DNA from: a virus
DNA: 64,000 nt
IMG/VR virus record: IMGVR_UViG_3300049845_000291
Span: 64,001 to 128,000 of that record
Strand: one strand, 5' to 3'
The position numbers and the translations under genes were made by a program. Below the pieces are notes generated by a model. It worked only from the letters and a program-made list of their open reading frames with translations. It was not told the origin of the DNA and did no database searches. Of the stretch, positions 1 to 64,000 are shown in pieces; the first letter of the stretch is position 1, and each line of letters begins with the position of its first letter.

Positions 1-289
1 GAACAGCCAAGACGAGCTGCCCTTTAGAACCAGTGCTCGTGCTGAGAAGCTCGCTTGGTTGAATCGAGCTCGATCCCGTGATCTGCTGACCGCGCTGATA
101 CCAGTTCGTCAGGCCGGTTGGCGGCACGCCGAGGATCGACGAACCGTTCGAGAGGTATCCAACGGGTGACAGCCGACCCTCACAAAGCAGCGTGATCGTG
201 CACCGATCAGGCTCATACCTTGTGACGTTGATCAGTTGGTCTTTGGTGCGCTGACAGACAGAGCACTTGAGTTGGACGTAGCGTTTCAG
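1..289 (-). CDS. Late hypothetical/structural protein, 5' part only (runs off window), probable CTG start
   Basis: Open frame LKRYVQLKCSVCQRTKDQ...; AGGGGA SD just before CTG; minus-strand TAAATA at 332-337; absent from ORF track. Confidence 0.55.
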   Translation of the reverse strand, partial: MKRYVQLKCSVCQRTKDQLINVTRYEPDRCTITLLCEGRLSPVGYLSNGSSILGVPPTGLTNWYQRGQQITGSSSIQPSELLSTSTGSKGQLVLAV

Positions 290-301
290 GTTGTCCCCTG
301 C

Positions 302-307
302 TAAATA
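302..307 (+). promoter_or_regulatory. T4-like late promoter box TAAATA
   Basis: TAAATA 4 nt before ATG at 312; same box recurs before many late-looking genes. Confidence 0.7.
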
Positions 308-311
308 GGCA

Positions 312-983
312 ATGACTTCTTCAGTAGCAGTTATTTACGTGGTGTACTTGACCGCCTACTCAGGCAATCTACTGCCGCCGTTCTACATTGGGTCCACGTC
401 AATGGGCAAGATCCATGCGGGCTACAATGGATCCGTGACCTCAATCGCCTATGGTTCAATCTGGAAGAATGAGAGGAAGGACCACCGTCATCTTTTTAGG
501 ACAGTGATCATTAGCGAACACGACAGCCGTCAAGCCGCCCTTGACGCTGAACGTCGGCTGCACGAAATGCTAGATGTAGTCAACAGCCCTCTCTTCATTA
601 ACCAGGCAATCGCTGGTGTTCATCCTCGCAATAGCGGCCGCGGTAGGAAAATGTCAGACAAGACACGCGCCGCGCTAAAGGCTGCTAATACAGGCCGTAA
701 GCAGAGCGAGGACGCCCGCGAGAAGATGAAGGTAGCTTGGGAAAGCCGACGTCAAACGCCAGTAAGCGAAGAAACACGCGGCAAGCTGTCTGCTGCTCAC
801 AAGGGGCGAAAACGCAAGCCTATGTCAGAAGAGACTAGAAAGAAAATATCGGCTTCAACGAAGCGCAGGCCGCCACCGTCCCCTGAATCGCTAGCAAAGC
901 GATCAGCAACCCAGAAAGCTAGGTGTTCTACACCAGAAGCTAGAGCCAAACTATCGGCTGCCGGAAAGGCTAGGTGGACTTGA
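312..983 (+). mobile_element. Free-standing GIY-YIG (Seg-like) homing endonuclease with NUMOD3 repeats
   Basis: N-terminal VVYL...FYIGS and later YNGS; basic C-terminal repeats SEETRGKLS / SEETRKKIS / SEDAREKMK; opposite strand to neighbours. Confidence 0.85.
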
Positions 984-984
984 A

Positions 985-1227
985 CTAGGGCTTTTCAACC
1001 TGCGTCCGGTACTGACGAAGCACGACACCGAGATCGTTGCAGGTGAAGGCGTGCCCGTTCTCCACGTTCACCACCGAGATGCATTGCCCAAGCTGGTCCA
1101 CCTGCACGATCGGCAGCATCTCGCGCTTATACCAGATCGTGAAAGAAATCGTAAGCAGGCTGCTGATGATGCCAATCAACATCGCAAGCACGAAGAGCTG
1201 CGAGCTCGTGATGATGGAGTACTTCAC
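985..1227 (-). CDS. Small membrane protein
   Basis: N-terminal hydrophobic helix; overlaps upstream stop. Confidence 0.6.
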   Translation of the reverse strand: MKYSIITSSQLFVLAMLIGIISSLLTISFTIWYKREMLPIVQVDQLGQCISVVNVENGHAFTCNDLGVVLRQYRTQVEKP

Positions 1228-1406
1228 ATCCCACCTTTCTCTTTGATCTCGAACAACGAAGAACGGTTGACCCAGCGCTTCCAGGTCCCATCGTCTTCAC
1301 GCGCTGGGGTGACCTCGACGAGCTCTTGGGTCTTACCCACCACCTGTCGGTGGGCAACCCTGCCGGTGAGCTTGACCTCGATGTCATTCAGGACGTACGT
1401 GCTCAT
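1224..1406 (-). CDS. Hypothetical protein
   Basis: ORF with typical codon bias; minus-strand TAAATA at 1434-1439. Confidence 0.55.
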   Translation of the reverse strand: MSTYVLNDIEVKLTGRVAHRQVVGKTQELVEVTPAREDDGTWKRWVNRSSLFEIKEKGGM

Positions 1407-1707
1407 GTGCGTTGATGAAGCATTTCCAGAGGCTATTTAGGTTCTCAAGACCCACTGGGTTTGCTGAGTGCACGTGCATCCTGATCCGCATGACCTCTTG
1501 ACTAAAATGGCCATCAAGGAACCCGTTGATCAGGAACCAAAGGTACCCTGGAGCGTCAGCCCCATCACCAAGGTCATGATCCAGGCTCATCGCCAGTGGC
1601 AAGCCATAGGTCTTGGTGTGCTCTGTAGCGGCAGCAACCGACCGAGCTACCACCCATGAACCATCAGGCGGGGCGCGCAAGTCATCCAGGAAGAGCTTCC
1701 AGGTCAT
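1384..1707 (-). CDS. Cyclic-phosphate-processing receiver-like domain protein
   Basis: Motifs KLFLDDLR, SLDHDLG, HSANPVG. Confidence 0.8.
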   Translation of the reverse strand: MTWKLFLDDLRAPPDGSWVVARSVAAATEHTKTYGLPLAMSLDHDLGDGADAPGYLWFLINGFLDGHFSQEVMRIRMHVHSANPVGLENLNSLWKCFINAHEHVRPE

Positions 1708-1741
1708 ATGTCATTGTACCCAGACCAAGGCCCGGTGTACA

Positions 1742-2362
1742 CTACGCCGTGGCGGTCAACCCAGCGGTGAAGATCTTCTTCGCGTTCCGTAGTACCGCGA
1801 GACAGGCCCGTGCGTCGTTAAGCGGGTTGTGCAGGCCGCGCTTGTCGATCCCGCCAAGAAGCTCGAAGACCACGTCTGACTTGTACTCGCCAATCAGGGC
1901 AAATGAGAACCCACTGGTGTCCACCAGCACGTGATGGAACTTCAGTGCGTCTTCCAACCCATGATCACGGAAGAGCTGCATCGTGAAGTCGTTGTCAAAG
2001 CTCACGTTGTGGCCGATCGACATGATCTTTGAACCAGGAGCGAAGTACCGCATGAGCAGCTCGATCAGCGCCGCAAGCGCTTCCTCCCGAGGCATGCCGT
2101 GTTCCGCCAGGTACTCACGCGTCAGCCCGTGAATCTTCTGCGCACCCTCAGTCCACTTGTACTTGGTCTCATCGAACCGTAGCTCGCAGTGCAAGCTGTC
2201 AACCTCTTCCCAGGTCTCGGTGTTGACGATCAGTGCGCCAAAGGACAAACCTTGGTGCGCGATGCTGGAGTCTCCACCGAAGTCTGACCCTGATGTCTCC
2301 CAATCGATCAGCAGCCCGTACTTTCCTGGATGTGCCTTGCTGTACCCGCGTTCCCAAGCCAT
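1742..2362 (-). CDS. DEDDh 3'-5' exonuclease (DnaQ/RNase T-like)
   Basis: ExoI DWETSG, ExoII GHNVSFD, ExoIII HNPLNDA. Confidence 0.85.
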   Translation of the reverse strand: MAWERGYSKAHPGKYGLLIDWETSGSDFGGDSSIAHQGLSFGALIVNTETWEEVDSLHCELRFDETKYKWTEGAQKIHGLTREYLAEHGMPREEALAALIELLMRYFAPGSKIMSIGHNVSFDNDFTMQLFRDHGLEDALKFHHVLVDTSGFSFALIGEYKSDVVFELLGGIDKRGLHNPLNDARACLAVLRNAKKIFTAGLTATA

Positions 2363-2363
2363 G

Positions 2364-2951
2364 TCAGTTCCTGTTCAAAAAGTTGATCACTTGATCAGCG
2401 CGCTCAGCTGTAGTTTTCGCACTGATCTCGAAGTACGGGGTGCTTGACATCAGAACGAAGTTCACCTCGTTCTGATACACCTGCTCGGCGCTGTTTCTCC
2501 TCGCGCGATGCGGGTCATCGACGAACTGCACGTGCTCCATGAGTGGAAGCAGCAGCACTGAGCTGTAGATCCTGTTCTGGGCTTCGAGACACATGAGGGT
2601 GTACTCTCTGAGCCATGCCATGGCCGGCCCGAGTGAGATCTTCCTGGCGTCAACTAGCTCCCACGTCCAGTACTGGGTGTACGCCACGATGTCTGCAAAC
2701 GTGCGCTCCACTAGGATCGGTCCCTTCAGGGCCTCGTCGTTCTCGGTCTTTCTGGTCCTCACAAGATCCTGGAACTTGCGCATGGTGTCCCAGGACTCCA
2801 TCACCTGATGAAGATTAGACCAACCGAGCTCGTTCTGGACGGCGCGCGAAACCTTGTACGGGTCGACTGCCCACCCACGTGCCTTGAGCTCCTCCAACAG
2901 GGTGCTCTTCCCGGCGCCCTGTGCGCCCGTGAGACCAATGATCATCATCAT
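2364..2951 (-). CDS. P-loop nucleotide/polynucleotide kinase (AAA_28/NadR-like)
   Basis: Walker A GAQGAGKST; ILVERTFAD; DDPHR. Confidence 0.75.
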   Translation of the reverse strand: MMMIIGLTGAQGAGKSTLLEELKARGWAVDPYKVSRAVQNELGWSNLHQVMESWDTMRKFQDLVRTRKTENDEALKGPILVERTFADIVAYTQYWTWELVDARKISLGPAMAWLREYTLMCLEAQNRIYSSVLLLPLMEHVQFVDDPHRARRNSAEQVYQNEVNFVLMSSTPYFEISAKTTAERADQVINFLNRN

Positions 2952-3289
2952 CGTAATGGCAGTAGCTCCGGTAGATCACGAAAAAGCTCTTCCTTCGTGA
3001 GGTGTGCCACCGCGTCGAAGAGCTCGTCTTCCTGGTACTCAGTGAAGGTCCACTGCAGGAAATGGCCTTCATACGACATCGAGCAAGTGAACCAGCTCGG
3101 GCGCTCACGAAGCGTTTCCAAGCTGAGAGATGGGCGCTCACGCAACTCTTCGGCGCCGATCTGAGTCTTGAAGTCCGTGGCGAACTCGCGCAAGGTGACC
3201 CCACGCTTCAGCTTCTTGATTCCAGAAGCCGTTCGTGTTCCTCGAACCGAGGCATCCACCGCGGTGACCAAGACAAATCGACGGGCCAT
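2948..3289 (-). CDS. Hypothetical protein
   Basis: First gene of operon; TACAGT -10 7 nt upstream. Confidence 0.6.
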   Translation of the reverse strand: MARRFVLVTAVDASVRGTRTASGIKKLKRGVTLREFATDFKTQIGAEELRERPSLSLETLRERPSWFTCSMSYEGHFLQWTFTEYQEDELFDAVAHLTKEELFRDLPELLPLR

Positions 3290-3374
3290 GCCTGAACTGT
3301 ATCTTGGCGGGCACTCATTTCCTGCTCAATCGAGGTCAGAGGGCGATAAATAGATCCAAATTCCTGGATTCGCT

Positions 3375-3722
3375 ATGGGTTCCTTCAAACAATTCATCCA
3401 GCTTCTTGATTCAGACCTGAATGAAGAGCAGCTCAATGAGATCTTCGGGTTGTTTAGAAACAACAAAGAGCAGAATGCTCAGAAGATCGCCGACCTGCGA
3501 AAACAACGGGCCGCCTTGGCTGGCAAGAAGAAGATGACTGACGCCGAGCTCAAGGCTGCCATGGATGCTTGGGCCGCTGGTCAGAAGAAGGTCCCCGGCA
3601 AGATCAGCCATGATGACCTGGAAGCTGCGCTCTCGGCCAACGACAGGAAAGCACTGACTCGCATGGACCGCGAGCGTGACGTGAAGAACGCCGAGCTGGC
3701 CAAGAGGCTTGGCCGAGCATAA
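3375..3722 (+). CDS. Late protein, candidate head-internal protein
   Basis: TAAATA 3347-3352; N-terminus MGSFKQFI...LNE resembles T4 capsid-targeting leader. Confidence 0.6.
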   Translation: MGSFKQFIQLLDSDLNEEQLNEIFGLFRNNKEQNAQKIADLRKQRAALAGKKKMTDAELKAAMDAWAAGQKKVPGKISHDDLEAALSANDRKALTRMDRERDVKNAELAKRLGRA

Positions 3723-3743
3723 CCCGGCGACACCAGACAGCAC

Positions 3744-3765
3744 CGAGGGGCCCTAGGGCCCCTCG
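3744..3765. terminator. GC hairpin terminator at convergent junction
   Basis: CGAGGGGCCC-TA-GGGCCCCTCG followed by TCTGTTT. Confidence 0.75.
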
Positions 3766-3784
3766 TCTGTTTGGCTCAACACCT

Positions 3785-3961
3785 TTACGGTTTTGGTGTC
3801 ACCGGTGGCACCATGTCAATCAGCTCGGCTGGCACCGTGTCGAGCTCTTGAATGTCGGCGCCGGTCGTCAGCTCGATCGAGCTGTCCATGTACGTGTATC
3901 TCTCCTCGGACTGGCGAGGTTGACGCAGCAGCGAGTTTGCCCAGGACTTGATGTCGCTCAC
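3785..3961 (-). CDS. Small hypothetical protein (GTG start)
   Basis: GGAGAGG SD and GTGA overlap with upstream micro-ORF. Confidence 0.5.
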   Translation of the reverse strand: MSDIKSWANSLLRQPRQSEERYTYMDSSIELTTGADIQELDTVPAELIDMVPPVTPKP

Positions 3962-4065
3962 GTCCTCTCCAGGTACCAGATCTGCACATCGATCCAGGCG
4001 ATCTTGATCGCGTACCAGCGGCTCTCCAACCAGAGCCTGATGATCACCAACAGCAGGTCCATCAT
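3958..4065 (-). CDS. 35-aa hydrophobic, Trp-rich micro-protein
   Basis: MMDLLLVIIRLWLESRWYAIKIAWIDVQIWYLERT; 4-nt start/stop overlaps on both sides; not in ORF track. Confidence 0.5.
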   Translation of the reverse strand: MMDLLLVIIRLWLESRWYAIKIAWIDVQIWYLERT

Positions 4066-4277
4066 GCGTACTCCGAAAACTCCTCGTGCTCATGGATGAG
4101 CATGCGGTCGCGGTATCCTTCGGCTGCCGTCTCGGTCACCAGGTTGTCCGGGCTCGGCGAGTTTGTGGGGTACCGCATGGCGATTAGGGTTTCCGCCAGC
4201 CGCCAGCCGCGAACGTACTCCTCGTCGGCTTCGCCAGGGCTCAGCGCTTCAACCGGGATCAGTGCAAAGGTGCTCAT
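4062..4277 (-). CDS. Hypothetical protein
   Basis: ATG 7 nt after TATGAT -10. Confidence 0.6.
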   Translation of the reverse strand: MSTFALIPVEALSPGEADEEYVRGWRLAETLIAMRYPTNSPSPDNLVTETAAEGYRDRMLIHEHEEFSEYA

Positions 4278-4308
4278 GGTGGCATCATACACCGCTTACG
4301 GCTTGAAC

Positions 4309-4324
4309 TTGTAACGCGTTACAA
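4309..4324. promoter_or_regulatory. Perfect 16-bp palindrome TTGTAACGCGTTACAA (TGTAAC box pair)
   Basis: In divergent intergenic region; the TGTAAC half-site recurs upstream of several operons. Confidence 0.7.
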
Positions 4325-4357
4325 CTCTAAATAGTTCGTCCGTCTAGGAGCCAGATC

Positions 4358-4780
4358 TTGACCAACGAACAACGAGCGAAGCTGCTCCACCAGGCTGGAG
4401 CAGCCGCTCTCGAGCTGAACAGGCAACTGAACCTGCTGTATGATGGGTACGATTTCTGCATCTCTCGATATCACTTTGACGGTGCGCTAGAACAGCACGA
4501 GCTCAAGGAGCTGCAGGCCTCAATCAAGGAGCTTTCAACCCTACCCAAGATGGTGGCGTTGGAGCTCAATGCTTGGAGTCAAGATCTCGAGCAGACATTC
4601 AGCCGAATCGGGTTTGAGATCCACGTGCTGAATGAGATCATGATTCACATGCACGCCGTTGCGTTTTTCCTGCAGCGGTACAAGATCGATCTTGAGCCGT
4701 TCAGCCTCAAGCTCTCGGCGGAGTCAATCGCTATCCTGAGAATGACCAACCGACTGCTCAGTACGCCTGCCAAGGCCTAA
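4358..4780 (+). CDS. Late hypothetical protein
   Basis: TAAATA 4328-4333, AGGAG SD, TTG start. Confidence 0.7.
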   Translation: MTNEQRAKLLHQAGAAALELNRQLNLLYDGYDFCISRYHFDGALEQHELKELQASIKELSTLPKMVALELNAWSQDLEQTFSRIGFEIHVLNEIMIHMHAVAFFLQRYKIDLEPFSLKLSAESIAILRMTNRLLSTPAKA

Positions 4781-4804
4781 ATACTCAAAAGCACGCGAGA
4801 CCCC

Positions 4805-5869
4805 ATGAACCTGATCAAGTCCCTGTCACAACCAAAGTCAAGTGTGTTGGACATCAAGCCTGGAGCGCTCGTCCAGCTCAAGGAAGACGTTGAAGGATTG
4901 AGCACGATCAAGGAGATCTTGACCGACGTCGAAGGCGCGGTGCGTGTACACCCTCCATTGAACGGGTACCAGTACTGGCGACTCGAGGAGCTCGAGGCCA
5001 CCGAGGTCTTCGAGGCCAAGCTCTCAACAGATCGGATCTTCATGGTCTCGGTTCCGGCCACCGTCTTCAATGGACGGCACTATGAGTTCGGTTCGACGCC
5101 CATCAAGGTCATGGCCTCAAGCGCCGATGAGGCTGCTAGGTTGATCAATGATAATCGAGACGATGTGCTCCGGTTCTTGGGCACTCGCCGTGTGCAACCT
5201 AGCGGCAAGCCACTGCTCGATCCAAAGTGCGACGCGAAGAAGTGCGTGTTCTTCAAGGACACGTACTACACCAAGAGCTACCCGGCGAAAAGCAGCCGCG
5301 ACGTGCTGACCCGCCATGGCGGGTTCAAGATGGTGAAGATCCAAGAGCAGGTCGAGACCTCGCTCTTGAAGCGCGCGCAGCTTGATGAAGGGACTTGGGT
5401 CGTCAAGAACAAGGACGGCAAGGAGAAGCGTTTCAAGGACACTGATTCACCAGAAGCCTTGGCCTGGAAGAACTCCTCAGCAGCTCCTAAGAAGAAAGCT
5501 GAGAAGTACTCCGACGAATGGTGGGAAGCTCAACGTGCCACCGGCAAACACGATGGCAAGATGCCATACACTGCGATCGACCAGGCCGAGCTCGAGTTTG
5601 GTGTTCTCGCGGATCTCGTCAACCCAAAAGGATACGAGATCAACGACTTCTACATCACGTCAAAGGGCGACATGATGATCGACGGAACCACGGTTGCTGT
5701 GGCCACGGTGCGCATGACGTACGAGTACGACATGAAGGAGCTGGGGTACACTGACGCGGACATCGAGCGCTCTGGAGCTCAAGATGGTCGAGGTCTTGAG
5801 TCCATGTATCTCAAGGTTCGTCGTGACCGGGCGAACCCAAACAAGATCGTGCTTGTCGGCGAATTCTAA
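4805..5869 (+). CDS. Late hypothetical protein, candidate virion/internal protein
   Basis: TAAATA 4778-4783 overlapping upstream stop; 354 aa. Confidence 0.75.
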   Translation: MNLIKSLSQPKSSVLDIKPGALVQLKEDVEGLSTIKEILTDVEGAVRVHPPLNGYQYWRLEELEATEVFEAKLSTDRIFMVSVPATVFNGRHYEFGSTPIKVMASSADEAARLINDNRDDVLRFLGTRRVQPSGKPLLDPKCDAKKCVFFKDTYYTKSYPAKSSRDVLTRHGGFKMVKIQEQVETSLLKRAQLDEGTWVVKNKDGKEKRFKDTDSPEALAWKNSSAAPKKKAEKYSDEWWEAQRATGKHDGKMPYTAIDQAELEFGVLADLVNPKGYEINDFYITSKGDMMIDGTTVAVATVRMTYEYDMKELGYTDADIERSGAQDGRGLESMYLKVRRDRANPNKIVLVGEF

Positions 5870-6255
5870 TCCTCGTCGAAGTCGTCCGTCTCGATGACGG
5901 TGTTGCCGAGGTAGAACGTCCCGTTCTCCTCGCTAACCGTGAGCCCATTGGGGGCTTCGATCATGCGGCCATCTTCCTCGCCGACGGGAGACTCGATGAG
6001 CTCGATCGGCACGGCGCCAAGCATCCCACTGTCGACACCGTACTCCGCCCCGTTCTGATCACGGTATGTGCCGTCACCGTACTTGGTCGACGCGGCCCAG
6101 AGCTGGTGGCCCTCGAACTCGACGACCTTGCCGTCGCCGAATCCCTGGACCGTGAGCAATCGATCCCACGTATCTCGATCGTTGTCGAACACGTAACACG
6201 GATCGCCGATGAAGTACGTTCCGGGTGGCAGCTTCATGATGCGTCTCCTGTCCAA
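5866..6255 (-). CDS. Conserved phage hypothetical protein
   Basis: YFIGDPCY, TKYGDGTY, GVDSGMLG motifs. Confidence 0.7.
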   Translation of the reverse strand: MDRRRIMKLPPGTYFIGDPCYVFDNDRDTWDRLLTVQGFGDGKVVEFEGHQLWAASTKYGDGTYRDQNGAEYGVDSGMLGAVPIELIESPVGEEDGRMIEAPNGLTVSEENGTFYLGNTVIETDDFDED

Positions 6256-6602
6256 GGACGGTCCTTGATCTTGTGGCCGAGTCCGACCAAAATCGCACGC
6301 ACTGGGGTGGTCATGACCGGTCGAATGGTCACCTCAACGACGAAGAGAGGGCTCGACCAGCGCATGCCGTCGATGGCGTTCCAGAGCTGCACACTGCTCG
6401 CGGCACTGTTCGCTTCCTGCTCAGTGGCGAACAGCGCCGCGTTCTCCTTGTGGCCGGTCCACGATCGATCGGCACGCAGCAGCATCCCATCAGGCTTGCC
6501 AGACCAGCCACGCTTGCCGAACCACTTCGACCCGCGTACGACGTACATGGTTGGCGGGTGGTGACCGGATGGTCCAGTCGGAGGCCATGTCGTGCTCATC
6601 AC
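6234..6602 (-). CDS. Hypothetical protein
   Basis: GGAG SD; in operon. Confidence 0.55.
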   Translation of the reverse strand: MMSTTWPPTGPSGHHPPTMYVVRGSKWFGKRGWSGKPDGMLLRADRSWTGHKENAALFATEQEANSAASSVQLWNAIDGMRWSSPLFVVEVTIRPVMTTPVRAILVGLGHKIKDRPWTGDAS

Positions 6603-6647
6603 AGCTCCAGAATCGGGTGCCCTGTCGTCGCCTGGTGTCGCCGGATG

Positions 6648-7154
6648 TCAGCGTGCCGACATTGCTCGGCTGACTGGGCCACCGGACTTCGATTCGGAGA
6701 CCTTGGGCGCGACGCCGACGCCGCGAACCTTGAGGCGCTTGGCGGGGAGGAAGCGTTGCGCCGCCTCTTGTGGCTTGTCCTTGTTGGCCTTGGTCTCGAC
6801 GGCGAAGTACACGCAGCCGTTGATGAACGTGGTCTTACTGACCACGTGCCCACGAAAGCCCGAGACCACGTCTTCGACCTCGGCGCCGAGTTGAATGCCT
6901 ATGTCGTCGGCTGGAACCGCCTCGATCGGTTGGAAGTCCTTGTACCCGGGGATCTTCTTGGGATCTGCGATCTCGACGATCTGGATCTCGTCGATGTTGT
7001 ACCCATCGGGGTACTTGCCGTCCTTGAAGTCTGTGCCACGAGGCTGGAGCGCGAACTGCGTCATGCCGCCGATGTAGTCGATGCGCTGCGTGACGACGCC
7101 GATGTAGCCGCTGACGACGTCTCGGCACAGGGTTCCGAGTTTGATGGAGCTCAT
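6648..7154 (-). CDS. Hypothetical protein with tandem duplicated small beta domain
   Basis: IKLGTLCRDVVSGYIGVV vs IQLGAEVEDVVSGFRGHVV. Confidence 0.75.
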   Translation of the reverse strand: MSSIKLGTLCRDVVSGYIGVVTQRIDYIGGMTQFALQPRGTDFKDGKYPDGYNIDEIQIVEIADPKKIPGYKDFQPIEAVPADDIGIQLGAEVEDVVSGFRGHVVSKTTFINGCVYFAVETKANKDKPQEAAQRFLPAKRLKVRGVGVAPKVSESKSGGPVSRAMSAR

Positions 7155-7239
7155 TGCTGGTCCTCGTGTGAAGCCCCAAGCGGGGCGGTTAAGGGGTTCT
7201 TGGACTGGGAGCGCTGCGGCTGTCTGGAGCGGTAGGCCA

Positions 7240-7671
7240 TCACGCGGGGCGCAGCGTCAGACCGCGGCGGCGCGCGATTTCGTTGATCTGCTCAATGCTG
7301 AGCGCCTGCGCGACCAACATCGGCTTGCGGGCGCGCAGATCTTCACAGGCCTCGCGCCACTGCTGCTCGCCGTACCTGGCGCGGCACGACGCGTCGAAGT
7401 ATGGGTCGCCAGCCGTGATGTTCCCGGGATCGGCGTACGGGGGCGCGGCGATGAACTTGCGCGCGTCGTCCTCGAGCTGCGACCAGCCCTTCTCGCTGAC
7501 CTTCAGCTGGTTGTACCTCGCCATCGCCGCGACCGCGTCGCGGCGAGCGTCCATGATGTTGATGGTCGGTCCTTTGATCTGCATGCCATCGTGACCACCG
7601 GTTGCAGCCAGCAGGGCCAACAGCGCCGTGTACAGCTCGTCGGCGACGCTCGGTTGAGCTTGCGTGTTCAT
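7240..7671 (-). CDS. Hypothetical protein
   Basis: GGAG SD before MNTQAQ. Confidence 0.6.
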   Translation of the reverse strand: MNTQAQPSVADELYTALLALLAATGGHDGMQIKGPTINIMDARRDAVAAMARYNQLKVSEKGWSQLEDDARKFIAAPPYADPGNITAGDPYFDASCRARYGEQQWREACEDLRARKPMLVAQALSIEQINEIARRRGLTLRPA

Positions 7672-7705
7672 GTGAGGGCTCCTATGTGGACGTGCTGTTG
7701 ATGTC

Positions 7706-7730
7706 GCCGGCGACACGAGGTGTCGCCGGC
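7706..7730. repeat. 11-bp inverted repeat containing CCGGCGACACC motif
   Basis: GCCGGCGACAC-GAG-GTGTCGCCGGC just downstream of ATPase stop. Confidence 0.7.
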
Positions 7731-7738
7731 TCGGTGCT

Positions 7739-8740
7739 TCAGCTGTTCACCATGGCGTACAGACCGATGCGGCGCCACGTGTCGGGCTTGTTCACGCGGG
7801 CCTTGACCACGTTCACCAACGAGCGCAGGTTCAGCTCCTGCACCATCGGGTTGTTCGCGTTCTCGGCCACGAACTCGAGCGCCTCGAGCTTGGCGTCCAT
7901 GTCGAACTCGGGCATGAACTCCTCGGACTGCACGATCACACGCATGCGCTCGATGACCTCATCGCGCGTCATGCTCACGTCGGCGCACATGGCACGGGAG
8001 CGGATGGCCTGCGGAACCTTGTGCTTCGGCATGTTCGAGATGAACACGACACCACCTTCGAACTCGAAGGTCTTGGGCAGGTCCTCGTCGCCCCAGCCTT
8101 CGGCGTTCCAGGTCACGATGCGCGTGTCGTAGCTGTCGAGCGCCGCCTTCAGGATGTTCACGGCGTTCGGATCCTTCAGGATCGAGTCGCAGTCGTCGAA
8201 CACGCAGATCTGACGGCGGTTCTCGTACAGCGTGCGGAACAGACCCTTGGCCGTGCTGTACCCCTTGACCACGACGTAACCGCGCTGGCCGTCGAACTTC
8301 GCGCCGATCTCCATCTTGGAGATGTCCTTCAGGCCGCTCTTGCGCAAGGTCTTCATGACCGTGAAGGACTTGCCGAGACCACCTTCGCCCGTCACCAGGG
8401 CCGAGGCCATCTGGTAATGCGCGACCATGTCGACGTAGTCGCTCATGATCTCGAAGCGCTCGTTGATCGGGAACTCGTCCTCGACCGACGGTACCGGCTC
8501 GGTCGGCTCGGTGGCAGCGGCGCTCGGAGCGCCTTCGACCGAGGGGGCCTTGCCGATGACCTCGAGCTTGGTGATGCCGTAGTTCTTGGCCTTCTGGCTG
8601 AAGCCGCCTTCGATCACGCGGCGCAGGTAGTCGGGACCACCGACGGGATCGCGATTCGAGGCGAGGACCTTGCCGTCGGCGGCGCGCGCTTCCCAGCGGC
8701 CCATCGAGTCGTTCCAAACGGCGGTGCAGGTCTTGCTCAT
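7739..8740 (-). CDS. P-loop (AAA+-like) ATPase
   Basis: Walker A GEGGLGKS; Walker B CVFDDCD; FISN; AIRSRA arginine finger. Confidence 0.85.
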   Translation of the reverse strand: MSKTCTAVWNDSMGRWEARAADGKVLASNRDPVGGPDYLRRVIEGGFSQKAKNYGITKLEVIGKAPSVEGAPSAAATEPTEPVPSVEDEFPINERFEIMSDYVDMVAHYQMASALVTGEGGLGKSFTVMKTLRKSGLKDISKMEIGAKFDGQRGYVVVKGYSTAKGLFRTLYENRRQICVFDDCDSILKDPNAVNILKAALDSYDTRIVTWNAEGWGDEDLPKTFEFEGGVVFISNMPKHKVPQAIRSRAMCADVSMTRDEVIERMRVIVQSEEFMPEFDMDAKLEALEFVAENANNPMVQELNLRSLVNVVKARVNKPDTWRRIGLYAMVNS

Positions 8741-8839
8741 GTAAGTTCTCCAGGTCGACGTGATGATAGATGAATCATACGTCGGTTTCTGGCCAGAGAA
8801 CACCAGGTTTCTGTAACGGCGCTCTGAAAACTGTAACGA

Positions 8840-10102
8840 TCATTCGTACACCACGCGATCGATCGCGAACCAGCGCGAGTGGTACGGCACGTACGTCTGC
8901 CTGTACGGCGGCGTGAGCAGCCAGATCCAACGACCCGGCTTCGAAGGAACTACACGATTGCCCGCGCCATCGGTAATCACCACGACGCAGTCTGGGTAGC
9001 GCCGTTCCTTGGCAAGCTCGGTGCATTTCTGCTCGATGATGTGGAAGTACGTGCCACCACCGATGCCGAGCTTCTCACCGGTCTTGACCTCGTTGACGGA
9101 GGTATCGAACGCGAAGGTGCGAGTCTCGAACAGGTCCTCTTCCTCTTCGAATGCCTGGCGGATCCGACTGAAGTGCTCGATGTACTTCATACACGAGCCA
9201 GACACGTCGAAAAACACGGCGGCCAGCAGCTTGTCGGGATCGGGCTTGGACTCAACCCGGCCAGGCAACATCATGGTCGAGCTGCTCAGGCGGCGGTTCG
9301 TTCTAGCGAAGCTCTCTTGCTCCTTCTGGGCGCGTTTGCGAAGCTCGCTGCGCTTGAGACCGGCGACGATGTCCTTGAAGTTCACCTTCGGCGGGATGCG
9401 TCGCTCGAGCTCGATGTTGAAGGGCGACAGCGAGATCCCGCGGCCGCCTTCAGGCCCCATGTTCTTGATCATGGCCTGGAGCTCGTCCCAGGACAGGTCC
9501 TGAGCAAGCTGTCCTGCCAAGGCGTCGGGGTCGTTGTCGTCCGCGTACCCACCTTCGTCGGAGTCGTCGTGCTCATCGAGAGTTTGCACGCCCTCGGGGA
9601 CACCTTGCTCGATGAGCTTGCGCAGGTAGTACAAGAACACCTGATTGGGCTCGATCTGCTCGGGGTTCCTGAAGCAGGTCTCAATCCAGCAGTACTTGCT
9701 CCAGTCTCGCAGCAGACCACGAGGAAAGCTGAACAGGTTCACGATCATCTCGTTGATCGTGATGTCCTGCGCGATGTTCACGATTCGTGGAGTGGCGCCA
9801 GGGATGTGCCGTGCGTTTCGCACCCCGTGATCGAGCAAGACGTGCAAGCACTCGTGGATGATCACGAAGATCCGCTCATCCTCCTCGAGCGCGGCCCAGA
9901 ACGCCTCGCCAAGGATCATGTGTGACCGCCCACCGGGCGGGAAGGCCACGCAAGCGGTCTTGGTCTTCTTGCCGAAGTAGATCTCGGACAACGACCAGAA
10001 CGTGTCGAACACGCGGTGGTACTGCTCCAGTGATTGGCTGAGCTCGCGCTTCAGCTCCGCCGGGATCGGCCGGATCGTGGGTTCTGGCAGGTCCTTGAAC
10101 AT
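8840..10102 (-). CDS. Metallopeptidase (HExxH) + vWA domain protein (DUF2201-like)
   Basis: HECLH, NIAQDITIN, MIDAS DVSGS, GGGT, ITDG. Confidence 0.85.
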   Translation of the reverse strand: MFKDLPEPTIRPIPAELKRELSQSLEQYHRVFDTFWSLSEIYFGKKTKTACVAFPPGGRSHMILGEAFWAALEEDERIFVIIHECLHVLLDHGVRNARHIPGATPRIVNIAQDITINEMIVNLFSFPRGLLRDWSKYCWIETCFRNPEQIEPNQVFLYYLRKLIEQGVPEGVQTLDEHDDSDEGGYADDNDPDALAGQLAQDLSWDELQAMIKNMGPEGGRGISLSPFNIELERRIPPKVNFKDIVAGLKRSELRKRAQKEQESFARTNRRLSSSTMMLPGRVESKPDPDKLLAAVFFDVSGSCMKYIEHFSRIRQAFEEEEDLFETRTFAFDTSVNEVKTGEKLGIGGGTYFHIIEQKCTELAKERRYPDCVVVITDGAGNRVVPSKPGRWIWLLTPPYRQTYVPYHSRWFAIDRVVYE

Positions 10103-10290
10103 CAGAGGCTCACCAGGATCGAGGCCAAGAGCGCCAAGACCCAGAACTTCCAGGTAAAGCTCAGCAGCAGCTTCAGCAGACGCTGCCTGATCGTCGGCCC
10201 GTTGACATCAGGGCCGAGCGCGATGCACACCATCAAGAAGAACGTCAGGAAGTACCCAACGCCGTTCAGGGCAAGGATCAAGTTCTCCAT
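10102..10290 (-). CDS. Small membrane protein
   Basis: Two hydrophobic segments; lies between AAA and vWA genes. Confidence 0.55.
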   Translation of the reverse strand: MENLILALNGVGYFLTFFLMVCIALGPDVNGPTIRQRLLKLLLSFTWKFWVLALLASILVSL

Positions 10291-10291
10291 G

Positions 10292-11554
10292 TCACATCCA
10301 TTTCTGTGCTGCAACGCCGAGCAGGTACGTGTGCCCGTTGACCTTCTTGCGCTCGTCCTTGGAGAAGAACGAGAAGGTCTTGTCATTCGACGAGATCAAC
10401 AGCGCCAGGACCGTGAAGTTCGTGTTCGACCCGTCCTCGTTCTTCATGGCCGCTTTCAGCGGGCCGGCCGCGAGAGTTGACATGGCGGCCGCCATGTGCG
10501 ATGCCAGGAGCTTGAGTTGCGAGTTCTGCGCCTGCACCAGGCGTTTGATCTCGTCAGCAACCGACCCATGCTGCTGCGACAGCACCACCGAGTTCACTCG
10601 CCGCGTGATCTCAGGGTCGCCGATCTTGAGACCCTTGAGCTGGTTCATGAGCTCTTGCATGGTCACGATCTGCTTGTCCTGGTTCGTGAGCACTGGGGTC
10701 AGAGCCTCGATGAGCTCCTGCGGCATGACGTCGCGGTACGTTTCGAAGAACTCGATGGCCTGCTTGTTCTTGGCGTTCACGAGCTGCAGAAGCTTCGTGG
10801 CGTTGTTGATCTGGTTCACGAAGGCCTTGGCCGCCGCGCGAGTCTTGATCTCGGCAAGCTGTTCTTGGAAGGTCTTCGAGCGAATCGAGGCGACCAGCTT
10901 CGAGATGTTCACACCTTCCGGCAAGAAGTCCTGCAGTGTGCACCCATGCTCGTGTGCCCGCGCCGCGTACTCGAGACGTCGAGGAGAGATCTTGTGCTGT
11001 TGGTCTTTCGGCAGGTCGCGCCACCAGGTCACGAACGCGTGTCCGGTCTCAGGGAACTGGCGCTTGAAGTACGCCTCGTCCACGTCGTAAGGGACCGCGA
11101 TCTGCACCTGGAACCGGTCCTTGATGGCGCGGTCGAGCTCGTTCACAGTGTAGTCTTCGCTGTCAGCCGGGTTGATGGCCGCCCAGATCAGACGAAGCTT
11201 GTTGAGCTTGAAGCCGTTGATGCTGCGGAACTGGATGAGCTCCATCAGCGCGTTCAAGACCTTGTCCGGCGCGCGGTTGAGCTCGTCGATGAAGATCGCC
11301 TCGATCTCATCAGCCTTGACGAACTCGGGGCGCACTAGGTCGAGCATCTGACCACCACGCTTCTCGTCGCTGATCGCGCGCGGCACACCAACGAGGTCAA
11401 CCCACGGGTCCATGGTGGGGGCCGAGAAGTACTTCGACTTCAGGCCGGCGAAGGCCTCGTTGATCAGCGCGGTCTTGCCGACGCCGGCATGACCCTCGAG
11501 CATGACGTTGTACCCCAGATCGCGGTACATCGCGAGTCGTTCTTGAAGCTTCAT
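10292..11554 (-). CDS. MoxR/dynein-related AAA+ ATPase
   Basis: GHAGVGKT, IFIDELNRA, AAINP, LDRAIKDRF, SPRR. Confidence 0.85.
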   Translation of the reverse strand: MKLQERLAMYRDLGYNVMLEGHAGVGKTALINEAFAGLKSKYFSAPTMDPWVDLVGVPRAISDEKRGGQMLDLVRPEFVKADEIEAIFIDELNRAPDKVLNALMELIQFRSINGFKLNKLRLIWAAINPADSEDYTVNELDRAIKDRFQVQIAVPYDVDEAYFKRQFPETGHAFVTWWRDLPKDQQHKISPRRLEYAARAHEHGCTLQDFLPEGVNISKLVASIRSKTFQEQLAEIKTRAAAKAFVNQINNATKLLQLVNAKNKQAIEFFETYRDVMPQELIEALTPVLTNQDKQIVTMQELMNQLKGLKIGDPEITRRVNSVVLSQQHGSVADEIKRLVQAQNSQLKLLASHMAAAMSTLAAGPLKAAMKNEDGSNTNFTVLALLISSNDKTFSFFSKDERKKVNGHTYLLGVAAQKWM

Positions 11555-11733
11555 TTGGTCGGCAGAATGATGAAACGCTTGACGTCGGGCACGCTGAAGT
11601 GCTCTTGACGGTGTACGCGGAACTCGCCCTTGGTCCACACCGCAGCTTGGGCACCGGTCACCCCGAACACCCAGCACACCGTGCCTTCTTCGAGGCGGGC
11701 CAGCGCCTCTCGGGTTGCCTTGGTCCAGTTCAT
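11551..11733 (-). CDS. Hypothetical protein
   Basis: ATGA overlaps with neighbours. Confidence 0.55.
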   Translation of the reverse strand: MNWTKATREALARLEEGTVCWVFGVTGAQAAVWTKGEFRVHRQEHFSVPDVKRFIILPTK

Positions 11734-11981
11734 CTGAAGCTCTCGATGCGCTCTATCGCCAGGTTTGTTTCGTGCATGCTCTCGCAGTTGACTTGGATGT
11801 ACCGACTGCCGTCTTTATCTGCCCACAGCATGATGCATTCTTTCCATGGTTTACCGTAGATCTTGACAAAGGTGCCGCCTACCAAGACCCGGTACCAGCG
11901 GAACTGCACGAGCCTCTGCTCAATGTTTTCCAACAAGGCGAACGGGTCGAAGCTGACCAAACGACGGATCAAGAGAAGCAT
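11730..11981 (-). CDS. Hypothetical protein
   Basis: In operon; GGAGG upstream. Confidence 0.5.
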   Translation of the reverse strand: MLLLIRRLVSFDPFALLENIEQRLVQFRWYRVLVGGTFVKIYGKPWKECIMLWADKDGSRYIQVNCESMHETNLAIERIESFR

Positions 11982-12334
11982 GCGTCTTCCTCCAAGCGGC
12001 GCTCCCACGCGATGGTGTCTTCCTCGCTGTACGCGGCCGAGCCGTACGCCGGGAAGGTTTCCTCCCAGCTCTCGAAACAGACAGGGAGCTTGTTGAAGTT
12101 CTTCAGGCGAGCGGTCAGCCGCTCGGCCATCACACCAGCGTCCTGCAGCAGCTCGCTCTCGATGCGACCAGAAGACACGTGCAAACGGCGACGATTGCCG
12201 AGCTCGTCCTCTGCTACCACGTACGCGGCAAACCCGTAGATATGACCGCGCGGGTTGTCGAAGTCCGCGTTCTCGGGGTTGGTGCCAAGAACGACGATGT
12301 CGGTCATCGGCGCGAAGGTCAGGTTGGTGTGCAT
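11969..12334 (-). CDS. Hypothetical protein
   Basis: ATG 7 nt after TATGAT -10. Confidence 0.6.
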   Translation of the reverse strand: MHTNLTFAPMTDIVVLGTNPENADFDNPRGHIYGFAAYVVAEDELGNRRRLHVSSGRIESELLQDAGVMAERLTARLKNFNKLPVCFESWEETFPAYGSAAYSEEDTIAWERRLEEDACFS

Positions 12335-12424
12335 GCTTGCATCATACACCAAGAACCAATTCAATCTGTAACAGCACAGAGAGTGTAACGTACAATCAAG
12401 ACATGCCGTCACCGGAAGACGGCC

Positions 12425-12874
12425 ATGACCCCTATAAGTTTGAATAGCGTCGCGATTCAGTGGCGCGAATTTTTGAAGGACGTGCCAATCAAGACGGCCC
12501 TCAATGAGGCTGGGCACGTTCAGGGCGCGTGTTCGGTGTACAAGCTTCAGATAGACCTAATCGCCGAGCGCACAACAAGCTGGTGGTACGTTGGGTACAC
12601 CGCGCGCGACCCCAAGATTCGCTTGATCGAGCACTGCTCTGATCTTCGAACCTGCCATGTTACCGTGAACAACTCAAAGTCCAAGCTCTACGACCCAGAG
12701 TTCATGCACGGGCTGCAGCTCATCAGCCTGAACATGTCAGTCGTTCAAGGTGGGCTGGATGCGAATCAGGCGCCCATGATGGAGCGCCTGATTGCGATGG
12801 GGCTACGGAAATCAGTTGGTGAGGCATTACTCACCAAGCAGCCAGACCCTAAGTTTAGGGTAGTCTACGGCTGA
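12425..12874 (+). CDS. GIY-YIG-like nuclease domain protein
   Basis: SVYKL...YVGYT..DPKIRLIEH...MER. Confidence 0.55.
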   Translation: MTPISLNSVAIQWREFLKDVPIKTALNEAGHVQGACSVYKLQIDLIAERTTSWWYVGYTARDPKIRLIEHCSDLRTCHVTVNNSKSKLYDPEFMHGLQLISLNMSVVQGGLDANQAPMMERLIAMGLRKSVGEALLTKQPDPKFRVVYG

Positions 12875-13349
12875 TGTACTCGGCCAGCGCGTACTTGAAG
12901 TTCTCTTCGAGCTGATCTTCTCGAATCTCGATCAGCTCGAGCTGTTCAGGAATCGAGGCGTGATCTCCAACATCGACCAACAGCACGCCCTTGTGTGTGG
13001 CCCCGTTCAGGAGCACGTCAAGCGCGACCTGAAAGTCTGGATCGGCCGGGTCAATGGTGCCCAGACGCTTCATTTGTTGCGCCAACGCTCGAACCTCTGC
13101 AGAGATTGCCGCCTGCATTTCAGCAGCCGCAACGAGTTGCTCTACAGCACGCCGGTGCATCTCATTCAGCTCGGTGTTCGCTATGCACATCGTGATGACT
13201 GCCTCCTCAAGGCGGTCAACAAGATCAGTAAGACCTAGCTCCCCGTCTTCAGTTTGCTCTTCGAATGTCTCCAGGATGGCGTTCAAGGCTCCAAGGAGCC
13301 TAGCATGGAGATCGGGGACCTCGTTCTTTGGTCTTGAGCTCAGGATCAT
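12855..13349 (-). CDS. Hypothetical acidic helical protein
   Basis: 164-aa ORF, ATGA overlap. Confidence 0.6.
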   Translation of the reverse strand: MILSSRPKNEVPDLHARLLGALNAILETFEEQTEDGELGLTDLVDRLEEAVITMCIANTELNEMHRRAVEQLVAAAEMQAAISAEVRALAQQMKRLGTIDPADPDFQVALDVLLNGATHKGVLLVDVGDHASIPEQLELIEIREDQLEENFKYALAEYISRRLP

Positions 13350-13966
13350 TTCTCACCTCGTTCGCGCTTCAAGCGCGCCTCATGGTCACCTGGGAAGTAC
13401 CTAGCGTGACACCTCGTCCAATCATCACGAAAGCAGGCCTGAGCTTCTTGAATCGTGATGCTCTTCGCGTTGCAGACCTCCTTGCGAAGGCGGACCTCCA
13501 ACCTGGTCTTTTCGTACACCGTCCACTCAGCACGGTACTCATGGGGCCAGAGGTTCTCGATGTCGTTTGAGCCACCAACCGCGAGCGGGATCAGGTGGTC
13601 GATCTTGCAACCGCCGCGGCACTTGCTTTTCTCAACCCCATAGTTCTGGTACACCTTGTTCAGGCGGGACCGTGGTACAACGCGTGCGCGTTCTGTGTAT
13701 CCCTTCTGGCAGACGAGCGCGGTGTCGGTTGTCGCGACAGCGCCAGGGGTCAGCACTGGATCGGGTAGGTGGTAGTACGATCGAATGGTTCGCGTCTCGG
13801 AGGCGTGCGCTAGATTGACGTTCGCCAGGCCGACGAGAACCAAGACAGCAACGACGATTAGACCGACCCAGAGCAAACCGCGCTGTTGCTGAGTCAATGG
13901 CTTGAAGTTCAACACCATCAACCCCGCTAACAGCGCTACTGCTAGTAGGAAAAACAGACCGCTCAC
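13346..13966 (-). CDS. Membrane-anchored HNH-family nuclease-like protein
   Basis: Two N-terminal TM helices ending AHA; IDHLIPLAVGGSN...NLWP motif. Confidence 0.7.
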   Translation of the reverse strand: MSGLFFLLAVALLAGLMVLNFKPLTQQQRGLLWVGLIVVAVLVLVGLANVNLAHASETRTIRSYYHLPDPVLTPGAVATTDTALVCQKGYTERARVVPRSRLNKVYQNYGVEKSKCRGGCKIDHLIPLAVGGSNDIENLWPHEYRAEWTVYEKTRLEVRLRKEVCNAKSITIQEAQACFRDDWTRCHARYFPGDHEARLKRERGEK

Positions 13967-14292
13967 GCAAATTCCTCCTCTTCATCTTCTTCTGGGGCAA
14001 CCCAGCCGATCAGCAGCTCGTGCTGATCGGCCAGTCCCCGCAGCTCAATTGCCTCATCATCTTCCAGATCGACCGGATCAACGGGACCGCAACGCTCGAG
14101 AAAGATCTCGACGTCGTTCATTCCGTTGAAACCATGACCAGAGAAGTACACGTTGGTTCGACGAACCCCCGTGATCACGACGTACTCGTTGTTCTCGGTG
14201 TGCAGATAAACCTGACCGACTTGGATGATGGGGGTACGCTGCATTTCCTCGTCTCCTCGTTGAAAGTATCGTGAAACCGATTCTATGCTCAT
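13963..14292 (-). CDS. Hypothetical acidic protein
   Basis: ORF, overlap with downstream gene. Confidence 0.6.
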   Translation of the reverse strand: MSIESVSRYFQRGDEEMQRTPIIQVGQVYLHTENNEYVVITGVRRTNVYFSGHGFNGMNDVEIFLERCGPVDPVDLEDDEAIELRGLADQHELLIGWVAPEEDEEEEFA

Positions 14293-14333
14293 GAAAACAG
14301 AACGTACAACTACATTATTGGGTCTGAGGTAGG

Positions 14334-17300
14334 TTAGGTCACAGTCAAAGTCAAGGTGTAGTCAGTGAAGTCCGGGGTTGCAACGCTGTTGTTGTCCCAG
14401 TTCACGCGCAGGGTGAAGTTGTACGTGCCGACCGTGTTCACCGTTGAGTTGTTGGTGATCTTGACCCGGTTGGACGTGAACGCAACTGTAGAAGAAGCAC
14501 CGGAGTTCCAGTCGGCCAGCGACACCAACGACATGCCAGGCGGCAGCGAGCCGCTGACGACGCTGATCGCGGTAGCGCGCGGGTTAGACATGTTACCGGT
14601 GATCGATGAGGCCAGGTACACCGTTGCGGCACCCTGTGCGACCGTCGCCGTGGTAGTTCCAGCGCCGCTCGTTAGAGAACCAGAGTTGGCGTACCAGCGG
14701 AACTGGGCCGGGACTGTGCGTGGCTGAACGTTCAAAGTAAACGTGCCTGTGGTGGTTCCAACCGGGCTTGTTGCCTGGACCACCATGGTTCCGCCGTTCT
14801 GCGAAAGCGTGACCGCGGTCGTTGGCAATTGCGACAAGTTGAAGTTCGGCGCGGTGCCGGTCCACGTCATGCCGGCGATTGGTGTGCCGTTGATGGTGAC
14901 CGTCGCGGTTGGAGTCGTGGTGCTCGTGACCGCGATTGGGTCCACATGCGCCGCGATGTCTGGCTGCGGGGCGACCGTGACCGTTGTACCGCCGGCCAGA
15001 CGGAATGGTGCGCCAAGCACTGCTGGCGAGTTCACTGTCAGCGAACGGGTCGTGATGTTCGAACCAGCCGCGTTCGTGGCGCGCATGCGAATCGTGTACG
15101 TGCCAGGTGTGTAGTTCTGGACACGTGTATCGCCCCCAACACCAACTGCGTCGAATGAGCCGTCGTTCGTGTAGTCCCACTCGATCAGCGTTGGGCTGTT
15201 TGTTGAGGTATCGACCAGCGTGATGGCTGCTGGGTTGCCAGTTGCTGGGCTCGGCGTCACGGTGAAGCTGGCAACAGGTGCAGAGACTGGAGGCGGCGTC
15301 ACGGTGCCAATCACGAACTGCGTGGCGCTTGAACCAAGCTCGTCAGTCGAGGTGAAGGCCAATGGGGCTGGGTACAGTCGCAGACCAGCGCCATAGGTTG
15401 TCGAGTCGTCAATCCAACGCCAAGACACCGAGAACACACCAGTTGTGGCGCCGGTTGTTGAGACTCGGACGAACAGGTCAATTGAGTCGGGGCTCGAGCC
15501 GTTTGCGCCAATGTTACCTTGGATCGATACCGTGGCGGCACCGCTGGTCACCGTTTGCATGTCCGTCTTGGTGGTGCTCATGGTGGAGTACCCGCCATCA
15601 ATCACGCTCACCAAGGTTGGTGAGGCCGCCGTGCTCAAGTTGTACAGCGCGTCAAAGGTCAAACGCCAACGGCCCCTTGCTGAGCACAAGGCCACAAGAT
15701 CAGTGTCACTTGCGCCTGAACCGGTTGGGGCATGCGTCAAGAAGATCTCGATCGCCTGGCCAGAGGTGAAGAACCGCTGACGCTCGGCCGCGCTGAACCT
15801 AAAGCGAAGACCATTCTCGCGCAGCGTCGCAAGGCTGTTCGTCGTGGCGTCGATTGAGAACAGCTGGTGGTTTGTGATGCCGACACCTGGTGCGAAGTCA
15901 TCGTTGGTGCCACTGGTTCCGAGGATACCTCGGAGCTTATACCGGCTAGCGATCGCCGCACCAAGCACGTTCACGGTCTCTTGGTAGAACTGCAGCAGCG
16001 AAATTGATCCCCAACGCGTGCGTGAGTGCCGTTGTAGACGAGCTGCAAGTGGACTTGTGGTTGACACACGAGTGATCGGTGCCGGTGGCAGACCATCTTG
16101 AATGAACGGAAGCGGGCTGATGCGATCCAGCATGATCTCTGGGAGCTCATAGCGTGCGATCGCCCAGCGGCAGGCCGACAACAGCTTGTCCCAGTCCTGC
16201 GAGTTTGGATCAACGTCAAGGGTCCCAAGACTGTCGTCGCTGAGCTGGATCAGGACGTTCATGTCTTCTGGAATTGCCGCACGGTATGCACGGCGCAAGC
16301 TTGCGTCAAGTGTGTCGAACGGGGTCAAGAAATCGATGTATCGCCCAAAGGCGCCAGAACCGCCAAATCCAAATTGATCACCAATCAGGCGCATCAGTAG
16401 CCCGTTGATGTAGTCGTACTCACGGCGTCCGGCACCAAGATCGATTGGAGGGTACACCTGTTCCCAGCCACCGATCGCACCCTCTACCAACGTGCTAGGC
16501 ACCAGGAGCAAGTCATTCACAGGAAGCGCCGTGGTCCAGAGCGTGATCGAAGAGATGCCTGCTCCACCAGTGGCTTCCATCGTCGTCGACACGATTCTGC
16601 CGATAGCAAGGGTGCGTTCACCGGGTGTGGTGCCGGGCGTGAAGTCCACCCATGCGATGTTGTTGTCGTACTGCCAGCGGTCATCGGCCAAACGTCGAAC
16701 TGAGAAGAACCTCGAAGCTGCATCGCCGGTGGAGGTCATGAGCGCACCTCCCGATTCGTCCCAGACAAGGAAGCCGTCGTTAGGGAAGTTCGTCCAGAGT
16801 GCGCCGCGCGGAATTGTGATGGCGGTGCCAGTGCGCGAGTCAATGATGGAACCGTTCACGTCGGCTGGCGACGCGCCAGTGTAGCCACTGATGTACGCTT
16901 CGCTCATATTTGAGCCAACCGCGCCAGCAAACGTGCTGGTGTTCAGCTTGACGGCCAGCGTTGTGGTGTTTGCTGGTGGGTAGTACCCGGTGCTATCCCA
17001 CTGGATCTGTGGGTACCGACCGACGCCAGTGTAAACGTACAGCGTGCCTGAAGCCGAACCGGTCTTTGAAAACCAAGTGTCGCCGAGTGTCGCCGGAGAA
17101 GGGGGTGCAGCCCCAACCTCGGTGACCTGCATGCCGCCCACTGCCTTCCACGTCCGCGCCGTCGTCACGGGCGGCGAGCTGGTGCAGACCTTCATGACAC
17201 CGCTGCTCGTGTCGTACCAGATCTGGCCGACGGTGGCATTTGCCGGCTCAACGTTCGATGCGAAGTTCTCCAAGAGCCGCATCAGGTTCTCTTGCTGAAC

Positions 17301-17438
17301 CTTGCCGTAATTCGGTGCACCCTTGCCTGTGAAGATCAACGAGGCCTGGTTTGAAACCACCGCGCCAGGTGGTACGTTGATTGAGACCTGCTTCTGCAGG
17401 TACGGGAGCGAGGGGTTGCTCCAGGTCAATAAGAACAT
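14334..17438 (-). CDS. Large virion structural/tail-fibre protein with PKD/Ig-like domains
   Basis: N-terminal GKGAPNYG..ENLMRLLENFA..P....GQIWYD motif of large-phage fibre proteins; PKD-like PVASFT...WDY.NDG...YTPGTYTI; TAAATA 17505-17510; GGAG SD. Confidence 0.8.
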   Translation of the reverse strand: MFLLTWSNPSLPYLQKQVSINVPPGAVVSNQASLIFTGKGAPNYGKVQQENLMRLLENFASNVEPANATVGQIWYDTSSGVMKVCTSSPPVTTARTWKAVGGMQVTEVGAAPPSPATLGDTWFSKTGSASGTLYVYTGVGRYPQIQWDSTGYYPPANTTTLAVKLNTSTFAGAVGSNMSEAYISGYTGASPADVNGSIIDSRTGTAITIPRGALWTNFPNDGFLVWDESGGALMTSTGDAASRFFSVRRLADDRWQYDNNIAWVDFTPGTTPGERTLAIGRIVSTTMEATGGAGISSITLWTTALPVNDLLLVPSTLVEGAIGGWEQVYPPIDLGAGRREYDYINGLLMRLIGDQFGFGGSGAFGRYIDFLTPFDTLDASLRRAYRAAIPEDMNVLIQLSDDSLGTLDVDPNSQDWDKLLSACRWAIARYELPEIMLDRISPLPFIQDGLPPAPITRVSTTSPLAARLQRHSRTRWGSISLLQFYQETVNVLGAAIASRYKLRGILGTSGTNDDFAPGVGITNHQLFSIDATTNSLATLRENGLRFRFSAAERQRFFTSGQAIEIFLTHAPTGSGASDTDLVALCSARGRWRLTFDALYNLSTAASPTLVSVIDGGYSTMSTTKTDMQTVTSGAATVSIQGNIGANGSSPDSIDLFVRVSTTGATTGVFSVSWRWIDDSTTYGAGLRLYPAPLAFTSTDELGSSATQFVIGTVTPPPVSAPVASFTVTPSPATGNPAAITLVDTSTNSPTLIEWDYTNDGSFDAVGVGGDTRVQNYTPGTYTIRMRATNAAGSNITTRSLTVNSPAVLGAPFRLAGGTTVTVAPQPDIAAHVDPIAVTSTTTPTATVTINGTPIAGMTWTGTAPNFNLSQLPTTAVTLSQNGGTMVVQATSPVGTTTGTFTLNVQPRTVPAQFRWYANSGSLTSGAGTTTATVAQGAATVYLASSITGNMSNPRATAISVVSGSLPPGMSLVSLADWNSGASSTVAFTSNRVKITNNSTVNTVGTYNFTLRVNWDNNSVATPDFTDYTLTLTVT

Positions 17439-17606
17439 GCTGTCTCCATCCGTTGGCTGAATGTCATGGACTTCGTCGACCAACTCTCTCAAGACGAAGC
17501 AGGCTATTTAGTTTCACGTGCTGAAAGACGACCCAAAGGATCCGGGACTTTGGAAACACGGATGAGACATCGTGACCTAAATACACCGTGACCTTAAGGA
17601 GCTCAC

Positions 17607-17849
17607 ATGAAGACGATTGAAGATCAAGTTGATGACCTTCTTGAGGAGCGTCCACAAGACGTCCACGAAGACCCTGGTGTGCCGCCGTTGCGCGTGCCGG
17701 ATGACGAAGATCTGGAGGAGATCGTTGAGGACGCGTACAACTTGCTCTCAGACCTGCTCGACAGACCCATGCCAAAGGGTCTGAAGGAACGTCTCGTTGA
17801 GCTGCACGGTCGTCTCGAAGAGATCACCGGCTGGTCAACATTCCATTAG
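17607..17849 (+). CDS. Small acidic late protein
   Basis: TAAATA 17578-17583, AAGGAG SD. Confidence 0.7.
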   Translation: MKTIEDQVDDLLEERPQDVHEDPGVPPLRVPDDEDLEEIVEDAYNLLSDLLDRPMPKGLKERLVELHGRLEEITGWSTFH

Positions 17850-18052
17850 CGGTTAGGGTCATTCAGCCTTAGGGTGATCAGGGCCTCAACGCGCTTGAGC
17901 GCTTCATTGAGTGGTTTCAAGTACGCCTGATTGCCTTTGGCCATGAAGACCTTGTCAAGCAGCTTGTTCTTGACGTCGATCAGCTGGTCAAGATTAAGCC
18001 TGTCCCAGTCAGCTGGCGGCGGCAGTTCAACGCGTTGTTGGTCAACCCACAT
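17846..18052 (-). CDS. Hypothetical protein
   Basis: GAGG SD before MWVDQ. Confidence 0.55.
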   Translation of the reverse strand: MWVDQQRVELPPPADWDRLNLDQLIDVKNKLLDKVFMAKGNQAYLKPLNEALKRVEALITLRLNDPNR

Positions 18053-18124
18053 ACTTCCTCCGTTCAGTTCTTGAGTACTTACTACGACCGGTCGTAAATA
18101 CGCAGACAACAACTTGGCAAGACC

Positions 18125-18514
18125 ATGCAGCTACTTCGTCAAATCGTTCATGAAGCCACCTGGTGCCTTGGCCCTCCCGGGCACAGCACCCAGCAAGTTG
18201 ACCTAACTCTTCAAGAGATTGTCGACGCTGGCAGGGTCACGAATCCATACCAGCTCTTTGTGCTTGGTCGCATGGCGATGTTCTTCAAGCGTGGTCTCAA
18301 AAGCGCGGATCTGCAGCTCGAGAACCCTGTGAACTTTGAATCAGGTGAGACCTCCTCAGAGCTCAAAAGCGAGCTTGAAGGCCTCAGCGACGCTGAGCGT
18401 GTTTCGCTGGCGCAGTACCTGCTGGACTGCATCAAAGCTGGCGAGTGCATGCTGTATGACCAGCAGATGAAGATCGGCGAGTGGATTCGCTTCGTTCTTC
18501 GCAAACAAGATTGA
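18125..18514 (+). CDS. Late hypothetical protein
   Basis: TAAATA 18095-18100. Confidence 0.7.
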   Translation: MQLLRQIVHEATWCLGPPGHSTQQVDLTLQEIVDAGRVTNPYQLFVLGRMAMFFKRGLKSADLQLENPVNFESGETSSELKSELEGLSDAERVSLAQYLLDCIKAGECMLYDQQMKIGEWIRFVLRKQD

Positions 18515-18712
18515 GCGTGCAGCTCAGACCAAACTCTCCGGTGTGCCCAAAGCAGCACGCCGTGCTTGAGGCAATCAAGGGCAATTCCTACTACTATGGT
18601 GCGGACATCTTCGTCGCACAACGGCTTTCTCGTGCCCCGCTGATTGGCTTCGTACGTCGCATGGAGGAATCCACGTAGACGCACTCCACCGCCCATTCCT
18701 GTAGGAGGAACC

Positions 18713-19462
18713 ATGGGTCGTAGACTACTCAACCGCGAAAACAAGTACCCTCAACCGGTAAACCCAGAAGGATCCAAGATCATTCGACTGAAATTCACAC
18801 CACAACCAAAGTCCCTAGCTCAAGAGCTCTATCTTGAGTCGCTTCGTGAGCAAGGCCTCACGATTGGCGTTGGACCTGCTGGTTCTGGCAAGTCATTCCT
18901 TGCCATGGCGATCGCCCTCGAAAAGCTCCTGCACAACGAGGTCTCGAAGATCGTTCTCACCCGCCCTGTCTGTGAGGCCGGTGAAAGCCTAGGCTTCCTG
19001 CCAGGTACCTTTGAAGAGAAGGTTGCTCCATACCTTCGCCCACTCCTCGATGCCCTTGAAGATCTTGTTGGCCCCACCATGGCCAAGAAGTTGCTTGACG
19101 GCGGCAAGATTGAGTTCGCCCCATTGGCGTACATGCGGGGACGAACGTTCAACAACTGCTACGTGATTCTGGACGAAGCACAGAACACGACAGTCGAGCA
19201 GATGAAGCTCTTCGTGACTCGGATTGGCGAGTTCAGCCAGTTCGTGGTGAACGGCGACATATCACAAAGCGATCTGCGTGGTGTTCCTGAGAACGGGTTG
19301 GAGTACATTGTGCGTCGACTGCGTGGTCGCTCGAATCACATCAACGTGATCGAGTTTGGACACAGCGACATCCAACGTTCGGCCATGGTCAAGGAGATCC
19401 TCCTGCACCTTGACGGGCCAGATGAACGCGTCAGCAAGGGCGGTGTGCGCCGGCAAGCGTAA
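18713..19462 (+). CDS. phoH: PhoH-family ATPase
   Basis: GPAGSGKS, LGFLPG, AYMRGRTF, ILDEAQN, GDISQSD; AGGAGG SD. Confidence 0.95.
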   Translation: MGRRLLNRENKYPQPVNPEGSKIIRLKFTPQPKSLAQELYLESLREQGLTIGVGPAGSGKSFLAMAIALEKLLHNEVSKIVLTRPVCEAGESLGFLPGTFEEKVAPYLRPLLDALEDLVGPTMAKKLLDGGKIEFAPLAYMRGRTFNNCYVILDEAQNTTVEQMKLFVTRIGEFSQFVVNGDISQSDLRGVPENGLEYIVRRLRGRSNHINVIEFGHSDIQRSAMVKEILLHLDGPDERVSKGGVRRQA

Positions 19463-19484
19463 GAAAAGCCGCGCCGAAAATAGT

Positions 19485-19506
19485 CGAGGGGCCAAACGGC
19501 CCCTCG
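19485..19506. terminator. Bidirectional hairpin terminator
   Basis: CGAGGGGCC-AAAC-GGCCCCTCG between convergent genes, A/T flanks. Confidence 0.75.
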
Positions 19507-19542
19507 CGCGCTATTTGTCAGCTAATGCCTGTATTCGGTGCG

Positions 19543-19821
19543 CTACTTGGTCAAGATCTTGTATTGCATGTTCTGCACGATGCAAAACAGGTTGTCATCA
19601 GACGCGCGGCGCAGGGCTGGCACAATAGTGCCAGCGTTGAGGGTGACTTCCAGATAGTGGAATTCAGGCGTTTTGGAGGTCATGACGACGGTGCCAAGCG
19701 ACCCCTTGGCTTCTGCCATCGCTTCGAAGAGCTTCCCATCTTGCTCATAGCACATGAGCGGGAGGAGACGCGGAGAGTAGTGTTGACGGGGCAGGCGCTT
19801 GACGAAAGGCTGCTTGTACAT
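19543..19821 (-). CDS. Hypothetical protein
   Basis: GGAG SD; TAAAAT and TGTAAC/GTTACA pair upstream. Confidence 0.6.
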   Translation of the reverse strand: MYKQPFVKRLPRQHYSPRLLPLMCYEQDGKLFEAMAEAKGSLGTVVMTSKTPEFHYLEVTLNAGTIVPALRRASDDNLFCIVQNMQYKILTK

Positions 19822-19876
19822 GTGGTCTCCGAAGTTGAGAGCACATTTTACAACGGGATCTGTAACCCGTTACATG

Positions 19877-20299
19877 TCAGCGTCGGTACCTGACACGCAT
19901 GCCACAAGCTTCCCAGAACTCCATGCTGCCACGTGCCCCTTCGTGCAGCGACGGATTGACCAGTGGTGAGAGCGTGCTCAGGTGCTTGATGAGCTTCGTG
20001 CCGTACCCCTTGCGGCGGTGACGTGCTCGGCAGAAGATCTGCACGGAGTTCGCACGTCGATATGCCACCGCTACCGGTAGATCACCAAGGAACGCGATCG
20101 CGAGAACCGCGTAGTCCACCGGCACCCGCTTCAGCAGACCCTTGAACTCCTTGTACAGCTGCCATCCTGGCACGTAAAGCCGGTGCTCAAGGGCGAGCTT
20201 GGCTCCAGCATAGAGGTCCTTGCCCTCAAAGTGCCGGACCGTGCACGGTGTAGCCAGCGTCCCTGAAGACCCTTGCGCTTTGCTCGTCAAAGACAACAC
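19877..20299 (-). CDS. GNAT-family acetyltransferase
   Basis: Acetyl-CoA motif HRRKGYGTKL; FWEACG. Confidence 0.7.
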   Translation of the reverse strand: MLSLTSKAQGSSGTLATPCTVRHFEGKDLYAGAKLALEHRLYVPGWQLYKEFKGLLKRVPVDYAVLAIAFLGDLPVAVAYRRANSVQIFCRARHRRKGYGTKLIKHLSTLSPLVNPSLHEGARGSMEFWEACGMRVRYRR

Positions 20300-20332
20300 T
20301 GATGAGCTCCCCTCTGAACAGGACTTCCCAGC

Positions 20333-21478
20333 TCAGATGACCTCGAGACCCCAGTCCTTCTCGAGGTGGTGTTTCACGTACCACTCCATCCAGCTGGGTT
20401 CCTTCCCCCGGAACTTGGTCATGATCAACCCGAAAAGCGGGTTGTCCTTGTACGTCAGCGCCGTGGTCTTCGCGTCGAAGTTCTGCTGCTGCGCGTCCGC
20501 CACGATCGAGTTCACGATCATCTCGGCCTGTTCGATTCGCTGTTTGATCTGGCGCTCCACTGCCAGAATCGGGTCGATTGATCGTCCACACAGTACAAAA
20601 GCACCCTTAAGGTCGTCGGTCTTGTCGTCACATACGGCGCGCGCCACGTCGCGCCAACGGGTAAAGGTCACGGCGTGATGGAGCTCGTTGTACCACTTGG
20701 TCTTGAGCTTCACCATCTCACCGTTCTTGAACTGGATCACCCAGCCCTCGAGGTTCTCGGTGGTCTCAGCCGCTTGCTTGAGCAGGTCCCAACGGACCTC
20801 CACAGTCTTCGGGATGCCAGCGTCCGCCATGCCCCAGCTGAACTGCTCGATCAGGTTCGGTACGATCGGGAATGGTGAACCCAGCGCTTGGAGCTCTTGT
20901 TCCGTCAGGTACCGACCAGAGACATTTTCACGGACGTGCAGCAGCGTCAGCTCGTCCTTGTCGTACTTGATCACGATCGGGAAGCGCGGCGACGTGATCT
21001 CGAAGGTAGGTGTAAAACCATCGAGCAGCAGCTGCTCGATCCACTCGCAGCCGCCAGGCGTTGCCACGGCAACTTGGGCCGCCAGGGCCGCCTCTTTTGT
21101 CTCGAACGACTTCTTCGTCTTGAACCACGGGAACCTGATGACACCGTTTGTCATCATGACCGGCGTGACCATCGAACCGTCACGTTTCTCCATGATCCGC
21201 GTTACTTCGTGCCATGGCAGCACGTGAGGTTGTGTGTCCTCACGCTCGCCGATGTTGAAGAACTTGTGCAGTGTTCTGGCGGCGATCGTCCCGTCAGGGT
21301 TGAACGTGATCCCACGGCACTCGCGCTCCATGTGCTCGTGCTCGCCGCTGAACGTGTCCTCGTCCTGCACCATGTAGCACACGACGGTCATGCCGTTCTC
21401 TTCGGTCTTGACACGGATCTGCTTGTTCCCTTCGATGAAGGGAAGCAGGTCAGAGAGCTGCTTGATGGTTGGGATCAT
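20333..21478 (-). CDS. rnlA: T4 Rnl1-type RNA ligase
   Basis: ECRGITF, HKFFN, motif I EKRDGS, TFE, EGWV, KLKT.WY..LH. Confidence 0.9.
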   Translation of the reverse strand: MIPTIKQLSDLLPFIEGNKQIRVKTEENGMTVVCYMVQDEDTFSGEHEHMERECRGITFNPDGTIAARTLHKFFNIGEREDTQPHVLPWHEVTRIMEKRDGSMVTPVMMTNGVIRFPWFKTKKSFETKEAALAAQVAVATPGGCEWIEQLLLDGFTPTFEITSPRFPIVIKYDKDELTLLHVRENVSGRYLTEQELQALGSPFPIVPNLIEQFSWGMADAGIPKTVEVRWDLLKQAAETTENLEGWVIQFKNGEMVKLKTKWYNELHHAVTFTRWRDVARAVCDDKTDDLKGAFVLCGRSIDPILAVERQIKQRIEQAEMIVNSIVADAQQQNFDAKTTALTYKDNPLFGLIMTKFRGKEPSWMEWYVKHHLEKDWGLEVI

Positions 21479-21711
21479 GATCTTGGCACCGAAGGCAGTG
21501 ACACACGCTGCCAGATGCCGACAGCTTCTTCTCTGGTCAGAACAACGCCAGGTGTGCTGAACACCAGGTCAGGTTCGATGTTGTACTTGGTCGGCGCTGG
21601 GCGCACAGCCTTGACCAGGTACAGGTCAGGCTGTTCTTGTGATGGGTACAGCCGTCCATGGAACCAGTACGCTCCAGGTTCCGTTGGCCAAGTTGCGCTC
21701 CATGTACTCAT
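21475..21711 (-). CDS. Hypothetical protein
   Basis: ATG 8 nt after TACAAT; WPTEPGAYW motif. Confidence 0.55.
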   Translation of the reverse strand: MSTWSATWPTEPGAYWFHGRLYPSQEQPDLYLVKAVRPAPTKYNIEPDLVFSTPGVVLTREEAVGIWQRVSLPSVPRS

Positions 21712-21887
21712 GAGGCGCATTGTACGCCGCAAAGAGCACGAACTTGTAACGTCAGAAGGTTCGGAACAGCGCCCAGCAGGCTAGGAATAGGTTCAGCGCC
21801 GCTGAAATACCGACCACCAAACGCAGGTTGCTGATCTGCTTGGACTGCTTCAGGTCGATGTCTTTGAGCTGTGTCGATGTGACAACA

Positions 21888-22712
21888 TCATTGCTCAGGA
21901 TCTTCATATACGATTTCTCCTTCTTCCAACTTCAGCAATCCTACCTTGGGTGTTGCTGGCTGGAAAACGGTCTTTGGTTGGTGTTTCGTGTCAGCCACCG
22001 ATGCTGCCACCTCGGTCATGGTGATCTTCAGTTCCTTTGGTGGAGCTGCCTTGATCTTAGGTGGAAGCACTGCAAGCTGCTCGAGCTTTGTTGACCGTGG
22101 TACCGGTGCGCTTTTCACGATCTCAAGCGGGTCAAGCTCAACCTTGTGCTCGGTCACAGGCACCGGGAGCTTGAAGTCTAGTCTCTTTGACTTTGGCTTA
22201 GGCGTAGCGATCTCTGCTGGTTTCCTTTCTTCTGGAACTTTGAGGACAGACTTGAGCAAAGAGATAGGGGCCGCTGGCACCTGTGAAGGAGCCGGTGTCA
22301 GAACTGGCGCCGGAACAGGTGGAGATACAGCGATCGCAGGAGCTGGGGCTGGAGCTGGAGGTTGAGTGAGCGCAATAGTCGGCTCTGGCATTGGCGCTGG
22401 CATTGGCGCTGGAGCCAGTGTGATGGTCGGTTCTTGCTGAACCGGCGCTTCCGTAAATCCAACGCTGATGCTGTGGTTGATCGGGGTAAAGATCCTTCCG
22501 TTGATCAAGACCTCGATCTTGAACGGATGCGCCCCTTCACGGAAATCAGACGGAAGATCGATGGTGACCTCCCACTCATCGCCAGACAGCTTGACAGCTG
22601 GGAACATGAGAGCCGGAGATTCACCAACGACGCACCGGCATGATGGTGTTGCAGCGGTTCCCATCACGTTCACATTGAACGTGACTCGATTCGTTTGATC
22701 AACGTACAGCAT
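21888..22712 (-). CDS. Late protein with Pro/Ala-rich linker
   Basis: TAAATA 22734-22739; beta-rich N-terminus then PAPAP repeats. Confidence 0.7.
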   Translation of the reverse strand: MLYVDQTNRVTFNVNVMGTAATPSCRCVVGESPALMFPAVKLSGDEWEVTIDLPSDFREGAHPFKIEVLINGRIFTPINHSISVGFTEAPVQQEPTITLAPAPMPAPMPEPTIALTQPPAPAPAPAIAVSPPVPAPVLTPAPSQVPAAPISLLKSVLKVPEERKPAEIATPKPKSKRLDFKLPVPVTEHKVELDPLEIVKSAPVPRSTKLEQLAVLPPKIKAAPPKELKITMTEVAASVADTKHQPKTVFQPATPKVGLLKLEEGEIVYEDPEQ

Positions 22713-23055
22713 GGTTCACCCTGAGGTTCTCGATATTTACGACGACCTTGGTGGGCTGAACATGGACGTCGGTCACGGTCACCAGCTCGAGCTGTGACCT
22801 GACCTCTTGGGTACTTGATCCACTGAGTTCTTGGAACTGCGCTGTAACCAGGATTCTTTCGAGCTCTGTTGGTAGTGCAGGAGGTTCCCACTTCTGCGGT
22901 GGCCGGGCGGTGATCCATTTCGATTGTGGGTTGCTTACCGCTGGGCCGATGACCGGTCTGAGCTCATCAATGAGCCTCTCCAGGACTATTGCACGCCGGT
23001 TCCCGCAGAACGCGTCAAGCGTGCTGCTGGTCAGGGTGCAGTAATTGATAGCCAT
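22699..23055 (-). CDS. Hypothetical late protein
   Basis: In structural operon. Confidence 0.6.
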   Translation of the reverse strand: MAINYCTLTSSTLDAFCGNRRAIVLERLIDELRPVIGPAVSNPQSKWITARPPQKWEPPALPTELERILVTAQFQELSGSSTQEVRSQLELVTVTDVHVQPTKVVVNIENLRVNHAVR

Positions 23056-23690
23056 TAGACCCGCTTCTCGTAGATGACCTCGAAGTCAGGGCAGTGATAG
23101 AACATTGAAGGGGTCAGGTTCTTCTTGCGCTTGATCATCGCTTCGAAGTTTGCAAAGTCCTGCTCATAGTTCGGTTGGCCCTTGAGGACATTGCGAACAA
23201 GCTCGACGCAGCTCACGCGAGTGGCGTCGGCGATGTCGAACAGGTTGTCGTACTCCTTACCAAGCTCCCCAATCGCCGCGTCAAGCACGGTGCGCCACTC
23301 ATCCAGCGTCATGCTCTTAGGCTTGAGGAAGGCGACGCCTTGAATACCGCCAAAGACCTCGTCGAATGATGGCACCCGTGAACCTGAACCAACGGCCTCA
23401 ACCATGTCCCTTGATGCTGGCATCAGACGGAAGTCAGCATCAGTCTTGACCTCATCTTCGAGGTTGATCAGCACGTGTGACCAGCGACCCCAACGCCCAG
23501 TCAGGAACAGGTCACTCAGACCAATGAAGAACGATGACAGGTGGTTGCTGCGATACGTGCAGATCACCAGGTAGTTCTCTTTGAGCTGCGATCGGATGAA
23601 CTCCAGATCCTCATCAGGCAACCGACGTTTGGTGCTCCAGTGAATCTTGCCAATAAATTTGACGACCGCCTCAGTAATCCCTTTGAACAT
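23055..23690 (-). CDS. Permuted papain-like (YiiX/YebB, NlpC/P60) amidase
   Basis: WSHV (His) precedes G.EYD..F...SCVELV (Cys); EAVG; LTP. Confidence 0.75.
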   Translation of the reverse strand: MFKGITEAVVKFIGKIHWSTKRRLPDEDLEFIRSQLKENYLVICTYRSNHLSSFFIGLSDLFLTGRWGRWSHVLINLEDEVKTDADFRLMPASRDMVEAVGSGSRVPSFDEVFGGIQGVAFLKPKSMTLDEWRTVLDAAIGELGKEYDNLFDIADATRVSCVELVRNVLKGQPNYEQDFANFEAMIKRKKNLTPSMFYHCPDFEVIYEKRV

Positions 23691-23694
23691 GTGA

Positions 23695-24213
23695 TCACCC
23701 CGTAAAGATGGCTGGCCAGAATCCGCTGAAGTTATAGGTTTCCGGCGCTGTTGAAGCGAGCATATTGACACGGTGTTGCTCCGCAACACCAAAGGCCGTC
23801 ATATCTAAAGTTGCAGCGGCGTTAAAGATGGACAGAGCGATAGCTGGTGTCATCTCGATGAATGATCCATCCATCGTTTTCCATTGAATTCCAGTAGGCA
23901 ACCCAGCGCCCATCATCACGAGACCAAGTTGTTGAATTCGCGATGTTTGATCAGAGTGAAACCACTTATTGATGGATGCGATAAACACACCACCATTTTG
24001 GCGCCGCGTGCGTTCATCCTGAATGGCAAGCCACATTCGATCCTTCTTCATTTGAAGGATCTCAGCGTCTAGTAATTCTTTCGTGGGGAGAGCTCCAGCG
24101 CCCTCGACAAGAAGGCTCTGATAATCTGCTGCCGAGCCCTGAGCTCGTACCACAAGCTCAGGGTGGTTCTGGACAATTGCATCAAGGTAATTTGGAATTT
24201 GGATGACGCTCAT
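23695..24213 (-). CDS. Tail-fibre-associated protein (DUF4376-like)
   Basis: R..R..GG....KWFHSD..SRIQ...WKTMDGSF motif; follows fibre gene. Confidence 0.75.
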   Translation of the reverse strand: MSVIQIPNYLDAIVQNHPELVVRAQGSAADYQSLLVEGAGALPTKELLDAEILQMKKDRMWLAIQDERTRRQNGGVFIASINKWFHSDQTSRIQQLGLVMMGAGLPTGIQWKTMDGSFIEMTPAIALSIFNAAATLDMTAFGVAEQHRVNMLASTAPETYNFSGFWPAIFTG

Positions 24214-26273
24214 CAGCCCACCTCTGTAATTTCATAGCTAGACACGAGAGCCCCGCCAAGATCGTTTCCGGCGCTTGTTGAATTGACATACCAAGTTCCA
24301 GAGCCCGCACCAATACCAACACGCATTGAGTACGTGATTTGATTAGTGGTGGCTGGACTATCAGACACCGCTAGCGTAATTGTTGTTGGGCGACCGCCAC
24401 CAGTGGCGTACCAGACCGCAGATCCAATGTTAAGGGACCCACGAAAGAGCGAAGCAATAACGATGCGGTTTGAGGTGCTGCTGTCAACCGTAAATGGTAC
24501 CGTGAACTTCATTGTTGAAGTTGACTTTGACGGCGAAATTGCGGTGCTCCAGATCTCCGATCCTTCAGTGATCGTAGGGGTAGTGTTATCGTAAGGGACA
24601 GCTGACGTACCTGAAGTCGACGGAATTATTCCCGTGTAGACCGCAAGAATACCGACGCCGCCTGAAACAACCGTGCCGATTTGATACCACTGTCCGTTTT
24701 GGTAGATTTCTGTCGCATTGAGCGTGCTGTTGTACCTAATTTCGCCATTGAGCGGCACTGCTGGCCGCTCAGCTGTTGTTCCAGTTGGAACAACCACACC
24801 CTCTGTTCCAGGAAGAACCGGATTTGGTGCTATGGCAACGGTTGGGTTGGCTGAGGTTCCTGCTCCATCTGCGACCGTGATCTGATTGGTCGTTCCTTGA
24901 ATGGCGCGGGTTGCCCATGTGTCCGCACCTGTGCGGACAGCAATACCCGTTGTGGTAAGCCCCTCAACTGCCGCTAGATCGTTAGCAAGAGCAAATGTTG
25001 GATTTCCACCAACACCAGCAGGGTGGGTGATGGTGATACCGGATGCTGGAGCCGTTAGTGAACGTGCTGCCCAAGTGTCTACATCAATTCGCGTGTAGAA
25101 ACCGGTGCCATTGAGCGTTTCGATGGCAGCGAGATCATTTGCAAGAGCAAAAACCAGCGTCCCGGCAGAAGTTATAGGGGCGCCAGTAATTGTCAACCCA
25201 GCTGCAGGCTGTGTCACATCTACAGAGGTAACGGTTCCATTTCCTGCTGATGCGTACTCCAAAGCAGTACCAGCGGCATTGACCCTGAGCACCTGCAGTG
25301 CTGTTCCGATCGTTGCGAGTCCTGTTCCACCATTTGCAGTCGGAATAATGCCGCTCAGTGCAATTGTTGGGTTAGCGGTGCTACCATCAGCAACTGAGAT
25401 GGTGATATTCTGTCCACCAACTAAAGTGCGGGTTGCCCATGTGTCCGCGCCCGTACGTACCGCGATGCCCGTTGTGGTAAGCCCCTCAACTGCCGCTAGA
25501 TCGTTAGCGAGCGTGAAGACCAGTGTACCAGCTGTAGTGATTGGCGAACCGCTGATCGTGAAGCCGGCTGTTGGAGCCGTTGCCGCAACCGAGGTAACGG
25601 TGCCAGTGCCACCAGTTTGGGCGCTGTTAACCCATGCCACACCGTTATATGACAGCACCTGCCCATTAGTTGGAGAGCTGATGATGACATCAGACAGGTC
25701 ATCTAAAGACAGAGAGATAGCTGCAGGTGCCACGGAGACCACACGACCAAATGTGTCAGTCGTGAAGACAGGAACCGAGTTAGCTGAACCGTAGGTTCCA
25801 GCTGCGCCGGCGGGAACCAGGTTGATTGTCGGATTGCCTGCAATCCCGTCACCATTATCGACGACAACGTTACCAGCGGTCCCGGTAAGAACGCGGGTGA
25901 CCCACGTATCAGCTCCAATCCTAGATGCGAGACCAGAACTAGACAGACCTTCTAGAGCGGCAAGGTCATTTGCCAGCGTGAATGTTAGCGTGCCAGCATT
26001 TTGAATAGGCCCACCAGAAATGGTGAGACCGGAAGATGGTTGAACAACGTTGATCTCAACGTCGCCATTTTGCAGGTGCCAATTCCAACTGGCGTCAGAT
26101 TCGCCTGACTTGATGTAAAGTTCGCCGTTGTCTCTTAGAAAGAGAGAACCACGCGGAGCTGGCGTGCCAGCTCCGACGCTTGGATCGACGTTCCCTGAAA
26201 AGATCGCGATGTCAGTTTCAGTGAATGCAAGACCATTCTCGAACTGAAACGCTAGTGATAGATCTGTCGCCAT
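24213..26273 (-). CDS. Tail fibre protein with four internal repeats
   Basis: Repeated F.LANDLAA.E.L...G...R...DTW..R unit; VPTGTTAERP...GEIRYN motif. Confidence 0.85.
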   Translation of the reverse strand: MATDLSLAFQFENGLAFTETDIAIFSGNVDPSVGAGTPAPRGSLFLRDNGELYIKSGESDASWNWHLQNGDVEINVVQPSSGLTISGGPIQNAGTLTFTLANDLAALEGLSSSGLASRIGADTWVTRVLTGTAGNVVVDNGDGIAGNPTINLVPAGAAGTYGSANSVPVFTTDTFGRVVSVAPAAISLSLDDLSDVIISSPTNGQVLSYNGVAWVNSAQTGGTGTVTSVAATAPTAGFTISGSPITTAGTLVFTLANDLAAVEGLTTTGIAVRTGADTWATRTLVGGQNITISVADGSTANPTIALSGIIPTANGGTGLATIGTALQVLRVNAAGTALEYASAGNGTVTSVDVTQPAAGLTITGAPITSAGTLVFALANDLAAIETLNGTGFYTRIDVDTWAARSLTAPASGITITHPAGVGGNPTFALANDLAAVEGLTTTGIAVRTGADTWATRAIQGTTNQITVADGAGTSANPTVAIAPNPVLPGTEGVVVPTGTTAERPAVPLNGEIRYNSTLNATEIYQNGQWYQIGTVVSGGVGILAVYTGIIPSTSGTSAVPYDNTTPTITEGSEIWSTAISPSKSTSTMKFTVPFTVDSSTSNRIVIASLFRGSLNIGSAVWYATGGGRPTTITLAVSDSPATTNQITYSMRVGIGAGSGTWYVNSTSAGNDLGGALVSSYEITEVG
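24946..25508. repeat. 41-bp exact direct repeat (24946-24986 and 25468-25508)
   Basis: CCCGTTGTGGTAAGCCCCTCAACTGCCGCTAGATCGTTAGC twice within fibre gene. Confidence 0.85.
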
Positions 26274-26298
26274 TCACAATCTCTTCAGGTGCTGTTCA

Positions 26299-27633
26299 TT
26301 AGAACGCGGCGATAGCTGAGATTCGCTGGGCCTTGACGTCAACGGCTGCGGTTGATTGGACGTTCAGCACAAGCGAACCACCCGACAGCGTAACAGTCGC
26401 TTGGAACCCAGTGATGTTTCCACCGCGGGTGAGAGCGGCAAAGATCGTCGAATCAACGCTGGTACCATTGTGCATCGCGAAGACCTTGAAGGAACGGATG
26501 CGGGTTGGGGTGGCGGTTTCACGAACGTAGACATCCCACTCGGCAGCAACTGCAGCAACGGTATCGACCGCAGAGATCGAGGTGACGTTGGTCAGCGTGG
26601 TGGTCAGGCTGGTAGCCGCGATGGCTGCGTCAAGCTTGCCAACAGCTGCGGTGACACTGTCGCCATCAACGATGTAGTTGTTGGTGCTGTAGTCAGGAGT
26701 GCCAACCCCGGCGGTCTTACCGAGATAATCGTTGATCGAGGCAACTTCACCATCTAGCGCAGTAACGTTCTGGTTGACGGTGTTGGCTGCAAGAATGACT
26801 TCGCCGTTTGCAACGGTACCGCCGATCTCAGCATCGAGCTTACCAATGGCAACTTCAAGGTTGTCACCGTCAGCGACGATGTTGACCGAGCTGTAGTCTG
26901 GCAGCTCGTTGCCAGCACCAGTCTTGCCCATGAAGGCATTGGCAAATGCCGATTCAGCATCAAGCTTACCAATGCCAGTTTCCAGGCTGTCGCTATTGGC
27001 AACTACTGTGGTGCTGGTGTAGGTTGGGAGCTCGTTACCTGGACCATCTTTACCGATGAAGGCGCGAATGAAGGCGTCCTCGTCAGAGGCGGAGCCCTGA
27101 ATCCAGATCCAGTCCGTACCGTCGTACTGGTAAGTCTTGCCAGCGTCAACACCGCCAACAACGTAGGTGGTGTCACCAGAAGATTCTGGGTTCAAGTCTT
27201 CTGTGAGAGTCCAGTTGCCAGACGTGCCGCTGACAACGAAGATGTTCTTGTTGCCGGTGACGCTTGCGCCAAGGATCCGCATACCGAGCGTGACTGGAAC
27301 GCCCTGGATCAGGTCATCGGCGTCAAGATCGGCCTTCAGGCTCGCGACATCGGTTGCCGTCGTGTCGATGACCGAAACCGGTTCACGCCAGGAAAGACCC
27401 GAAGACGCAACTGTGTTGACATAGTCCTCAGTTGCAATCTTCTTCCACTTGTCAGTGCCGACACCAGCGGCAACCTTCATGTAAAGGTCGCCGGAGGTGG
27501 TATCCGTGAAGTACGAACCGCGTGGGGCGGTGGAAGTATCACCGGAAGCGCCTGGAGCGCCTGCGCCGGTGAGGAATTGCGCTGCTTCATCGAGCTCAAG
27601 GCCACGATAAATGCGGAAGAAATCTGCTGCCAT
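26299..27633 (-). CDS. Virion structural/fibre protein with three internal repeats
   Basis: Repeated GK.....P.Y.......D......GKLDA unit; TAAATA 27671-27676; AGGAG SD. Confidence 0.8.
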   Translation of the reverse strand: MAADFFRIYRGLELDEAAQFLTGAGAPGASGDTSTAPRGSYFTDTTSGDLYMKVAAGVGTDKWKKIATEDYVNTVASSGLSWREPVSVIDTTATDVASLKADLDADDLIQGVPVTLGMRILGASVTGNKNIFVVSGTSGNWTLTEDLNPESSGDTTYVVGGVDAGKTYQYDGTDWIWIQGSASDEDAFIRAFIGKDGPGNELPTYTSTTVVANSDSLETGIGKLDAESAFANAFMGKTGAGNELPDYSSVNIVADGDNLEVAIGKLDAEIGGTVANGEVILAANTVNQNVTALDGEVASINDYLGKTAGVGTPDYSTNNYIVDGDSVTAAVGKLDAAIAATSLTTTLTNVTSISAVDTVAAVAAEWDVYVRETATPTRIRSFKVFAMHNGTSVDSTIFAALTRGGNITGFQATVTLSGGSLVLNVQSTAAVDVKAQRISAIAAF

Positions 27634-27677
27634 AGTGTGTCTCCTACTGGATCCTAAGGATCAATGCCTCTATTTAG

Positions 27678-28388
27678 TCAATGTTGAATGCGGGTGACAG
27701 TAACTTCGACGTCGAATGCCTCGTCGTTCTGCCAAACCAGTCTGATCTTTTTTAGGGCCGTGTCCAACACAATGCTGGCCGTTCCCAAAAACCGGTCGCC
27801 AACTCGCGAGCTGACATTCCAAGTTCCTGATTCAAGGTCATTCAACAAGTCACCGCGGACATTGCATAGAACCTCGAAGGTTGTTGAGTTGAAGTTCGAC
27901 GGCGCATACAGCGTCACGAAGAACTTGAAGCCGCGTTTTGTCGAGCTGTAATCAGCTTCATCGACGATCGCGGTCTGTGCGCCAAGTACGGTACTTGTTG
28001 ATGTTCCACCGGGCACGTCTCCAGCACCAGTCGAAACAGGCAGCTGCATTGCGCGCTGCATCGTCTCGGCTGTGACGCGATGGTCGACAAGCGTCTCATT
28101 TCCAACGGCGCTGGACCAAGCTTGCGCCGTTGTCCCTTCCATTCCACGATCTGAAAGGCTAAAGTACAGCGTATCGCCAACGCGCTGCGTGACCTTGATG
28201 ATCTCACGGGTGGTGGCCGCCTGGTCTTCAAGCGTGACTAGGAAGTACTCGCCAGGCCCTGGATTTGGGAACAGCGCACCATACCCCGCCATCACCGTCA
28301 ATGACGTTGAAGTCGCGCTAATAGGTGCGGTCAGGAGGCTGACCGCGTTGTTCGAAAACAGCTGAACCTCTGAAAGCGATACTGGCAT
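27678..28388 (-). CDS. Virion structural protein
   Basis: NNA.S.L...I...EIIKVT...RG.EGT.A..W motif typical of tail proteins. Confidence 0.7.
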   Translation of the reverse strand: MPVSLSEVQLFSNNAVSLLTAPISATSTSLTVMAGYGALFPNPGPGEYFLVTLEDQAATTREIIKVTQRVGDTLYFSLSDRGMEGTTAQAWSSAVGNETLVDHRVTAETMQRAMQLPVSTGAGDVPGGTSTSTVLGAQTAIVDEADYSSTKRGFKFFVTLYAPSNFNSTTFEVLCNVRGDLLNDLESGTWNVSSRVGDRFLGTASIVLDTALKKIRLVWQNDEAFDVEVTVTRIQH

Positions 28389-28588
28389 TATGCTCTCACT
28401 TTTCCTTGGTGTTCAGCAAGAACCTGTAGGAATCGCTGCTTCGACATCGTCGAATCAACTGCTTCCTTAAAGGCATCGACCTGATCAAGAGGCACCAGCA
28501 CCTCTAAACGATCGATCCCATGTTGAATCTTAAAGACTCGAAATGGCCTTTTACTTAGCGTGTTGTTTAGGTCCGCGATGAGCTTCAT
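28388..28588 (-). CDS. Hypothetical protein
   Basis: Overlaps neighbours. Confidence 0.55.
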   Translation of the reverse strand: MKLIADLNNTLSKRPFRVFKIQHGIDRLEVLVPLDQVDAFKEAVDSTMSKQRFLQVLAEHQGKVRA

Positions 28589-29046
28589 CGAGCCCCCAAG
28601 TACTCAGCGTAAGTGGAAAGTACCGCGCGAATGGAATGTCCACGCCCAGATGGTGACTCGATCTGCGTGACCTGCTTCAGCGGCAGAGTTTTCAGGTCCC
28701 CAGCCTCATCTTCGCCATGCACCTGAAGCCCTTCGGCTAGCCTGGTCTTGACGAGCTTGTAAGCTTTGAGGCGGATCTTGAGCTGCCCGAAGAACACAAT
28801 GTCGTCAGGCTGCGGAAGGTGAACCTTGCGCGAGAAGGCACCGACTGTTTCAAAGGCCCCACCATCAGGGTGAACAGGGGTCTTATTGATCCCGATGATG
28901 TCCTTGAAGGACACCGCCAAAGGCTCGGGGCCGTCCTGCTCTACGAAGACGGCTGGACTAGCACGGTACGGTGCGTACGATAGAACGCGCAAGACTTTCT
29001 TGTCTCGCGTCGTGATCGTGTCATTTTTGATTGGAACGACGAGCAT
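28585..29046 (-). CDS. Late hypothetical protein
   Basis: TAAATA 29067-29072, AGGA SD. Confidence 0.65.
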   Translation of the reverse strand: MLVVPIKNDTITTRDKKVLRVLSYAPYRASPAVFVEQDGPEPLAVSFKDIIGINKTPVHPDGGAFETVGAFSRKVHLPQPDDIVFFGQLKIRLKAYKLVKTRLAEGLQVHGEDEAGDLKTLPLKQVTQIESPSGRGHSIRAVLSTYAEYLGAR

Positions 29047-29083
29047 GCTAACCTAGGTCCTTCCTGTATTTACAGGTGCTAGG

Positions 29084-29257
29084 CTATTTCACGTTCAGCT
29101 CGTCGTCGTCATCCTTAAGGTCATCGAGCTCCTCTTCGAGTAGCTCTTCCTCTAGATCGCGCAGGTACTGCTTAAATGAAGCACGTCGCTTGCGCGCACC
29201 TTCATCAAAAACCTTGTCCTTTTTCTTGCGACTACGTGTGTCGACGTGGCTTCCCAT
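29084..29257 (-). CDS. 57-aa late protein, basic N-half and acidic C-half
   Basis: MGSHVDTRSRKKKDK...EEELLEEELDDLKDDDDELNVK; TAAATA 29285-29290; not in ORF track. Confidence 0.6.
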   Translation of the reverse strand: MGSHVDTRSRKKKDKVFDEGARKRRASFKQYLRDLEEELLEEELDDLKDDDDELNVK

Positions 29258-29283
29258 TCCCAACCTGCATGTTACGAGGCTCC

Positions 29284-29763
29284 TTATTTATCGCCTTCAG
29301 CAGGTGTACGGGTGTCCAGCACCCAAAGAGTGCTGTCAGGAAGGTAGCGTGAGATCAGGGCGCTGACAACCTGCCAGTCAGCGCCGCCCAGGCCGCAGCC
29401 GATTAGTGGGTGATGGCAATCAGCAGAGGTAAGGCTCAAACCTTGCAGCTGCCAGGCCAGGGTGGCAAGTGCTTCATCGAGGGCGTCGTACGACGTGTAC
29501 CGACGCTTCTCGCGGCCGTAATACCGCTGACCGAACAGGTTCGCCACGTAAAGATCGGGAGTTACCTTCAAGACCTGAACCAGACCAAGCAGCTCATGGT
29601 CTGAAAAGAGCTTGCAGCGCTCCTCGTACCGCTCCCAGACAATGGGGTACTTGGCGCGCAGCTCCTTTGCAATCCCGGAGGCCATGACTCCCTGGCAGTT
29701 CACCTGGTGCATGATGACGCCTTTGGTGACGCCTGTAACGAGATTGCCGTTCACGATCTTCAT
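29284..29763 (-). CDS. Macrodomain protein (Poa1p/DarG-TARG1-like)
   Basis: HQVNCQGVMASGIA, ANLFGQ, PLIGCGLGGADW. Confidence 0.9.
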   Translation of the reverse strand: MKIVNGNLVTGVTKGVIMHQVNCQGVMASGIAKELRAKYPIVWERYEERCKLFSDHELLGLVQVLKVTPDLYVANLFGQRYYGREKRRYTSYDALDEALATLAWQLQGLSLTSADCHHPLIGCGLGGADWQVVSALISRYLPDSTLWVLDTRTPAEGDK

Positions 29764-29850
29764 GGCGACGACCGGTGCATCCGGTCTCCTTGGTGGTTGG
29801 TACTGTGTCGGTAGCGATTCGGTGTCACCGGCGTCGTCTGGTGTCGTCGG

Positions 29851-30300
29851 TCAGGCGTCTGCATATTCCTTGGAGATTGACAGGAACTCGATTCGATCGA
29901 GCTCCCGCTGCAGCCGCTCCTCGGTCTTGACCGCGCGCTTCATGATCCTGAGCAAGGCGTACGCCAGGTCACGGTACTCGTGCCCAAGGTACTCGTGCGC
30001 CACGCTGCCGTCGCCTTTCCAGGACAAGCAGTAATCGATGACCTGCTCAATCAACAGGTGCTTGTCGGCGATGTTCTCGATCTTCGGTTCGTCAACAGCC
30101 CTGAGCGCCCGCTCATCGGCAACTCGCTTCGCGACTTCCTTGGAGAACAGCTCGTTCTCATGACAGCGTGAAAACGAGAACTTCAGGGTCTCATCGCCGT
30201 TGCGCTCAAACCGAAGACACACGCCGCCCTTTGGGTCAGTTTCGATCTCACAACGCTCAAGGTTCAGTCGAACAGGTCGTACATACCGATAGAAGATCAT
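29851..30300 (-). CDS. Hypothetical protein
   Basis: In operon after thyA. Confidence 0.65.
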   Translation of the reverse strand: MIFYRYVRPVRLNLERCEIETDPKGGVCLRFERNGDETLKFSFSRCHENELFSKEVAKRVADERALRAVDEPKIENIADKHLLIEQVIDYCLSWKGDGSVAHEYLGHEYRDLAYALLRIMKRAVKTEERLQRELDRIEFLSISKEYADA

Positions 30301-30301
30301 G

Positions 30302-31234
30302 TCAAGCTGCCATTTCAGCCTTGATGGGCGGGTGGGGGTTGTAGTTCAGGACGTTGAAGTTCGCTGTCGTGAACTGGTCGAAACGCGGCACGTCGCCATT
30401 GATCTCAATGATCGGCGGAACTCGGGTCGTCCTCCTAAGCTGCTCACGCACTTGATCAAAGTGATTGTGGTAAATGTGCGTGTCGCCCAGCACCATAATC
30501 AACCGATCAGCGATGCAGCCCGTCGTGTACGCCAACATGTACGTCAACAGGGCGTACGACGCGATGTTGAATGGCAGCCCGAGGAACGAGTCCACTGAGC
30601 GCTGGTACATCTGGCACGACAGCCGACGATCAGAGGTCACGAAGAACTGCGCGAACATGTGGCACGGTGGCAAGGCCATCTGGTCGAGCTCACCTGGGTT
30701 CCAGGCGCTAAGCACGATTCGGCGGTCCGTTGGGTTGTTCACAAGCTTGTCGGCGACCTGCTGCAGCTGATCGATCTGTGACTTCAGGACCTTCGCCCCG
30801 AAGTACGTCGTGCTGCCATCATCATGCGTCAGGTAGTCCTCGTACCCGTGAAGGCGGAAACTTTGCCAGTTCCGCCACTGCACACCGTACACGCGCCCCA
30901 GATCACCTTTGAAGGCCGGTTTGAAGCTCGAGCCAGAGGTGTGCTCAGCGTTCGGAGACCAGATCGTCTTCTTCTCTGGATCACGCGTCCCATGAAGCAG
31001 CTCAGCAAGGCGACGTTCGTCACCACTGCCCTCGATGAACCAAAGCAGCTCGGTCAGCACGGCCTTGAATGGCACTCGCTTCGTGGTTGCCAGCGGCAAC
31101 ATGCCGCCCAGCAGCTCAATCTCCAGGCGCTCACCGAACAGCGCCCTGGTTCCAACACCAGTCCGATCCATGCGGTCATCACCATGACGTAGGATCTTGT
31201 CGTACAACGCAAGCAGTTGATCTTCCCAGAACAT
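30302..31234 (-). CDS. thyA: Thymidylate synthase
   Basis: DRTGVGT, ELLWF, MALPPCH, YQRSVD..LGLPFNIASY, DTHIY.NH. Confidence 0.97.
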   Translation of the reverse strand: MFWEDQLLALYDKILRHGDDRMDRTGVGTRALFGERLEIELLGGMLPLATTKRVPFKAVLTELLWFIEGSGDERRLAELLHGTRDPEKKTIWSPNAEHTSGSSFKPAFKGDLGRVYGVQWRNWQSFRLHGYEDYLTHDDGSTTYFGAKVLKSQIDQLQQVADKLVNNPTDRRIVLSAWNPGELDQMALPPCHMFAQFFVTSDRRLSCQMYQRSVDSFLGLPFNIASYALLTYMLAYTTGCIADRLIMVLGDTHIYHNHFDQVREQLRRTTRVPPIIEINGDVPRFDQFTTANFNVLNYNPHPPIKAEMAA

Positions 31235-31752
31235 TATTCGATCCTCTTAATATTGGAGATTGGGACCTCGGTGACCAACCAGACCCCGTTGTCGGCTTGA
31301 TAGAACGGACACAACATGGACCTTGTGCTGATCTCAAGCAGCACCAGATCGCGTTTACGTCGGCCCCCGACGGCCCGTGCGTCGTCTTGGTTCTCTGAGA
31401 GATGGACGTGATGCCGCCTCATGCTCCGCAGTCCCTGCTTTTGGATGGTCTCCCAGGCCTGGTCATTGGTGCCATGGAAGAGCACAGGCGGCGGGGTCTT
31501 GATCGCGTACTTGACGCGCACCAGAGGTGTGCTGTGCCCTTGTACTGCCCGGATCTTCGTTCGATCCGCGTTCAGCGCGTACCGCTGCTTGTCGTCCTGC
31601 TCAACGATCTGCAGGATCTCGTCCAACTGCAGCGCGGTGTTTTGCAGAAGCTGCTCGATCGACACCCAACCCTGGGTGTCGATCGAGAGGTTTGCGGCTT
31701 CGGGCTTGTGCCGCAGCAGGTACGACAGGTACTTTGACGACTCGGTAAGCAT
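31234..31752 (-). CDS. kptA: RNA 2'-phosphotransferase Tpt1/KptA
   Basis: SKYLSYLLRH, DKQRY, IRAVQGHS, HGT, RHHVHLS, NGVWL. Confidence 0.93.
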   Translation of the reverse strand: MLTESSKYLSYLLRHKPEAANLSIDTQGWVSIEQLLQNTALQLDEILQIVEQDDKQRYALNADRTKIRAVQGHSTPLVRVKYAIKTPPPVLFHGTNDQAWETIQKQGLRSMRRHHVHLSENQDDARAVGGRRKRDLVLLEISTRSMLCPFYQADNGVWLVTEVPISNIKRIE

Positions 31753-31798
31753 GCGCCGATTTTAGCATCGCGCTGCTTTCCGAGCCCCAACGATTGGG

Positions 31799-32335
31799 TT
31801 ATGTCATTGGATCGGCTAGCTGATCTGCTAAGCGAAGCAGTTGGATGGCCGTTCCGACGATGCCTTCCGCCACCGTGGTCATGCGCAGGTCGTCGAAGCT
31901 TTCACGGTTACCGGCGACGTTCAGCACACCGATCTTGGAGGCCACAACGAAGGTGGCAAGCTCACGTGCAGACTTGTCGACGAGGCCGGACCACACGGTC
32001 CCGCCCGTAGAGTTCTTCAGATGCTCGGAAACGTCGATCACCAGCACGGGCTTGTTCGCGCGCCTGCACTGGTTCACGGTCAAGACCGAGCCCGGCGATG
32101 AGAGCTTCCACGAGATCAGGACCGTACCGTCGGAATCCGCGATGTTCCGGATCGTACGAGAGCGCAGGTCACCGCTTGCTTTCAGGTTCAGGAGTTGCAG
32201 CAGCGGATTCGGCCCCTTTGCCGTCTGGAACCCATCCGGTGCGGTGCCGCCGGTCGGCACGCTTTCCTTGAAGGCCGCGATCAAGCCGCCCTGGTCCGCG
32301 CCGGTCTGCCCGCCGCTGATGATCTTGCGAAGCAT
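31799..32335 (-). CDS. SLOG-superfamily ('putative molybdenum carrier') protein
   Basis: KIISGGQTGADQGGL, RT..N..DSDGT, LNVAGNRES. Confidence 0.85.
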   Translation of the reverse strand: MLRKIISGGQTGADQGGLIAAFKESVPTGGTAPDGFQTAKGPNPLLQLLNLKASGDLRSRTIRNIADSDGTVLISWKLSSPGSVLTVNQCRRANKPVLVIDVSEHLKNSTGGTVWSGLVDKSARELATFVVASKIGVLNVAGNRESFDDLRMTTVAEGIVGTAIQLLRLADQLADPMT

Positions 32336-32344
32336 GAGATGCCC

Positions 32345-33181
32345 TTAGGTGTTTGACCTGGTGGCATTATACAGCTCTTCAACCTTCTTGGGATCAATTT
32401 CTGTAACGGGCTGGAAGCGTGGCACGAGTCGCAGATACAGATCTCCACGGCCGGCTGTGGAGTCGCGGTTCCAGTTCCAGTACCCTCGGCCGGCGACCTT
32501 CAGGCGCTGCGTTCGGTACTCGAACGCGCTTGGCACGCGAACCTCGAGCTCCTTGTCGAGGAAGTCCTTGACCTTGATCCAAGAACCAACCATCATGTCG
32601 ATCGCGTTGACCTCGACTGGCAGCTCAAGATCGCCGCTGTAGAACATGCCGTTTGGGCTGCCCATCATGCGGAACTCAAAGGGCTCGGTCCGAATGCCGA
32701 TCCGGACGATGATACGACGAACGCGATCACCATCTGGGATTTGGTCCTCGTACGCCACCCCATGTGGCAGTCCCTGTCGAACATTGTACGACACGCTGCG
32801 CCCGTTGATGTTGATCGGAACACTGCAGCCCTCGTACGCCATCTTGAGCGTCAGCCCAAGGGTCACGGTAGGAGTGAACTCTTGGCGGTGCGCCTCATGG
32901 AAGGCCCGCAGGATCTCGTCGATCTCGCTTGGGCTGCCAGCAAACGACCATGACCCATGTGGCCCACGTTGTGGTCCTCGCTGTGCGCGATCCGCTGCAC
33001 CGCTGGTGATCTGCTCGTACGCCTCGCTGATCTGCTTGAACTTGACCTCGGCAGCGGCCTTCTCAGCCGCGTCTGTGAACTTGTCAGGATGGTGCTTCTG
33101 TGCAGCGCGACGATAAGCTTTCTTGATGTCCTCTTCGCTGTCGCCGCGCTTGACGCCAAGGACTTCGTATGGATCAGTCAA
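32345..33181 (-). CDS. DnaJ/CbpA-like co-chaperone (no Zn finger)
   Basis: J domain DPYEVLGV...IKKAYRR...HPD; C-terminal GRG...GDLY. Confidence 0.9.
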
Positions 33182-33549
33182 GCCCAGTCTCCATTTCGGT
33201 ATTTCGTGATCACGGTGAGCATCAAGTACGTTGGGATCATCAGCATGATGAACAGTGTGCTGAGACCAAAGAACGAGTTGTACAGCAGGTACGTCAAGAT
33301 CCCGACGTTGATGACCACCCCGAGCGCGATTTTGCCGACCTTGGTCGGCTTACCACGCAATGCCTTGTGGATGTTTGACGTGTTGTCGGTCAGGTACATG
33401 ATGAGCAGGAAGCCCAGTATGGCGCTGATCATCAGGCCAATCAGCACGATCCAGACACCGAACAGGTACAAGAAGGCGCCGTGACCAGTGACCTCATGAA
33501 GAGCCAGCAGGCTCGGCGAGACCAGGATCAGCAGATCAGACAGTTTCAT
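33178..33549 (-). CDS. Multi-pass membrane protein
   Basis: 3-4 hydrophobic helices. Confidence 0.65.
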
Positions 33550-33814
33550 AGCACCCACCCAGCACGCCCTGCGCGTCGATCCATTCGTCAGAGCCTCGAC
33601 GCAGCACGTGACCATCAGCGATGATCGTGATTTGCAGCGGCTTCAGCCAGTCCTTGTACTTGGCCTCGTCCTCATGGCGCTTGAGAAACGCCTGAAGTGC
33701 ATCTCGTTCAGCTGGTAGGCTGAAGCGAGCATGGACGCTTGGTTCGTACTCATACACGCAACCAAGCGACACATTCAAGGTCTCTGGTCGATAGATGACG
33801 TACAACAAGTTCAT
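33536..33814 (-). CDS. Hypothetical protein
   Basis: In operon. Confidence 0.55.
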   Translation of the reverse strand: MNLLYVIYRPETLNVSLGCVYEYEPSVHARFSLPAERDALQAFLKRHEDEAKYKDWLKPLQITIIADGHVLRRGSDEWIDAQGVLGGCYETV

Positions 33815-34092
33815 GCCTTCTCCTCGTACTCGATTGGGTGCCCAAGTGCGTCTAGCACCACTACCAGGTCCTGCAGGGTGAAACCAGCGTCCAGCGACTT
33901 ATACAGCAGCAGCTCTTCTGGGTACGGCCAGACAGCTTCTTGCACGATGGAGAGCGTGGGTGGGTCGATCACTCGATCGACCGTGATCTTGATCATCGGG
34001 CCGGCGTGGCCACCAAGATCCTCTAGGTTTGGGGCTACAACCGTATCCCCATCGTTGATCTCGTTGCCTTTACGGCTTGAAAGAGTTCCCAT
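33811..34092 (-). CDS. Hypothetical protein
   Basis: In operon. Confidence 0.55.
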   Translation of the reverse strand: MGTLSSRKGNEINDGDTVVAPNLEDLGGHAGPMIKITVDRVIDPPTLSIVQEAVWPYPEELLLYKSLDAGFTLQDLVVVLDALGHPIEYEEKA

Positions 34093-34157
34093 GTTCGGTC
34101 CCCGTCGTCATGCCGTATCTTACGCATCGACGACGAGAACTTACAGGAAACAGAGGA

Positions 34158-34703
34158 TCAGTACGAGATCAGCTGATCGTACGCGTCAGTCTTTCGGTCC
34201 TTGAACTGTAGGAAGAAGAACCGCAGGACGTCATGCATCACCTTCTGGACAGCTGGCGGCAGGCTCTTGTACTGCTCCAGGTTGTTCAGCGGCATGGCGT
34301 CGACGTTGAACACCGCGGCCACGAACTCGCGCTCGGCCACCGCTGTGATCCTGAGCTGGCCTTGCTTGAACAGCATCAGGAGCGTCGGCTCACGGTTCAC
34401 GAGCACGCAGTACTCGACGAAGTCCATGCAGTCGTCGGCCTCAGTGATCGTGATCTTCGAGTTGACCTTGATCCCTTCAGTCCGACCAGAGACGTATCCC
34501 CAACCCATGAACTTGACCGGTGTCTCCACCTTAGGGATGCGTTGCCACGGGACCAAGGAACGCAACGAGTACGCGTGCGCCTTGAGCAGGGTGATCGCGG
34601 CGGTGAGCTCGCCGTCCGACATAGTGGCCTTAGGCGGTGGCGGCTTCGGTGTCGCCGGCGTCGCCTCGTGTCGCCGGAACAGTGCCAGAAAGTTCTTGAG
34701 CAT
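34158..34703 (-). CDS. Hypothetical protein
   Basis: Starts right after topoisomerase stop. Confidence 0.6.
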   Translation of the reverse strand: MLKNFLALFRRHEATPATPKPPPPKATMSDGELTAAITLLKAHAYSLRSLVPWQRIPKVETPVKFMGWGYVSGRTEGIKVNSKITITEADDCMDFVEYCVLVNREPTLLMLFKQGQLRITAVAEREFVAAVFNVDAMPLNNLEQYKSLPPAVQKVMHDVLRFFFLQFKDRKTDAYDQLISY

Positions 34704-34704
34704 G

Positions 34705-36048
34705 TTAGAACGGCAGCTTGAGCGCCTTGAGCTCACGTTTGAACATCTCGACCGCGCTGTCGTTCTGCAGGCCGGCCAGGTCTTGCTTCAGGTTCTCGAC
34801 GTCCTGCTCGAGCTCCTTGATCTTGTCGTGTGTCAGGTTCCGCATCGGCATGGCCAGCAGCTCGTCGTGCCGTTCAAACCCCTCGTTCACCAACCGCGCG
34901 ACCAGCTCCTTGTTCGGTGTGTCACGGAAGAACTTGTAGTTCGCCAGGTAGAACCGAATGAAGCGGATCTTGAGCGAGGCCCAGGCGATGTCAGCCGAGA
35001 TCTTGCGTAGCAGCGCCTGCCGACGGTCCTCGTACCGAGCGGTACGCCACTCAGTCCAGTGCTTGAGCAGGTCCTCGACGCTCTCAAACCTGGTCAGGAT
35101 CCCTTCGCCGTCCCACACCGTCAGGTTCTCGGTCGCGCGTGACACGAGCTTGAAGAGCTTCTTAAGCTCCTCATCGGTCTTCTGCAGCGTGCTGCGCGGC
35201 ACGCGGATCACGAACTCGAACCCGTTCTTGTCTGACAGGTTGTCGTAATCGGTGATGACGCCACGATCTTCGAGCTTGTCGAGATGTGCCTTGTACTGGT
35301 CGCTCTGCAAGCCAATCGGGAGCTCGGTCACCGTGATGGTGCAGGTCCGACCTTCCTTGACGGTGTACTTGCCTTCGATCACGACCTGACCAGTCTCGCG
35401 ATCGCGACTGATGGTCCCAGCAAACCCGCGCCACCATGGCGTCAGGGTGTGCGGCTTCAGCGCCCGCCCGTCAAGAACCTTGAGGATTGCGGCGCGCAGC
35501 TCCTCTGGGTTGTACGCCAGGATGTTGGTGCTGTGCCCGGTGCCCATGCCCTCGGCCCCGTTCACCAGGACCAGCGGGAGAATGGGACAGAAGAACCGTG
35601 GCTCGACGGCCATGCCGTTCGACATCACGTGCTCGAAGATCAGGTCATCGTCCTTGCGGATGAGCTGGCGAAACCATGGGGCGAGCTTGGTCTTGATGTA
35701 CCGTGAAGCTGAGGCGCGCTTGTTCAGCCGATCACCGAACTGACCGAACTTCTCGAACAACGGGATGTTGTTGCTGCCAGCGAAGTCCTGCGCCAGACCA
35801 ACGATCGTGCCCTCGAGCGACCCGACGCCATGGTGGTAATCGGTGGTGCTGGCCGCGGCGGCCGCGATGCGCTCGACAGTGTCCTTGTCGACGTTCTCAC
35901 CGCGCTTCATCATGCCCCAGACCGCCTTGCGGTGCGCCTGCTTCATGCCGTCCCCGATGAAGGGGATGCCACGCACGTTCGAGTGCGCGCTGTACAGGCG
36001 CAGCTTGTCGTCGATGAACTCCGACGCGGAGAGTACTTGATGGGTCAT
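34705..36048 (-). CDS. Type IIA topoisomerase cleavage subunit (T4 gp52-like)
   Basis: DGMKQAHRK, YHHG..SL, ASRY catalytic Tyr, LVNGAEGMGTG, ITELP. Confidence 0.93.
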   Translation of the reverse strand: MTHQVLSASEFIDDKLRLYSAHSNVRGIPFIGDGMKQAHRKAVWGMMKRGENVDKDTVERIAAAAASTTDYHHGVGSLEGTIVGLAQDFAGSNNIPLFEKFGQFGDRLNKRASASRYIKTKLAPWFRQLIRKDDDLIFEHVMSNGMAVEPRFFCPILPLVLVNGAEGMGTGHSTNILAYNPEELRAAILKVLDGRALKPHTLTPWWRGFAGTISRDRETGQVVIEGKYTVKEGRTCTITVTELPIGLQSDQYKAHLDKLEDRGVITDYDNLSDKNGFEFVIRVPRSTLQKTDEELKKLFKLVSRATENLTVWDGEGILTRFESVEDLLKHWTEWRTARYEDRRQALLRKISADIAWASLKIRFIRFYLANYKFFRDTPNKELVARLVNEGFERHDELLAMPMRNLTHDKIKELEQDVENLKQDLAGLQNDSAVEMFKRELKALKLPF

Positions 36049-36059
36049 AGTTGATTGTA

Positions 36060-36323
36060 TCATCGCATCGTTGTAGGGGTCAGCACGCACGGCACGATCT
36101 CGAGAACCGGAGAGACCTGGCTGTTCGAGCGCTCAACGCGACGACCAAGGTTCCACCAGATCGGAGTACGCCGAAGCAAGTCATTCATGCGGTCAAGTGC
36201 CTCTTGCGCCTGGATGCTTGTATGGAAGATGTGTGCGGTGTCAAAGGTCCCTAGTGCCACCCACCGAGTGGACTCAAGCCAGCTACCGCTGACCGCGTCT
36301 CGAATGGCGTACATGTGTCTCAT
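36060..36323 (-). CDS. Hypothetical protein
   Basis: GAGGA SD; lies between topoisomerase subunits. Confidence 0.5.
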   Translation of the reverse strand: MRHMYAIRDAVSGSWLESTRWVALGTFDTAHIFHTSIQAQEALDRMNDLLRRTPIWWNLGRRVERSNSQVSPVLEIVPCVLTPTTMR

Positions 36324-36402
36324 ACCGTTCCTCGGTACTGGCCGCAGGCCGCACAGAACCTGAGCTCCTTCATGTTCAGCTCTGACGGCAGCGGAAAGAT
36401 CA

Positions 36403-36771
36403 TCACTTCGACTCCTTCTTGGCCTTGACCTTCTTTTCGCGTTCGTTGAAGAACTGAGAGCACAGATCATCGGTCAAGGAGTTCATGTGTGAGATCAGCG
36501 ACAGCACGTCGCGGATCTCACCAGCGATGAAGAACTCCTTGACCTTCATGGAGCTCGTCTGCAGCAGCCTGATGGTGGCGCCGCGACGCTCACCAAGCGA
36601 AACGCGTCGGCCAGTCGTGACGTTGATCGAGTACAGGTACTCAGTTGACGAGAGCTTTGGATAGACCTTGAAGCTCTCATCACCAGCCACGACGTGCGTG
36701 CCGTCATCGCTTAGCGAGTACTCCTTGAGCACCCGACCGTTTGGTGCGCGAACGGTGCCGGCTCGCATCAC
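36403..36771 (-). CDS. Hypothetical protein
   Basis: Overlaps topoisomerase stop. Confidence 0.6.
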   Translation of the reverse strand: MMRAGTVRAPNGRVLKEYSLSDDGTHVVAGDESFKVYPKLSSTEYLYSINVTTGRRVSLGERRGATIRLLQTSSMKVKEFFIAGEIRDVLSLISHMNSLTDDLCSQFFNEREKKVKAKKESK

Positions 36772-38657
36772 TCCTCCACGTGGAAGTACCGGATGTTTTC
36801 CAGCCAGACCTTGCGCTCGTCTTGGAAGGTGTTGCCGAACACGAGCTCGAACTTCTCGAGGTCAGCGGCCTCGAGCTCCGTGACGCGGACCAGGTACCTC
36901 TCGCGATTCTCAAGGAAGCGCTCGAAGATCTCGGTGTCGAAGCCGCCAAGACCCTTGTAGTACTCGGCCTTGTGCTTCGGCGCCTTGAGGGCCCAGGCCT
37001 TGTATTCGTCCTCGGTGAAGAACTCGTGGATCTCACCGCGGCCCGTTGTTGCGATGTACAGCGGGGTGTTCATGCGGTAGATCACGCCGAGCTTAAACAG
37101 CTCAGGCCAGTACTTGGCCCAGAACGACAGCAACAGCGATGAGATGTGGAAGCCATCGAGGTCCTGGTCACTTAGGATCACGAGCTTGCCGAACCGCAGC
37201 TGCGTGACCGAGTGCACCGTTTCGCCGATCTGCAAACCAGTGACCGTGAGCATGTTCGCGATCTCGTTGTTCGCGATCACCTCCTTGATCTCGGCATCGT
37301 ACACATTCAGCGGCTTGCCTCGCAAGCTGAACGAGCCGATGTACTTGTTCTTGCCGCGTGCGGACTGGATGGAGTTCCGAGCTGAGTCACCCTCGGTGAA
37401 GTACAGCTCGCACAGGTGCCGATCGCGCTTCTCGACCGCGTCATCGAACTTGTCGACACGCTTTGGGTTCGTCTTGGCCGCTTCCTTGTTCAGCTTCCGC
37501 AGCTCAGCCAGCTCAGCCGCCTTCTGCTTGGCCTCCACCCAGTCCAGCACCGCTTGGATGATCGGGGACTTGATCAACTTCTTGACCATAGCCTCGGGCA
37601 CGGACCACGTGGTCTTGTACGTGCCAGGCTGGCTGATCATGTTCTCCTTGGTCTGCGACGAGAACTTCGGGCGGTTGATGTTCGCGCTGATGTACACGCG
37701 GATGTGATTCCGAATGTCAGCAGGCTTGACCTCGACCTTATGCTTTTTCTTGATGTACTCGCGCACCGCTTCCGTGATCTGGTCGGTGACGTACCAGACA
37801 TGCGTGCCACCTTGGTAGGTCTCGACGGAGTTCACGAAGCTGACCTGCTCGAAGCCGTCGCTGTGTGACACGCCGACCTTCCAGTCCTCGGTGTCATCGT
37901 ACACGTACTCGTCGGTGTACAGCGCGATGTAGTCCCCGAAGTCGCGAATCAGGATGCGCTCGCCGTTCACGTAGAACTTGACCTTTGGATTGCACGCCGC
38001 GGCGTCGGCAATCTTCTTGGTCATCTTGAGCGCATGATCGGCGTCGAGCCCCTTGAGCTTGAAGAACGTGTAATCGGGCACGAACGAGATCTTCGTGCGG
38101 TTCTTCCCGTCAGGCTTGATCTTCGGCTCGGTGCGCTCGCGCATACCGTTGAAGAAATCCTGAGTGAGGACCTTCTTGCCGTCGCAGCTCTCGACGCGAA
38201 AGTGCGTGCTCAGGATGTTGGTGAGCGTGCTGCCGACACCGTTCGTGCCGATGAGCTGCTGGTCTTCGGCGTCGTTGAAGTTCGAGCCAGCCCGTAGGTT
38301 CGAGAACACGGTCTCGGCGACGTACGTACCGGTCTGCGGGTGCTTCTCAACCGGGATACCGCGACCGTTGTCGGTCACACTGATCATGCCGCTCTGATCG
38401 AAGTCCACGCGAATCGAATCGAGCACGGTTGGTGCGCGGCGATGCTCGTCAATCGCGTTGTCGAGAATCTCGCTGAAGATCTTGACGAGCGCCGGGATGT
38501 ACGAGATCCGACGCTTAACCATCTTCTTCGCGGCTGGATCGTACACCCACTCCTCGGAGGTGCTGAGCTCGGTCGAGCCGGCGTACATGCCTGTGCGACG
38601 GCGTACGTGCTCAATCTCGTCGAGCACCTGATATGTTTGGGCGATGTGCTTGGTCAT
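36768..38657 (-). CDS. Type IIA topoisomerase ATPase-TOPRIM subunit (fused gp39+gp60-like)
   Basis: EILDNAIDE, DNGRGIP, GTNGVG, EGDSA, LRGKPLN, DQDLDG.HI, YKGLG. Confidence 0.95.
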   Translation of the reverse strand: MTKHIAQTYQVLDEIEHVRRRTGMYAGSTELSTSEEWVYDPAAKKMVKRRISYIPALVKIFSEILDNAIDEHRRAPTVLDSIRVDFDQSGMISVTDNGRGIPVEKHPQTGTYVAETVFSNLRAGSNFNDAEDQQLIGTNGVGSTLTNILSTHFRVESCDGKKVLTQDFFNGMRERTEPKIKPDGKNRTKISFVPDYTFFKLKGLDADHALKMTKKIADAAACNPKVKFYVNGERILIRDFGDYIALYTDEYVYDDTEDWKVGVSHSDGFEQVSFVNSVETYQGGTHVWYVTDQITEAVREYIKKKHKVEVKPADIRNHIRVYISANINRPKFSSQTKENMISQPGTYKTTWSVPEAMVKKLIKSPIIQAVLDWVEAKQKAAELAELRKLNKEAAKTNPKRVDKFDDAVEKRDRHLCELYFTEGDSARNSIQSARGKNKYIGSFSLRGKPLNVYDAEIKEVIANNEIANMLTVTGLQIGETVHSVTQLRFGKLVILSDQDLDGFHISSLLLSFWAKYWPELFKLGVIYRMNTPLYIATTGRGEIHEFFTEDEYKAWALKAPKHKAEYYKGLGGFDTEIFERFLENRERYLVRVTELEAADLEKFELVFGNTFQDERKVWLENIRYFHVEE

Positions 38658-38672
38658 GAGGCTATTATAGCG

Positions 38673-38948
38673 TCAGCGCTCGAGCTCGCTTAGTTGCCTG
38701 ATGTGCACTCGGGAGGCCTTGGTGACCTCGAGCATCCGTTGAAACTCGAGGCCAACTGCCCGATAACCGACGTGAGAGTACGACTCGTACTCGTCAGGCA
38801 CCGGTCCCGTGCGCCCCGCAAGTTCCCTGGTAAGAAATTGATCCGCGGCGGCCTTGTTCTCGAAGATGTAGTACCCATCAGGCCGCACGCCCCAACCACG
38901 CTCGTGCTCGGTGATCTCAAGCACGTACACCGACGAGGTCGGTGTCAT
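38673..38948 (-). CDS. Hypothetical protein
   Basis: E.ERGWG.RPDG motif seen in phage small proteins. Confidence 0.6.
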   Translation of the reverse strand: MTPTSSVYVLEITEHERGWGVRPDGYYIFENKAAADQFLTRELAGRTGPVPDEYESYSHVGYRAVGLEFQRMLEVTKASRVHIRQLSELER

Positions 38949-39373
38949 CAGAACCTCGCCTTGACGAGCGTGCTGGCCATGGCGCCGTCGTACTGGCCGC
39001 CGGCCCGTTCCTTGAGAAGCTTCATGATCTCACCGACGCTCTTGGCGCCGTTCTGCACGAGCTGGTCGATCAGCGCTCCCAGCGCCGCTTCATCGAGCTG
39101 CTGTGGGAGGTACCGCAGCAAGACGTGCTTCTCGTACTCGAGATCGAGCTCGCGGTCGTCGGCACGACCGGCTAGGACCTTCAGGGACTCGTCGATGTTC
39201 TTGACGGTTTTCTTGACGGCCGCCACGACCTCGGCATCAGTTGGCTCGTGTCCCGTGTTCTTGGCTTGGGTTTCGAGCTCACCGATCAAGGTTGTCAAGG
39301 TGGCGGCGGTCTTGTGCTGGCGGGCCTTCCTTGCGGTCAGCGCGTCAGCCTTGATGGTGCTCAGCAGGCTCAT
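38948..39373 (-). CDS. GatB/YqeY domain protein
   Basis: I.AD...ARKA...E..VL..YLPQQL...G.IM..LK....GQYDG. Confidence 0.85.
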   Translation of the reverse strand: MSLLSTIKADALTARKARQHKTAATLTTLIGELETQAKNTGHEPTDAEVVAAVKKTVKNIDESLKVLAGRADDRELDLEYEKHVLLRYLPQQLDEAALGALIDQLVQNGAKSVGEIMKLLKERAGGQYDGAMASTLVKARF

Positions 39374-39433
39374 TGGCTCCTCCATTGGTGTCGTTGAACA
39401 ATAACACCTGTGTGCACCATCTGGTGCCTGATC

Positions 39434-40252
39434 CTAGGACGATGTCACCAGGTCTTTGACACGACTCGGCGCCCACCACACGGTTCGACCGTGCCGGTCG
39501 GAGTACGACTCCACCGGCTCGCCGTAGTGCCCACGCTGTTGGCCGTAGCACACGTTCCGGTACGAGGCGCCGTTGATCAACGGATGGCGGTCCTCGAGTG
39601 CCGAGTGGCTCAGGTCGTACAGCGCACACCAGATCTTGACGCGCTCGGTGCCAGTGATGCTTGTTGCGGCCCGGCGCGGATCGATCTGAGCCATGTACAG
39701 TCCATCGGCCCGCAGGTAGTTCCCACAGCCGGCGGCAATCCGCTGGTCGAGCAGCGCCTCGGCGATGGTCACGTTCTTGCCGAACCGGTTCAGCCGTTCC
39801 TCGAACTGCGGGATGCACAGCTGAAGCTGTTCTGCCGGGGTCATGATGTCCGGCCCGAGCTCGTTCAGCTTGCGCTTCGCCTCAGCGAGGGACACGACCT
39901 TGAACGTGCCAAAGTTCCGCGGGTCACAGAAGCACAGGAACTGCGGGCTGCCCTCGAGCTCGAGCTCGATCCGCAGGTGCTGCAGCGAGTTCGTGTGCTC
40001 CAGGTACCACCAGCCCGTCATGCCGAGGGTGCTGAGCACCGCGAAGCGCTCGTTCCCCTTCATGAAGTACAGCACGATCAGCTTGCCCTTGACCTTGATG
40101 CGCTCCAGGAAAGCGCCCTCGATGTTCGAGATCTCGGGGATGGGGGCGCGCATGTACCGACCGCTCTTGATCGACACACGCTTCACAGTGCGGCCAATGA
40201 CCGGTTGCACGTGAGTTCGTGCCACGTGCAGCACCTCAGGTCCTTCGGGCAT
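39434..40252 (-). CDS. Fpg/Nei DNA glycosylase-AP lyase (zincless finger type)
   Basis: MPEGPEV, KGK, LGMTG, DPRNFG, LGPD, LLDQ..AGCGNY; C-terminal GRTVWWAP lacks four Cys. Confidence 0.9.
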   Translation of the reverse strand: MPEGPEVLHVARTHVQPVIGRTVKRVSIKSGRYMRAPIPEISNIEGAFLERIKVKGKLIVLYFMKGNERFAVLSTLGMTGWWYLEHTNSLQHLRIELELEGSPQFLCFCDPRNFGTFKVVSLAEAKRKLNELGPDIMTPAEQLQLCIPQFEERLNRFGKNVTIAEALLDQRIAAGCGNYLRADGLYMAQIDPRRAATSITGTERVKIWCALYDLSHSALEDRHPLINGASYRNVCYGQQRGHYGEPVESYSDRHGRTVWWAPSRVKDLVTSS

Positions 40253-40290
40253 GGGATCTTCCAGGTTCTTGATGAGCTCGAGAAATTCGG

Positions 40291-40512
40291 TCATATGAGG
40301 TACCACAGGGTGTCGGCGGCCGCGACCAACAGGCCAAGAACTCCCAGGGTCAGCATCACGTTTCGGAGGAAATCTGAACTTTGGTCCCCGCCAAAGATGG
40401 TCTCGTGGCTTTTCACGTGTGTACGGTGCGCGAAGAACGCGATGCCAAAGCACATGAGCGGCCAGATCCAGGATGCCAGGACCTTGATGAGCTCGTGGTC
40501 GATGTCCATCAC
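40291..40512 (-). CDS. Small membrane protein
   Basis: Two hydrophobic helices. Confidence 0.55.
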   Translation of the reverse strand: MMDIDHELIKVLASWIWPLMCFGIAFFAHRTHVKSHETIFGGDQSSDFLRNVMLTLGVLGLLVAAADTLWYLI

Positions 40513-40784
40513 GCTCGATGCTCCTTGAGGTAACGGTTCTTGGCAGGCACCAACGGCACGAAACCGGGCTTGATGGCCGGCAGATGCATCTTCAGCGCGA
40601 GCTGGTTGTCAGCGAAGTGCTCGTGCAGGAAGTGCACGAGCCGGTCCTTGGCCGCGAGCAACCGAACCGTGGTCAGATCGGACTTGGGGACCTTGAGGAA
40701 GATCTGCACGTCGACGCCGTGCGGCTTGGCGCGCTTCGTGAAGGTCCCAACGTGCCCGTGAATGGAGATGTCGATGTAGCTCAT
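40509..40784 (-). CDS. Hypothetical protein
   Basis: In operon. Confidence 0.55.
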   Translation of the reverse strand: MSYIDISIHGHVGTFTKRAKPHGVDVQIFLKVPKSDLTTVRLLAAKDRLVHFLHEHFADNQLALKMHLPAIKPGFVPLVPAKNRYLKEHRA

Positions 40785-40803
40785 TGCTTGCAGCCAAAGC
40801 CCA

Positions 40804-41088
40804 TCAGAACCCCAGGCGCTTCAGGTCGGCGTTCAGGTACCTGCCCATGACCTGCGAGCCGTCGAACGTGACGTACTCGACATCGTGCACATCACGGACG
40901 ACCTGCGGGTTGGTCCACGCGGCACCGGCGTTGATCGCACGGACGAGACGCTCGGCCAGCAGTCGGCTCTTGCCGCAGCTCATGCCGAACCTGGTGCTCA
41001 GCTCCGGACGCTCGTTGCATTTGGACTCGACGACGAAATGGCCGTCGTCGGCAGTCTTGATGAAGGCGGTGAGGGTCAGCGTGCTCAT
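40804..41088 (-). CDS. Hypothetical protein
   Basis: ATG 8 nt after TATGAT. Confidence 0.6.
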   Translation of the reverse strand: MSTLTLTAFIKTADDGHFVVESKCNERPELSTRFGMSCGKSRLLAERLVRAINAGAAWTNPQVVRDVHDVEYVTFDGSQVMGRYLNADLKRLGF

Positions 41089-41107
41089 GCCTTGCATCAT
41101 ATCATGA

Positions 41108-41138
41108 ACCTGTAACGACCGGTTTGGTCGTTACAGGT
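41108..41138. promoter_or_regulatory. 13-bp perfect inverted repeat with TGTAAC/GTTACA boxes
   Basis: ACCTGTAACGACC-GGTTT-GGTCGTTACAGGT. Confidence 0.7.
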
Positions 41139-41139
41139 G

Positions 41140-42765
41140 TCACGTGGTGTACTGTGTGTCTGAGAACACCTCGTTCGGCGTCAAGCCCTGCAACAGGAGC
41201 TGACCAATGGACAACCCGTGGTAGTGCGCCGCCACTGACTTCACTGGATCGTTCTTGATGTACTGCGCCAAGCCGATCCAGATCACCGCCAGCCAGAGGT
41301 AATGCACCTCGGTGAAGCGCTCCATGAGCAAAGCACAGCCGCCCAAATCCGGCTTGGGGATCTTGAACTTCATCCCCCAGCTCGCACCGTGAACGCCATT
41401 GTGGTCCAGATGGAACTCACGCGAGTAGTTGAACAGGTCGTACCCGCTGAGCGCGTACGCCAGCTTTGCGATGTCGTACTCTGGTACGCCGTACGTCTTG
41501 GTCTGACCAAAGTACCCGCGTGGATCGATCAGCGTGATCTCCAGCGTGTCGGGATCGATCATGCTGTTCGACATCTGCAGGTCACCATGGATCATGCTCA
41601 TGGTGTTGACGCCTTGGTAGTGCTTGGCGAGCTTCTCATACAGCCCGTTAATGATCTCCAGCGGAGACATGCGTAGGTACAGTCCATTGACGTTCTGAAC
41701 CGGGCCGAAGGCATCGATGACGCCAGCAATCTCACGGTACCGATTCAGGAGCTTCTCATGCGCCTCGATCTTGACATCACGCTGCACGATCTCGGTGGTG
41801 AACTCTTCCTTGATGCTGTGCAGCCTATCTGCTTGGTCAAAAAGGCGGCGCAGCACGAGGCGTCTGTTCTCAGCATCAAGGGTCCCCCAGTGCTGCCAGA
41901 CTGGGACACCTTTGACCTTGCTCATCACGAACGAGTCGCGGTCCATCGACACCCAGACCTTTGGCCGGCGGACCAATGTCCGCCGACGGTCGAGTTCCTC
42001 GTACCACGCGATCTCTTTCTTGATGAGCTGCTCGCCTTGGGTGTTCAACGCGCGCTTGAGCACCAGGTCTCCATGGATCTCAACCGAGTTGAACGAACGA
42101 GCGGCGTCGGCCGTTGAGCGAACGCGCTCAAGCTTTGGCTTGTCACCCCAGTCAATGATCGACGGCATGGGGAGCTGGAACACACCGTCCTTGGAGTACT
42201 GTGTAAGCAGCTCGACAAAGTCTTGGCCCTTGGTGTACGGCTTCGGGTGGTACTCAGCCACCGCGTACACACCGAAAAGCCCGCCACGACCGTCCTCTCG
42301 CAGCACTGGGACCTTGTGCTTGACACCGGGTCGATCAGCAAGATCGTATCGGTTTGGGTGATCGTAGTTCGTGAACGCGACGGCCTCGTGCCCAACAAGA
42401 TCCTCTGGGCGGAAGTGCTCACCAGGCAGCACATCACACCAGGTGAAGAGCACTGGACTGCCTTCAAGATGCTGGCATGAGCTGAAGATCGCGTGCGCCG
42501 AGCCATGCGCGCCATCGACTGTCACAACATGAAAGGGCAGCTCTGGTTGCGACGCCCCAAAGTACATGTTGTAGTACTCGCGGACCAGCGTCCGGTAGCT
42601 GGAGTGCACGATCACCGTGATTGAACTGGCGTACTGCGTCCAGTACTCGATCTGCTTGACAAAGCCAGTTTCCTTCCCGATGTTCACGAAGAACTTTGGG
42701 ATGTGGTTCGTGAGGGGAGCAAGGCGGCTTCCAAGCCCGCCGGCGACGATGACGACGTTCATCAT
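41140..42765 (-). CDS. Sugar-phosphate nucleotidyltransferase fused to APH/choline-kinase-like phosphotransferase
   Basis: N-terminal VAGGLGSRL.PLT..IPK and WCD; C-terminal HGDLQMSN, IDPRGYFG, YDIAKL. Confidence 0.88.
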   Translation of the reverse strand: MMNVVIVAGGLGSRLAPLTNHIPKFFVNIGKETGFVKQIEYWTQYASSITVIVHSSYRTLVREYYNMYFGASQPELPFHVVTVDGAHGSAHAIFSSCQHLEGSPVLFTWCDVLPGEHFRPEDLVGHEAVAFTNYDHPNRYDLADRPGVKHKVPVLREDGRGGLFGVYAVAEYHPKPYTKGQDFVELLTQYSKDGVFQLPMPSIIDWGDKPKLERVRSTADAARSFNSVEIHGDLVLKRALNTQGEQLIKKEIAWYEELDRRRTLVRRPKVWVSMDRDSFVMSKVKGVPVWQHWGTLDAENRRLVLRRLFDQADRLHSIKEEFTTEIVQRDVKIEAHEKLLNRYREIAGVIDAFGPVQNVNGLYLRMSPLEIINGLYEKLAKHYQGVNTMSMIHGDLQMSNSMIDPDTLEITLIDPRGYFGQTKTYGVPEYDIAKLAYALSGYDLFNYSREFHLDHNGVHGASWGMKFKIPKPDLGGCALLMERFTEVHYLWLAVIWIGLAQYIKNDPVKSVAAHYHGLSIGQLLLQGLTPNEVFSDTQYTT

Positions 42766-43385
42766 GCCACCCCACTTTCGGCCTTGAGCATCGCCCCAAG
42801 GGCACCGTCAGGGTGCAGCTTGAGGAAGTCCATGCGCTGGAAGTTCAGCCCATGCGAAACTTGGACCGCAATGCAGTCCAAGATGCACAGCAACGCGGTG
42901 GTGCTGGTAGTGGGAGCCAGCCCGTGCTCATCGCCCTCGACGACCGCTCCGATGCACAGCTCGCGGTGCACATGCGGATTTCGAGGCTTTGTTGGCTTGC
43001 AGTGAATCAGGATCTGCTTGACGTTCGGTCGAATGACCGTCACGTGCTGGATCGTCTCTAGCATCTCTCGAGTTGTGCCAGAACGCGAGATGTGGATAAT
43101 CAGATCCTCATGCCCGATATGACCGTAATCTCCGTGTCCGGTATGGGCGGTGTTTAGGTACAGAGACGGGATACCTAGGCTCGCCATGGTTTCGCTGATT
43201 TTGGCAGCGATGTTGGCGTTCTTGCCAACACCCGTGATGATCACACGAGCTCGATATTCTTTACGGGCCGTCTCGAGGACGTCTTGAACAATTGCTTCGT
43301 ATTCTGCTGAAGCAACGACAGGCTTCAGCGCCAAGAGCGCTGAAGCCTGTCGTTCAATGTTTGTAAGAGCTAGACTGTTACCCAT
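42762..43385 (-). CDS. SIS-domain sugar-phosphate isomerase (KdsD/GutQ arabinose-5-phosphate isomerase-like, no CBS)
   Basis: ITGVGKN, HGDYG, ISRSG.T.E, LAPTTST, F.KLHP.GALG. Confidence 0.88.
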   Translation of the reverse strand: MGNSLALTNIERQASALLALKPVVASAEYEAIVQDVLETARKEYRARVIITGVGKNANIAAKISETMASLGIPSLYLNTAHTGHGDYGHIGHEDLIIHISRSGTTREMLETIQHVTVIRPNVKQILIHCKPTKPRNPHVHRELCIGAVVEGDEHGLAPTTSTTALLCILDCIAVQVSHGLNFQRMDFLKLHPDGALGAMLKAESGVA

Positions 43386-43386
43386 G

Positions 43387-43419
43387 TTGCCTCCTAATCT
43401 AGGAGGCAATTGTAACCGA
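43387..43419 (-). promoter_or_regulatory. TACAAT -10 element plus 10-bp hairpin sequestering AGGAGG RBS
   Basis: Minus strand reads TCGGTTACAA-TTGCCTCCTA-GAT-TAGGAGGCAA-C-ATG (the -10's last T is the first base of the hairpin). Confidence 0.75.
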
Positions 43420-43473
43420 GACTAGCTCTCTATCAACTCAATTCTCGGATCAAGAAGTGCGAGGACTGGCGCT

Positions 43474-44217
43474 TCATTTGCGCTCGAACCTCGACAAGAT
43501 GTCCTTCCTGAACTTTTCCTCGGTGGAGCTCATCCACGACGCAGGCGCCACCCCGTCAGGTTCCAGGTACTCCATGATCGACATGTTGTGCGATCGGTTC
43601 AGGTACCAACCGGCGGCCAGGTGCTTCGCCTCCTCGATCGCGTCGCCGCCCAACAGGATCGCGAACATCATGATCTCGCGGTTGAAGTGCGAGAGCTGCT
43701 CGTGCAGGTGGTCGCTGAGCTGATGCCAGGCCTCGACGTTGTCGACGCTCGCCAGCACCATGACCGTGTACAGGGTGACCAATCTGGACTGGATGACGGC
43801 GGCATTGCGTTTGGCCTGGCGGAACGCGCCCTCAACTGTGTTGGTCTCCGTTTTGTACGGTTGCTTGGTGCAACCGGCGCCCTTCAGGCGGTCCAGGGCG
43901 GCCTTCGGCATGTCGAAGTACGGGAGCGCGGTGCTCTTCGAGCCGTGAATCAACAGCTCGTCGAGCCACTCGTCGATGAACTGCATGTACGGGTCAGTTT
44001 CGTCCTTCATGAACTTGGCGGGCCAATCGACCGAATTCATGATGGCATGACCTGAGACTGCGGCCAGCGAGTGCCGAGCCTTGAGCGCGAACTCCGGCAA
44101 GTTCCGTCGACCGACAAGATGCACACCGTTCAGGACGAACTTGAGCGCCTCGGACAGCAGGACGCAGCGGCCGATCAGCACCTGCCGATCGACCTGAGAG
44201 TTCAGGTACTCGTTCAT
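43474..44217 (-). CDS. Hypothetical helical protein
   Basis: 247-aa ORF with strong GC3 bias. Confidence 0.7.
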   Translation of the reverse strand: MNEYLNSQVDRQVLIGRCVLLSEALKFVLNGVHLVGRRNLPEFALKARHSLAAVSGHAIMNSVDWPAKFMKDETDPYMQFIDEWLDELLIHGSKSTALPYFDMPKAALDRLKGAGCTKQPYKTETNTVEGAFRQAKRNAAVIQSRLVTLYTVMVLASVDNVEAWHQLSDHLHEQLSHFNREIMMFAILLGGDAIEEAKHLAAGWYLNRSHNMSIMEYLEPDGVAPASWMSSTEEKFRKDILSRFERK

Positions 44218-44672
44218 GCGGCGACCTTGAAGAACAGCGGTTGTCGCGGGTCCATGTACTCGGTGTCGTACTTCTCGTCACCAGGGAAGTTGCCCTCCTT
44301 GTCAGGCATCACGATCTGCACAACCGGTACCGTGGTGCCGTAGTACTGATCAGCCTGCACGAAGTACTCCGTGCGCATGAGATCCTCGTTCTCGTTCGTG
44401 CGCTTGAACAGCACGGGGAGATTCGCCCAGCGCTCGTCCGGCAGATCGAACTGCAACGGCCAACCGTCACGGATCTTGGAGGCAACCTCGTTGATGATCA
44501 CGCACGCCAGGTCGGGGCGCAGGCCGACGATCATGAGCTCGAAGCCGAAGGCCTTGTCGCTGAACAGCCCGATCGTGTACGCGAACGGGTGCTTGCCATC
44601 GGCAACCCCGATCACCGTGTGCCCGTAGGAGCTGATGTCTTCGAGAATCTTGGCCAAGAGTCGGTCGTGCAT
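44214..44672 (-). CDS. DUF4262-like protein
   Basis: PFAYTIGL, EL...GL, QIVMPDKEG.FP. Confidence 0.8.
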   Translation of the reverse strand: MHDRLLAKILEDISSYGHTVIGVADGKHPFAYTIGLFSDKAFGFELMIVGLRPDLACVIINEVASKIRDGWPLQFDLPDERWANLPVLFKRTNENEDLMRTEYFVQADQYYGTTVPVVQIVMPDKEGNFPGDEKYDTEYMDPRQPLFFKVAA

Positions 44673-44674
44673 GA

Positions 44675-45025
44675 TCAGTTCTCCGTCAAAAAGTCGACCA
44701 AAAAGTGCGCGTCATCAGCCGTCAGCATCACCATGTTGCCGCGCGCGGCCTTGGCTAAGCTGATCAAGGTGATGGCGCGCTCGGAACGAAACGCTGACGC
44801 CAGCTCAATGTGCTTCAGGTCAGAGTTCCCGTTGCTCTTCATCCAGGAGTAGGCCTGCTCCCAGGTCTTGAAGCGGTTGCCGAACAAGGTGATTCGAGTC
44901 CCGACCATGCTCTCGCACAGCTGTCTGACCTCAACCTCAGCGCTGGCTCGCTCCTCGGCGAGATAACGCTCGCAGGCCGCCCGCAGTCGCTCGGGCTCGA
45001 TCACGGTGAAGCTCTTGATTCCCAT
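44675..45025 (-). CDS. Hypothetical protein
   Basis: In operon. Confidence 0.6.
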   Translation of the reverse strand: MGIKSFTVIEPERLRAACERYLAEERASAEVEVRQLCESMVGTRITLFGNRFKTWEQAYSWMKSNGNSDLKHIELASAFRSERAITLISLAKAARGNMVMLTADDAHFLVDFLTEN

Positions 45026-45495
45026 CACGCCAACCTGAAGGACTTGAGGAGCTTGATGAAGCTGTACTCGCTGGAACCTTGACCCCAGTTCCTGTTGGCG
45101 GCTGGGTTGTCGACGTTCACGTGCTCGTACGCCTCCGGAATGTTGGTCAGGCCATCCATGATCGGGCGAACATCGTACAGCTCGGCGGGCACGACCACCG
45201 CCACTGCCGTGGTGGCGCACGCCAAGGACGGTCCATCTTCCTTGAAACGCACGACGGGCAGGGTGAGGGCGTTCTCGGCCAACACCTGCAGAGCGGTGTA
45301 CAGGCCGTCCAGCTCCATGCTGTTCCCGCCGTTGCAGATGATGATGGTCTTGTGCTCATACGCCCAGCGCAGCGCCAGCTGTCGCTGGACCGTACGGTCC
45401 TCGTACTTGGTCAACATCTCGGAGACACAGTGCGCGGTCTGCAAACCGAGCTGCAGCTGCGACAGGTAGTAATTGGTGAAGGAGTACAGGCGCAT
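45025..45495 (-). CDS. Peptidyl-tRNA hydrolase type 2-like phage protein
   Basis: Y...N.YLS..Q.GLQTAH, W...HKTIIICNGG, F.ED..SL...TAV. Confidence 0.65.
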   Translation of the reverse strand: MRLYSFTNYYLSQLQLGLQTAHCVSEMLTKYEDRTVQRQLALRWAYEHKTIIICNGGNSMELDGLYTALQVLAENALTLPVVRFKEDGPSLACATTAVAVVVPAELYDVRPIMDGLTNIPEAYEHVNVDNPAANRNWGQGSSEYSFIKLLKSFRLA

Positions 45496-45944
45496 CACTT
45501 GTCCAGTTGTTGTTTCAAAGCTCGCTCTTGAATCTTTTGACGTTCGATCTTTTCCCACATGTCGGCGCAGTCGCTTTGGGTTTGCTTGATGTCGCCGACC
45601 GTGATTGGTCGTTGCCATTGCGCGGCACGGCGCACGATCGTGTTGTCAAAGCACGAGTCGGCCAGACGGGCTGCACGAATCTCCTCAGGCGTCGCATCAC
45701 GTGTGAGATGCCAGTTCCACATGAAAATGGAACCAAAGAAGAACACGATGACCTGTAAAATGGTGCCGCCCCAGAAACCGTCACTGCTCTTGTTCGCAAA
45801 GGTTCTAAACCAAGCGCGATAGAACCAGAAGACCCAGACCGGCGGCAGCAGGTACATGATGAAAGTTAGCACCTTCGTGATGACCAGCATCAGCCGCCTG
45901 GATCGTCTGATCCAGAGACGCTGGGTTGCAATCGACATCGACAT
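45495..45944 (-). CDS. Membrane protein
   Basis: Two TM helices. Confidence 0.6.
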   Translation of the reverse strand: MSMSIATQRLWIRRSRRLMLVITKVLTFIMYLLPPVWVFWFYRAWFRTFANKSSDGFWGGTILQVIVFFFGSIFMWNWHLTRDATPEEIRAARLADSCFDNTIVRRAAQWQRPITVGDIKQTQSDCADMWEKIERQKIQERALKQQLDK

Positions 45945-46126
45945 CACTTGTCCTTGAAGAACTTCGTGCCAAGCAGCGCGTTCACGGCAATCGATGCCAC
46001 GATGATCACGAAGGCCACCAGTGCGCCAAGGAGCATTCCATGTACAGGTCGACCGAAGACCAAGCCGGCCACACCGGTCAGCACCATCCAAAGGACAACG
46101 AAGGCGGTGATGAACGTGCGGTTCAC
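45944..46126 (-). CDS. Small membrane protein
   Basis: Two TM helices. Confidence 0.55.
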   Translation of the reverse strand: MNRTFITAFVVLWMVLTGVAGLVFGRPVHGMLLGALVAFVIIVASIAVNALLGTKFFKDK

Positions 46127-46127
46127 A

Positions 46128-46454
46128 TCAGTCTCCCGAGTCGATGTCGAAAGTCGAGTGACAATGCTTGCATGTGTACACCGTGTAGCACCTGCCAGCG
46201 CTGCGACCCGTGTATTCGTGCAGACAGCCTTGGTCTGTCCCTGGCCTGGTCTTGGTGTACCCCAAGGCCTTCATGGACATGGTCTGTCCGCCGCAGTTGT
46301 CGCAGGTCTTGGTGTCGGTATCGGGATCGTAGTATGACAGACCGCCCTTCCAGGTCCGCATCCAGGCGTCGCCATCCGCCAACTTGACGCGCGTCGTGCC
46401 ATTGCACGCAGGACAGACCGAGCAGCCTTTGGGGATTTCCAGGTTCGGGTTCAT
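46128..46454 (-). CDS. Cys-rich zinc-binding protein
   Basis: CPACNG, CDNCGG, CLH, CKHC. Confidence 0.7.
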   Translation of the reverse strand: MNPNLEIPKGCSVCPACNGTTRVKLADGDAWMRTWKGGLSYYDPDTDTKTCDNCGGQTMSMKALGYTKTRPGTDQGCLHEYTGRSAGRCYTVYTCKHCHSTFDIDSGD

Positions 46455-47842
46455 TCGGTCACCACCACGTCAAAGATCGCATGGTCATTGTACAGCTGCT
46501 TGAAGAACCAGTGGTACTCTTCAGGGGTTCGAGCTTCGAGGACCCTCGCGTGAATCGGGTCAGGGTAGCGATTGCTCGTGTACTGCTGGTGTCCACCATA
46601 CGTATTCGTGAATGAGGTCTCAAAGTCGTGGTTGACGGCGACAGCCCTGAGGGAGTTTTCCTCGAGAATCGCCGGCAGCGCGTACGCGACCTTACGCCGC
46701 CAACCTCGGAAGGTACTGCCACCAAGCGTTCCCATGTCGCTGTACAGTTGGTCCTGGATCACGAAGACGGCACCAGCACTCGGCCACCAGCCATAGTCTG
46801 ACCAGTTGTCATGCGGCAGCTTTGCCATGGCGGCCTGCACGCGCTTCCAGCGCTCTTCCGTCCACGGTCGGAGCTTGAGCACTGGGTTCTTGATCGGCTT
46901 GGCGGACAAGGTGACCCAAGCCGCGGTGGTTGCCGAGCTCGCAAAGAACACCGAGCACTCGTGTAGCCTTGCGATGTTTGGCGCGCCATTGAGTACCAGG
47001 TCATTTGCCGGGGGTGCTTCATCGAGCTCCTTGGCAAATGATGCTTGTCGGTAAAGTACCACCGCCGGCGTCTCACCGATCTCACGCTGGTCATTCACAT
47101 CCTCGCTCAAGCGCACGATGGCCTCGTACTTGACACTGGGTTTGGCCGCGTACTTGTACATCCAGGCGGTGGCTGGCCGGAGCTGCTTGGCGCCATCGAT
47201 CTCTGGGAAATGGACCTTAGCCTCGGCCACGTCCTTGTCGACGTAGTTCACGATGGAGGCATGGACCTCGCCGATGAACAGCGCCACCGTGCCGTCCTGC
47301 ATTAGGTACAGCTTGCCGGGTTGACGGGTCTTCAGGTTCGCCGGGCGCTTGAGCTCCTCAGCGGCCTTGATGGCGTTCTGGTACTCCTCGGAGTTCTCGT
47401 GCAGCAGCACGTTGTCGCCACCCGACCTGGCCAGGATGCACTTGCCGGGGATCAAGCCGCCCGCCTGCAGACCACAGGTCTGGATCAGCGCCATCAGGTT
47501 TCGAGACTGGATCTCGAGCTCGTACCCCAGCGGATCCATGACACGCCAGACCACGTTCCCTCCACCCCAGTACGTGCGCTTGATGTCGTCGGTGATGACC
47601 CATCCCGCACGCAGCTCGTTGTCCAGGACCTTGAGCTCGCCGTTCTTGGCCTGTTGACCCCAACCCAAGGTCCAGTTCTTGACGGTCTCCTGGCGCTTGC
47701 GACCCGCGGCGTTGTCCTCATACGGGGTCGCAAACCCAAGCGGTGCCTCTCCCGCGTTGTGCTTGATCCCCACATAGAGCTTGGAGAAGATCTTGAGCGC
47801 GGCATTGCGCTCGTACTGGAAGCTGTACAGAACTTGCGTCAT
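46451..47842 (-). CDS. Conserved large-phage hypothetical protein
   Basis: LGFATPY...N....G...DP.G.ELEI...NL motif. Confidence 0.75.
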   Translation of the reverse strand: MTQVLYSFQYERNAALKIFSKLYVGIKHNAGEAPLGFATPYEDNAAGRKRQETVKNWTLGWGQQAKNGELKVLDNELRAGWVITDDIKRTYWGGGNVVWRVMDPLGYELEIQSRNLMALIQTCGLQAGGLIPGKCILARSGGDNVLLHENSEEYQNAIKAAEELKRPANLKTRQPGKLYLMQDGTVALFIGEVHASIVNYVDKDVAEAKVHFPEIDGAKQLRPATAWMYKYAAKPSVKYEAIVRLSEDVNDQREIGETPAVVLYRQASFAKELDEAPPANDLVLNGAPNIARLHECSVFFASSATTAAWVTLSAKPIKNPVLKLRPWTEERWKRVQAAMAKLPHDNWSDYGWWPSAGAVFVIQDQLYSDMGTLGGSTFRGWRRKVAYALPAILEENSLRAVAVNHDFETSFTNTYGGHQQYTSNRYPDPIHARVLEARTPEEYHWFFKQLYNDHAIFDVVVTE

Positions 47843-47882
47843 GAGTGGGCGAAGAATACAGGCATTAGGTGACAAATAGCGT

Positions 47883-48428
47883 TCAGAGCGGCCGTAGGGT
47901 CAGTGGCCGCTCGTCTTCTGGCTTGCTGTTCAGCAACACGTACGGGGCCAGTTTTGGGGGCGGCTCGGACGGCTCCTCGGCGACGATAGGGGCCTCAGGC
48001 GACACCGAACCGACGACGGTGATAGGGCCCTCATCGGCCGAGCTGGTGTCACCGGCCCACTCCAGGTACACGTCGAAATCGACGTACGACCCATCACGCG
48101 GCAGCAGCTCGTCCGGGATCTCGTCCGGTGTCAGCTCCTGGCCCTCGGTCACGTCGTACACGAACTGGTTGGCTTGGACCTTGAAGACCTGCCGGGCCGT
48201 GAGGATCGCGTTACGCAAGGTGATGGCCTCGTCCAGCTTCTTGGACAGGACCTTGACGAGCGTCTCATGCGTCACGGGCACGACCAGCCAGGTCACGAAC
48301 TCCGTGGTCTCGTCCTGCCAGATCATCAGAAAGTTCTGCTCGATCGTGGGATCGACCCAGTGCTCGAGCAGTGGTCGATCGTAGTACGACAGCGTCTCAA
48401 CGTGCTTCAGGGTTTCAGCGAACTTCAT
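47883..48428 (-). CDS. Hypothetical acidic protein
   Basis: L.YYD.P, WLVVPV, ELLP motifs. Confidence 0.65.
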   Translation of the reverse strand: MKFAETLKHVETLSYYDRPLLEHWVDPTIEQNFLMIWQDETTEFVTWLVVPVTHETLVKVLSKKLDEAITLRNAILTARQVFKVQANQFVYDVTEGQELTPDEIPDELLPRDGSYVDFDVYLEWAGDTSSADEGPITVVGSVSPEAPIVAEEPSEPPPKLAPYVLLNSKPEDERPLTLRPL

Positions 48429-48637
48429 GTGATCTCCACCGTCCTCATGCACAGCGCCAGGACCTCATCGTACGACCTGCACTTCAGCGCCGCCGCGGAG
48501 AACTCCTTGGCCGCTTCCTTGTGGCCGGCGCGCTTGAGCGCCATGCTCACGGTGCCGATGATCGAGAACACGTTCCCGTCAGAGTTCGAGAGCTGGACCT
48601 CGATGTCAGGGAACTTGATGTCGGTGCTGTCACTCAC
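48425..48637 (-). CDS. Small conserved hypothetical protein
   Basis: DGNVFSIIG.V..ALK.AG...SYD motif. Confidence 0.7.
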   Translation of the reverse strand: MSDSTDIKFPDIEVQLSNSDGNVFSIIGTVSMALKRAGHKEAAKEFSAAALKCRSYDEVLALCMRTVEIT

Positions 48638-50169
48638 TTGGACTCCTTCTTCGGCAGCTCGATCAACACGAGCTCAGACTTCGCGCGGGTTGCCGCAACG
48701 TAGCACAGGTTGTTTTCCTGCTCGACCTCCCAGGCCTGACGAGCCCAGGCGCTGGGGCCAGATTGCAGCCACACAACGCGGTTCCACTCGCGGCCCTTGC
48801 TCTTGTGGATCGAGCTGAACAGCACGGCCTTGGCGTCACCTTCCTCGGTGAAGATCGCGTCGATCTCTTGGCAGACACGGTCGACGGGGTTGGCGCAGTC
48901 CGGATCGATGGCCAGCACTCGATTCACGATCGTGACCAGGCAGTTCACCTTGTCCTCGACCGCGGCGGCCTTGGCCTCCTGCTCCTTGACACGGTACTTG
49001 GCGGACTCGCGCTCCGAGTACGTGGCGAGCTTATCCAGCAGCGCGGTCAGCTTCTTGACCTTCCAGCGACGCGCCAGAACCTTCAGCCCGTTCCCGATCT
49101 CGCGGCCTTCGACCTTGGCGGGGATGCCAGCGGCGATGAACTTGTACACGTACTCGAGCAGCGGCGCGTTGAAGCGGCACAGGATGGCATCACCAGGCGT
49201 CGCGACATTCGACAGGTTCTCGATCGTGTCGGTCTTGACGGTGCCGTCCGGCGCGCTGTCGGCGGCTTGGATGTGGTTCACCCACTGTTGAGCGTACGTG
49301 ACGACGCTCTTGGGGCAGCGGAACGTCGTGGTCAGCGGCAGCTGCTTGGCGTTCACGGCCTTGGCGATCAGATCGAGGCTGTCGGCGTCGGCACCGGTGA
49401 AGCCGTAGATCGCTTGGTGACGATCACCGACAGCGACCAGGCGGCCGCCTCGCTTCAGCATCCGCAGGGCGAGCAGGCGACGCGTCTCGTTCGTGTCCTG
49501 GGCTTCGTCGATCAGCACCCAGTCATGTTCGAACATGCGCACGTTGTGCACGAGCGGCGCGTAGATCATGTCGTCGAAGTCCACGACCTCGGTGTCGCGC
49601 TCGATCGAGCGCGCCAGGGTCTTGCGCGCGAGCTGGATGATCAGGCGGGAGTTGTCGACACCGGTGTCCTCATCGTACACCTCGACGTCGAAGTGCTCGA
49701 CCAGGTCCATCCAGACGTTGAAGTCCTCGGCACGCTTGGTCAGACCGACACCGGCTTGCTTGGCCAGCGAGACCAGCTGCAGGACGGGGCCTTCGAAGTT
49801 CTTGTACCCGGCTTCGGGGTTGCGCTCGCACGCGGCGCGGAAGATCTCGCGGCACTTGTACCCGTCGACCTGCACCTTCGGTGCAGCGCGGCGCCAGGCC
49901 TTGAAACCGGCGGCGTGCATCGTGCTGATGAACAGGCCTTGACGCTGCGGCGCACGGGCTTGGATCTCCTCGGCGATCTTCTTGTTGTACGCACCGAAGA
50001 AGATCGAGCCGTTCATCAGGCTCAGACCGTGGATCAGGGTGCTGGTCTTACCAGCACCAGCGACCGCTTCGAGGATGCAGGACCCGATGCCGTTGATGAT
50101 CCAGTCGAAGAAGACCGACTGCTGCGGCGAGGGTTGGAAGACTGCGGCGATGGCGTTCGGCGTATGCAT
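48634..50169 (-). CDS. UvrD/Rep-family (SF1) DNA helicase
   Basis: AVAGAGKT, DFDDM, IDEAQD, VGDRHQAIYGF, TFRCP, SIHKSKGRE, YVAATRA. Confidence 0.93.
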   Translation of the reverse strand: MHTPNAIAAVFQPSPQQSVFFDWIINGIGSCILEAVAGAGKTSTLIHGLSLMNGSIFFGAYNKKIAEEIQARAPQRQGLFISTMHAAGFKAWRRAAPKVQVDGYKCREIFRAACERNPEAGYKNFEGPVLQLVSLAKQAGVGLTKRAEDFNVWMDLVEHFDVEVYDEDTGVDNSRLIIQLARKTLARSIERDTEVVDFDDMIYAPLVHNVRMFEHDWVLIDEAQDTNETRRLLALRMLKRGGRLVAVGDRHQAIYGFTGADADSLDLIAKAVNAKQLPLTTTFRCPKSVVTYAQQWVNHIQAADSAPDGTVKTDTIENLSNVATPGDAILCRFNAPLLEYVYKFIAAGIPAKVEGREIGNGLKVLARRWKVKKLTALLDKLATYSERESAKYRVKEQEAKAAAVEDKVNCLVTIVNRVLAIDPDCANPVDRVCQEIDAIFTEEGDAKAVLFSSIHKSKGREWNRVVWLQSGPSAWARQAWEVEQENNLCYVAATRAKSELVLIELPKKESK

Positions 50170-50220
50170 GACCTGCATCATACCACGCCGGTCGGTCAAC
50201 CTGTAACGACTCCCCGGCCG

Positions 50221-50751
50221 TTACAACTTGACGGTGTTGTGCAGCGAGGCGGCGCGACGATCGAAGTAGTACGCGTCTTTGCCGGTTTTGATTGGTCGCC
50301 CCGGTGCGTTCAAGAGCTTCTTGAACGAGATCGCGCCCTTGTACTTAACCTCCTGATGCGAGGGGCTCGTGTACTCGAAGGAATGGATCAAGACGTCGCC
50401 ACCGTCCTTCACGATGTTGCTCCAGCACACATGCTCGTCCCAGGCGATGGTGTGGGTGCCGCTCAAGATGAGCTTTCCTCCCTGGCAGAACCAAGTCGCG
50501 GCCTTGTCGTCTTCAAGGATGCCATTCACGATACGGTCGTAGTTCGCCTTGCCAAACGACGGCTCAAAGGGCACCCCACGCCTGATGAGCTCCATGCTGT
50601 GCTCGTACTCAACGGCGAGACCCAATCGCCAGCGACCTTTGCGCTCCTCGTTCAAGATCCTGTGCGCTTGAGCCCAGAGCTCAGTTTCTTCGTTCGCGAG
50701 CTCTACCGCATCGTTGGTGATCGGCAGGATTTCGTTGTACTGCAGCCTCAC
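50221..50751 (-). CDS. Hypothetical protein
   Basis: GTGA overlap with methyltransferase. Confidence 0.6.
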   Translation of the reverse strand: MRLQYNEILPITNDAVELANEETELWAQAHRILNEERKGRWRLGLAVEYEHSMELIRRGVPFEPSFGKANYDRIVNGILEDDKAATWFCQGGKLILSGTHTIAWDEHVCWSNIVKDGGDVLIHSFEYTSPSHQEVKYKGAISFKKLLNAPGRPIKTGKDAYYFDRRAASLHNTVKL

Positions 50752-51566
50752 GCTTGAGCTCGACGGCGCCAGATCTTTGGCATCCGATTGAAGCCGTCAA
50801 AGACCTTGTCGAAATGCATCTCGATCGCCTTAGTGGTGATACGGCGGGCCTGTCGAAAGCCAACCAATCCATGCCCCTCGATATCGTACGTGTCGAAGTG
50901 CCCGATGTTTTCCGAGCTGCCATTAAAGCCGGAGCTCTCGGCCAAGTAACCACCAGGCTTCACGAGCCTGAGCAGCTCTCTCACGTGTGCCAGAGGATCG
51001 GTGTAGTGCTCAAGCACCTCGAATGACAACACCAGGTCGTATTGCTTCTCTGGAAAGGTGCTGTGCAGCTTAACGGGTGGCAGTCCGAAAAACTGCAGGG
51101 CGTGCTGCATGTACCTCGCCTGCGCCTCGTTATCGTTGAAAGCCTCGATTTTCTCGAAGCCATTGAGCTTCATGTGCGCCGTCGTAAGACCGCAACCGTT
51201 ATACATGTCTAGCACGTCCATCTCGGCCGGCTTTGCCCCCTCGTACCAGATCCCTTGAGTCACCCTGGTGTCAATAACACGGCCACCAATGACGTTTCCA
51301 GGCTTGTGGCGCCCGAAGTACTTGATTACCCCACCTGTGCAGGCCTTCGACTTCTCGAAGCAATGGATGCCCTCGTAGTTGTACTGCGGATCTCGATACA
51401 CCGAGTAGTCCGGCCGACCTGACTTCAGGGACGCGGTCCATTGGTCATGCAGGCGACTCTTGATCGTGAACATGTCGTCCTCAAGGTCAGCGTAAGTCTC
51501 GTACGACGTTCCTTCGAACGCGTTTGTGAGCTCGACGATTTCCTTCGGCGAGATGTTCGTTGTCAT
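50748..51566 (-). CDS. Class I SAM-dependent methyltransferase
   Basis: VLDMYNGCG, YDLVLSFEVLEH..DP, LVKPGG. Confidence 0.85.
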   Translation of the reverse strand: MTTNISPKEIVELTNAFEGTSYETYADLEDDMFTIKSRLHDQWTASLKSGRPDYSVYRDPQYNYEGIHCFEKSKACTGGVIKYFGRHKPGNVIGGRVIDTRVTQGIWYEGAKPAEMDVLDMYNGCGLTTAHMKLNGFEKIEAFNDNEAQARYMQHALQFFGLPPVKLHSTFPEKQYDLVLSFEVLEHYTDPLAHVRELLRLVKPGGYLAESSGFNGSSENIGHFDTYDIEGHGLVGFRQARRITTKAIEMHFDKVFDGFNRMPKIWRRRAQA

Positions 51567-51568
51567 AG

Positions 51569-51976
51569 TCAGCGTCTTTGGAAGGTTGGTGCAGCCAGCT
51601 TCATCTTTGGCAGCTTAGCTTGCAGCTTCAGGATGTGGCGCTCCATCTCGAGAATCAGATCTTCCTTGGTCTGCACGCCGTAGAACCGCATCAAGCGCTC
51701 GAGGTCACGGTCCTCGAGTGTCGGCCCGATGAGCTCTTCGTTCTGGATCGTGTTCGTTTCTGGGGTGCCTTCGATCGGATCGATGTACCAGATCTTCGAT
51801 ACCCCTGGCCCATCGGGGACCGCCAAGCACTCCGTCTCGTACGTGCCGTACATGGAGCGGTGATAGAACGTGTGCGTGCTCTGCACCAGGTGCAGCTGGT
51901 CCAGATGCACACGACGCTCAACCTCACCAGAGTCGTACTGATCGGGCGATCGAACGATAGCAAAGCCGCCCTCCAA
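51569..51976 (-). CDS. Hypothetical protein (TTG start, or frameshifted from 52008)
   Basis: GAGGT SD 6 nt before TTG; good codon bias in this frame. Confidence 0.55.
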   Translation of the reverse strand: MEGGFAIVRSPDQYDSGEVERRVHLDQLHLVQSTHTFYHRSMYGTYETECLAVPDGPGVSKIWYIDPIEGTPETNTIQNEELIGPTLEDRDLERLMRFYGVQTKEDLILEMERHILKLQAKLPKMKLAAPTFQRR

Positions 51977-52004
51977 CGATCGACCTCGATGAGCAGCTCG
52001 TCCA

Positions 52005-52283
52005 TCATCCCAGGATCTCGTTGAACTCAAAGAGCTCGAAGGTCTCATGTCCACGACAGCGCTGGTTCACGAACCCAGCGATTTCTCTTCTTGCGTGGTT
52101 TAACCGCCCGCCATCGAGGAACCGATTGACATTCTTACGTAGCTCCACCAGCTCGTGGCCGATGCCCCATCCTTCGGTGACCTTCTCGATGTTCTCGACG
52201 ATCTTGAGCAGCTCTTCCCGCCCACTGGCTCGGTACAGCCTCACGTTCCCATACGACATCCAGACCAGGATCAATTGAACCAC
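52005..52283 (-). CDS. Hypothetical protein
   Basis: In operon. Confidence 0.55.
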   Translation of the reverse strand: MVQLILVWMSYGNVRLYRASGREELLKIVENIEKVTEGWGIGHELVELRKNVNRFLDGGRLNHARREIAGFVNQRCRGHETFELFEFNEILG

Positions 52284-52837
52284 CTCGGACGCTTAGAGTC
52301 ACCAGTCATGCGGTTCCACTGACGGAACCACCCCTCAACCTGAACCATCAGAACACGATCGTTCTGGTTATGAGCTTGTGATTCGAGCTCGGTCATCATC
52401 GTCCAGAACGAGCTGATCACGTCCTTATGCATGGACGGTTTGATCTTGTTCAGCTCGATCGCACCACCCTGCCGGCCTTGAACCAAGAGGAACTGCGATG
52501 CGTTCAGCCACTTGGTGACGCGAATCGCGCGTTCGGCGATCGGCAGGATCTGTGATCCCCGCAGCTTCTTGCCCTGATGCCATTGATCATTGTCCATGCG
52601 GAGCGCGATCCAGACGTCAAACGACTCATCTTCCTGATTGAAGGTCTGGAACGATTTGAAGTACTTTGCGGGGTGCCAATCTCTGGTCCAGTCATTGATC
52701 CTGACGATGTCGCTCGTGAGACGGCGGTCAATTGTGCCAAGAAGACGCAGCATGATCACCCCGTACTGCTGGTGATGGAACTGCTTCAGCGGCGCCGCGT
52801 CACCAACCAACCGCTCCTCGGCCAGCCCGGTGTTCAC
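52271..52837 (-). CDS. Hypothetical protein
   Basis: In operon; start uncertain. Confidence 0.55.
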   Translation of the reverse strand: MNTGLAEERLVGDAAPLKQFHHQQYGVIMLRLLGTIDRRLTSDIVRINDWTRDWHPAKYFKSFQTFNQEDESFDVWIALRMDNDQWHQGKKLRGSQILPIAERAIRVTKWLNASQFLLVQGRQGGAIELNKIKPSMHKDVISSFWTMMTELESQAHNQNDRVLMVQVEGWFRQWNRMTGDSKRPRWFN

Positions 52838-53340
52838 AGCAGCTCCTGCAGCTCAGCGACCAGGCTCTCGATGCGCAGCGCATTCCTCGAGCGCAGCGCC
52901 TTCGTGGGGTACACGACCTTCTCCTTGGAGACCAGGATCGATCCCTCGGGCGGCGTCAGGAAGTCTACCAGGTCGAGCGCGCAGTCGTACACGTCCTGCA
53001 GCCCAGCGGCGTGGCCTTCGGACCAGGCCTTCGAGTACAGCAGCTCTCGCATCGGGTGCTGCTCGATGTCGAGGTCCTTGAAGAGATCATGCTTGAAGCG
53101 TTCGTACATCTCGCGCTCCAGCGTCGCGTACTTCTCGCGCGCGGCCTTGAAGGCCTGCTCGTCGACGACGGTCTCGACGACGCAGTGCTTCAGGTCCGGG
53201 CCGAGGGTCTGCTTGCGCACCGGGACCTTGTCGCCGGGGTTCTGTTGCCAGCACAGCACGCCGCGGTTGTACCAGTACTTGGTCTGGAAGGCCGACTTGG
53301 ACGGGTAGTCCATCGGGACCTTGTAGTCCTTGAAGTTCAT
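52834..53340 (-). CDS. Hypothetical protein
   Basis: FKHDL...YSKAW..GHAAG motif; ATGA overlap. Confidence 0.7.
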   Translation of the reverse strand: MNFKDYKVPMDYPSKSAFQTKYWYNRGVLCWQQNPGDKVPVRKQTLGPDLKHCVVETVVDEQAFKAAREKYATLEREMYERFKHDLFKDLDIEQHPMRELLYSKAWSEGHAAGLQDVYDCALDLVDFLTPPEGSILVSKEKVVYPTKALRSRNALRIESLVAELQELL

Positions 53341-53624
53341 CCTTGCTCTCCGTTGGCATCTGTGTAGAAGAACCACTCGTCGATGGTCCAGATGTCCGGC
53401 GGAAAGTACTGGTCCTTGCCGCCGACACGATGGAAGAAGTCGGACGTGTCGAACGACCGGTTCAGGTACGAGAAGGTGCCAACCTTCGCGGCCCATGCCG
53501 CCTCAGCCGCCTCCTGGAATTCCAGGAGCGCATCCTCTTTCGAGGGGTGGACGATCGGCACGACGCGCTCACATGAGTACGTGCAACCATCGCCAATGGT
53601 GTGGATCAGGACCAGCTTGCTCAT
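53337..53624 (-). CDS. Hypothetical protein
   Basis: DGCTYSC...TIDEWF; ATG 7 nt after TACAAT. Confidence 0.65.
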   Translation of the reverse strand: MSKLVLIHTIGDGCTYSCERVVPIVHPSKEDALLEFQEAAEAAWAAKVGTFSYLNRSFDTSDFFHRVGGKDQYFPPDIWTIDEWFFYTDANGEQG

Positions 53625-53665
53625 GTGAGCATTGTACCCCGATCTAGGGGTGACCTTGTAACGTG

Positions 53666-54337
53666 TTACGAGAGCACGATGTACTTTGCGGTCTTGTCGC
53701 CTCGAGCCAGCAGCGCGGCGAAGCGGTGGTACCCGTCAATCAGACGCGGCGAGCCGTCAGGGCGGCGGTGAACAACGCCGACGGGAATTCCCGCCGCGAA
53801 CTCGTACTGCGTGCCGCGTTTGGCGCGCATGTACTCATCATTCCCCACGAGCCCATCGAGTGCCAGTTCTTCGATCTCGACGTTCTTGCACTCGTTGATC
53901 ACGTCGAGCACGAAGGAGTACTCAGCCTCCAGGACCTTGCGGATCTTTTGGAGGTCGCTCTCCAGGTTCAAGATCTCGTTGATTGCTGGCAACAGGTCGT
54001 GTGCACCCTCAAAGGTGATGTCGTCGATCTCTTCGCCGTAGTACCCACCCGTCACGGAGATGGAGAACTTTTCTGGCTCGTACGCCTTGTGCAGACGGAG
54101 CAGACGGTCGATGCAGTACATCTCAATCGTGCTGGCCGTGTCATGCACGAAACGGAGGCGCTTTCCTCCAGTCTGCTTTTGGACCTCGATCAGCCCCTCA
54201 AGATTTACTGAGGTGGTGCGCAGGTTCTCGTACCGACCACAGCGACAGATCGAGTCACAACCAGCTTCTTCGCAGTTCGTCACGTACTCATAGTCGTACT
54301 CGACCGCGTACCGGGCCTGAAGGGACGCCAACCTCAT
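53666..54337 (-). CDS. Protein with Cys cluster and C-terminal ParB/Srx-like motif
   Basis: CEEAGCDSICRC; LIDGYHRFAA. Confidence 0.6.
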   Translation of the reverse strand: MRLASLQARYAVEYDYEYVTNCEEAGCDSICRCGRYENLRTTSVNLEGLIEVQKQTGGKRLRFVHDTASTIEMYCIDRLLRLHKAYEPEKFSISVTGGYYGEEIDDITFEGAHDLLPAINEILNLESDLQKIRKVLEAEYSFVLDVINECKNVEIEELALDGLVGNDEYMRAKRGTQYEFAAGIPVGVVHRRPDGSPRLIDGYHRFAALLARGDKTAKYIVLS

Positions 54338-54813
54338 CGAATTCCCCTTGGATGCAGCATGATGGCCTTGATTCGCTCGATGCCAAGATCAAGATCATCA
54401 AAGAGCTCCAGATGTTGGAACATCGAGCACAGCACCTGGACATTCCCGCGCCGCCAAAAGCCAGGTGGGCAGACCACCACCGTCCGTACCCCAACGCCAG
54501 CCAGAAGCCCAAGCTCCAGCAGTGAGATCGGTGATTGGGTGCCAGGCTGCAAGTACATCAGCACTGCCGTGCTGGTGCGAATGTAGTCCAGCTCCCACCG
54601 CACCTGGGTCTCAAACTCCTTGTTTGTGATGTCTTGGACCCATGACGCGTTCCACACCGGCCGGCGAGGATTCAAGACCGTGCAGTCAAGATCTGCTAGC
54701 TCGCTGATGACGCGTGCTTGCCAGTCTACAGCTAGGCCCTGTTCAATCGAACCGGCCAAGAACACAGCCGGCGGCGACACCGCGCCGCGCTCTGGAGCGA
54801 CTAGGACCTTCAT
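54334..54813 (-). CDS. Nucleoside 2-deoxyribosyltransferase-like protein
   Basis: VFLAGSI, DWQ, NPRR, QVRWE, SPISLLELG. Confidence 0.85.
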   Translation of the reverse strand: MKVLVAPERGAVSPPAVFLAGSIEQGLAVDWQARVISELADLDCTVLNPRRPVWNASWVQDITNKEFETQVRWELDYIRTSTAVLMYLQPGTQSPISLLELGLLAGVGVRTVVVCPPGFWRRGNVQVLCSMFQHLELFDDLDLGIERIKAIMLHPRGIR

Positions 54814-55091
54814 CCAAAGCGCTTCTCAAGCAGCTCGGCGGCAGCAGCCAGCCCACGCTTGTACAGGGTCTTTGGGGTGCTGGCAAAGACCTGGCGGGCA
54901 ACGTACTCGTTGCTCAGCACGGCGCCGCTGGCGGTGATCTTGTACGACACCGGCTGACGCTTGATGCGGCCACGTAGCACAATGGTGCCGTTCTTGACCT
55001 GACGGCCAGAGCTTGTGAACTTCAGTCCACGATTCAGGAGCTCCTGCGCCTCTTTGGTTTGCAGGGCCGCGAGCACGTTCTTGACAGTCAT
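54810..55091 (-). CDS. Small basic hypothetical protein
   Basis: In operon. Confidence 0.6.
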   Translation of the reverse strand: MTVKNVLAALQTKEAQELLNRGLKFTSSGRQVKNGTIVLRGRIKRQPVSYKITASGAVLSNEYVARQVFASTPKTLYKRGLAAAAELLEKRFG

Positions 55092-55312
55092 GATGACCTC
55101 ACTTGACTTTGTTCAACGATTTGAAGGAGCGCCTTCAGCCGCTCCGCGAACTGACCAATCTCTTCAGGATTGATCGACCAGCGTTGTGTTTGCAGCACGA
55201 TGTACGGACCGCCTCCTGCATCGGCGATCTCAACGTGCAGCTCATGAATAGGTTCATTGCTGCAGCTGTCAGGATCTTGCGTCAGCAGGAACTTGGCACC
55301 ATCTATCCTCAT
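55088..55312 (-). CDS. Hypothetical protein
   Basis: In operon. Confidence 0.55.
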   Translation of the reverse strand: MRIDGAKFLLTQDPDSCSNEPIHELHVEIADAGGGPYIVLQTQRWSINPEEIGQFAERLKALLQIVEQSQVRSS

Positions 55313-55986
55313 CGATAGATCTCCGAACGGTTGTTGCGGATCACAACAACCTGCTGGAAATCAGTGAGCGCCTTGTCCAGGTCTTCACCTGAGAGGACCC
55401 CGTCCCAGATCATGCCATTGCCCCAGCCCCGTTCCTCATCGAGGACTGATTTGAGACGCTTGTTGTTGGTGTCGACTATCTTGCGAATCCTGGCCGTGAG
55501 CGACCGCATGGAGCACTCCCCGAGCTCCCCGTAGATCGCGCGAATGATCTCTTGAGAGGTGCGATCGGTCAGCCGCTGAAGCCTGACCGGTTCAGGTGTG
55601 CTCACGTACAACGTCACCATCTGCCAGCCCTTGGAGCCACAGTACTTGCGGTAGATCTCAAGGCCATTGGGCTCCAAGATCACGATTGGGGGAGGAAGAC
55701 CGGGTGCCAGCTTCGACTCCATCTCCTTGTGTGTCACCCCGTACCGCACACCGTTGAAGGTCACCAGCTCGGCAAAGAGCCCCTCAGCCTCCATTTCACG
55801 AGAGCGATCGGTCGTGATGAAGAAGTAATCAACGCCTTCACGCTCATCGACACGAGGCATGCGGTCCGTTGTGCTGACGATTCGTTCACACCCAAGCTTC
55901 GTGACCAGCGCCTCAAGGAGGTAGCTCTTTCCAGAGCAAGTTGGTGCGGTGATCGTGATTAGGGTCGGGTACTTGAATTTGATCAT
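55309..55986 (-). CDS. Guanylate kinase-like NMP kinase
   Basis: APTCSGKS, VSTTDRMPRVDEREGVDYFF, YG. Confidence 0.88.
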   Translation of the reverse strand: MIKFKYPTLITITAPTCSGKSYLLEALVTKLGCERIVSTTDRMPRVDEREGVDYFFITTDRSREMEAEGLFAELVTFNGVRYGVTHKEMESKLAPGLPPPIVILEPNGLEIYRKYCGSKGWQMVTLYVSTPEPVRLQRLTDRTSQEIIRAIYGELGECSMRSLTARIRKIVDTNNKRLKSVLDEERGWGNGMIWDGVLSGEDLDKALTDFQQVVVIRNNRSEIYR

Positions 55987-56015
55987 AGACAGCCTCGTGA
56001 GTACATGATGAATTG

Positions 56016-56498
56016 TTACATTTGCTTGGGCTGCAGGAACTTGATCAGGGGATAAGGATCACGGGCGTGAAACCGTTTCCAGGCTTGGGGGTGATGGACT
56101 TGGAGAACGTCGATACCAGCACCTTTGGCCCACTTGGAGGCGTTTGCCCCCAAGCAGATCCGCCGCCCCCATGGCAGGTCCAAGTACCTTGAATCGGTGT
56201 CATTGCCGTTGAAGTCAGCTGCGTTCAACCAGCCAAGCTGATCTTCAGGCACGCCGGCTCGCTCAAGTTGAATGTTCAGCCACAGTGAGCAGTTTTCAAG
56301 GGCGCCAAACGGAGTGTAATGAAAGTTCGGATCGTTCGGAGCAGATGGTGCTGGGCGATCACCAATCAGCAGCAGCTGTCCTTTCGGAACCCACTGACCT
56401 GCTTGCATCGCGAGAAATCGCCTCTTTCGGAAGGCGACCCGCATGATAAGGGCATGCTGCAGGTCTGGATCGAGGCGCTTGAAGGCGTTCAGTGCCAT
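56016..56498 (-). CDS. Uracil-DNA glycosylase-like superfamily protein
   Basis: LLIGDRP..PF...WLNA...ICLG..A...HHPQ arrangement. Confidence 0.55.
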   Translation of the reverse strand: MALNAFKRLDPDLQHALIMRVAFRKRRFLAMQAGQWVPKGQLLLIGDRPAPSAPNDPNFHYTPFGALENCSLWLNIQLERAGVPEDQLGWLNAADFNGNDTDSRYLDLPWGRRICLGANASKWAKGAGIDVLQVHHPQAWKRFHARDPYPLIKFLQPKQM

Positions 56499-56758
56499 CA
56501 GTCGTACTCGTGCAGCTCTTCATCTTCGTCGTCGCCACCGCGCATCGCGCTCTTGATCTCGGCATCAGACATCGGCTGGAAGCCAACGACGGTGCCGCAA
56601 TCTAGGCAGATCTCCATGTCAATGTAGTCACCGCCACAGACACCAGTGATGTCAGGCGGATAGTCGTCGCGCTCGAGCCGCAGGTGCGGCACAGACGTGA
56701 AGCACAGGTCGTTGACCTTGCCGTTGATGCTCAGAACTCGGGTGTGGTTGCAGGCCAT
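56498..56758 (-). CDS. Small Cys-containing hypothetical protein
   Basis: GGDY....CLDCG. Confidence 0.6.
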   Translation of the reverse strand: MACNHTRVLSINGKVNDLCFTSVPHLRLERDDYPPDITGVCGGDYIDMEICLDCGTVVGFQPMSDAEIKSAMRGGDDEDEELHEYD

Positions 56759-57876
56759 TTGAAGGTGCTCAGGGTGTTGACGAAGTTCTCGCAGAACTGA
56801 ACTGGATCCCAGCCAAGGGCCAGCCGCTGTTCCTCGATGATGGTTTGACGGGTCTCCGGCGAGCTCTTGATCAACCGTAGCAGGTCAACCAGCATCGCCT
56901 GGTCCCTGACGTACAGATACTCATGCGCCGCGGTGCCTTTCGGGTAGATCCGTCGGCTCTTGTCGATGTTGGCGTCGATGAACACGATGTTCCCAGCGGC
57001 GATGCACTCGGCAACGCGCTGTGGAATCAGATCGAGGCTCTCGTACGATGGGTCACCAGTCACCAGATGCGCCAGCGCGCCTTGCATCTTTGGCAGTACG
57101 TCGCCGTACTTCACCATACCAGTGAACTGCGGGTACCGCTTGACAGGAAGCTTGCCGATCTTCGGATGCTTCTCGAAGTCGGTCTCGTCGATCTTACCGA
57201 AGATCTCAACGCTGATGTCGTCTGGCAGACCACAGTACCACTTGTACAGGTTTGGGATGCGCCGGCCGCCGCGTGCGGTTCCGCCGTACATCAGGTCAAC
57301 GGTGGGGTGCTCAGCAGGCGGCAGCCACGGGTTGAGCAGCGGGAATCGATCCATTGGGTAGTGCACGATCTGCCCAAGGGGGACGCCTTTCTTTGGCCAG
57401 TCCGCCTTCACGGCGAGCAGCGCGTACGGTTGCGAGACCAAGTGGATCGGCTTCTGGATCAGGATCTCGTCTTTGGTGTACTTCGTGCCCCACGGCTTCT
57501 TCTCGACGTTCTCCCAGATCTGAACGAACGGCAGCTCCGGATCACACATCAAGTACACCACCGGGCCAGTGAACGTGTTGATCAGCCGGTAGTTCGCGAT
57601 CTGCTCGGCGTCCTCAGCGCCACCGAAGAAGTTCACGTTCCCGTTGATGACGCACAACACATCCAGCTGCTGCAGCACCGATGGATCTGTCTCCATGATC
57701 TGGTGCCAGTGCAGGCTCTCGTGCAGAGTGTCCTTCTTCAGGATTTTGGTGAACACGTGCACCTCAGCGCCACCATTTCGCAGGGCCTTGCAGATGCTGA
57801 TGGCCTCACCCGAGGTCACTGAGTTGTCAAGGTCCCACAGAATGCGGGCACCCAGCTTCAAAACACCGATCTTCAT
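56731..57876 (-). CDS. DNA beta-glucosyltransferase-like glycosyltransferase (T4 BGT homologue)
   Basis: Collinear with T4 BGT motifs: MKI..., SGE (T4 SSE), NFFGG, DPELPF (T4 DIRLPF), W.NV..KPW, D..YGG..R.G.R, FTG, GD..Y, RV.E. Confidence 0.88.
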   Translation of the reverse strand: MKIGVLKLGARILWDLDNSVTSGEAISICKALRNGGAEVHVFTKILKKDTLHESLHWHQIMETDPSVLQQLDVLCVINGNVNFFGGAEDAEQIANYRLINTFTGPVVYLMCDPELPFVQIWENVEKKPWGTKYTKDEILIQKPIHLVSQPYALLAVKADWPKKGVPLGQIVHYPMDRFPLLNPWLPPAEHPTVDLMYGGTARGGRRIPNLYKWYCGLPDDISVEIFGKIDETDFEKHPKIGKLPVKRYPQFTGMVKYGDVLPKMQGALAHLVTGDPSYESLDLIPQRVAECIAAGNIVFIDANIDKSRRIYPKGTAAHEYLYVRDQAMLVDLLRLIKSSPETRQTIIEEQRLALGWDPVQFCENFVNTLSTFKWPATTPEF

Positions 57877-58475
57877 CAGTTCTCCAGGGCCTCAGCAATG
57901 ATGTCTTCTTTGCGGCGGAAACCACCAACGCCGCGATCAGTGACACACACGACGCGCTTGTCGCGGATGATCGAGCTCTCGAAGGCCGCCATGAACAGCT
58001 CTTGCTCTTTCTCGCGCTTCGTGATGTCAAAGGACTCGCCATCATCAACGAAATGCGATGAGACCGAGAAGTCCTCAGTCAACAGGATCAGCCGGATGCT
58101 GCCAACCTCATGCAACCGGAAGGCCCGCTCGAGCTCAAACACGTACGCGCCGTCATACCCACGGTACAGCGGTGCGTACACGTTCTCACCGAGATGCGCT
58201 CGGTTGCAGATCATGTGCGCGTACGGGGCCGAGGACAGCATCGTGAACAGGTTCCTGAACGAGCGTTCCTGGTACTCGCGCAGGGCGTACATGCGCTCCT
58301 CGGTCTCGTTCAGGTTCTGACGATGGTACGGACCACCAAGATAGCAGCTCAGGACCTTGGGCTTCGAGAAATGCAGGACCTCGTGGTACCCACGCTTGTG
58401 CAGGATCCCGTCAATCAGGGTGTCCTTGCCAAGACGGTCCAGGCCCTCAATCAGGTACTTGTTCACGACACTCAT
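57876..58475 (-). CDS. Thymidylate-kinase-like dNMP kinase
   Basis: IEGLDRLGKDT; NRAHLGENVYAPLYRGY. Confidence 0.8.
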   Translation of the reverse strand: MSVVNKYLIEGLDRLGKDTLIDGILHKRGYHEVLHFSKPKVLSCYLGGPYHRQNLNETEERMYALREYQERSFRNLFTMLSSAPYAHMICNRAHLGENVYAPLYRGYDGAYVFELERAFRLHEVGSIRLILLTEDFSVSSHFVDDGESFDITKREKEQELFMAAFESSIIRDKRVVCVTDRGVGGFRRKEDIIAEALEN

Positions 58476-58768
58476 GGGATGGTGATCTCCAGAAAGTTAT
58501 GAGACACGCGGTCGATGCGGTTCCCGTTTGCGTCCATGATCTCGACGTGGAAGTCGACCGTGTCACATGCCGCCAGCATGAACTTGTCGTCTCTGATGTT
58601 CTCGATCTTATCAATGAGCTGGAACGCTGCTTCCCGGTACTTGTTCCCACGCCCAAGACGAATGCAGCACACCAGCGCCGAGATCAACTCAAGCTCCTCA
58701 ACCGAGAGGGCATGCAGCGACAGCGTGCCCTCTTCCTCATCGGGCCTGGAGCTGATGACCCGAGTCAT
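58472..58768 (-). CDS. Hypothetical protein
   Basis: In operon. Confidence 0.55.
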   Translation of the reverse strand: MTRVISSRPDEEEGTLSLHALSVEELELISALVCCIRLGRGNKYREAAFQLIDKIENIRDDKFMLAACDTVDFHVEIMDANGNRIDRVSHNFLEITIP

Positions 58769-58769
58769 G

Positions 58770-59930
58770 TCAGAAGCCGATTTTCCTGGTACGACGCTGC
58801 ACGCTGACGCGCTGACCGAAGATCTCAGCCAACGTGAACTCCGAGCCATCACGCAGGTCGATGCCAACGTCCGACGCCACGTTCAAGGCCTCAGCGCGAG
58901 TCATTGGCCGGAACTCGACCACATCGAAGCAACGACCCGGACGCATGAGCGCCTCGTCGATGTCACGGATCGACGGCAGGTTCGTGCTGAACACGAGCTT
59001 CTTGCCTTCAGCGCTGATCAGACCATCAGACACGTTCAGGAACCGGTGCATCATCGTGTTCCCATCAGTGCGCGCCTTGAGGAACGTGTCTGCGTCCTCC
59101 ATGATCATGAACCTGGTATCGCTCTCGATGAAGTTCGCGAAGATCCCGTCGCTGTTCATGACGCGCTCATCGTACGTGACCTTGGCATCGCCACCTGAGC
59201 GGTGGATCAGGTTCTTGATGAAGGTCGTCTTGCCGGTGCCAGGCGGGCCGATCAAGATCAGCACACTGGCCGAGCTGTTCAGGTACTCGTCGATGTACTC
59301 GGGCAGCGGCTTCGGCAGCCACGGGTACGCCGAGTTGATCGCCGGGCGGAAGTTCAGCGGCACGTTGATGCTGTTTCCGCGCTCGTTGTACACCCACTCG
59401 ATCAGGTTCTCGGCACGCTTGTACATGCCGTCCATGCGCTCAACGAAGGCCTTGACCTCCTTTGGGTCGCCGTTGAGCTCCAGATCAAGCTTGCCACGCT
59501 GCAGGGCAGCCTCAACCATGCCCCAAGGGAACAGCATGACCGCACGGTTTGGCGAGAAGAAGTTGTACCGCTCCGTCAGGTCGGTGACCCAGTCACGAAG
59601 CTGGATCGTGACATCGATCATCCATGTACCCTCTTGCGCCAAGGTGTTACGGTTGTTCTCGAGCGAGCTCCGCATGAACGAGGAAGCCAGCCACTCATCC
59701 GGACCGTACGCGCCAAAGATCACGCCGGTGTCGATGTTGTTTTCATTCATGAGATGTGCATCATCCATGCAGGTGTCAAGATGGTCTCTATTGATCAGAG
59801 GACGTTCACGTTTGATTCGACGACGGCGCTTATCAACGCGTCTGACAGCCTGTAAACCTGTGGTTTTAGTGCTTCGCCTGATTCGACCGAGATCAACTGG
59901 GTCGAGGTCGATGTCATCATCGTCATCCAT
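58770..59930 (-). CDS. AAA+ ATPase
   Basis: GPPGTGKT, IMEDAD, FLNVSDG, STN, ALMRPGR. Confidence 0.9.
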   Translation of the reverse strand: MDDDDDIDLDPVDLGRIRRSTKTTGLQAVRRVDKRRRRIKRERPLINRDHLDTCMDDAHLMNENNIDTGVIFGAYGPDEWLASSFMRSSLENNRNTLAQEGTWMIDVTIQLRDWVTDLTERYNFFSPNRAVMLFPWGMVEAALQRGKLDLELNGDPKEVKAFVERMDGMYKRAENLIEWVYNERGNSINVPLNFRPAINSAYPWLPKPLPEYIDEYLNSSASVLILIGPPGTGKTTFIKNLIHRSGGDAKVTYDERVMNSDGIFANFIESDTRFMIMEDADTFLKARTDGNTMMHRFLNVSDGLISAEGKKLVFSTNLPSIRDIDEALMRPGRCFDVVEFRPMTRAEALNVASDVGIDLRDGSEFTLAEIFGQRVSVQRRTRKIGF

Positions 59931-59971
59931 TTGAGCATTGTACGCGATCGACTTTGTTCTGGAACTTGAAT

Positions 59972-61711
59972 TTAGGTTCCAAGCATGGACACAAACCGGG
60001 TATCGAACTCGTCACTCCACTCGTTATTCTTTGCTGTCCACAAGCGTTGGATGTTTGTGTCCAGGAAGTACGTGGTGGCCCAGTCCTCAGGCGACCGAAC
60101 CGAGCGACCAGCGCCCTGGACCAGCTTCATGGTGCACAGCAGGTTGTAGATGTCTGGCCATTTGTCGAGGATCTCTTTCATGCGCGCTTCACCCAGCGAT
60201 CCAAATGGGGCCTTGACGATGATCTGGTACCTGCTCAGATCACCAGCAAGGTCAAGGCCCTCAAAGCCACTTGGCGTCAGCAGGATCGCCGGGCCCTTGT
60301 GGTTCTTGAAGGTCTGCAGTACGTCGGCCAGCTTCTGGCCACGCTGGTGCTCAACGAGCCGGGTGTTGAGCCCCATGCCTTGGAGCATCTGCGCGATGCC
60401 CTCGGTCAGCGCAAACGACGGCGCCAGCACGATGCCGCGCTCGCCCTTGTCCGTGTGGTGCTTTGCGATCTCATACACCGTGGCTTGAAGCTTCTTGACG
60501 ACTGATGGCTCCTTGAGTGTGCTGTAGCTCAGGTTCTGCGGCTTGTAGAACAGGACCTTCTTGTTCTCACGTGGAAAGGTCGGTGGCAGGCGCACGTGCT
60601 TAGCATTATCGAGGGTCAGCGTGCGACGCGCGTACTGCTCGCTGAGCGTGGCGCTCATCAGCAGGTTGTACCGAGCGTTGATCAGGTTCTCGAACATGTC
60701 GCCAACGAAGATCGGCTTGACGCTGACCTCGTGCTCGTGCTGCCCGTATTTTGGCTCCTTCGGCTTGTACTCGAAGGCGTGCGGGTACCCGTACTCGATC
60801 AGGTCGTTGATCTTGCACCCGAGGCCATGGTACTTCTTGGACAGCCGAGACAGCTCTAGGTACTTCTTCTGGTTGTGGATCGCCCTTTCGGCTTGGTTTC
60901 GCGCGGCCTCATGAACTTGGCCGTACGCATCAGCCAAGGCCATCAGGTGCTGCATGTAATTGTCACGTGTGATGTCACCCGAGATCAGATCGCCGGCCAC
61001 GTTCCGCAGGATCTTGAAGACCTCGGTGCTGCCAAGGGTCAACGTCTGGTTGATCTCCTCCGCCATCTTCTTGAGCCGAGAGTCGCTGAAGTAGATCGCG
61101 TTGTGCTCAGTGAACAGGTCGTTCAGCATGTGTGCTTCATCGAACACGCACACCGTGCGAGCCGGAAGCATCTGCGTGAACATCCGGTCGATGAAGTAAT
61201 AGGAATAGTTCGTGATCAGGTGCCGAGCCTTGTCACGCATCCGCTTCTGGAGCGCGAAATCGCAGCCGTCACAGAAGATCTTGATCTGCTCATCCATACC
61301 CTCCTTCTGGAACAGACGGAGGGCACAGACCTCAGCGGTCTGAACCTCAGATGGCGTGCTCAGGGCGGCGCACTCGAAGTTCCCAGCGCCCTTGAACATC
61401 CTGAACCGGGTATCAAGCGGATCACGTCCTTCTTGGAAGGTCCGATGGTACTGCTCACTGAGCACGTTCGTCGGTGTCAACAAGAAGCTGGCGCCGACGT
61501 GGGCATCTGGGTGGTGCAGTCGATGCAGTGCCTCGGCAACCACCGCGCCGATGATGGACTTGCCAGTGCCAGTTGGCGCTGATAGGATCACGGTCTTGTG
61601 TCCCTCATCGAGGAACGACGTCAGGATGGTGTTGATGTCCTGCACCTGTCTTCCGCGCGGCTTGTACCCGACCGCGTCATAGGCCTCAATGATTTGCTTT
61701 TCGTATTTCAT
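59972..61711 (-). CDS. DinG/XPD-family (SF2) helicase
   Basis: Q motif, APTGTGKS, four Cys for Fe-S, DEAH, EGLD, QGAGR.VR. Confidence 0.9.
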   Translation of the reverse strand: MKYEKQIIEAYDAVGYKPRGRQVQDINTILTSFLDEGHKTVILSAPTGTGKSIIGAVVAEALHRLHHPDAHVGASFLLTPTNVLSEQYHRTFQEGRDPLDTRFRMFKGAGNFECAALSTPSEVQTAEVCALRLFQKEGMDEQIKIFCDGCDFALQKRMRDKARHLITNYSYYFIDRMFTQMLPARTVCVFDEAHMLNDLFTEHNAIYFSDSRLKKMAEEINQTLTLGSTEVFKILRNVAGDLISGDITRDNYMQHLMALADAYGQVHEAARNQAERAIHNQKKYLELSRLSKKYHGLGCKINDLIEYGYPHAFEYKPKEPKYGQHEHEVSVKPIFVGDMFENLINARYNLLMSATLSEQYARRTLTLDNAKHVRLPPTFPRENKKVLFYKPQNLSYSTLKEPSVVKKLQATVYEIAKHHTDKGERGIVLAPSFALTEGIAQMLQGMGLNTRLVEHQRGQKLADVLQTFKNHKGPAILLTPSGFEGLDLAGDLSRYQIIVKAPFGSLGEARMKEILDKWPDIYNLLCTMKLVQGAGRSVRSPEDWATTYFLDTNIQRLWTAKNNEWSDEFDTRFVSMLGT

Positions 61712-61950
61712 CAGATGGCCCGAATTTCGGCGATGAAGGTGTCAGCCCCAGTGTCGCCACTAAAGAGCCATTCTACCTCCTTCATCACCAGTGCCATTTC
61801 ACGCGCGCGGCTCACGATCACCTCGAGTTCCTCGAGCACCTCAGGGCCGAAGTCCTGAACCCACTCCTTGTCGCCACGTAGGTCGCGTTCCAGCTCGTCT
61901 GCGAACTGGTGCACGCGCATGTACGCGTAATCAAAGTGCCCACCGCTCAT
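61711..61950 (-). CDS. Hypothetical protein
   Basis: MSGGHFDY...EWLFSGD motif; AGGGG SD. Confidence 0.7.
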   Translation of the reverse strand: MSGGHFDYAYMRVHQFADELERDLRGDKEWVQDFGPEVLEELEVIVSRAREMALVMKEVEWLFSGDTGADTFIAEIRAI

Positions 61951-61984
61951 GAAAGCCCCTTGTGCTAAATAGGCCATAATCTAT

Positions 61985-62668
61985 ATGACCGTCACTATGA
62001 ACCACTACACCTATTGTATTGTTTTCCCAGCTATTCCACGACTTTATATCGGGGTTAGGTCTTACAATGGCCCGCCAACTCAGGACGACTACCGCTCTTC
62101 ATCGAAGAAAGTGAAGGCTCTCATCAAGGAAGGTTTTCAATATACCATCTCCATAATCGCCACACACGCCACTCGTGCAGAAGCAGAGGCTGAAGAGATT
62201 GCTCTCCATGATATTTTCGATGTTGCGCGTAATCCATATTTCCTGAATGGCGCCAAGGCCAGACATGGAGGCTTCACACGCGCTGGGGTTCCTTCTGATC
62301 AGAAAGGCCGAACTTATGAGGAACTCTTCGGCATCGAAGAGGCGGCGCGTAAGAGACTCAACTTACAGCAAAAGTTGAGGAACAGGGTCTTCTCGAAAAA
62401 GACTAAGGCCAAAATGGCTGCCTCACACGCAGATGTATCAGGCCCACTAAACCCTCGTGCTATTTCTGGAGCCTTGGAACTTTCTGGCAAGATCCTTTTG
62501 GAATATCAGACAAAAGCTGAACTTGTTCGGTGGTGCCTTGACAATGATGTTCCGCACCGCCCTATCCTAAGGCTTAGGACAGGCGATGCTTATCTGCCCA
62601 ACATCACCCCGCGTAATGCGAAGTTCAAGCGTTGGTTTGGTCTTCGTGTTCTGGAACCCCAAAGATAA
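61985..62668 (+). mobile_element. Free-standing GIY-YIG homing endonuclease
   Basis: YTY...LYIGVR...YRSSS; NUMOD3-like SKKTKAKMA; TAAATA 61966-61971; AT-rich codons; overlaps convergent gene. Confidence 0.85.
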
Positions 62669-63632
62669 CGTGCATGGCTTCATCACGTTCACCAAAACAC
62701 ATTAGCACGAGATTCTGCCAATAAGGTGTAAGCAATTCCCATGCGCCAACGTCCTCAAACGCGAAATCCTTGCTGGCACCGGCAGCCTGCCAAGCAGCTT
62801 CAATTCCAACAAGCCCCGTGAGAATTTCATCTGAAAAAACGTCCATCTTGATCATCGGCATCTCAAGTGCGCGTTCGTCTTTGATGATGGCCTCAGCCAT
62901 AGAAAAATGGCGCGAGTAAATGTGCATCGAGCCAGCGTTGTGGTAGTACACGCCAAGCTCCAGATCAGGCCAGTGCCGACGAAGCTCGAGCATCATGGCC
63001 TCCTGCAGCATGGTGAACTGGAAGACATCGTTCGTGAACCCGAGGATGATGTCGTTCGATCGCATGTTCACGATCAGGTGCAGCCGGTTCTCACGAATCA
63101 ACCACTGCAGCGTGAAGGTGCAGGGCACGTCCTTGTTGCCCACGTGCCGATCACTCGGCACGTGGATGCTCATCACGGCTTGACGGGTGTCCTTGTCGCG
63201 GGCCAGGGCCAGGATGGTCTCCTGCCACTGGTTGATGGGCTCAGGCTTGGACAGCGTGCTGGCTTTGGTGCTGAATGCAGGCAGCTTACTGTGTCCGAAC
63301 AGCCGGGTGCCGTAGTTCGAGTTCACGGTACCGGCGGGATAGAGCTCATTGTCACCTAGGTTCCGAATGCCGTCCCAGAACTTGGCGTACGGCAGAATGC
63401 CGGCTGGGTCGTTTGAGCCGCTGATGTACCAGATGAACTCGCCAAGCAAGTACTTCAGGCTGGTCTTGCGGTCGGCATAGTTGATGATCCGATTTCGTGG
63501 ATCACCGAGCGTGATGTTGTAGTTCAGGAGCTCCTTCGTCGTGGTGCCCCGTGGGTGCGATTCCATACCGTGATGCATCAGATGCATCAGGCAGGTGCGA
63601 AAGTCATGATTGAGTTGGTTGTTTTGCTGCAT
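62625..63632 (-). CDS. dCMP hydroxymethylase-like enzyme (T4 gp42 family, thymidylate synthase fold)
   Basis: NSNYG, D..TRQA, DVPCT, NMRSND..LGF.ND (Asp where ThyA has Asn), GSMHIYSRHF. Confidence 0.88.
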   Translation of the reverse strand: MQQNNQLNHDFRTCLMHLMHHGMESHPRGTTTKELLNYNITLGDPRNRIINYADRKTSLKYLLGEFIWYISGSNDPAGILPYAKFWDGIRNLGDNELYPAGTVNSNYGTRLFGHSKLPAFSTKASTLSKPEPINQWQETILALARDKDTRQAVMSIHVPSDRHVGNKDVPCTFTLQWLIRENRLHLIVNMRSNDIILGFTNDVFQFTMLQEAMMLELRRHWPDLELGVYYHNAGSMHIYSRHFSMAEAIIKDERALEMPMIKMDVFSDEILTGLVGIEAAWQAAGASKDFAFEDVGAWELLTPYWQNLVLMCFGERDEAMHVIFGVPEHEDQTNA

Positions 63633-63656
63633 GGTGATACCTCATGAGATTTTTGT

Positions 63657-63669
63657 CAATTGTAACCGA
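63657..63669 (-). promoter_or_regulatory. Promoter element TCGGTTACAATTG, identical to 43407-43419
   Basis: Exact 13-mer match upstream of both the SIS isomerase and the hydroxymethylase. Confidence 0.7.
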
Positions 63670-63741
63670 TCTGGAGTCCAACTCGCCCTTGAGTAAGGAT
63701 CAGCGTCTAAATAGGTGAAACCAACTCCACTCGGAGCGCAA

Positions 63742-64000
63742 ATGTCATTCAAGAACCTGACCGGTACCGCCCTGATCGGATACGGCCCAAATCTCCCGAG
63801 CTCCACGGCAACTCCTGATGGCAGCTTGTTCTACAAGACCGTGACCAATGTTGAGGGATCACGCGGGTTGTATGTGTTCGGCTTCATTCCAGACAATGAC
63901 GCGGTCACACCCGGCGGACAGGTAGCACAGGGATGGACCCTGGCCGTGAACACCGCAGGTCTTGACGCAGACACCCTGGACGGCCAGGACAGCTCCGCTT
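63742..64000 (+). CDS. Tail fibre/structural protein, 5' part (runs off window)
   Basis: TAAATA 63708-63713, GGAG SD; LDADTLDGQDS fibre motif. Confidence 0.75.
   Translation, partial: MSFKNLTGTALIGYGPNLPSSTATPDGSLFYKTVTNVEGSRGLYVFGFIPDNDAVTPGGQVAQGWTLAVNTAGLDADTLDGQDSSA

Follow-up and report, generated by a model that had tools for sequence, protein, structure and literature searches.

Predicted T4-type hydroxymethylcytosine genes and RB69-type UDP-arabinose genes combined in one jumbo phage

Which sugar does this phage put on its cytosines, and on which modified base? The question arises from a 64,000-nucleotide stretch of viral DNA (the window), where a homologue of the T4 beta-glucosyltransferase (BGT) shares the genome with an apparent pentose operon. 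The source record spans 152 kb, a fragment that CheckV puts at 43% completeness, and its syntenic relatives have genomes of 311-343 kb. The "jumbo-type" label in the initial annotation is therefore correct, with a genome of roughly 340 kb. The GC content is 57%. The five pathway ORFs are intact, lie on the minus strand and keep the coordinates first annotated for them. They are scattered across 22 kb, in no single cluster. The sugar operon lies 14 kb from the BGT gene, within a block of genes for replication and nucleotide metabolism. The features are the following.

62625..63632, minus strand: second thymidylate synthase (TS)-fold gene, 335 aa, predicted dCMP hydroxymethylase with T4 gp42-type signature (PF00303, 3e-24)
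57876..58475, minus strand: nucleotide kinase of Tmk-like type (199 aa) with a DR motif and the P-loop EGLDRLGK, coupled to BGT
56731..57876, minus strand: 381-aa DNA glycosyltransferase of the T4 BGT family, proposed to arabinosylate hmC (PF09198, 4.6e-26)
55309..55986, minus strand: guanylate kinase (PF00625, 1.2e-12), adjoining BGT in synteny
42762..43385, minus strand: SIS-domain D-arabinose-5-phosphate isomerase (PF01380, 2e-10; phrog_5670, 2e-72)
41140..42765, minus strand: AfhE-type bifunctional nucleotidyltransferase-kinase fusion, 541 aa (PF00483 and PF01636; phrog_4098, 7e-107)
30302..31234, minus strand: bona fide ThyA, a contrast gene outside the cytosine pathway (48% identity to E. 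coli ThyA)
63657..63669, minus strand: promoter-like 13-mer TCGGTTACAATTG, some 25 nt before the start of the hydroxymethylase
43407..43419, minus strand: the other copy of this 13-mer, some 22 nt before the start codon of the isomerase (ATG 43385)

The guanylate kinase is syntenic with BGT in both BGT subclades, and its part in the cytosine-modification pathway is uncertain.

The second TS homologue (...KDVPCT...MRSNDIILGFTND) was aligned with E. coli ThyA. It keeps C146 and D169 (RSND) and presents the substitutions L143D and N177D (GFTND). Conversely, the ThyA gene keeps L143, D169 and N177, with a PFN motif. It passes the NCBIfam thymidylate synthase model (TIGR03284, 267 bits, cut-off 108), and the second homologue scores far under the ThyA equivalog cut-offs. 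The dCMP-type Asp first noticed in this gene is thus borne out. N177D specifies dCMP, and L143D/E marks a non-methyl product, the acidic residue at 143 giving water access (PMC13326640). The combination of L143D, D169 and N177D is identical to that of T4 gp42 and is kept in every relative's TS homologue. With Cys146, all the residues of a dCMP hydroxymethylase are present. Identity is 28% to T4 gp42 (E 5e-18) versus 22% to RB69 gp48 (E 1e-7). D169N is the mark of 5-hydroxy-dCMP synthases, and nine of nine diverse D169N enzymes assayed yielded 5-hydroxy-dC (PMC13326640). The window has Asp at this position and RB69 gp48 has Asn. Since D169N is absent, the predicted base is 5-hmC. The initial annotation had allowed hydroxymethyl- or hydroxy-cytosine; the former is now favoured and the latter disfavoured. 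The product of the TS homologue is predicted to be 5-hm-dCMP.

The BGT homologue matches phrog_7922 (3.9e-49), and its residues 1-350 align to T4 BGT 1-327 (phmmer, PDB 1bgt, E 1.8e-34). Its structural model (pLDDT 92) gives a TM of 0.79-0.86 to T4 BGT. Foldseek returns 1nzd/1qkj with E 3e-24, and the next GT-B with 4e-9. It is a full-length homologue, as first annotated, with the two-domain GT-B fold of the family. T4 residues E22, D100, R191, R195, R269 and E272 correspond to E24, D112, R202, R206, R287 and E290 in the window. In T4 BGT we take D100 (the catalytic base) and E22 to be catalytic, and R191, R195, R269 and E272 to bind UDP. The equivalents of the first five are invariant in an alignment of 44 BGT homologues; that of E272 is present in the window and nearly all homologues, and is Q in LR756500. 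Since these residues are unchanged and the model superposes, a UDP-sugar donor is expected. The T4 enzyme takes UDP-glucose as donor and hmC in duplex DNA as acceptor.

The 199-aa kinase adjoins BGT throughout the whole clade. The two genes share one base (..CTGATGAAG) and, judging by sequence, are translationally coupled. The kinase matches RB69 gp45 by hhalign (96.4%, E 1.2e-9). Its model (pLDDT 93.7) has as best PDB folds thymidylate kinase 2pbr and YorR 2axp/3kb2, and its neighbours 2pbr/4s35 and 3kb2 match those reported for DLP3 gp78 and RB69 gp45. These results rule out a T4 gp1-type identity. So, the 1-nt overlap of a dNMP kinase with BGT stands, and the kinase type is corrected to Tmk-like. 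A Tmk-type kinase beside the first glycosyltransferase is common to RB69, DLP3, RL38J1 and the source phage. The enzyme likely acts on 5-hm-dCMP.

The two-gene operon described initially was recovered as annotated, with ATG 43385 as the true isomerase start. The genes overlap by 4 nt. The isomerase consists of the KdsD/GutQ catalytic domain without CBS domains, like RB69 gp55, to which it is 52% identical (E 6e-64); it gives partial NCBIfam matches to KpsF/GutQ and KdsD. The fusion is full-length, with a sugar-1-P nucleotidyltransferase at the N-terminus and an APH-like sugar kinase at the C-terminus. These domains are 29-34% identical to RB69 gp53 and gp52, respectively. The motifs GGLGSRL..PK, IHGDLQMSN and IDPRGYFG are common to RB69, and those of both activities are intact. 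These sequence features place the fusion with the arabinose-5-P kinase/UDP-arabinose pyrophosphorylases of AfhE type. The characterised member of the family, HY126 AfhE, makes UDP-arabinose for DNA arabinosylation (PMC13326640). Isomerase and AfhE-type fusion, the pair that characterizes Afh/RB69 arabinosylation, are thus both present. AfhE-type enzymes yield a UDP-sugar, which fits the donor expected for the BGT homologue. From the gene context we infer that this donor is UDP-arabinose; of the readings considered, a BGT-fold enzyme supplied with a pentose donor made by the phage fits best.

The fusion gene is present in all six informative IMG/VR relatives of the same BGT subclade (G001, G002, G003, G005, G006 and G007), truncated in G002. 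The isomerase is also in six of six, by tblastn in five fetched loci and by whole-genome comparison for G001. The BGTs of these relatives and the window form one clade (support 95/98, stem 0.48). The complete genomes G014, G017, G026 and G043 show no match to fusion family phrog_4098, and complete G022 has no full-length fusion, just a 60-residue partial match (E 3e-7). The nearest deposited genomes, RsoM2USA and LR756500, have BGT homologues 41% and 36% identical to that of the window. In both, a TS homologue of the KDVPCT subtype (36%) and a Tmk-like kinase lie close to the BGT gene. They differ in the sugar genes: RsoM2USA has neither isomerase nor AfhE gene, and LR756500 has no AfhE gene. 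Their pathway genes are all annotated as hypothetical proteins, and we know of no report on their DNA chemistry. The co-occurrence of the operon with gp42/BGT homologues, proposed initially as a check, thus holds among subclade relatives and is lacking in distant ones. The five genes are one coherent set, inherited together. As this co-occurrence stems from a single gain in one clade, it may merely reflect kinship.

The 13-mer occurs exactly twice in the 152 kb, once ahead of the TS homologue and once ahead of the isomerase, with zero copies expected from shuffles. A related motif is kept upstream of hydroxymethylase orthologues in L005, L033, L035 and L037, and TCGGTTACAAT upstream of the isomerase in L033, L034, L036 and L037. 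A relaxed form is found before the DsbA-like/PolB and DnaB-helicase operons too, and the motif stands upstream of the BGT operon in G001. The shared promoter-like motif suggests co-regulation of hydroxymethylase, sugar operon and replication operons, which we count for arabinosyl-hmC.

We also searched for the remaining parts. The AfhF/gp51 HAD phosphatase (phrog_1238), of the type used by HY126, RB69 and DLP3, had no match at E<=10 in the contig or in the 94%-complete G001, while the controls matched. HAD candidates of the relatives were unrelated to AfhF. The RB69-type arabinosyltransferase profile phrog_3891 had no match in the contig, and the control genomes gave none either. RB69 gp46 and gp47 found nothing by tblastn at E<=1. 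Neither a MazG-type dCTPase nor an alpha-GT was found. G001, G005 and G007 yielded no GT-A and no arabinosyltransferase of RB69 type, and G006 carries one GT-A. A second GT-B of 357-380 aa is present in G001, G005 and G007, split by a frameshift in G006 and absent from G017. It is also in operon-less G014, G022 and RsoM2USA, so its distribution does not track the operon. Three Pfam GT families and ten subclade-specific ORFs gave no subclade-specific transferase. BGT is the sole recognisable glycosyltransferase intact across all four near-complete operon-bearing genomes searched.

We propose that cytosine is replaced by arabinosyl-5-hmC with phage-made arabinose, a reading to which we give an even chance. 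By its active-site residues, the TS homologue would use folate to convert dCMP to 5-hm-dCMP. The Tmk-like kinase, with host kinases, would raise this to the triphosphate, for incorporation by the phage polymerase. By homology to RB69 gp55, the isomerase would convert ribulose-5-P to arabinose-5-P. Likewise, by homology to RB69 gp52:53 and HY126 AfhE, the fusion would phosphorylate C1, some phosphatase would remove the 5-phosphate, and UDP-arabinose would follow. Finally, the BGT-family enzyme would flip hmC from the DNA and add arabinose from UDP-arabinose; this is the weakest step. The phosphatase and dCTPase absences, the second GT-B in relatives and the 43% contig completeness weigh against arabinosyl-hmC. 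So does the fact that known phage-DNA arabinosyltransferases are all GT4-like and act on 5-hydroxycytosine, none on hmC.

The BGT homologue might instead keep host UDP-glucose, as the T4 enzyme does and those of RsoM2USA-like relatives presumably do. Another transferase would then add arabinose second, or on a subset of bases, giving mixed glucosyl/arabinosyl hmC; this enzyme could be the relatives' GT-B or an unrecognised one encoded in the 57% of the genome outside the contig. The unchanged catalytic and UDP residues agree with this, as does the ordinary divergence across subclades (about 45% identity to operon-less relatives, no greater than that of adjacent genes). T2/T6, RB69 and DLP3 also use separate enzymes for successive sugars. 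The patchy second GT-B keeps this reading alive; however, the protein occurs in operon-less genomes, is frameshifted in operon-bearing G006, and its similarity ignores the operon (G005-G014 43%, G005-G001 34%). As the search for a subclade-specific transferase was also negative, we consider mixed glycosylation rather unlikely.

It is improbable that the TS homologue makes 5-hydroxy-dCMP despite D169 and that a BGT-family enzyme stands in for the GT4-like transferase to give the arabinosyl-5-hydroxycytosine of RB69. The experimentally known arabinosylated phage DNAs all use 5-hydroxycytosine, the D169N rule is drawn mainly from Straboviridae, and the subclade's TS is the distinct KDVPCT subtype, 27-34% identical to the gp42-like type of the operon-less subclade. 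However, every member keeps D169 and the RSND..G..ND string of T4 gp42, and the nine D169N enzymes assayed all gave 5-hydroxy-dC. The KDVPCT subtype is also found in RsoM2USA and LR756500, which lack the sugar genes. It occurs as well in G019 (L050), a genome only 25% complete. There is a similarly slim chance that the operon serves virion protein glycosylation, host Kdo/LPS interference or another small molecule, while BGT makes glucosyl-hmC. Arabinose-5-P is also the precursor of Kdo, and both the 14-kb distance and the missing phosphatase would agree. Against this, the characterised fusion acts in DNA arabinosylation, the operon sits among replication genes, and a rare, conserved promoter-like motif stands before it as well as before the operons for hydroxymethylase, DNA polymerase and helicase.

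Compared with T4, arabinosyl-5-hmC synthesis would keep the TS residue set, a full-length BGT, a kinase beside the transferase and a separate ThyA. On the other hand, the kinase is Tmk-like and T4's gp1-like, the alpha-GT and dCTPase were not found, T4 needs no UDP-pentose genes and this phage brings its own, and it is a jumbo phage, not one of the Straboviridae. The arabinosyl-5-hydroxycytosine system of RB69, DLP3 and HY126 consists of the Afh genes (PMC13326640; Mahler et al. 2025 cited therein). It has the same isomerase, AfhE-type fusion and Tmk-like kinase adjoining the first transferase. It differs in its D169N TS, its GT4-like instead of BGT-family transferase, its single cluster, and a phosphatase and phrog_3891 transferase that gave no match in the source contig. 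Rhizobium phage RL38J1 (Pootjesviridae) has a comparable modular "glycodiverse" design of NDP-sugar tailoring gene, Tmk-like kinase, transferase and TS homologue. In contrast, it bears hexosylated 5-hydroxycytosine (D169N), with galactofuranose/glucose and non-BGT transferases (PMC13326640).

The RB69 scheme is an arabosylation of 5-hydroxycytosine, with a flavin-type D169N TS homologue and GT4-like transferases (PMC13326640). Of the initial pathway reading, the co-inherited set stands, but the source phage is no simple merger of two known schemes. A T4-type hmC pathway and RB69-type UDP-arabinose genes in one phage is a previously undescribed combination. If the proposal is true, arabinosyl-5-hmC would protect the phage DNA against restriction and CRISPR nucleases.

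The IMG/VR record is linear, has 152,208 bp and 57% GC, and is 43% complete according to CheckV. The other 57% of the genome lies outside this 152-kb contig, and absences from the contig cover the sequenced 43% only. Its relative G001 is a 331,776-bp contig, 94% complete, with proteins syntenic with those of the record at 40-80% identity. Other relatives have 311-343 kb (one has terminal repeats and is rated 100% complete), and the nearest isolate, Ralstonia phage RsoM2USA, has 344 kb. So, the initial annotation was right to guess a jumbo-type phage. The five genes of its proposed cytosine hypermodification pathway are all intact and at the positions it gave. They are set among minus-strand genes for replication and nucleotide metabolism, which include topoisomerase II subunits, UvrD-like and DEAD-type helicases, ThyA, guanylate kinase, RNA ligase, Tpt1, and an Fpg/Nei-like glycosylase. 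The main genes are the following.

41140-43385, minus strand: sugar operon, arabinose-5-phosphate isomerase and AfhE-type nucleotidyltransferase-kinase fusion
56731-57876: T4 beta-glucosyltransferase (BGT) homologue, matching T4 BGT over its full length
62625-63632, minus strand: thymidylate synthase (TS) homologue with the thymidylate synthase fold (PF00303, 3e-24)

Other genes of the record are listed below. Fpg/Nei-family glycosylases are unusual phage genes. The RNA ligase, Tpt1/KptA, and PhoH genes form an RNA-repair-like set.

18644-19462, plus strand: PhoH
20333-21478, minus strand: T4 Rnl1-type RNA ligase
24213-26273, minus strand: 686-aa protein with a C-terminal match to PF05475, the Chlamydia Pgp3 C-terminal domain (1.6e-6); no homologue in G001
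31234-31752, minus strand: Tpt1/KptA RNA 2'-phosphotransferase, immediately upstream of ThyA and transcribed in the same direction
39434-40453, minus strand: Fpg/Nei-family DNA glycosylase of 339 aa, N-terminal and H2TH domains, directly downstream of the sugar operon; kept in G001
50748-51566, minus strand: SAM-dependent methyltransferase within the pathway region; not conserved in G001
13129-27787 and 135097-151822 of the whole record (beyond the window): four giant ORFs, 2830, 2067, 3362, and 1992 aa long; the first is kept in all relatives at 34-51% identity

The TS homologue scores far under all ThyA equivalog cut-offs, and the true ThyA (30302-31234) scores above them. Published rules for active-site residues, numbered as in E. 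coli ThyA, assign dCMP selection to N177D and a non-methyl product to an acidic residue at 143. D169N marks the 5-hydroxy-dCMP synthases, as validated on nine diverse enzymes (PMC13326640). We aligned the TS homologue with E. coli ThyA, T4 gp42, and RB69 gp48. Its sequence there, KDVPC...MRSNDIILGFTND, shows L143D and N177D with D169 retained. The T4 gp42 enzyme presents the same residue pattern (MRSNDVVFGFRND). In contrast, RB69 gp48 presents a different one (MRSQNCAVVMQLD). Identity is 28% to gp42 and 22% to gp48, and every relative examined keeps both D169 and N177D. Because these residues fit the published criteria, the predicted product is 5-hydroxymethyl-dCMP. Two TS subtypes follow the BGT subclades, KDV[PA]CT (loci L005 and L033-L038) versus the T4-like SDFMCT (L039-L048). 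Between subclades, the TS homologues are only 27-34% identical, whereas neighbouring genes are 45-50% identical. This difference suggests that the hydroxymethylase gene was replaced between the two BGT subclades.

The BGT homologue conserves the equivalents of E22, D100, R191, R195, and R269, as do 44 aligned homologues; the E272 equivalent is kept in this protein and in nearly all of the others. The AlphaFold model of the BGT homologue (pLDDT 92) matches T4 BGT structures at E 3e-24 (TM 0.79-0.86), and no other GT-B enzyme comes within fifteen orders of magnitude of this E-value. Subclade-specific substitutions occur at residues 20, 273, 282, 296, and 298 of the window's BGT, which correspond to T4 residues 18, 256, 264, 278, and 280, and at other residues. 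The divergence of BGT between subclades is no greater than that of neighbouring genes. The BGT gene overlaps by one base a 199-aa kinase of the thymidylate-kinase type. This kinase presents the P-loop EGLDRLGK, a DR motif, and a profile match to RB69 gp45 (96.4%). The structures nearest to its model (pLDDT 93.7) are Aquifex Tmk and YorR. Lee et al. found the same neighbours for the 'nucleotide kinase' that adjoins the first transferase of DLP3, RB69, and RL38J1 (PMC13326640).

In RB69, DLP3, and related phages, arabinose is attached directly to 5-hydroxycytosine, a base made by a flavin-using TS homologue. UDP-arabinose is supplied there by an arabinose-5-phosphate isomerase, the bifunctional kinase/pyrophosphorylase AfhE, and the HAD phosphatase AfhF, and GT4-like enzymes transfer the arabinose. 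These results, published in 2025-2026, correct the scheme of the initial annotation, in which RB69-type phages arabinosylate cytosine by way of hydroxymethyl- or hydroxycytosine (PMC13326640, PMC13390438). In the window, the isomerase starts at the ATG at 43385, with an AGGAGG site ahead, and is 52% identical to RB69 gp55. The 541-aa fusion overlaps it by 4 nt and is a full-length phrog_4098 member. Its N-terminal part is a nucleotidyltransferase and its C-terminal part an APH-type kinase, and it has catalytic motifs in common with RB69 gp52:53. Directly upstream of the isomerase, a 247-aa ORF (43474-44217, minus strand) was rejected as a pathway member: it has no Pfam or PHROG match, its Atlas model is helical and of low confidence, and it is absent from G001.

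In such a pathway, an AfhF-type phosphatase would turn arabinose-1,5-bisphosphate into arabinose-1-phosphate. The profile of this family (phrog_1238) finds no AfhF-type phosphatase in the contig or in the 94%-complete G001. Relaxed tblastn with RB69 gp51 gave spurious best matches, inside a 2918-aa structural gene. A HAD-motif scan gave only NT5C-like and HAD_SAK_2-like proteins in relatives (G005 and G001), outside the window's contig and with weak homologues in the operon-less G017; they are unrelated to AfhF. The operon-bearing genomes present no MazG-type dCTPase, and a dCMP deaminase is present in relatives, outside this contig. Between BGT and the helicases lies a nucleoside 2-deoxyribosyltransferase-like protein (54334-54813, minus strand; PF15891, 1e-29), kept in G001 and at locus L131. 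Since no dCTPase was found, this protein could be a dNMP N-hydrolase that helps to deplete dCMP.

A profile of BGT homologues recovered 44 IMG/VR loci. The BGTs of six relatives (G001, G002, G003, G005, G006, and G007) are 56-63% identical to the window's. The initial annotation expected the operon to occur together with the other genes in related phages, and in these six it does: the AfhE-type gene (E 1e-57 to 1e-117) and the isomerase are each present in 6/6. A seventh relative of this group is a 13.7-kb fragment and was left out as uninformative. Genomes with a BGT at most 49% identical have no full-length AfhE gene, including complete genomes of 154-429 kb, RsoM2USA, and the uncultured phage LR756500. 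The operon-bearing BGTs form one clade in the maximum-likelihood tree (support 95/98, stem length 0.48). The operon is a single gain in one lineage, and this is co-inheritance, not independent co-evolution.

The 13-mer TCGGTTACAATTG has exactly two copies in 152 kb, against zero expected from shuffled sequence. A relaxed motif, GTTACAAT, has five copies; the others precede the operon of a DsbA-like protein and family-B DNA polymerase, and the operon of a DnaB-like helicase.

43407-43419, minus strand: 13-mer, about 22 nt ahead of the isomerase start
63657-63669, minus strand: 13-mer, about 25 nt ahead of the hydroxymethylase start
51080, 52504, and 62293 of the whole record, minus strand: further sites of the promoter-like motif, which over all its sites reads TCG(G)TTACAAT

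Several relatives from the same subclade also have the motif ahead of their hydroxymethylase and isomerase orthologues, and in G001 it precedes the BGT operon as well. The motif is absent at two loci of the operon-less subclade. Since these genes have this rare promoter-like motif in common, the sugar operon appears to be expressed with the replication and base-synthesis genes. Such expression argues against a late, virion-directed role of the operon.

The most likely reading, to which we give about an even chance, is an hmC-based pathway where the BGT homologue adds arabinose made by the phage. Three rivals share the rest of the probability: a second-sugar model, an RB69-like 5-hydroxycytosine base, and a non-DNA role of the operon. 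The TS residues, of the gp42 type, speak against the RB69-like base, the promoter-like motif against a non-DNA role, and the distribution of the second GT-B against a second-sugar model. The phrog_3891 profile and tblastn with RB69 gp46 and gp47 (E<=1) gave no RB69-type arabinosyltransferase in the contig; the profile gave no match in the control genomes either. No GT-A enzyme was found in the near-complete, operon-bearing G001, G005, and G007, and G006, of the same kind, has one. A second GT-B (357-380 aa) is present in G001, G005, and G007, and also in the operon-less G014, G022, and RsoM2USA; a frameshift breaks it in G006, and G017 lacks it.

G006:C1:44739-45790, G001:C1:128217-129359, and G005:C1:237594-238667: second GT-B

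The similarity of this GT-B does not track the operon (43% between G005 and G014, 34% between G005 and G001). In G005, the HAD_SAK_2 phosphatase gene (236745-237365) adjoins it. A survey of subclade-specific genes, G005 against G014 and G017, listed 164 ORFs, of which many are antisense artefacts, and the ten tested in Pfam included no transferase or sugar enzyme. We favour BGT as the putative arabinosyltransferase because it is the only recognisable transferase intact across the four near-complete operon-bearing genomes searched; its ordinary divergence between the subclades is a caveat. For the hmC-based reading as a whole, the initial interpretation stands in part: the gene set is co-inherited, but the RB69 scheme that it cited has been shown to act on 5-hydroxycytosine.

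Deposited phages with BGT-family matches are Tequatrovirus, Enterobacter, Citrobacter, Salmonella, Serratia, Enterococcus, and Lactobacillus phages and two large phages. The AfhE-type matches are RB69-like coliphages, T4-like Acinetobacter phages, and others. No deposited record among the matches listed has both genes. Coliphage G3F6 was rejected as such a case; its weak BGT-like match is an ordinary Tequatrovirus locus without arabinose genes. We found no published description of this gene combination. A search with the BGT homologue gave 201 clusters (E<=1e-10). Among the 120 listed, about 70 share 55% identity or more with this BGT, and several come from 300-340-kb contigs. So, the lineage is widespread and uncultured.

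The sister lineage G020/G023 (BGT 44-45% identical) presents another cassette at the syntenic position of the arabinose operon.

L135:4245-8698 (G020:C1:30244-34697), with a syntenic ORF in G023 (L136): cupin-type sugar isomerase ('mannose-6-P isomerase C-terminal'), 502-aa nucleotidyltransferase and APH-kinase fusion, shikimate-dehydrogenase-like and GatZ/KbaZ-like proteins, flanked by two DUF6071 proteins and a GDSL-like hydrolase

This cassette may make another NDP-sugar for DNA. Its position hints that phages couple the BGT scaffold to more than one sugar of their own making. Somewhat short of an even chance is the wider proposal that an uncultured phage clade of ~310-345 kb makes genuine arabinosyl-5-hmC, with the donor of its T4-BGT-family enzyme switched to UDP-arabinose from the phage's own genes, and with several new DNA sugars possible from the sister cassettes.

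The system is a variation on known cytosine hypermodification systems. Glycosylated phage cytosines are known with glucose on hmC (T-even) or with arabinose or hexoses on 5-hydroxycytosine (RB69, DLP3, RL38J1). Arabinosyl-5-hydroxymethylcytosine was reportedly assigned to RB69 in 2018, wrongly. The system is of interest to specialists, and published assays apply directly. Since BGT is routinely used to map 5-hmC, a relative with another donor specificity could be practically useful. If the reading is true, hmC with a BGT-family transferase and phage-made UDP-arabinose would give a third base beside the two known lines, and the first member of the BGT family to use a donor other than glucose. 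Sugar cassettes would be shown to spread across unrelated phage families separately from the base-making enzyme, and to recognise the new base, hosts would have to use other type IV restriction or glycosylase defences.
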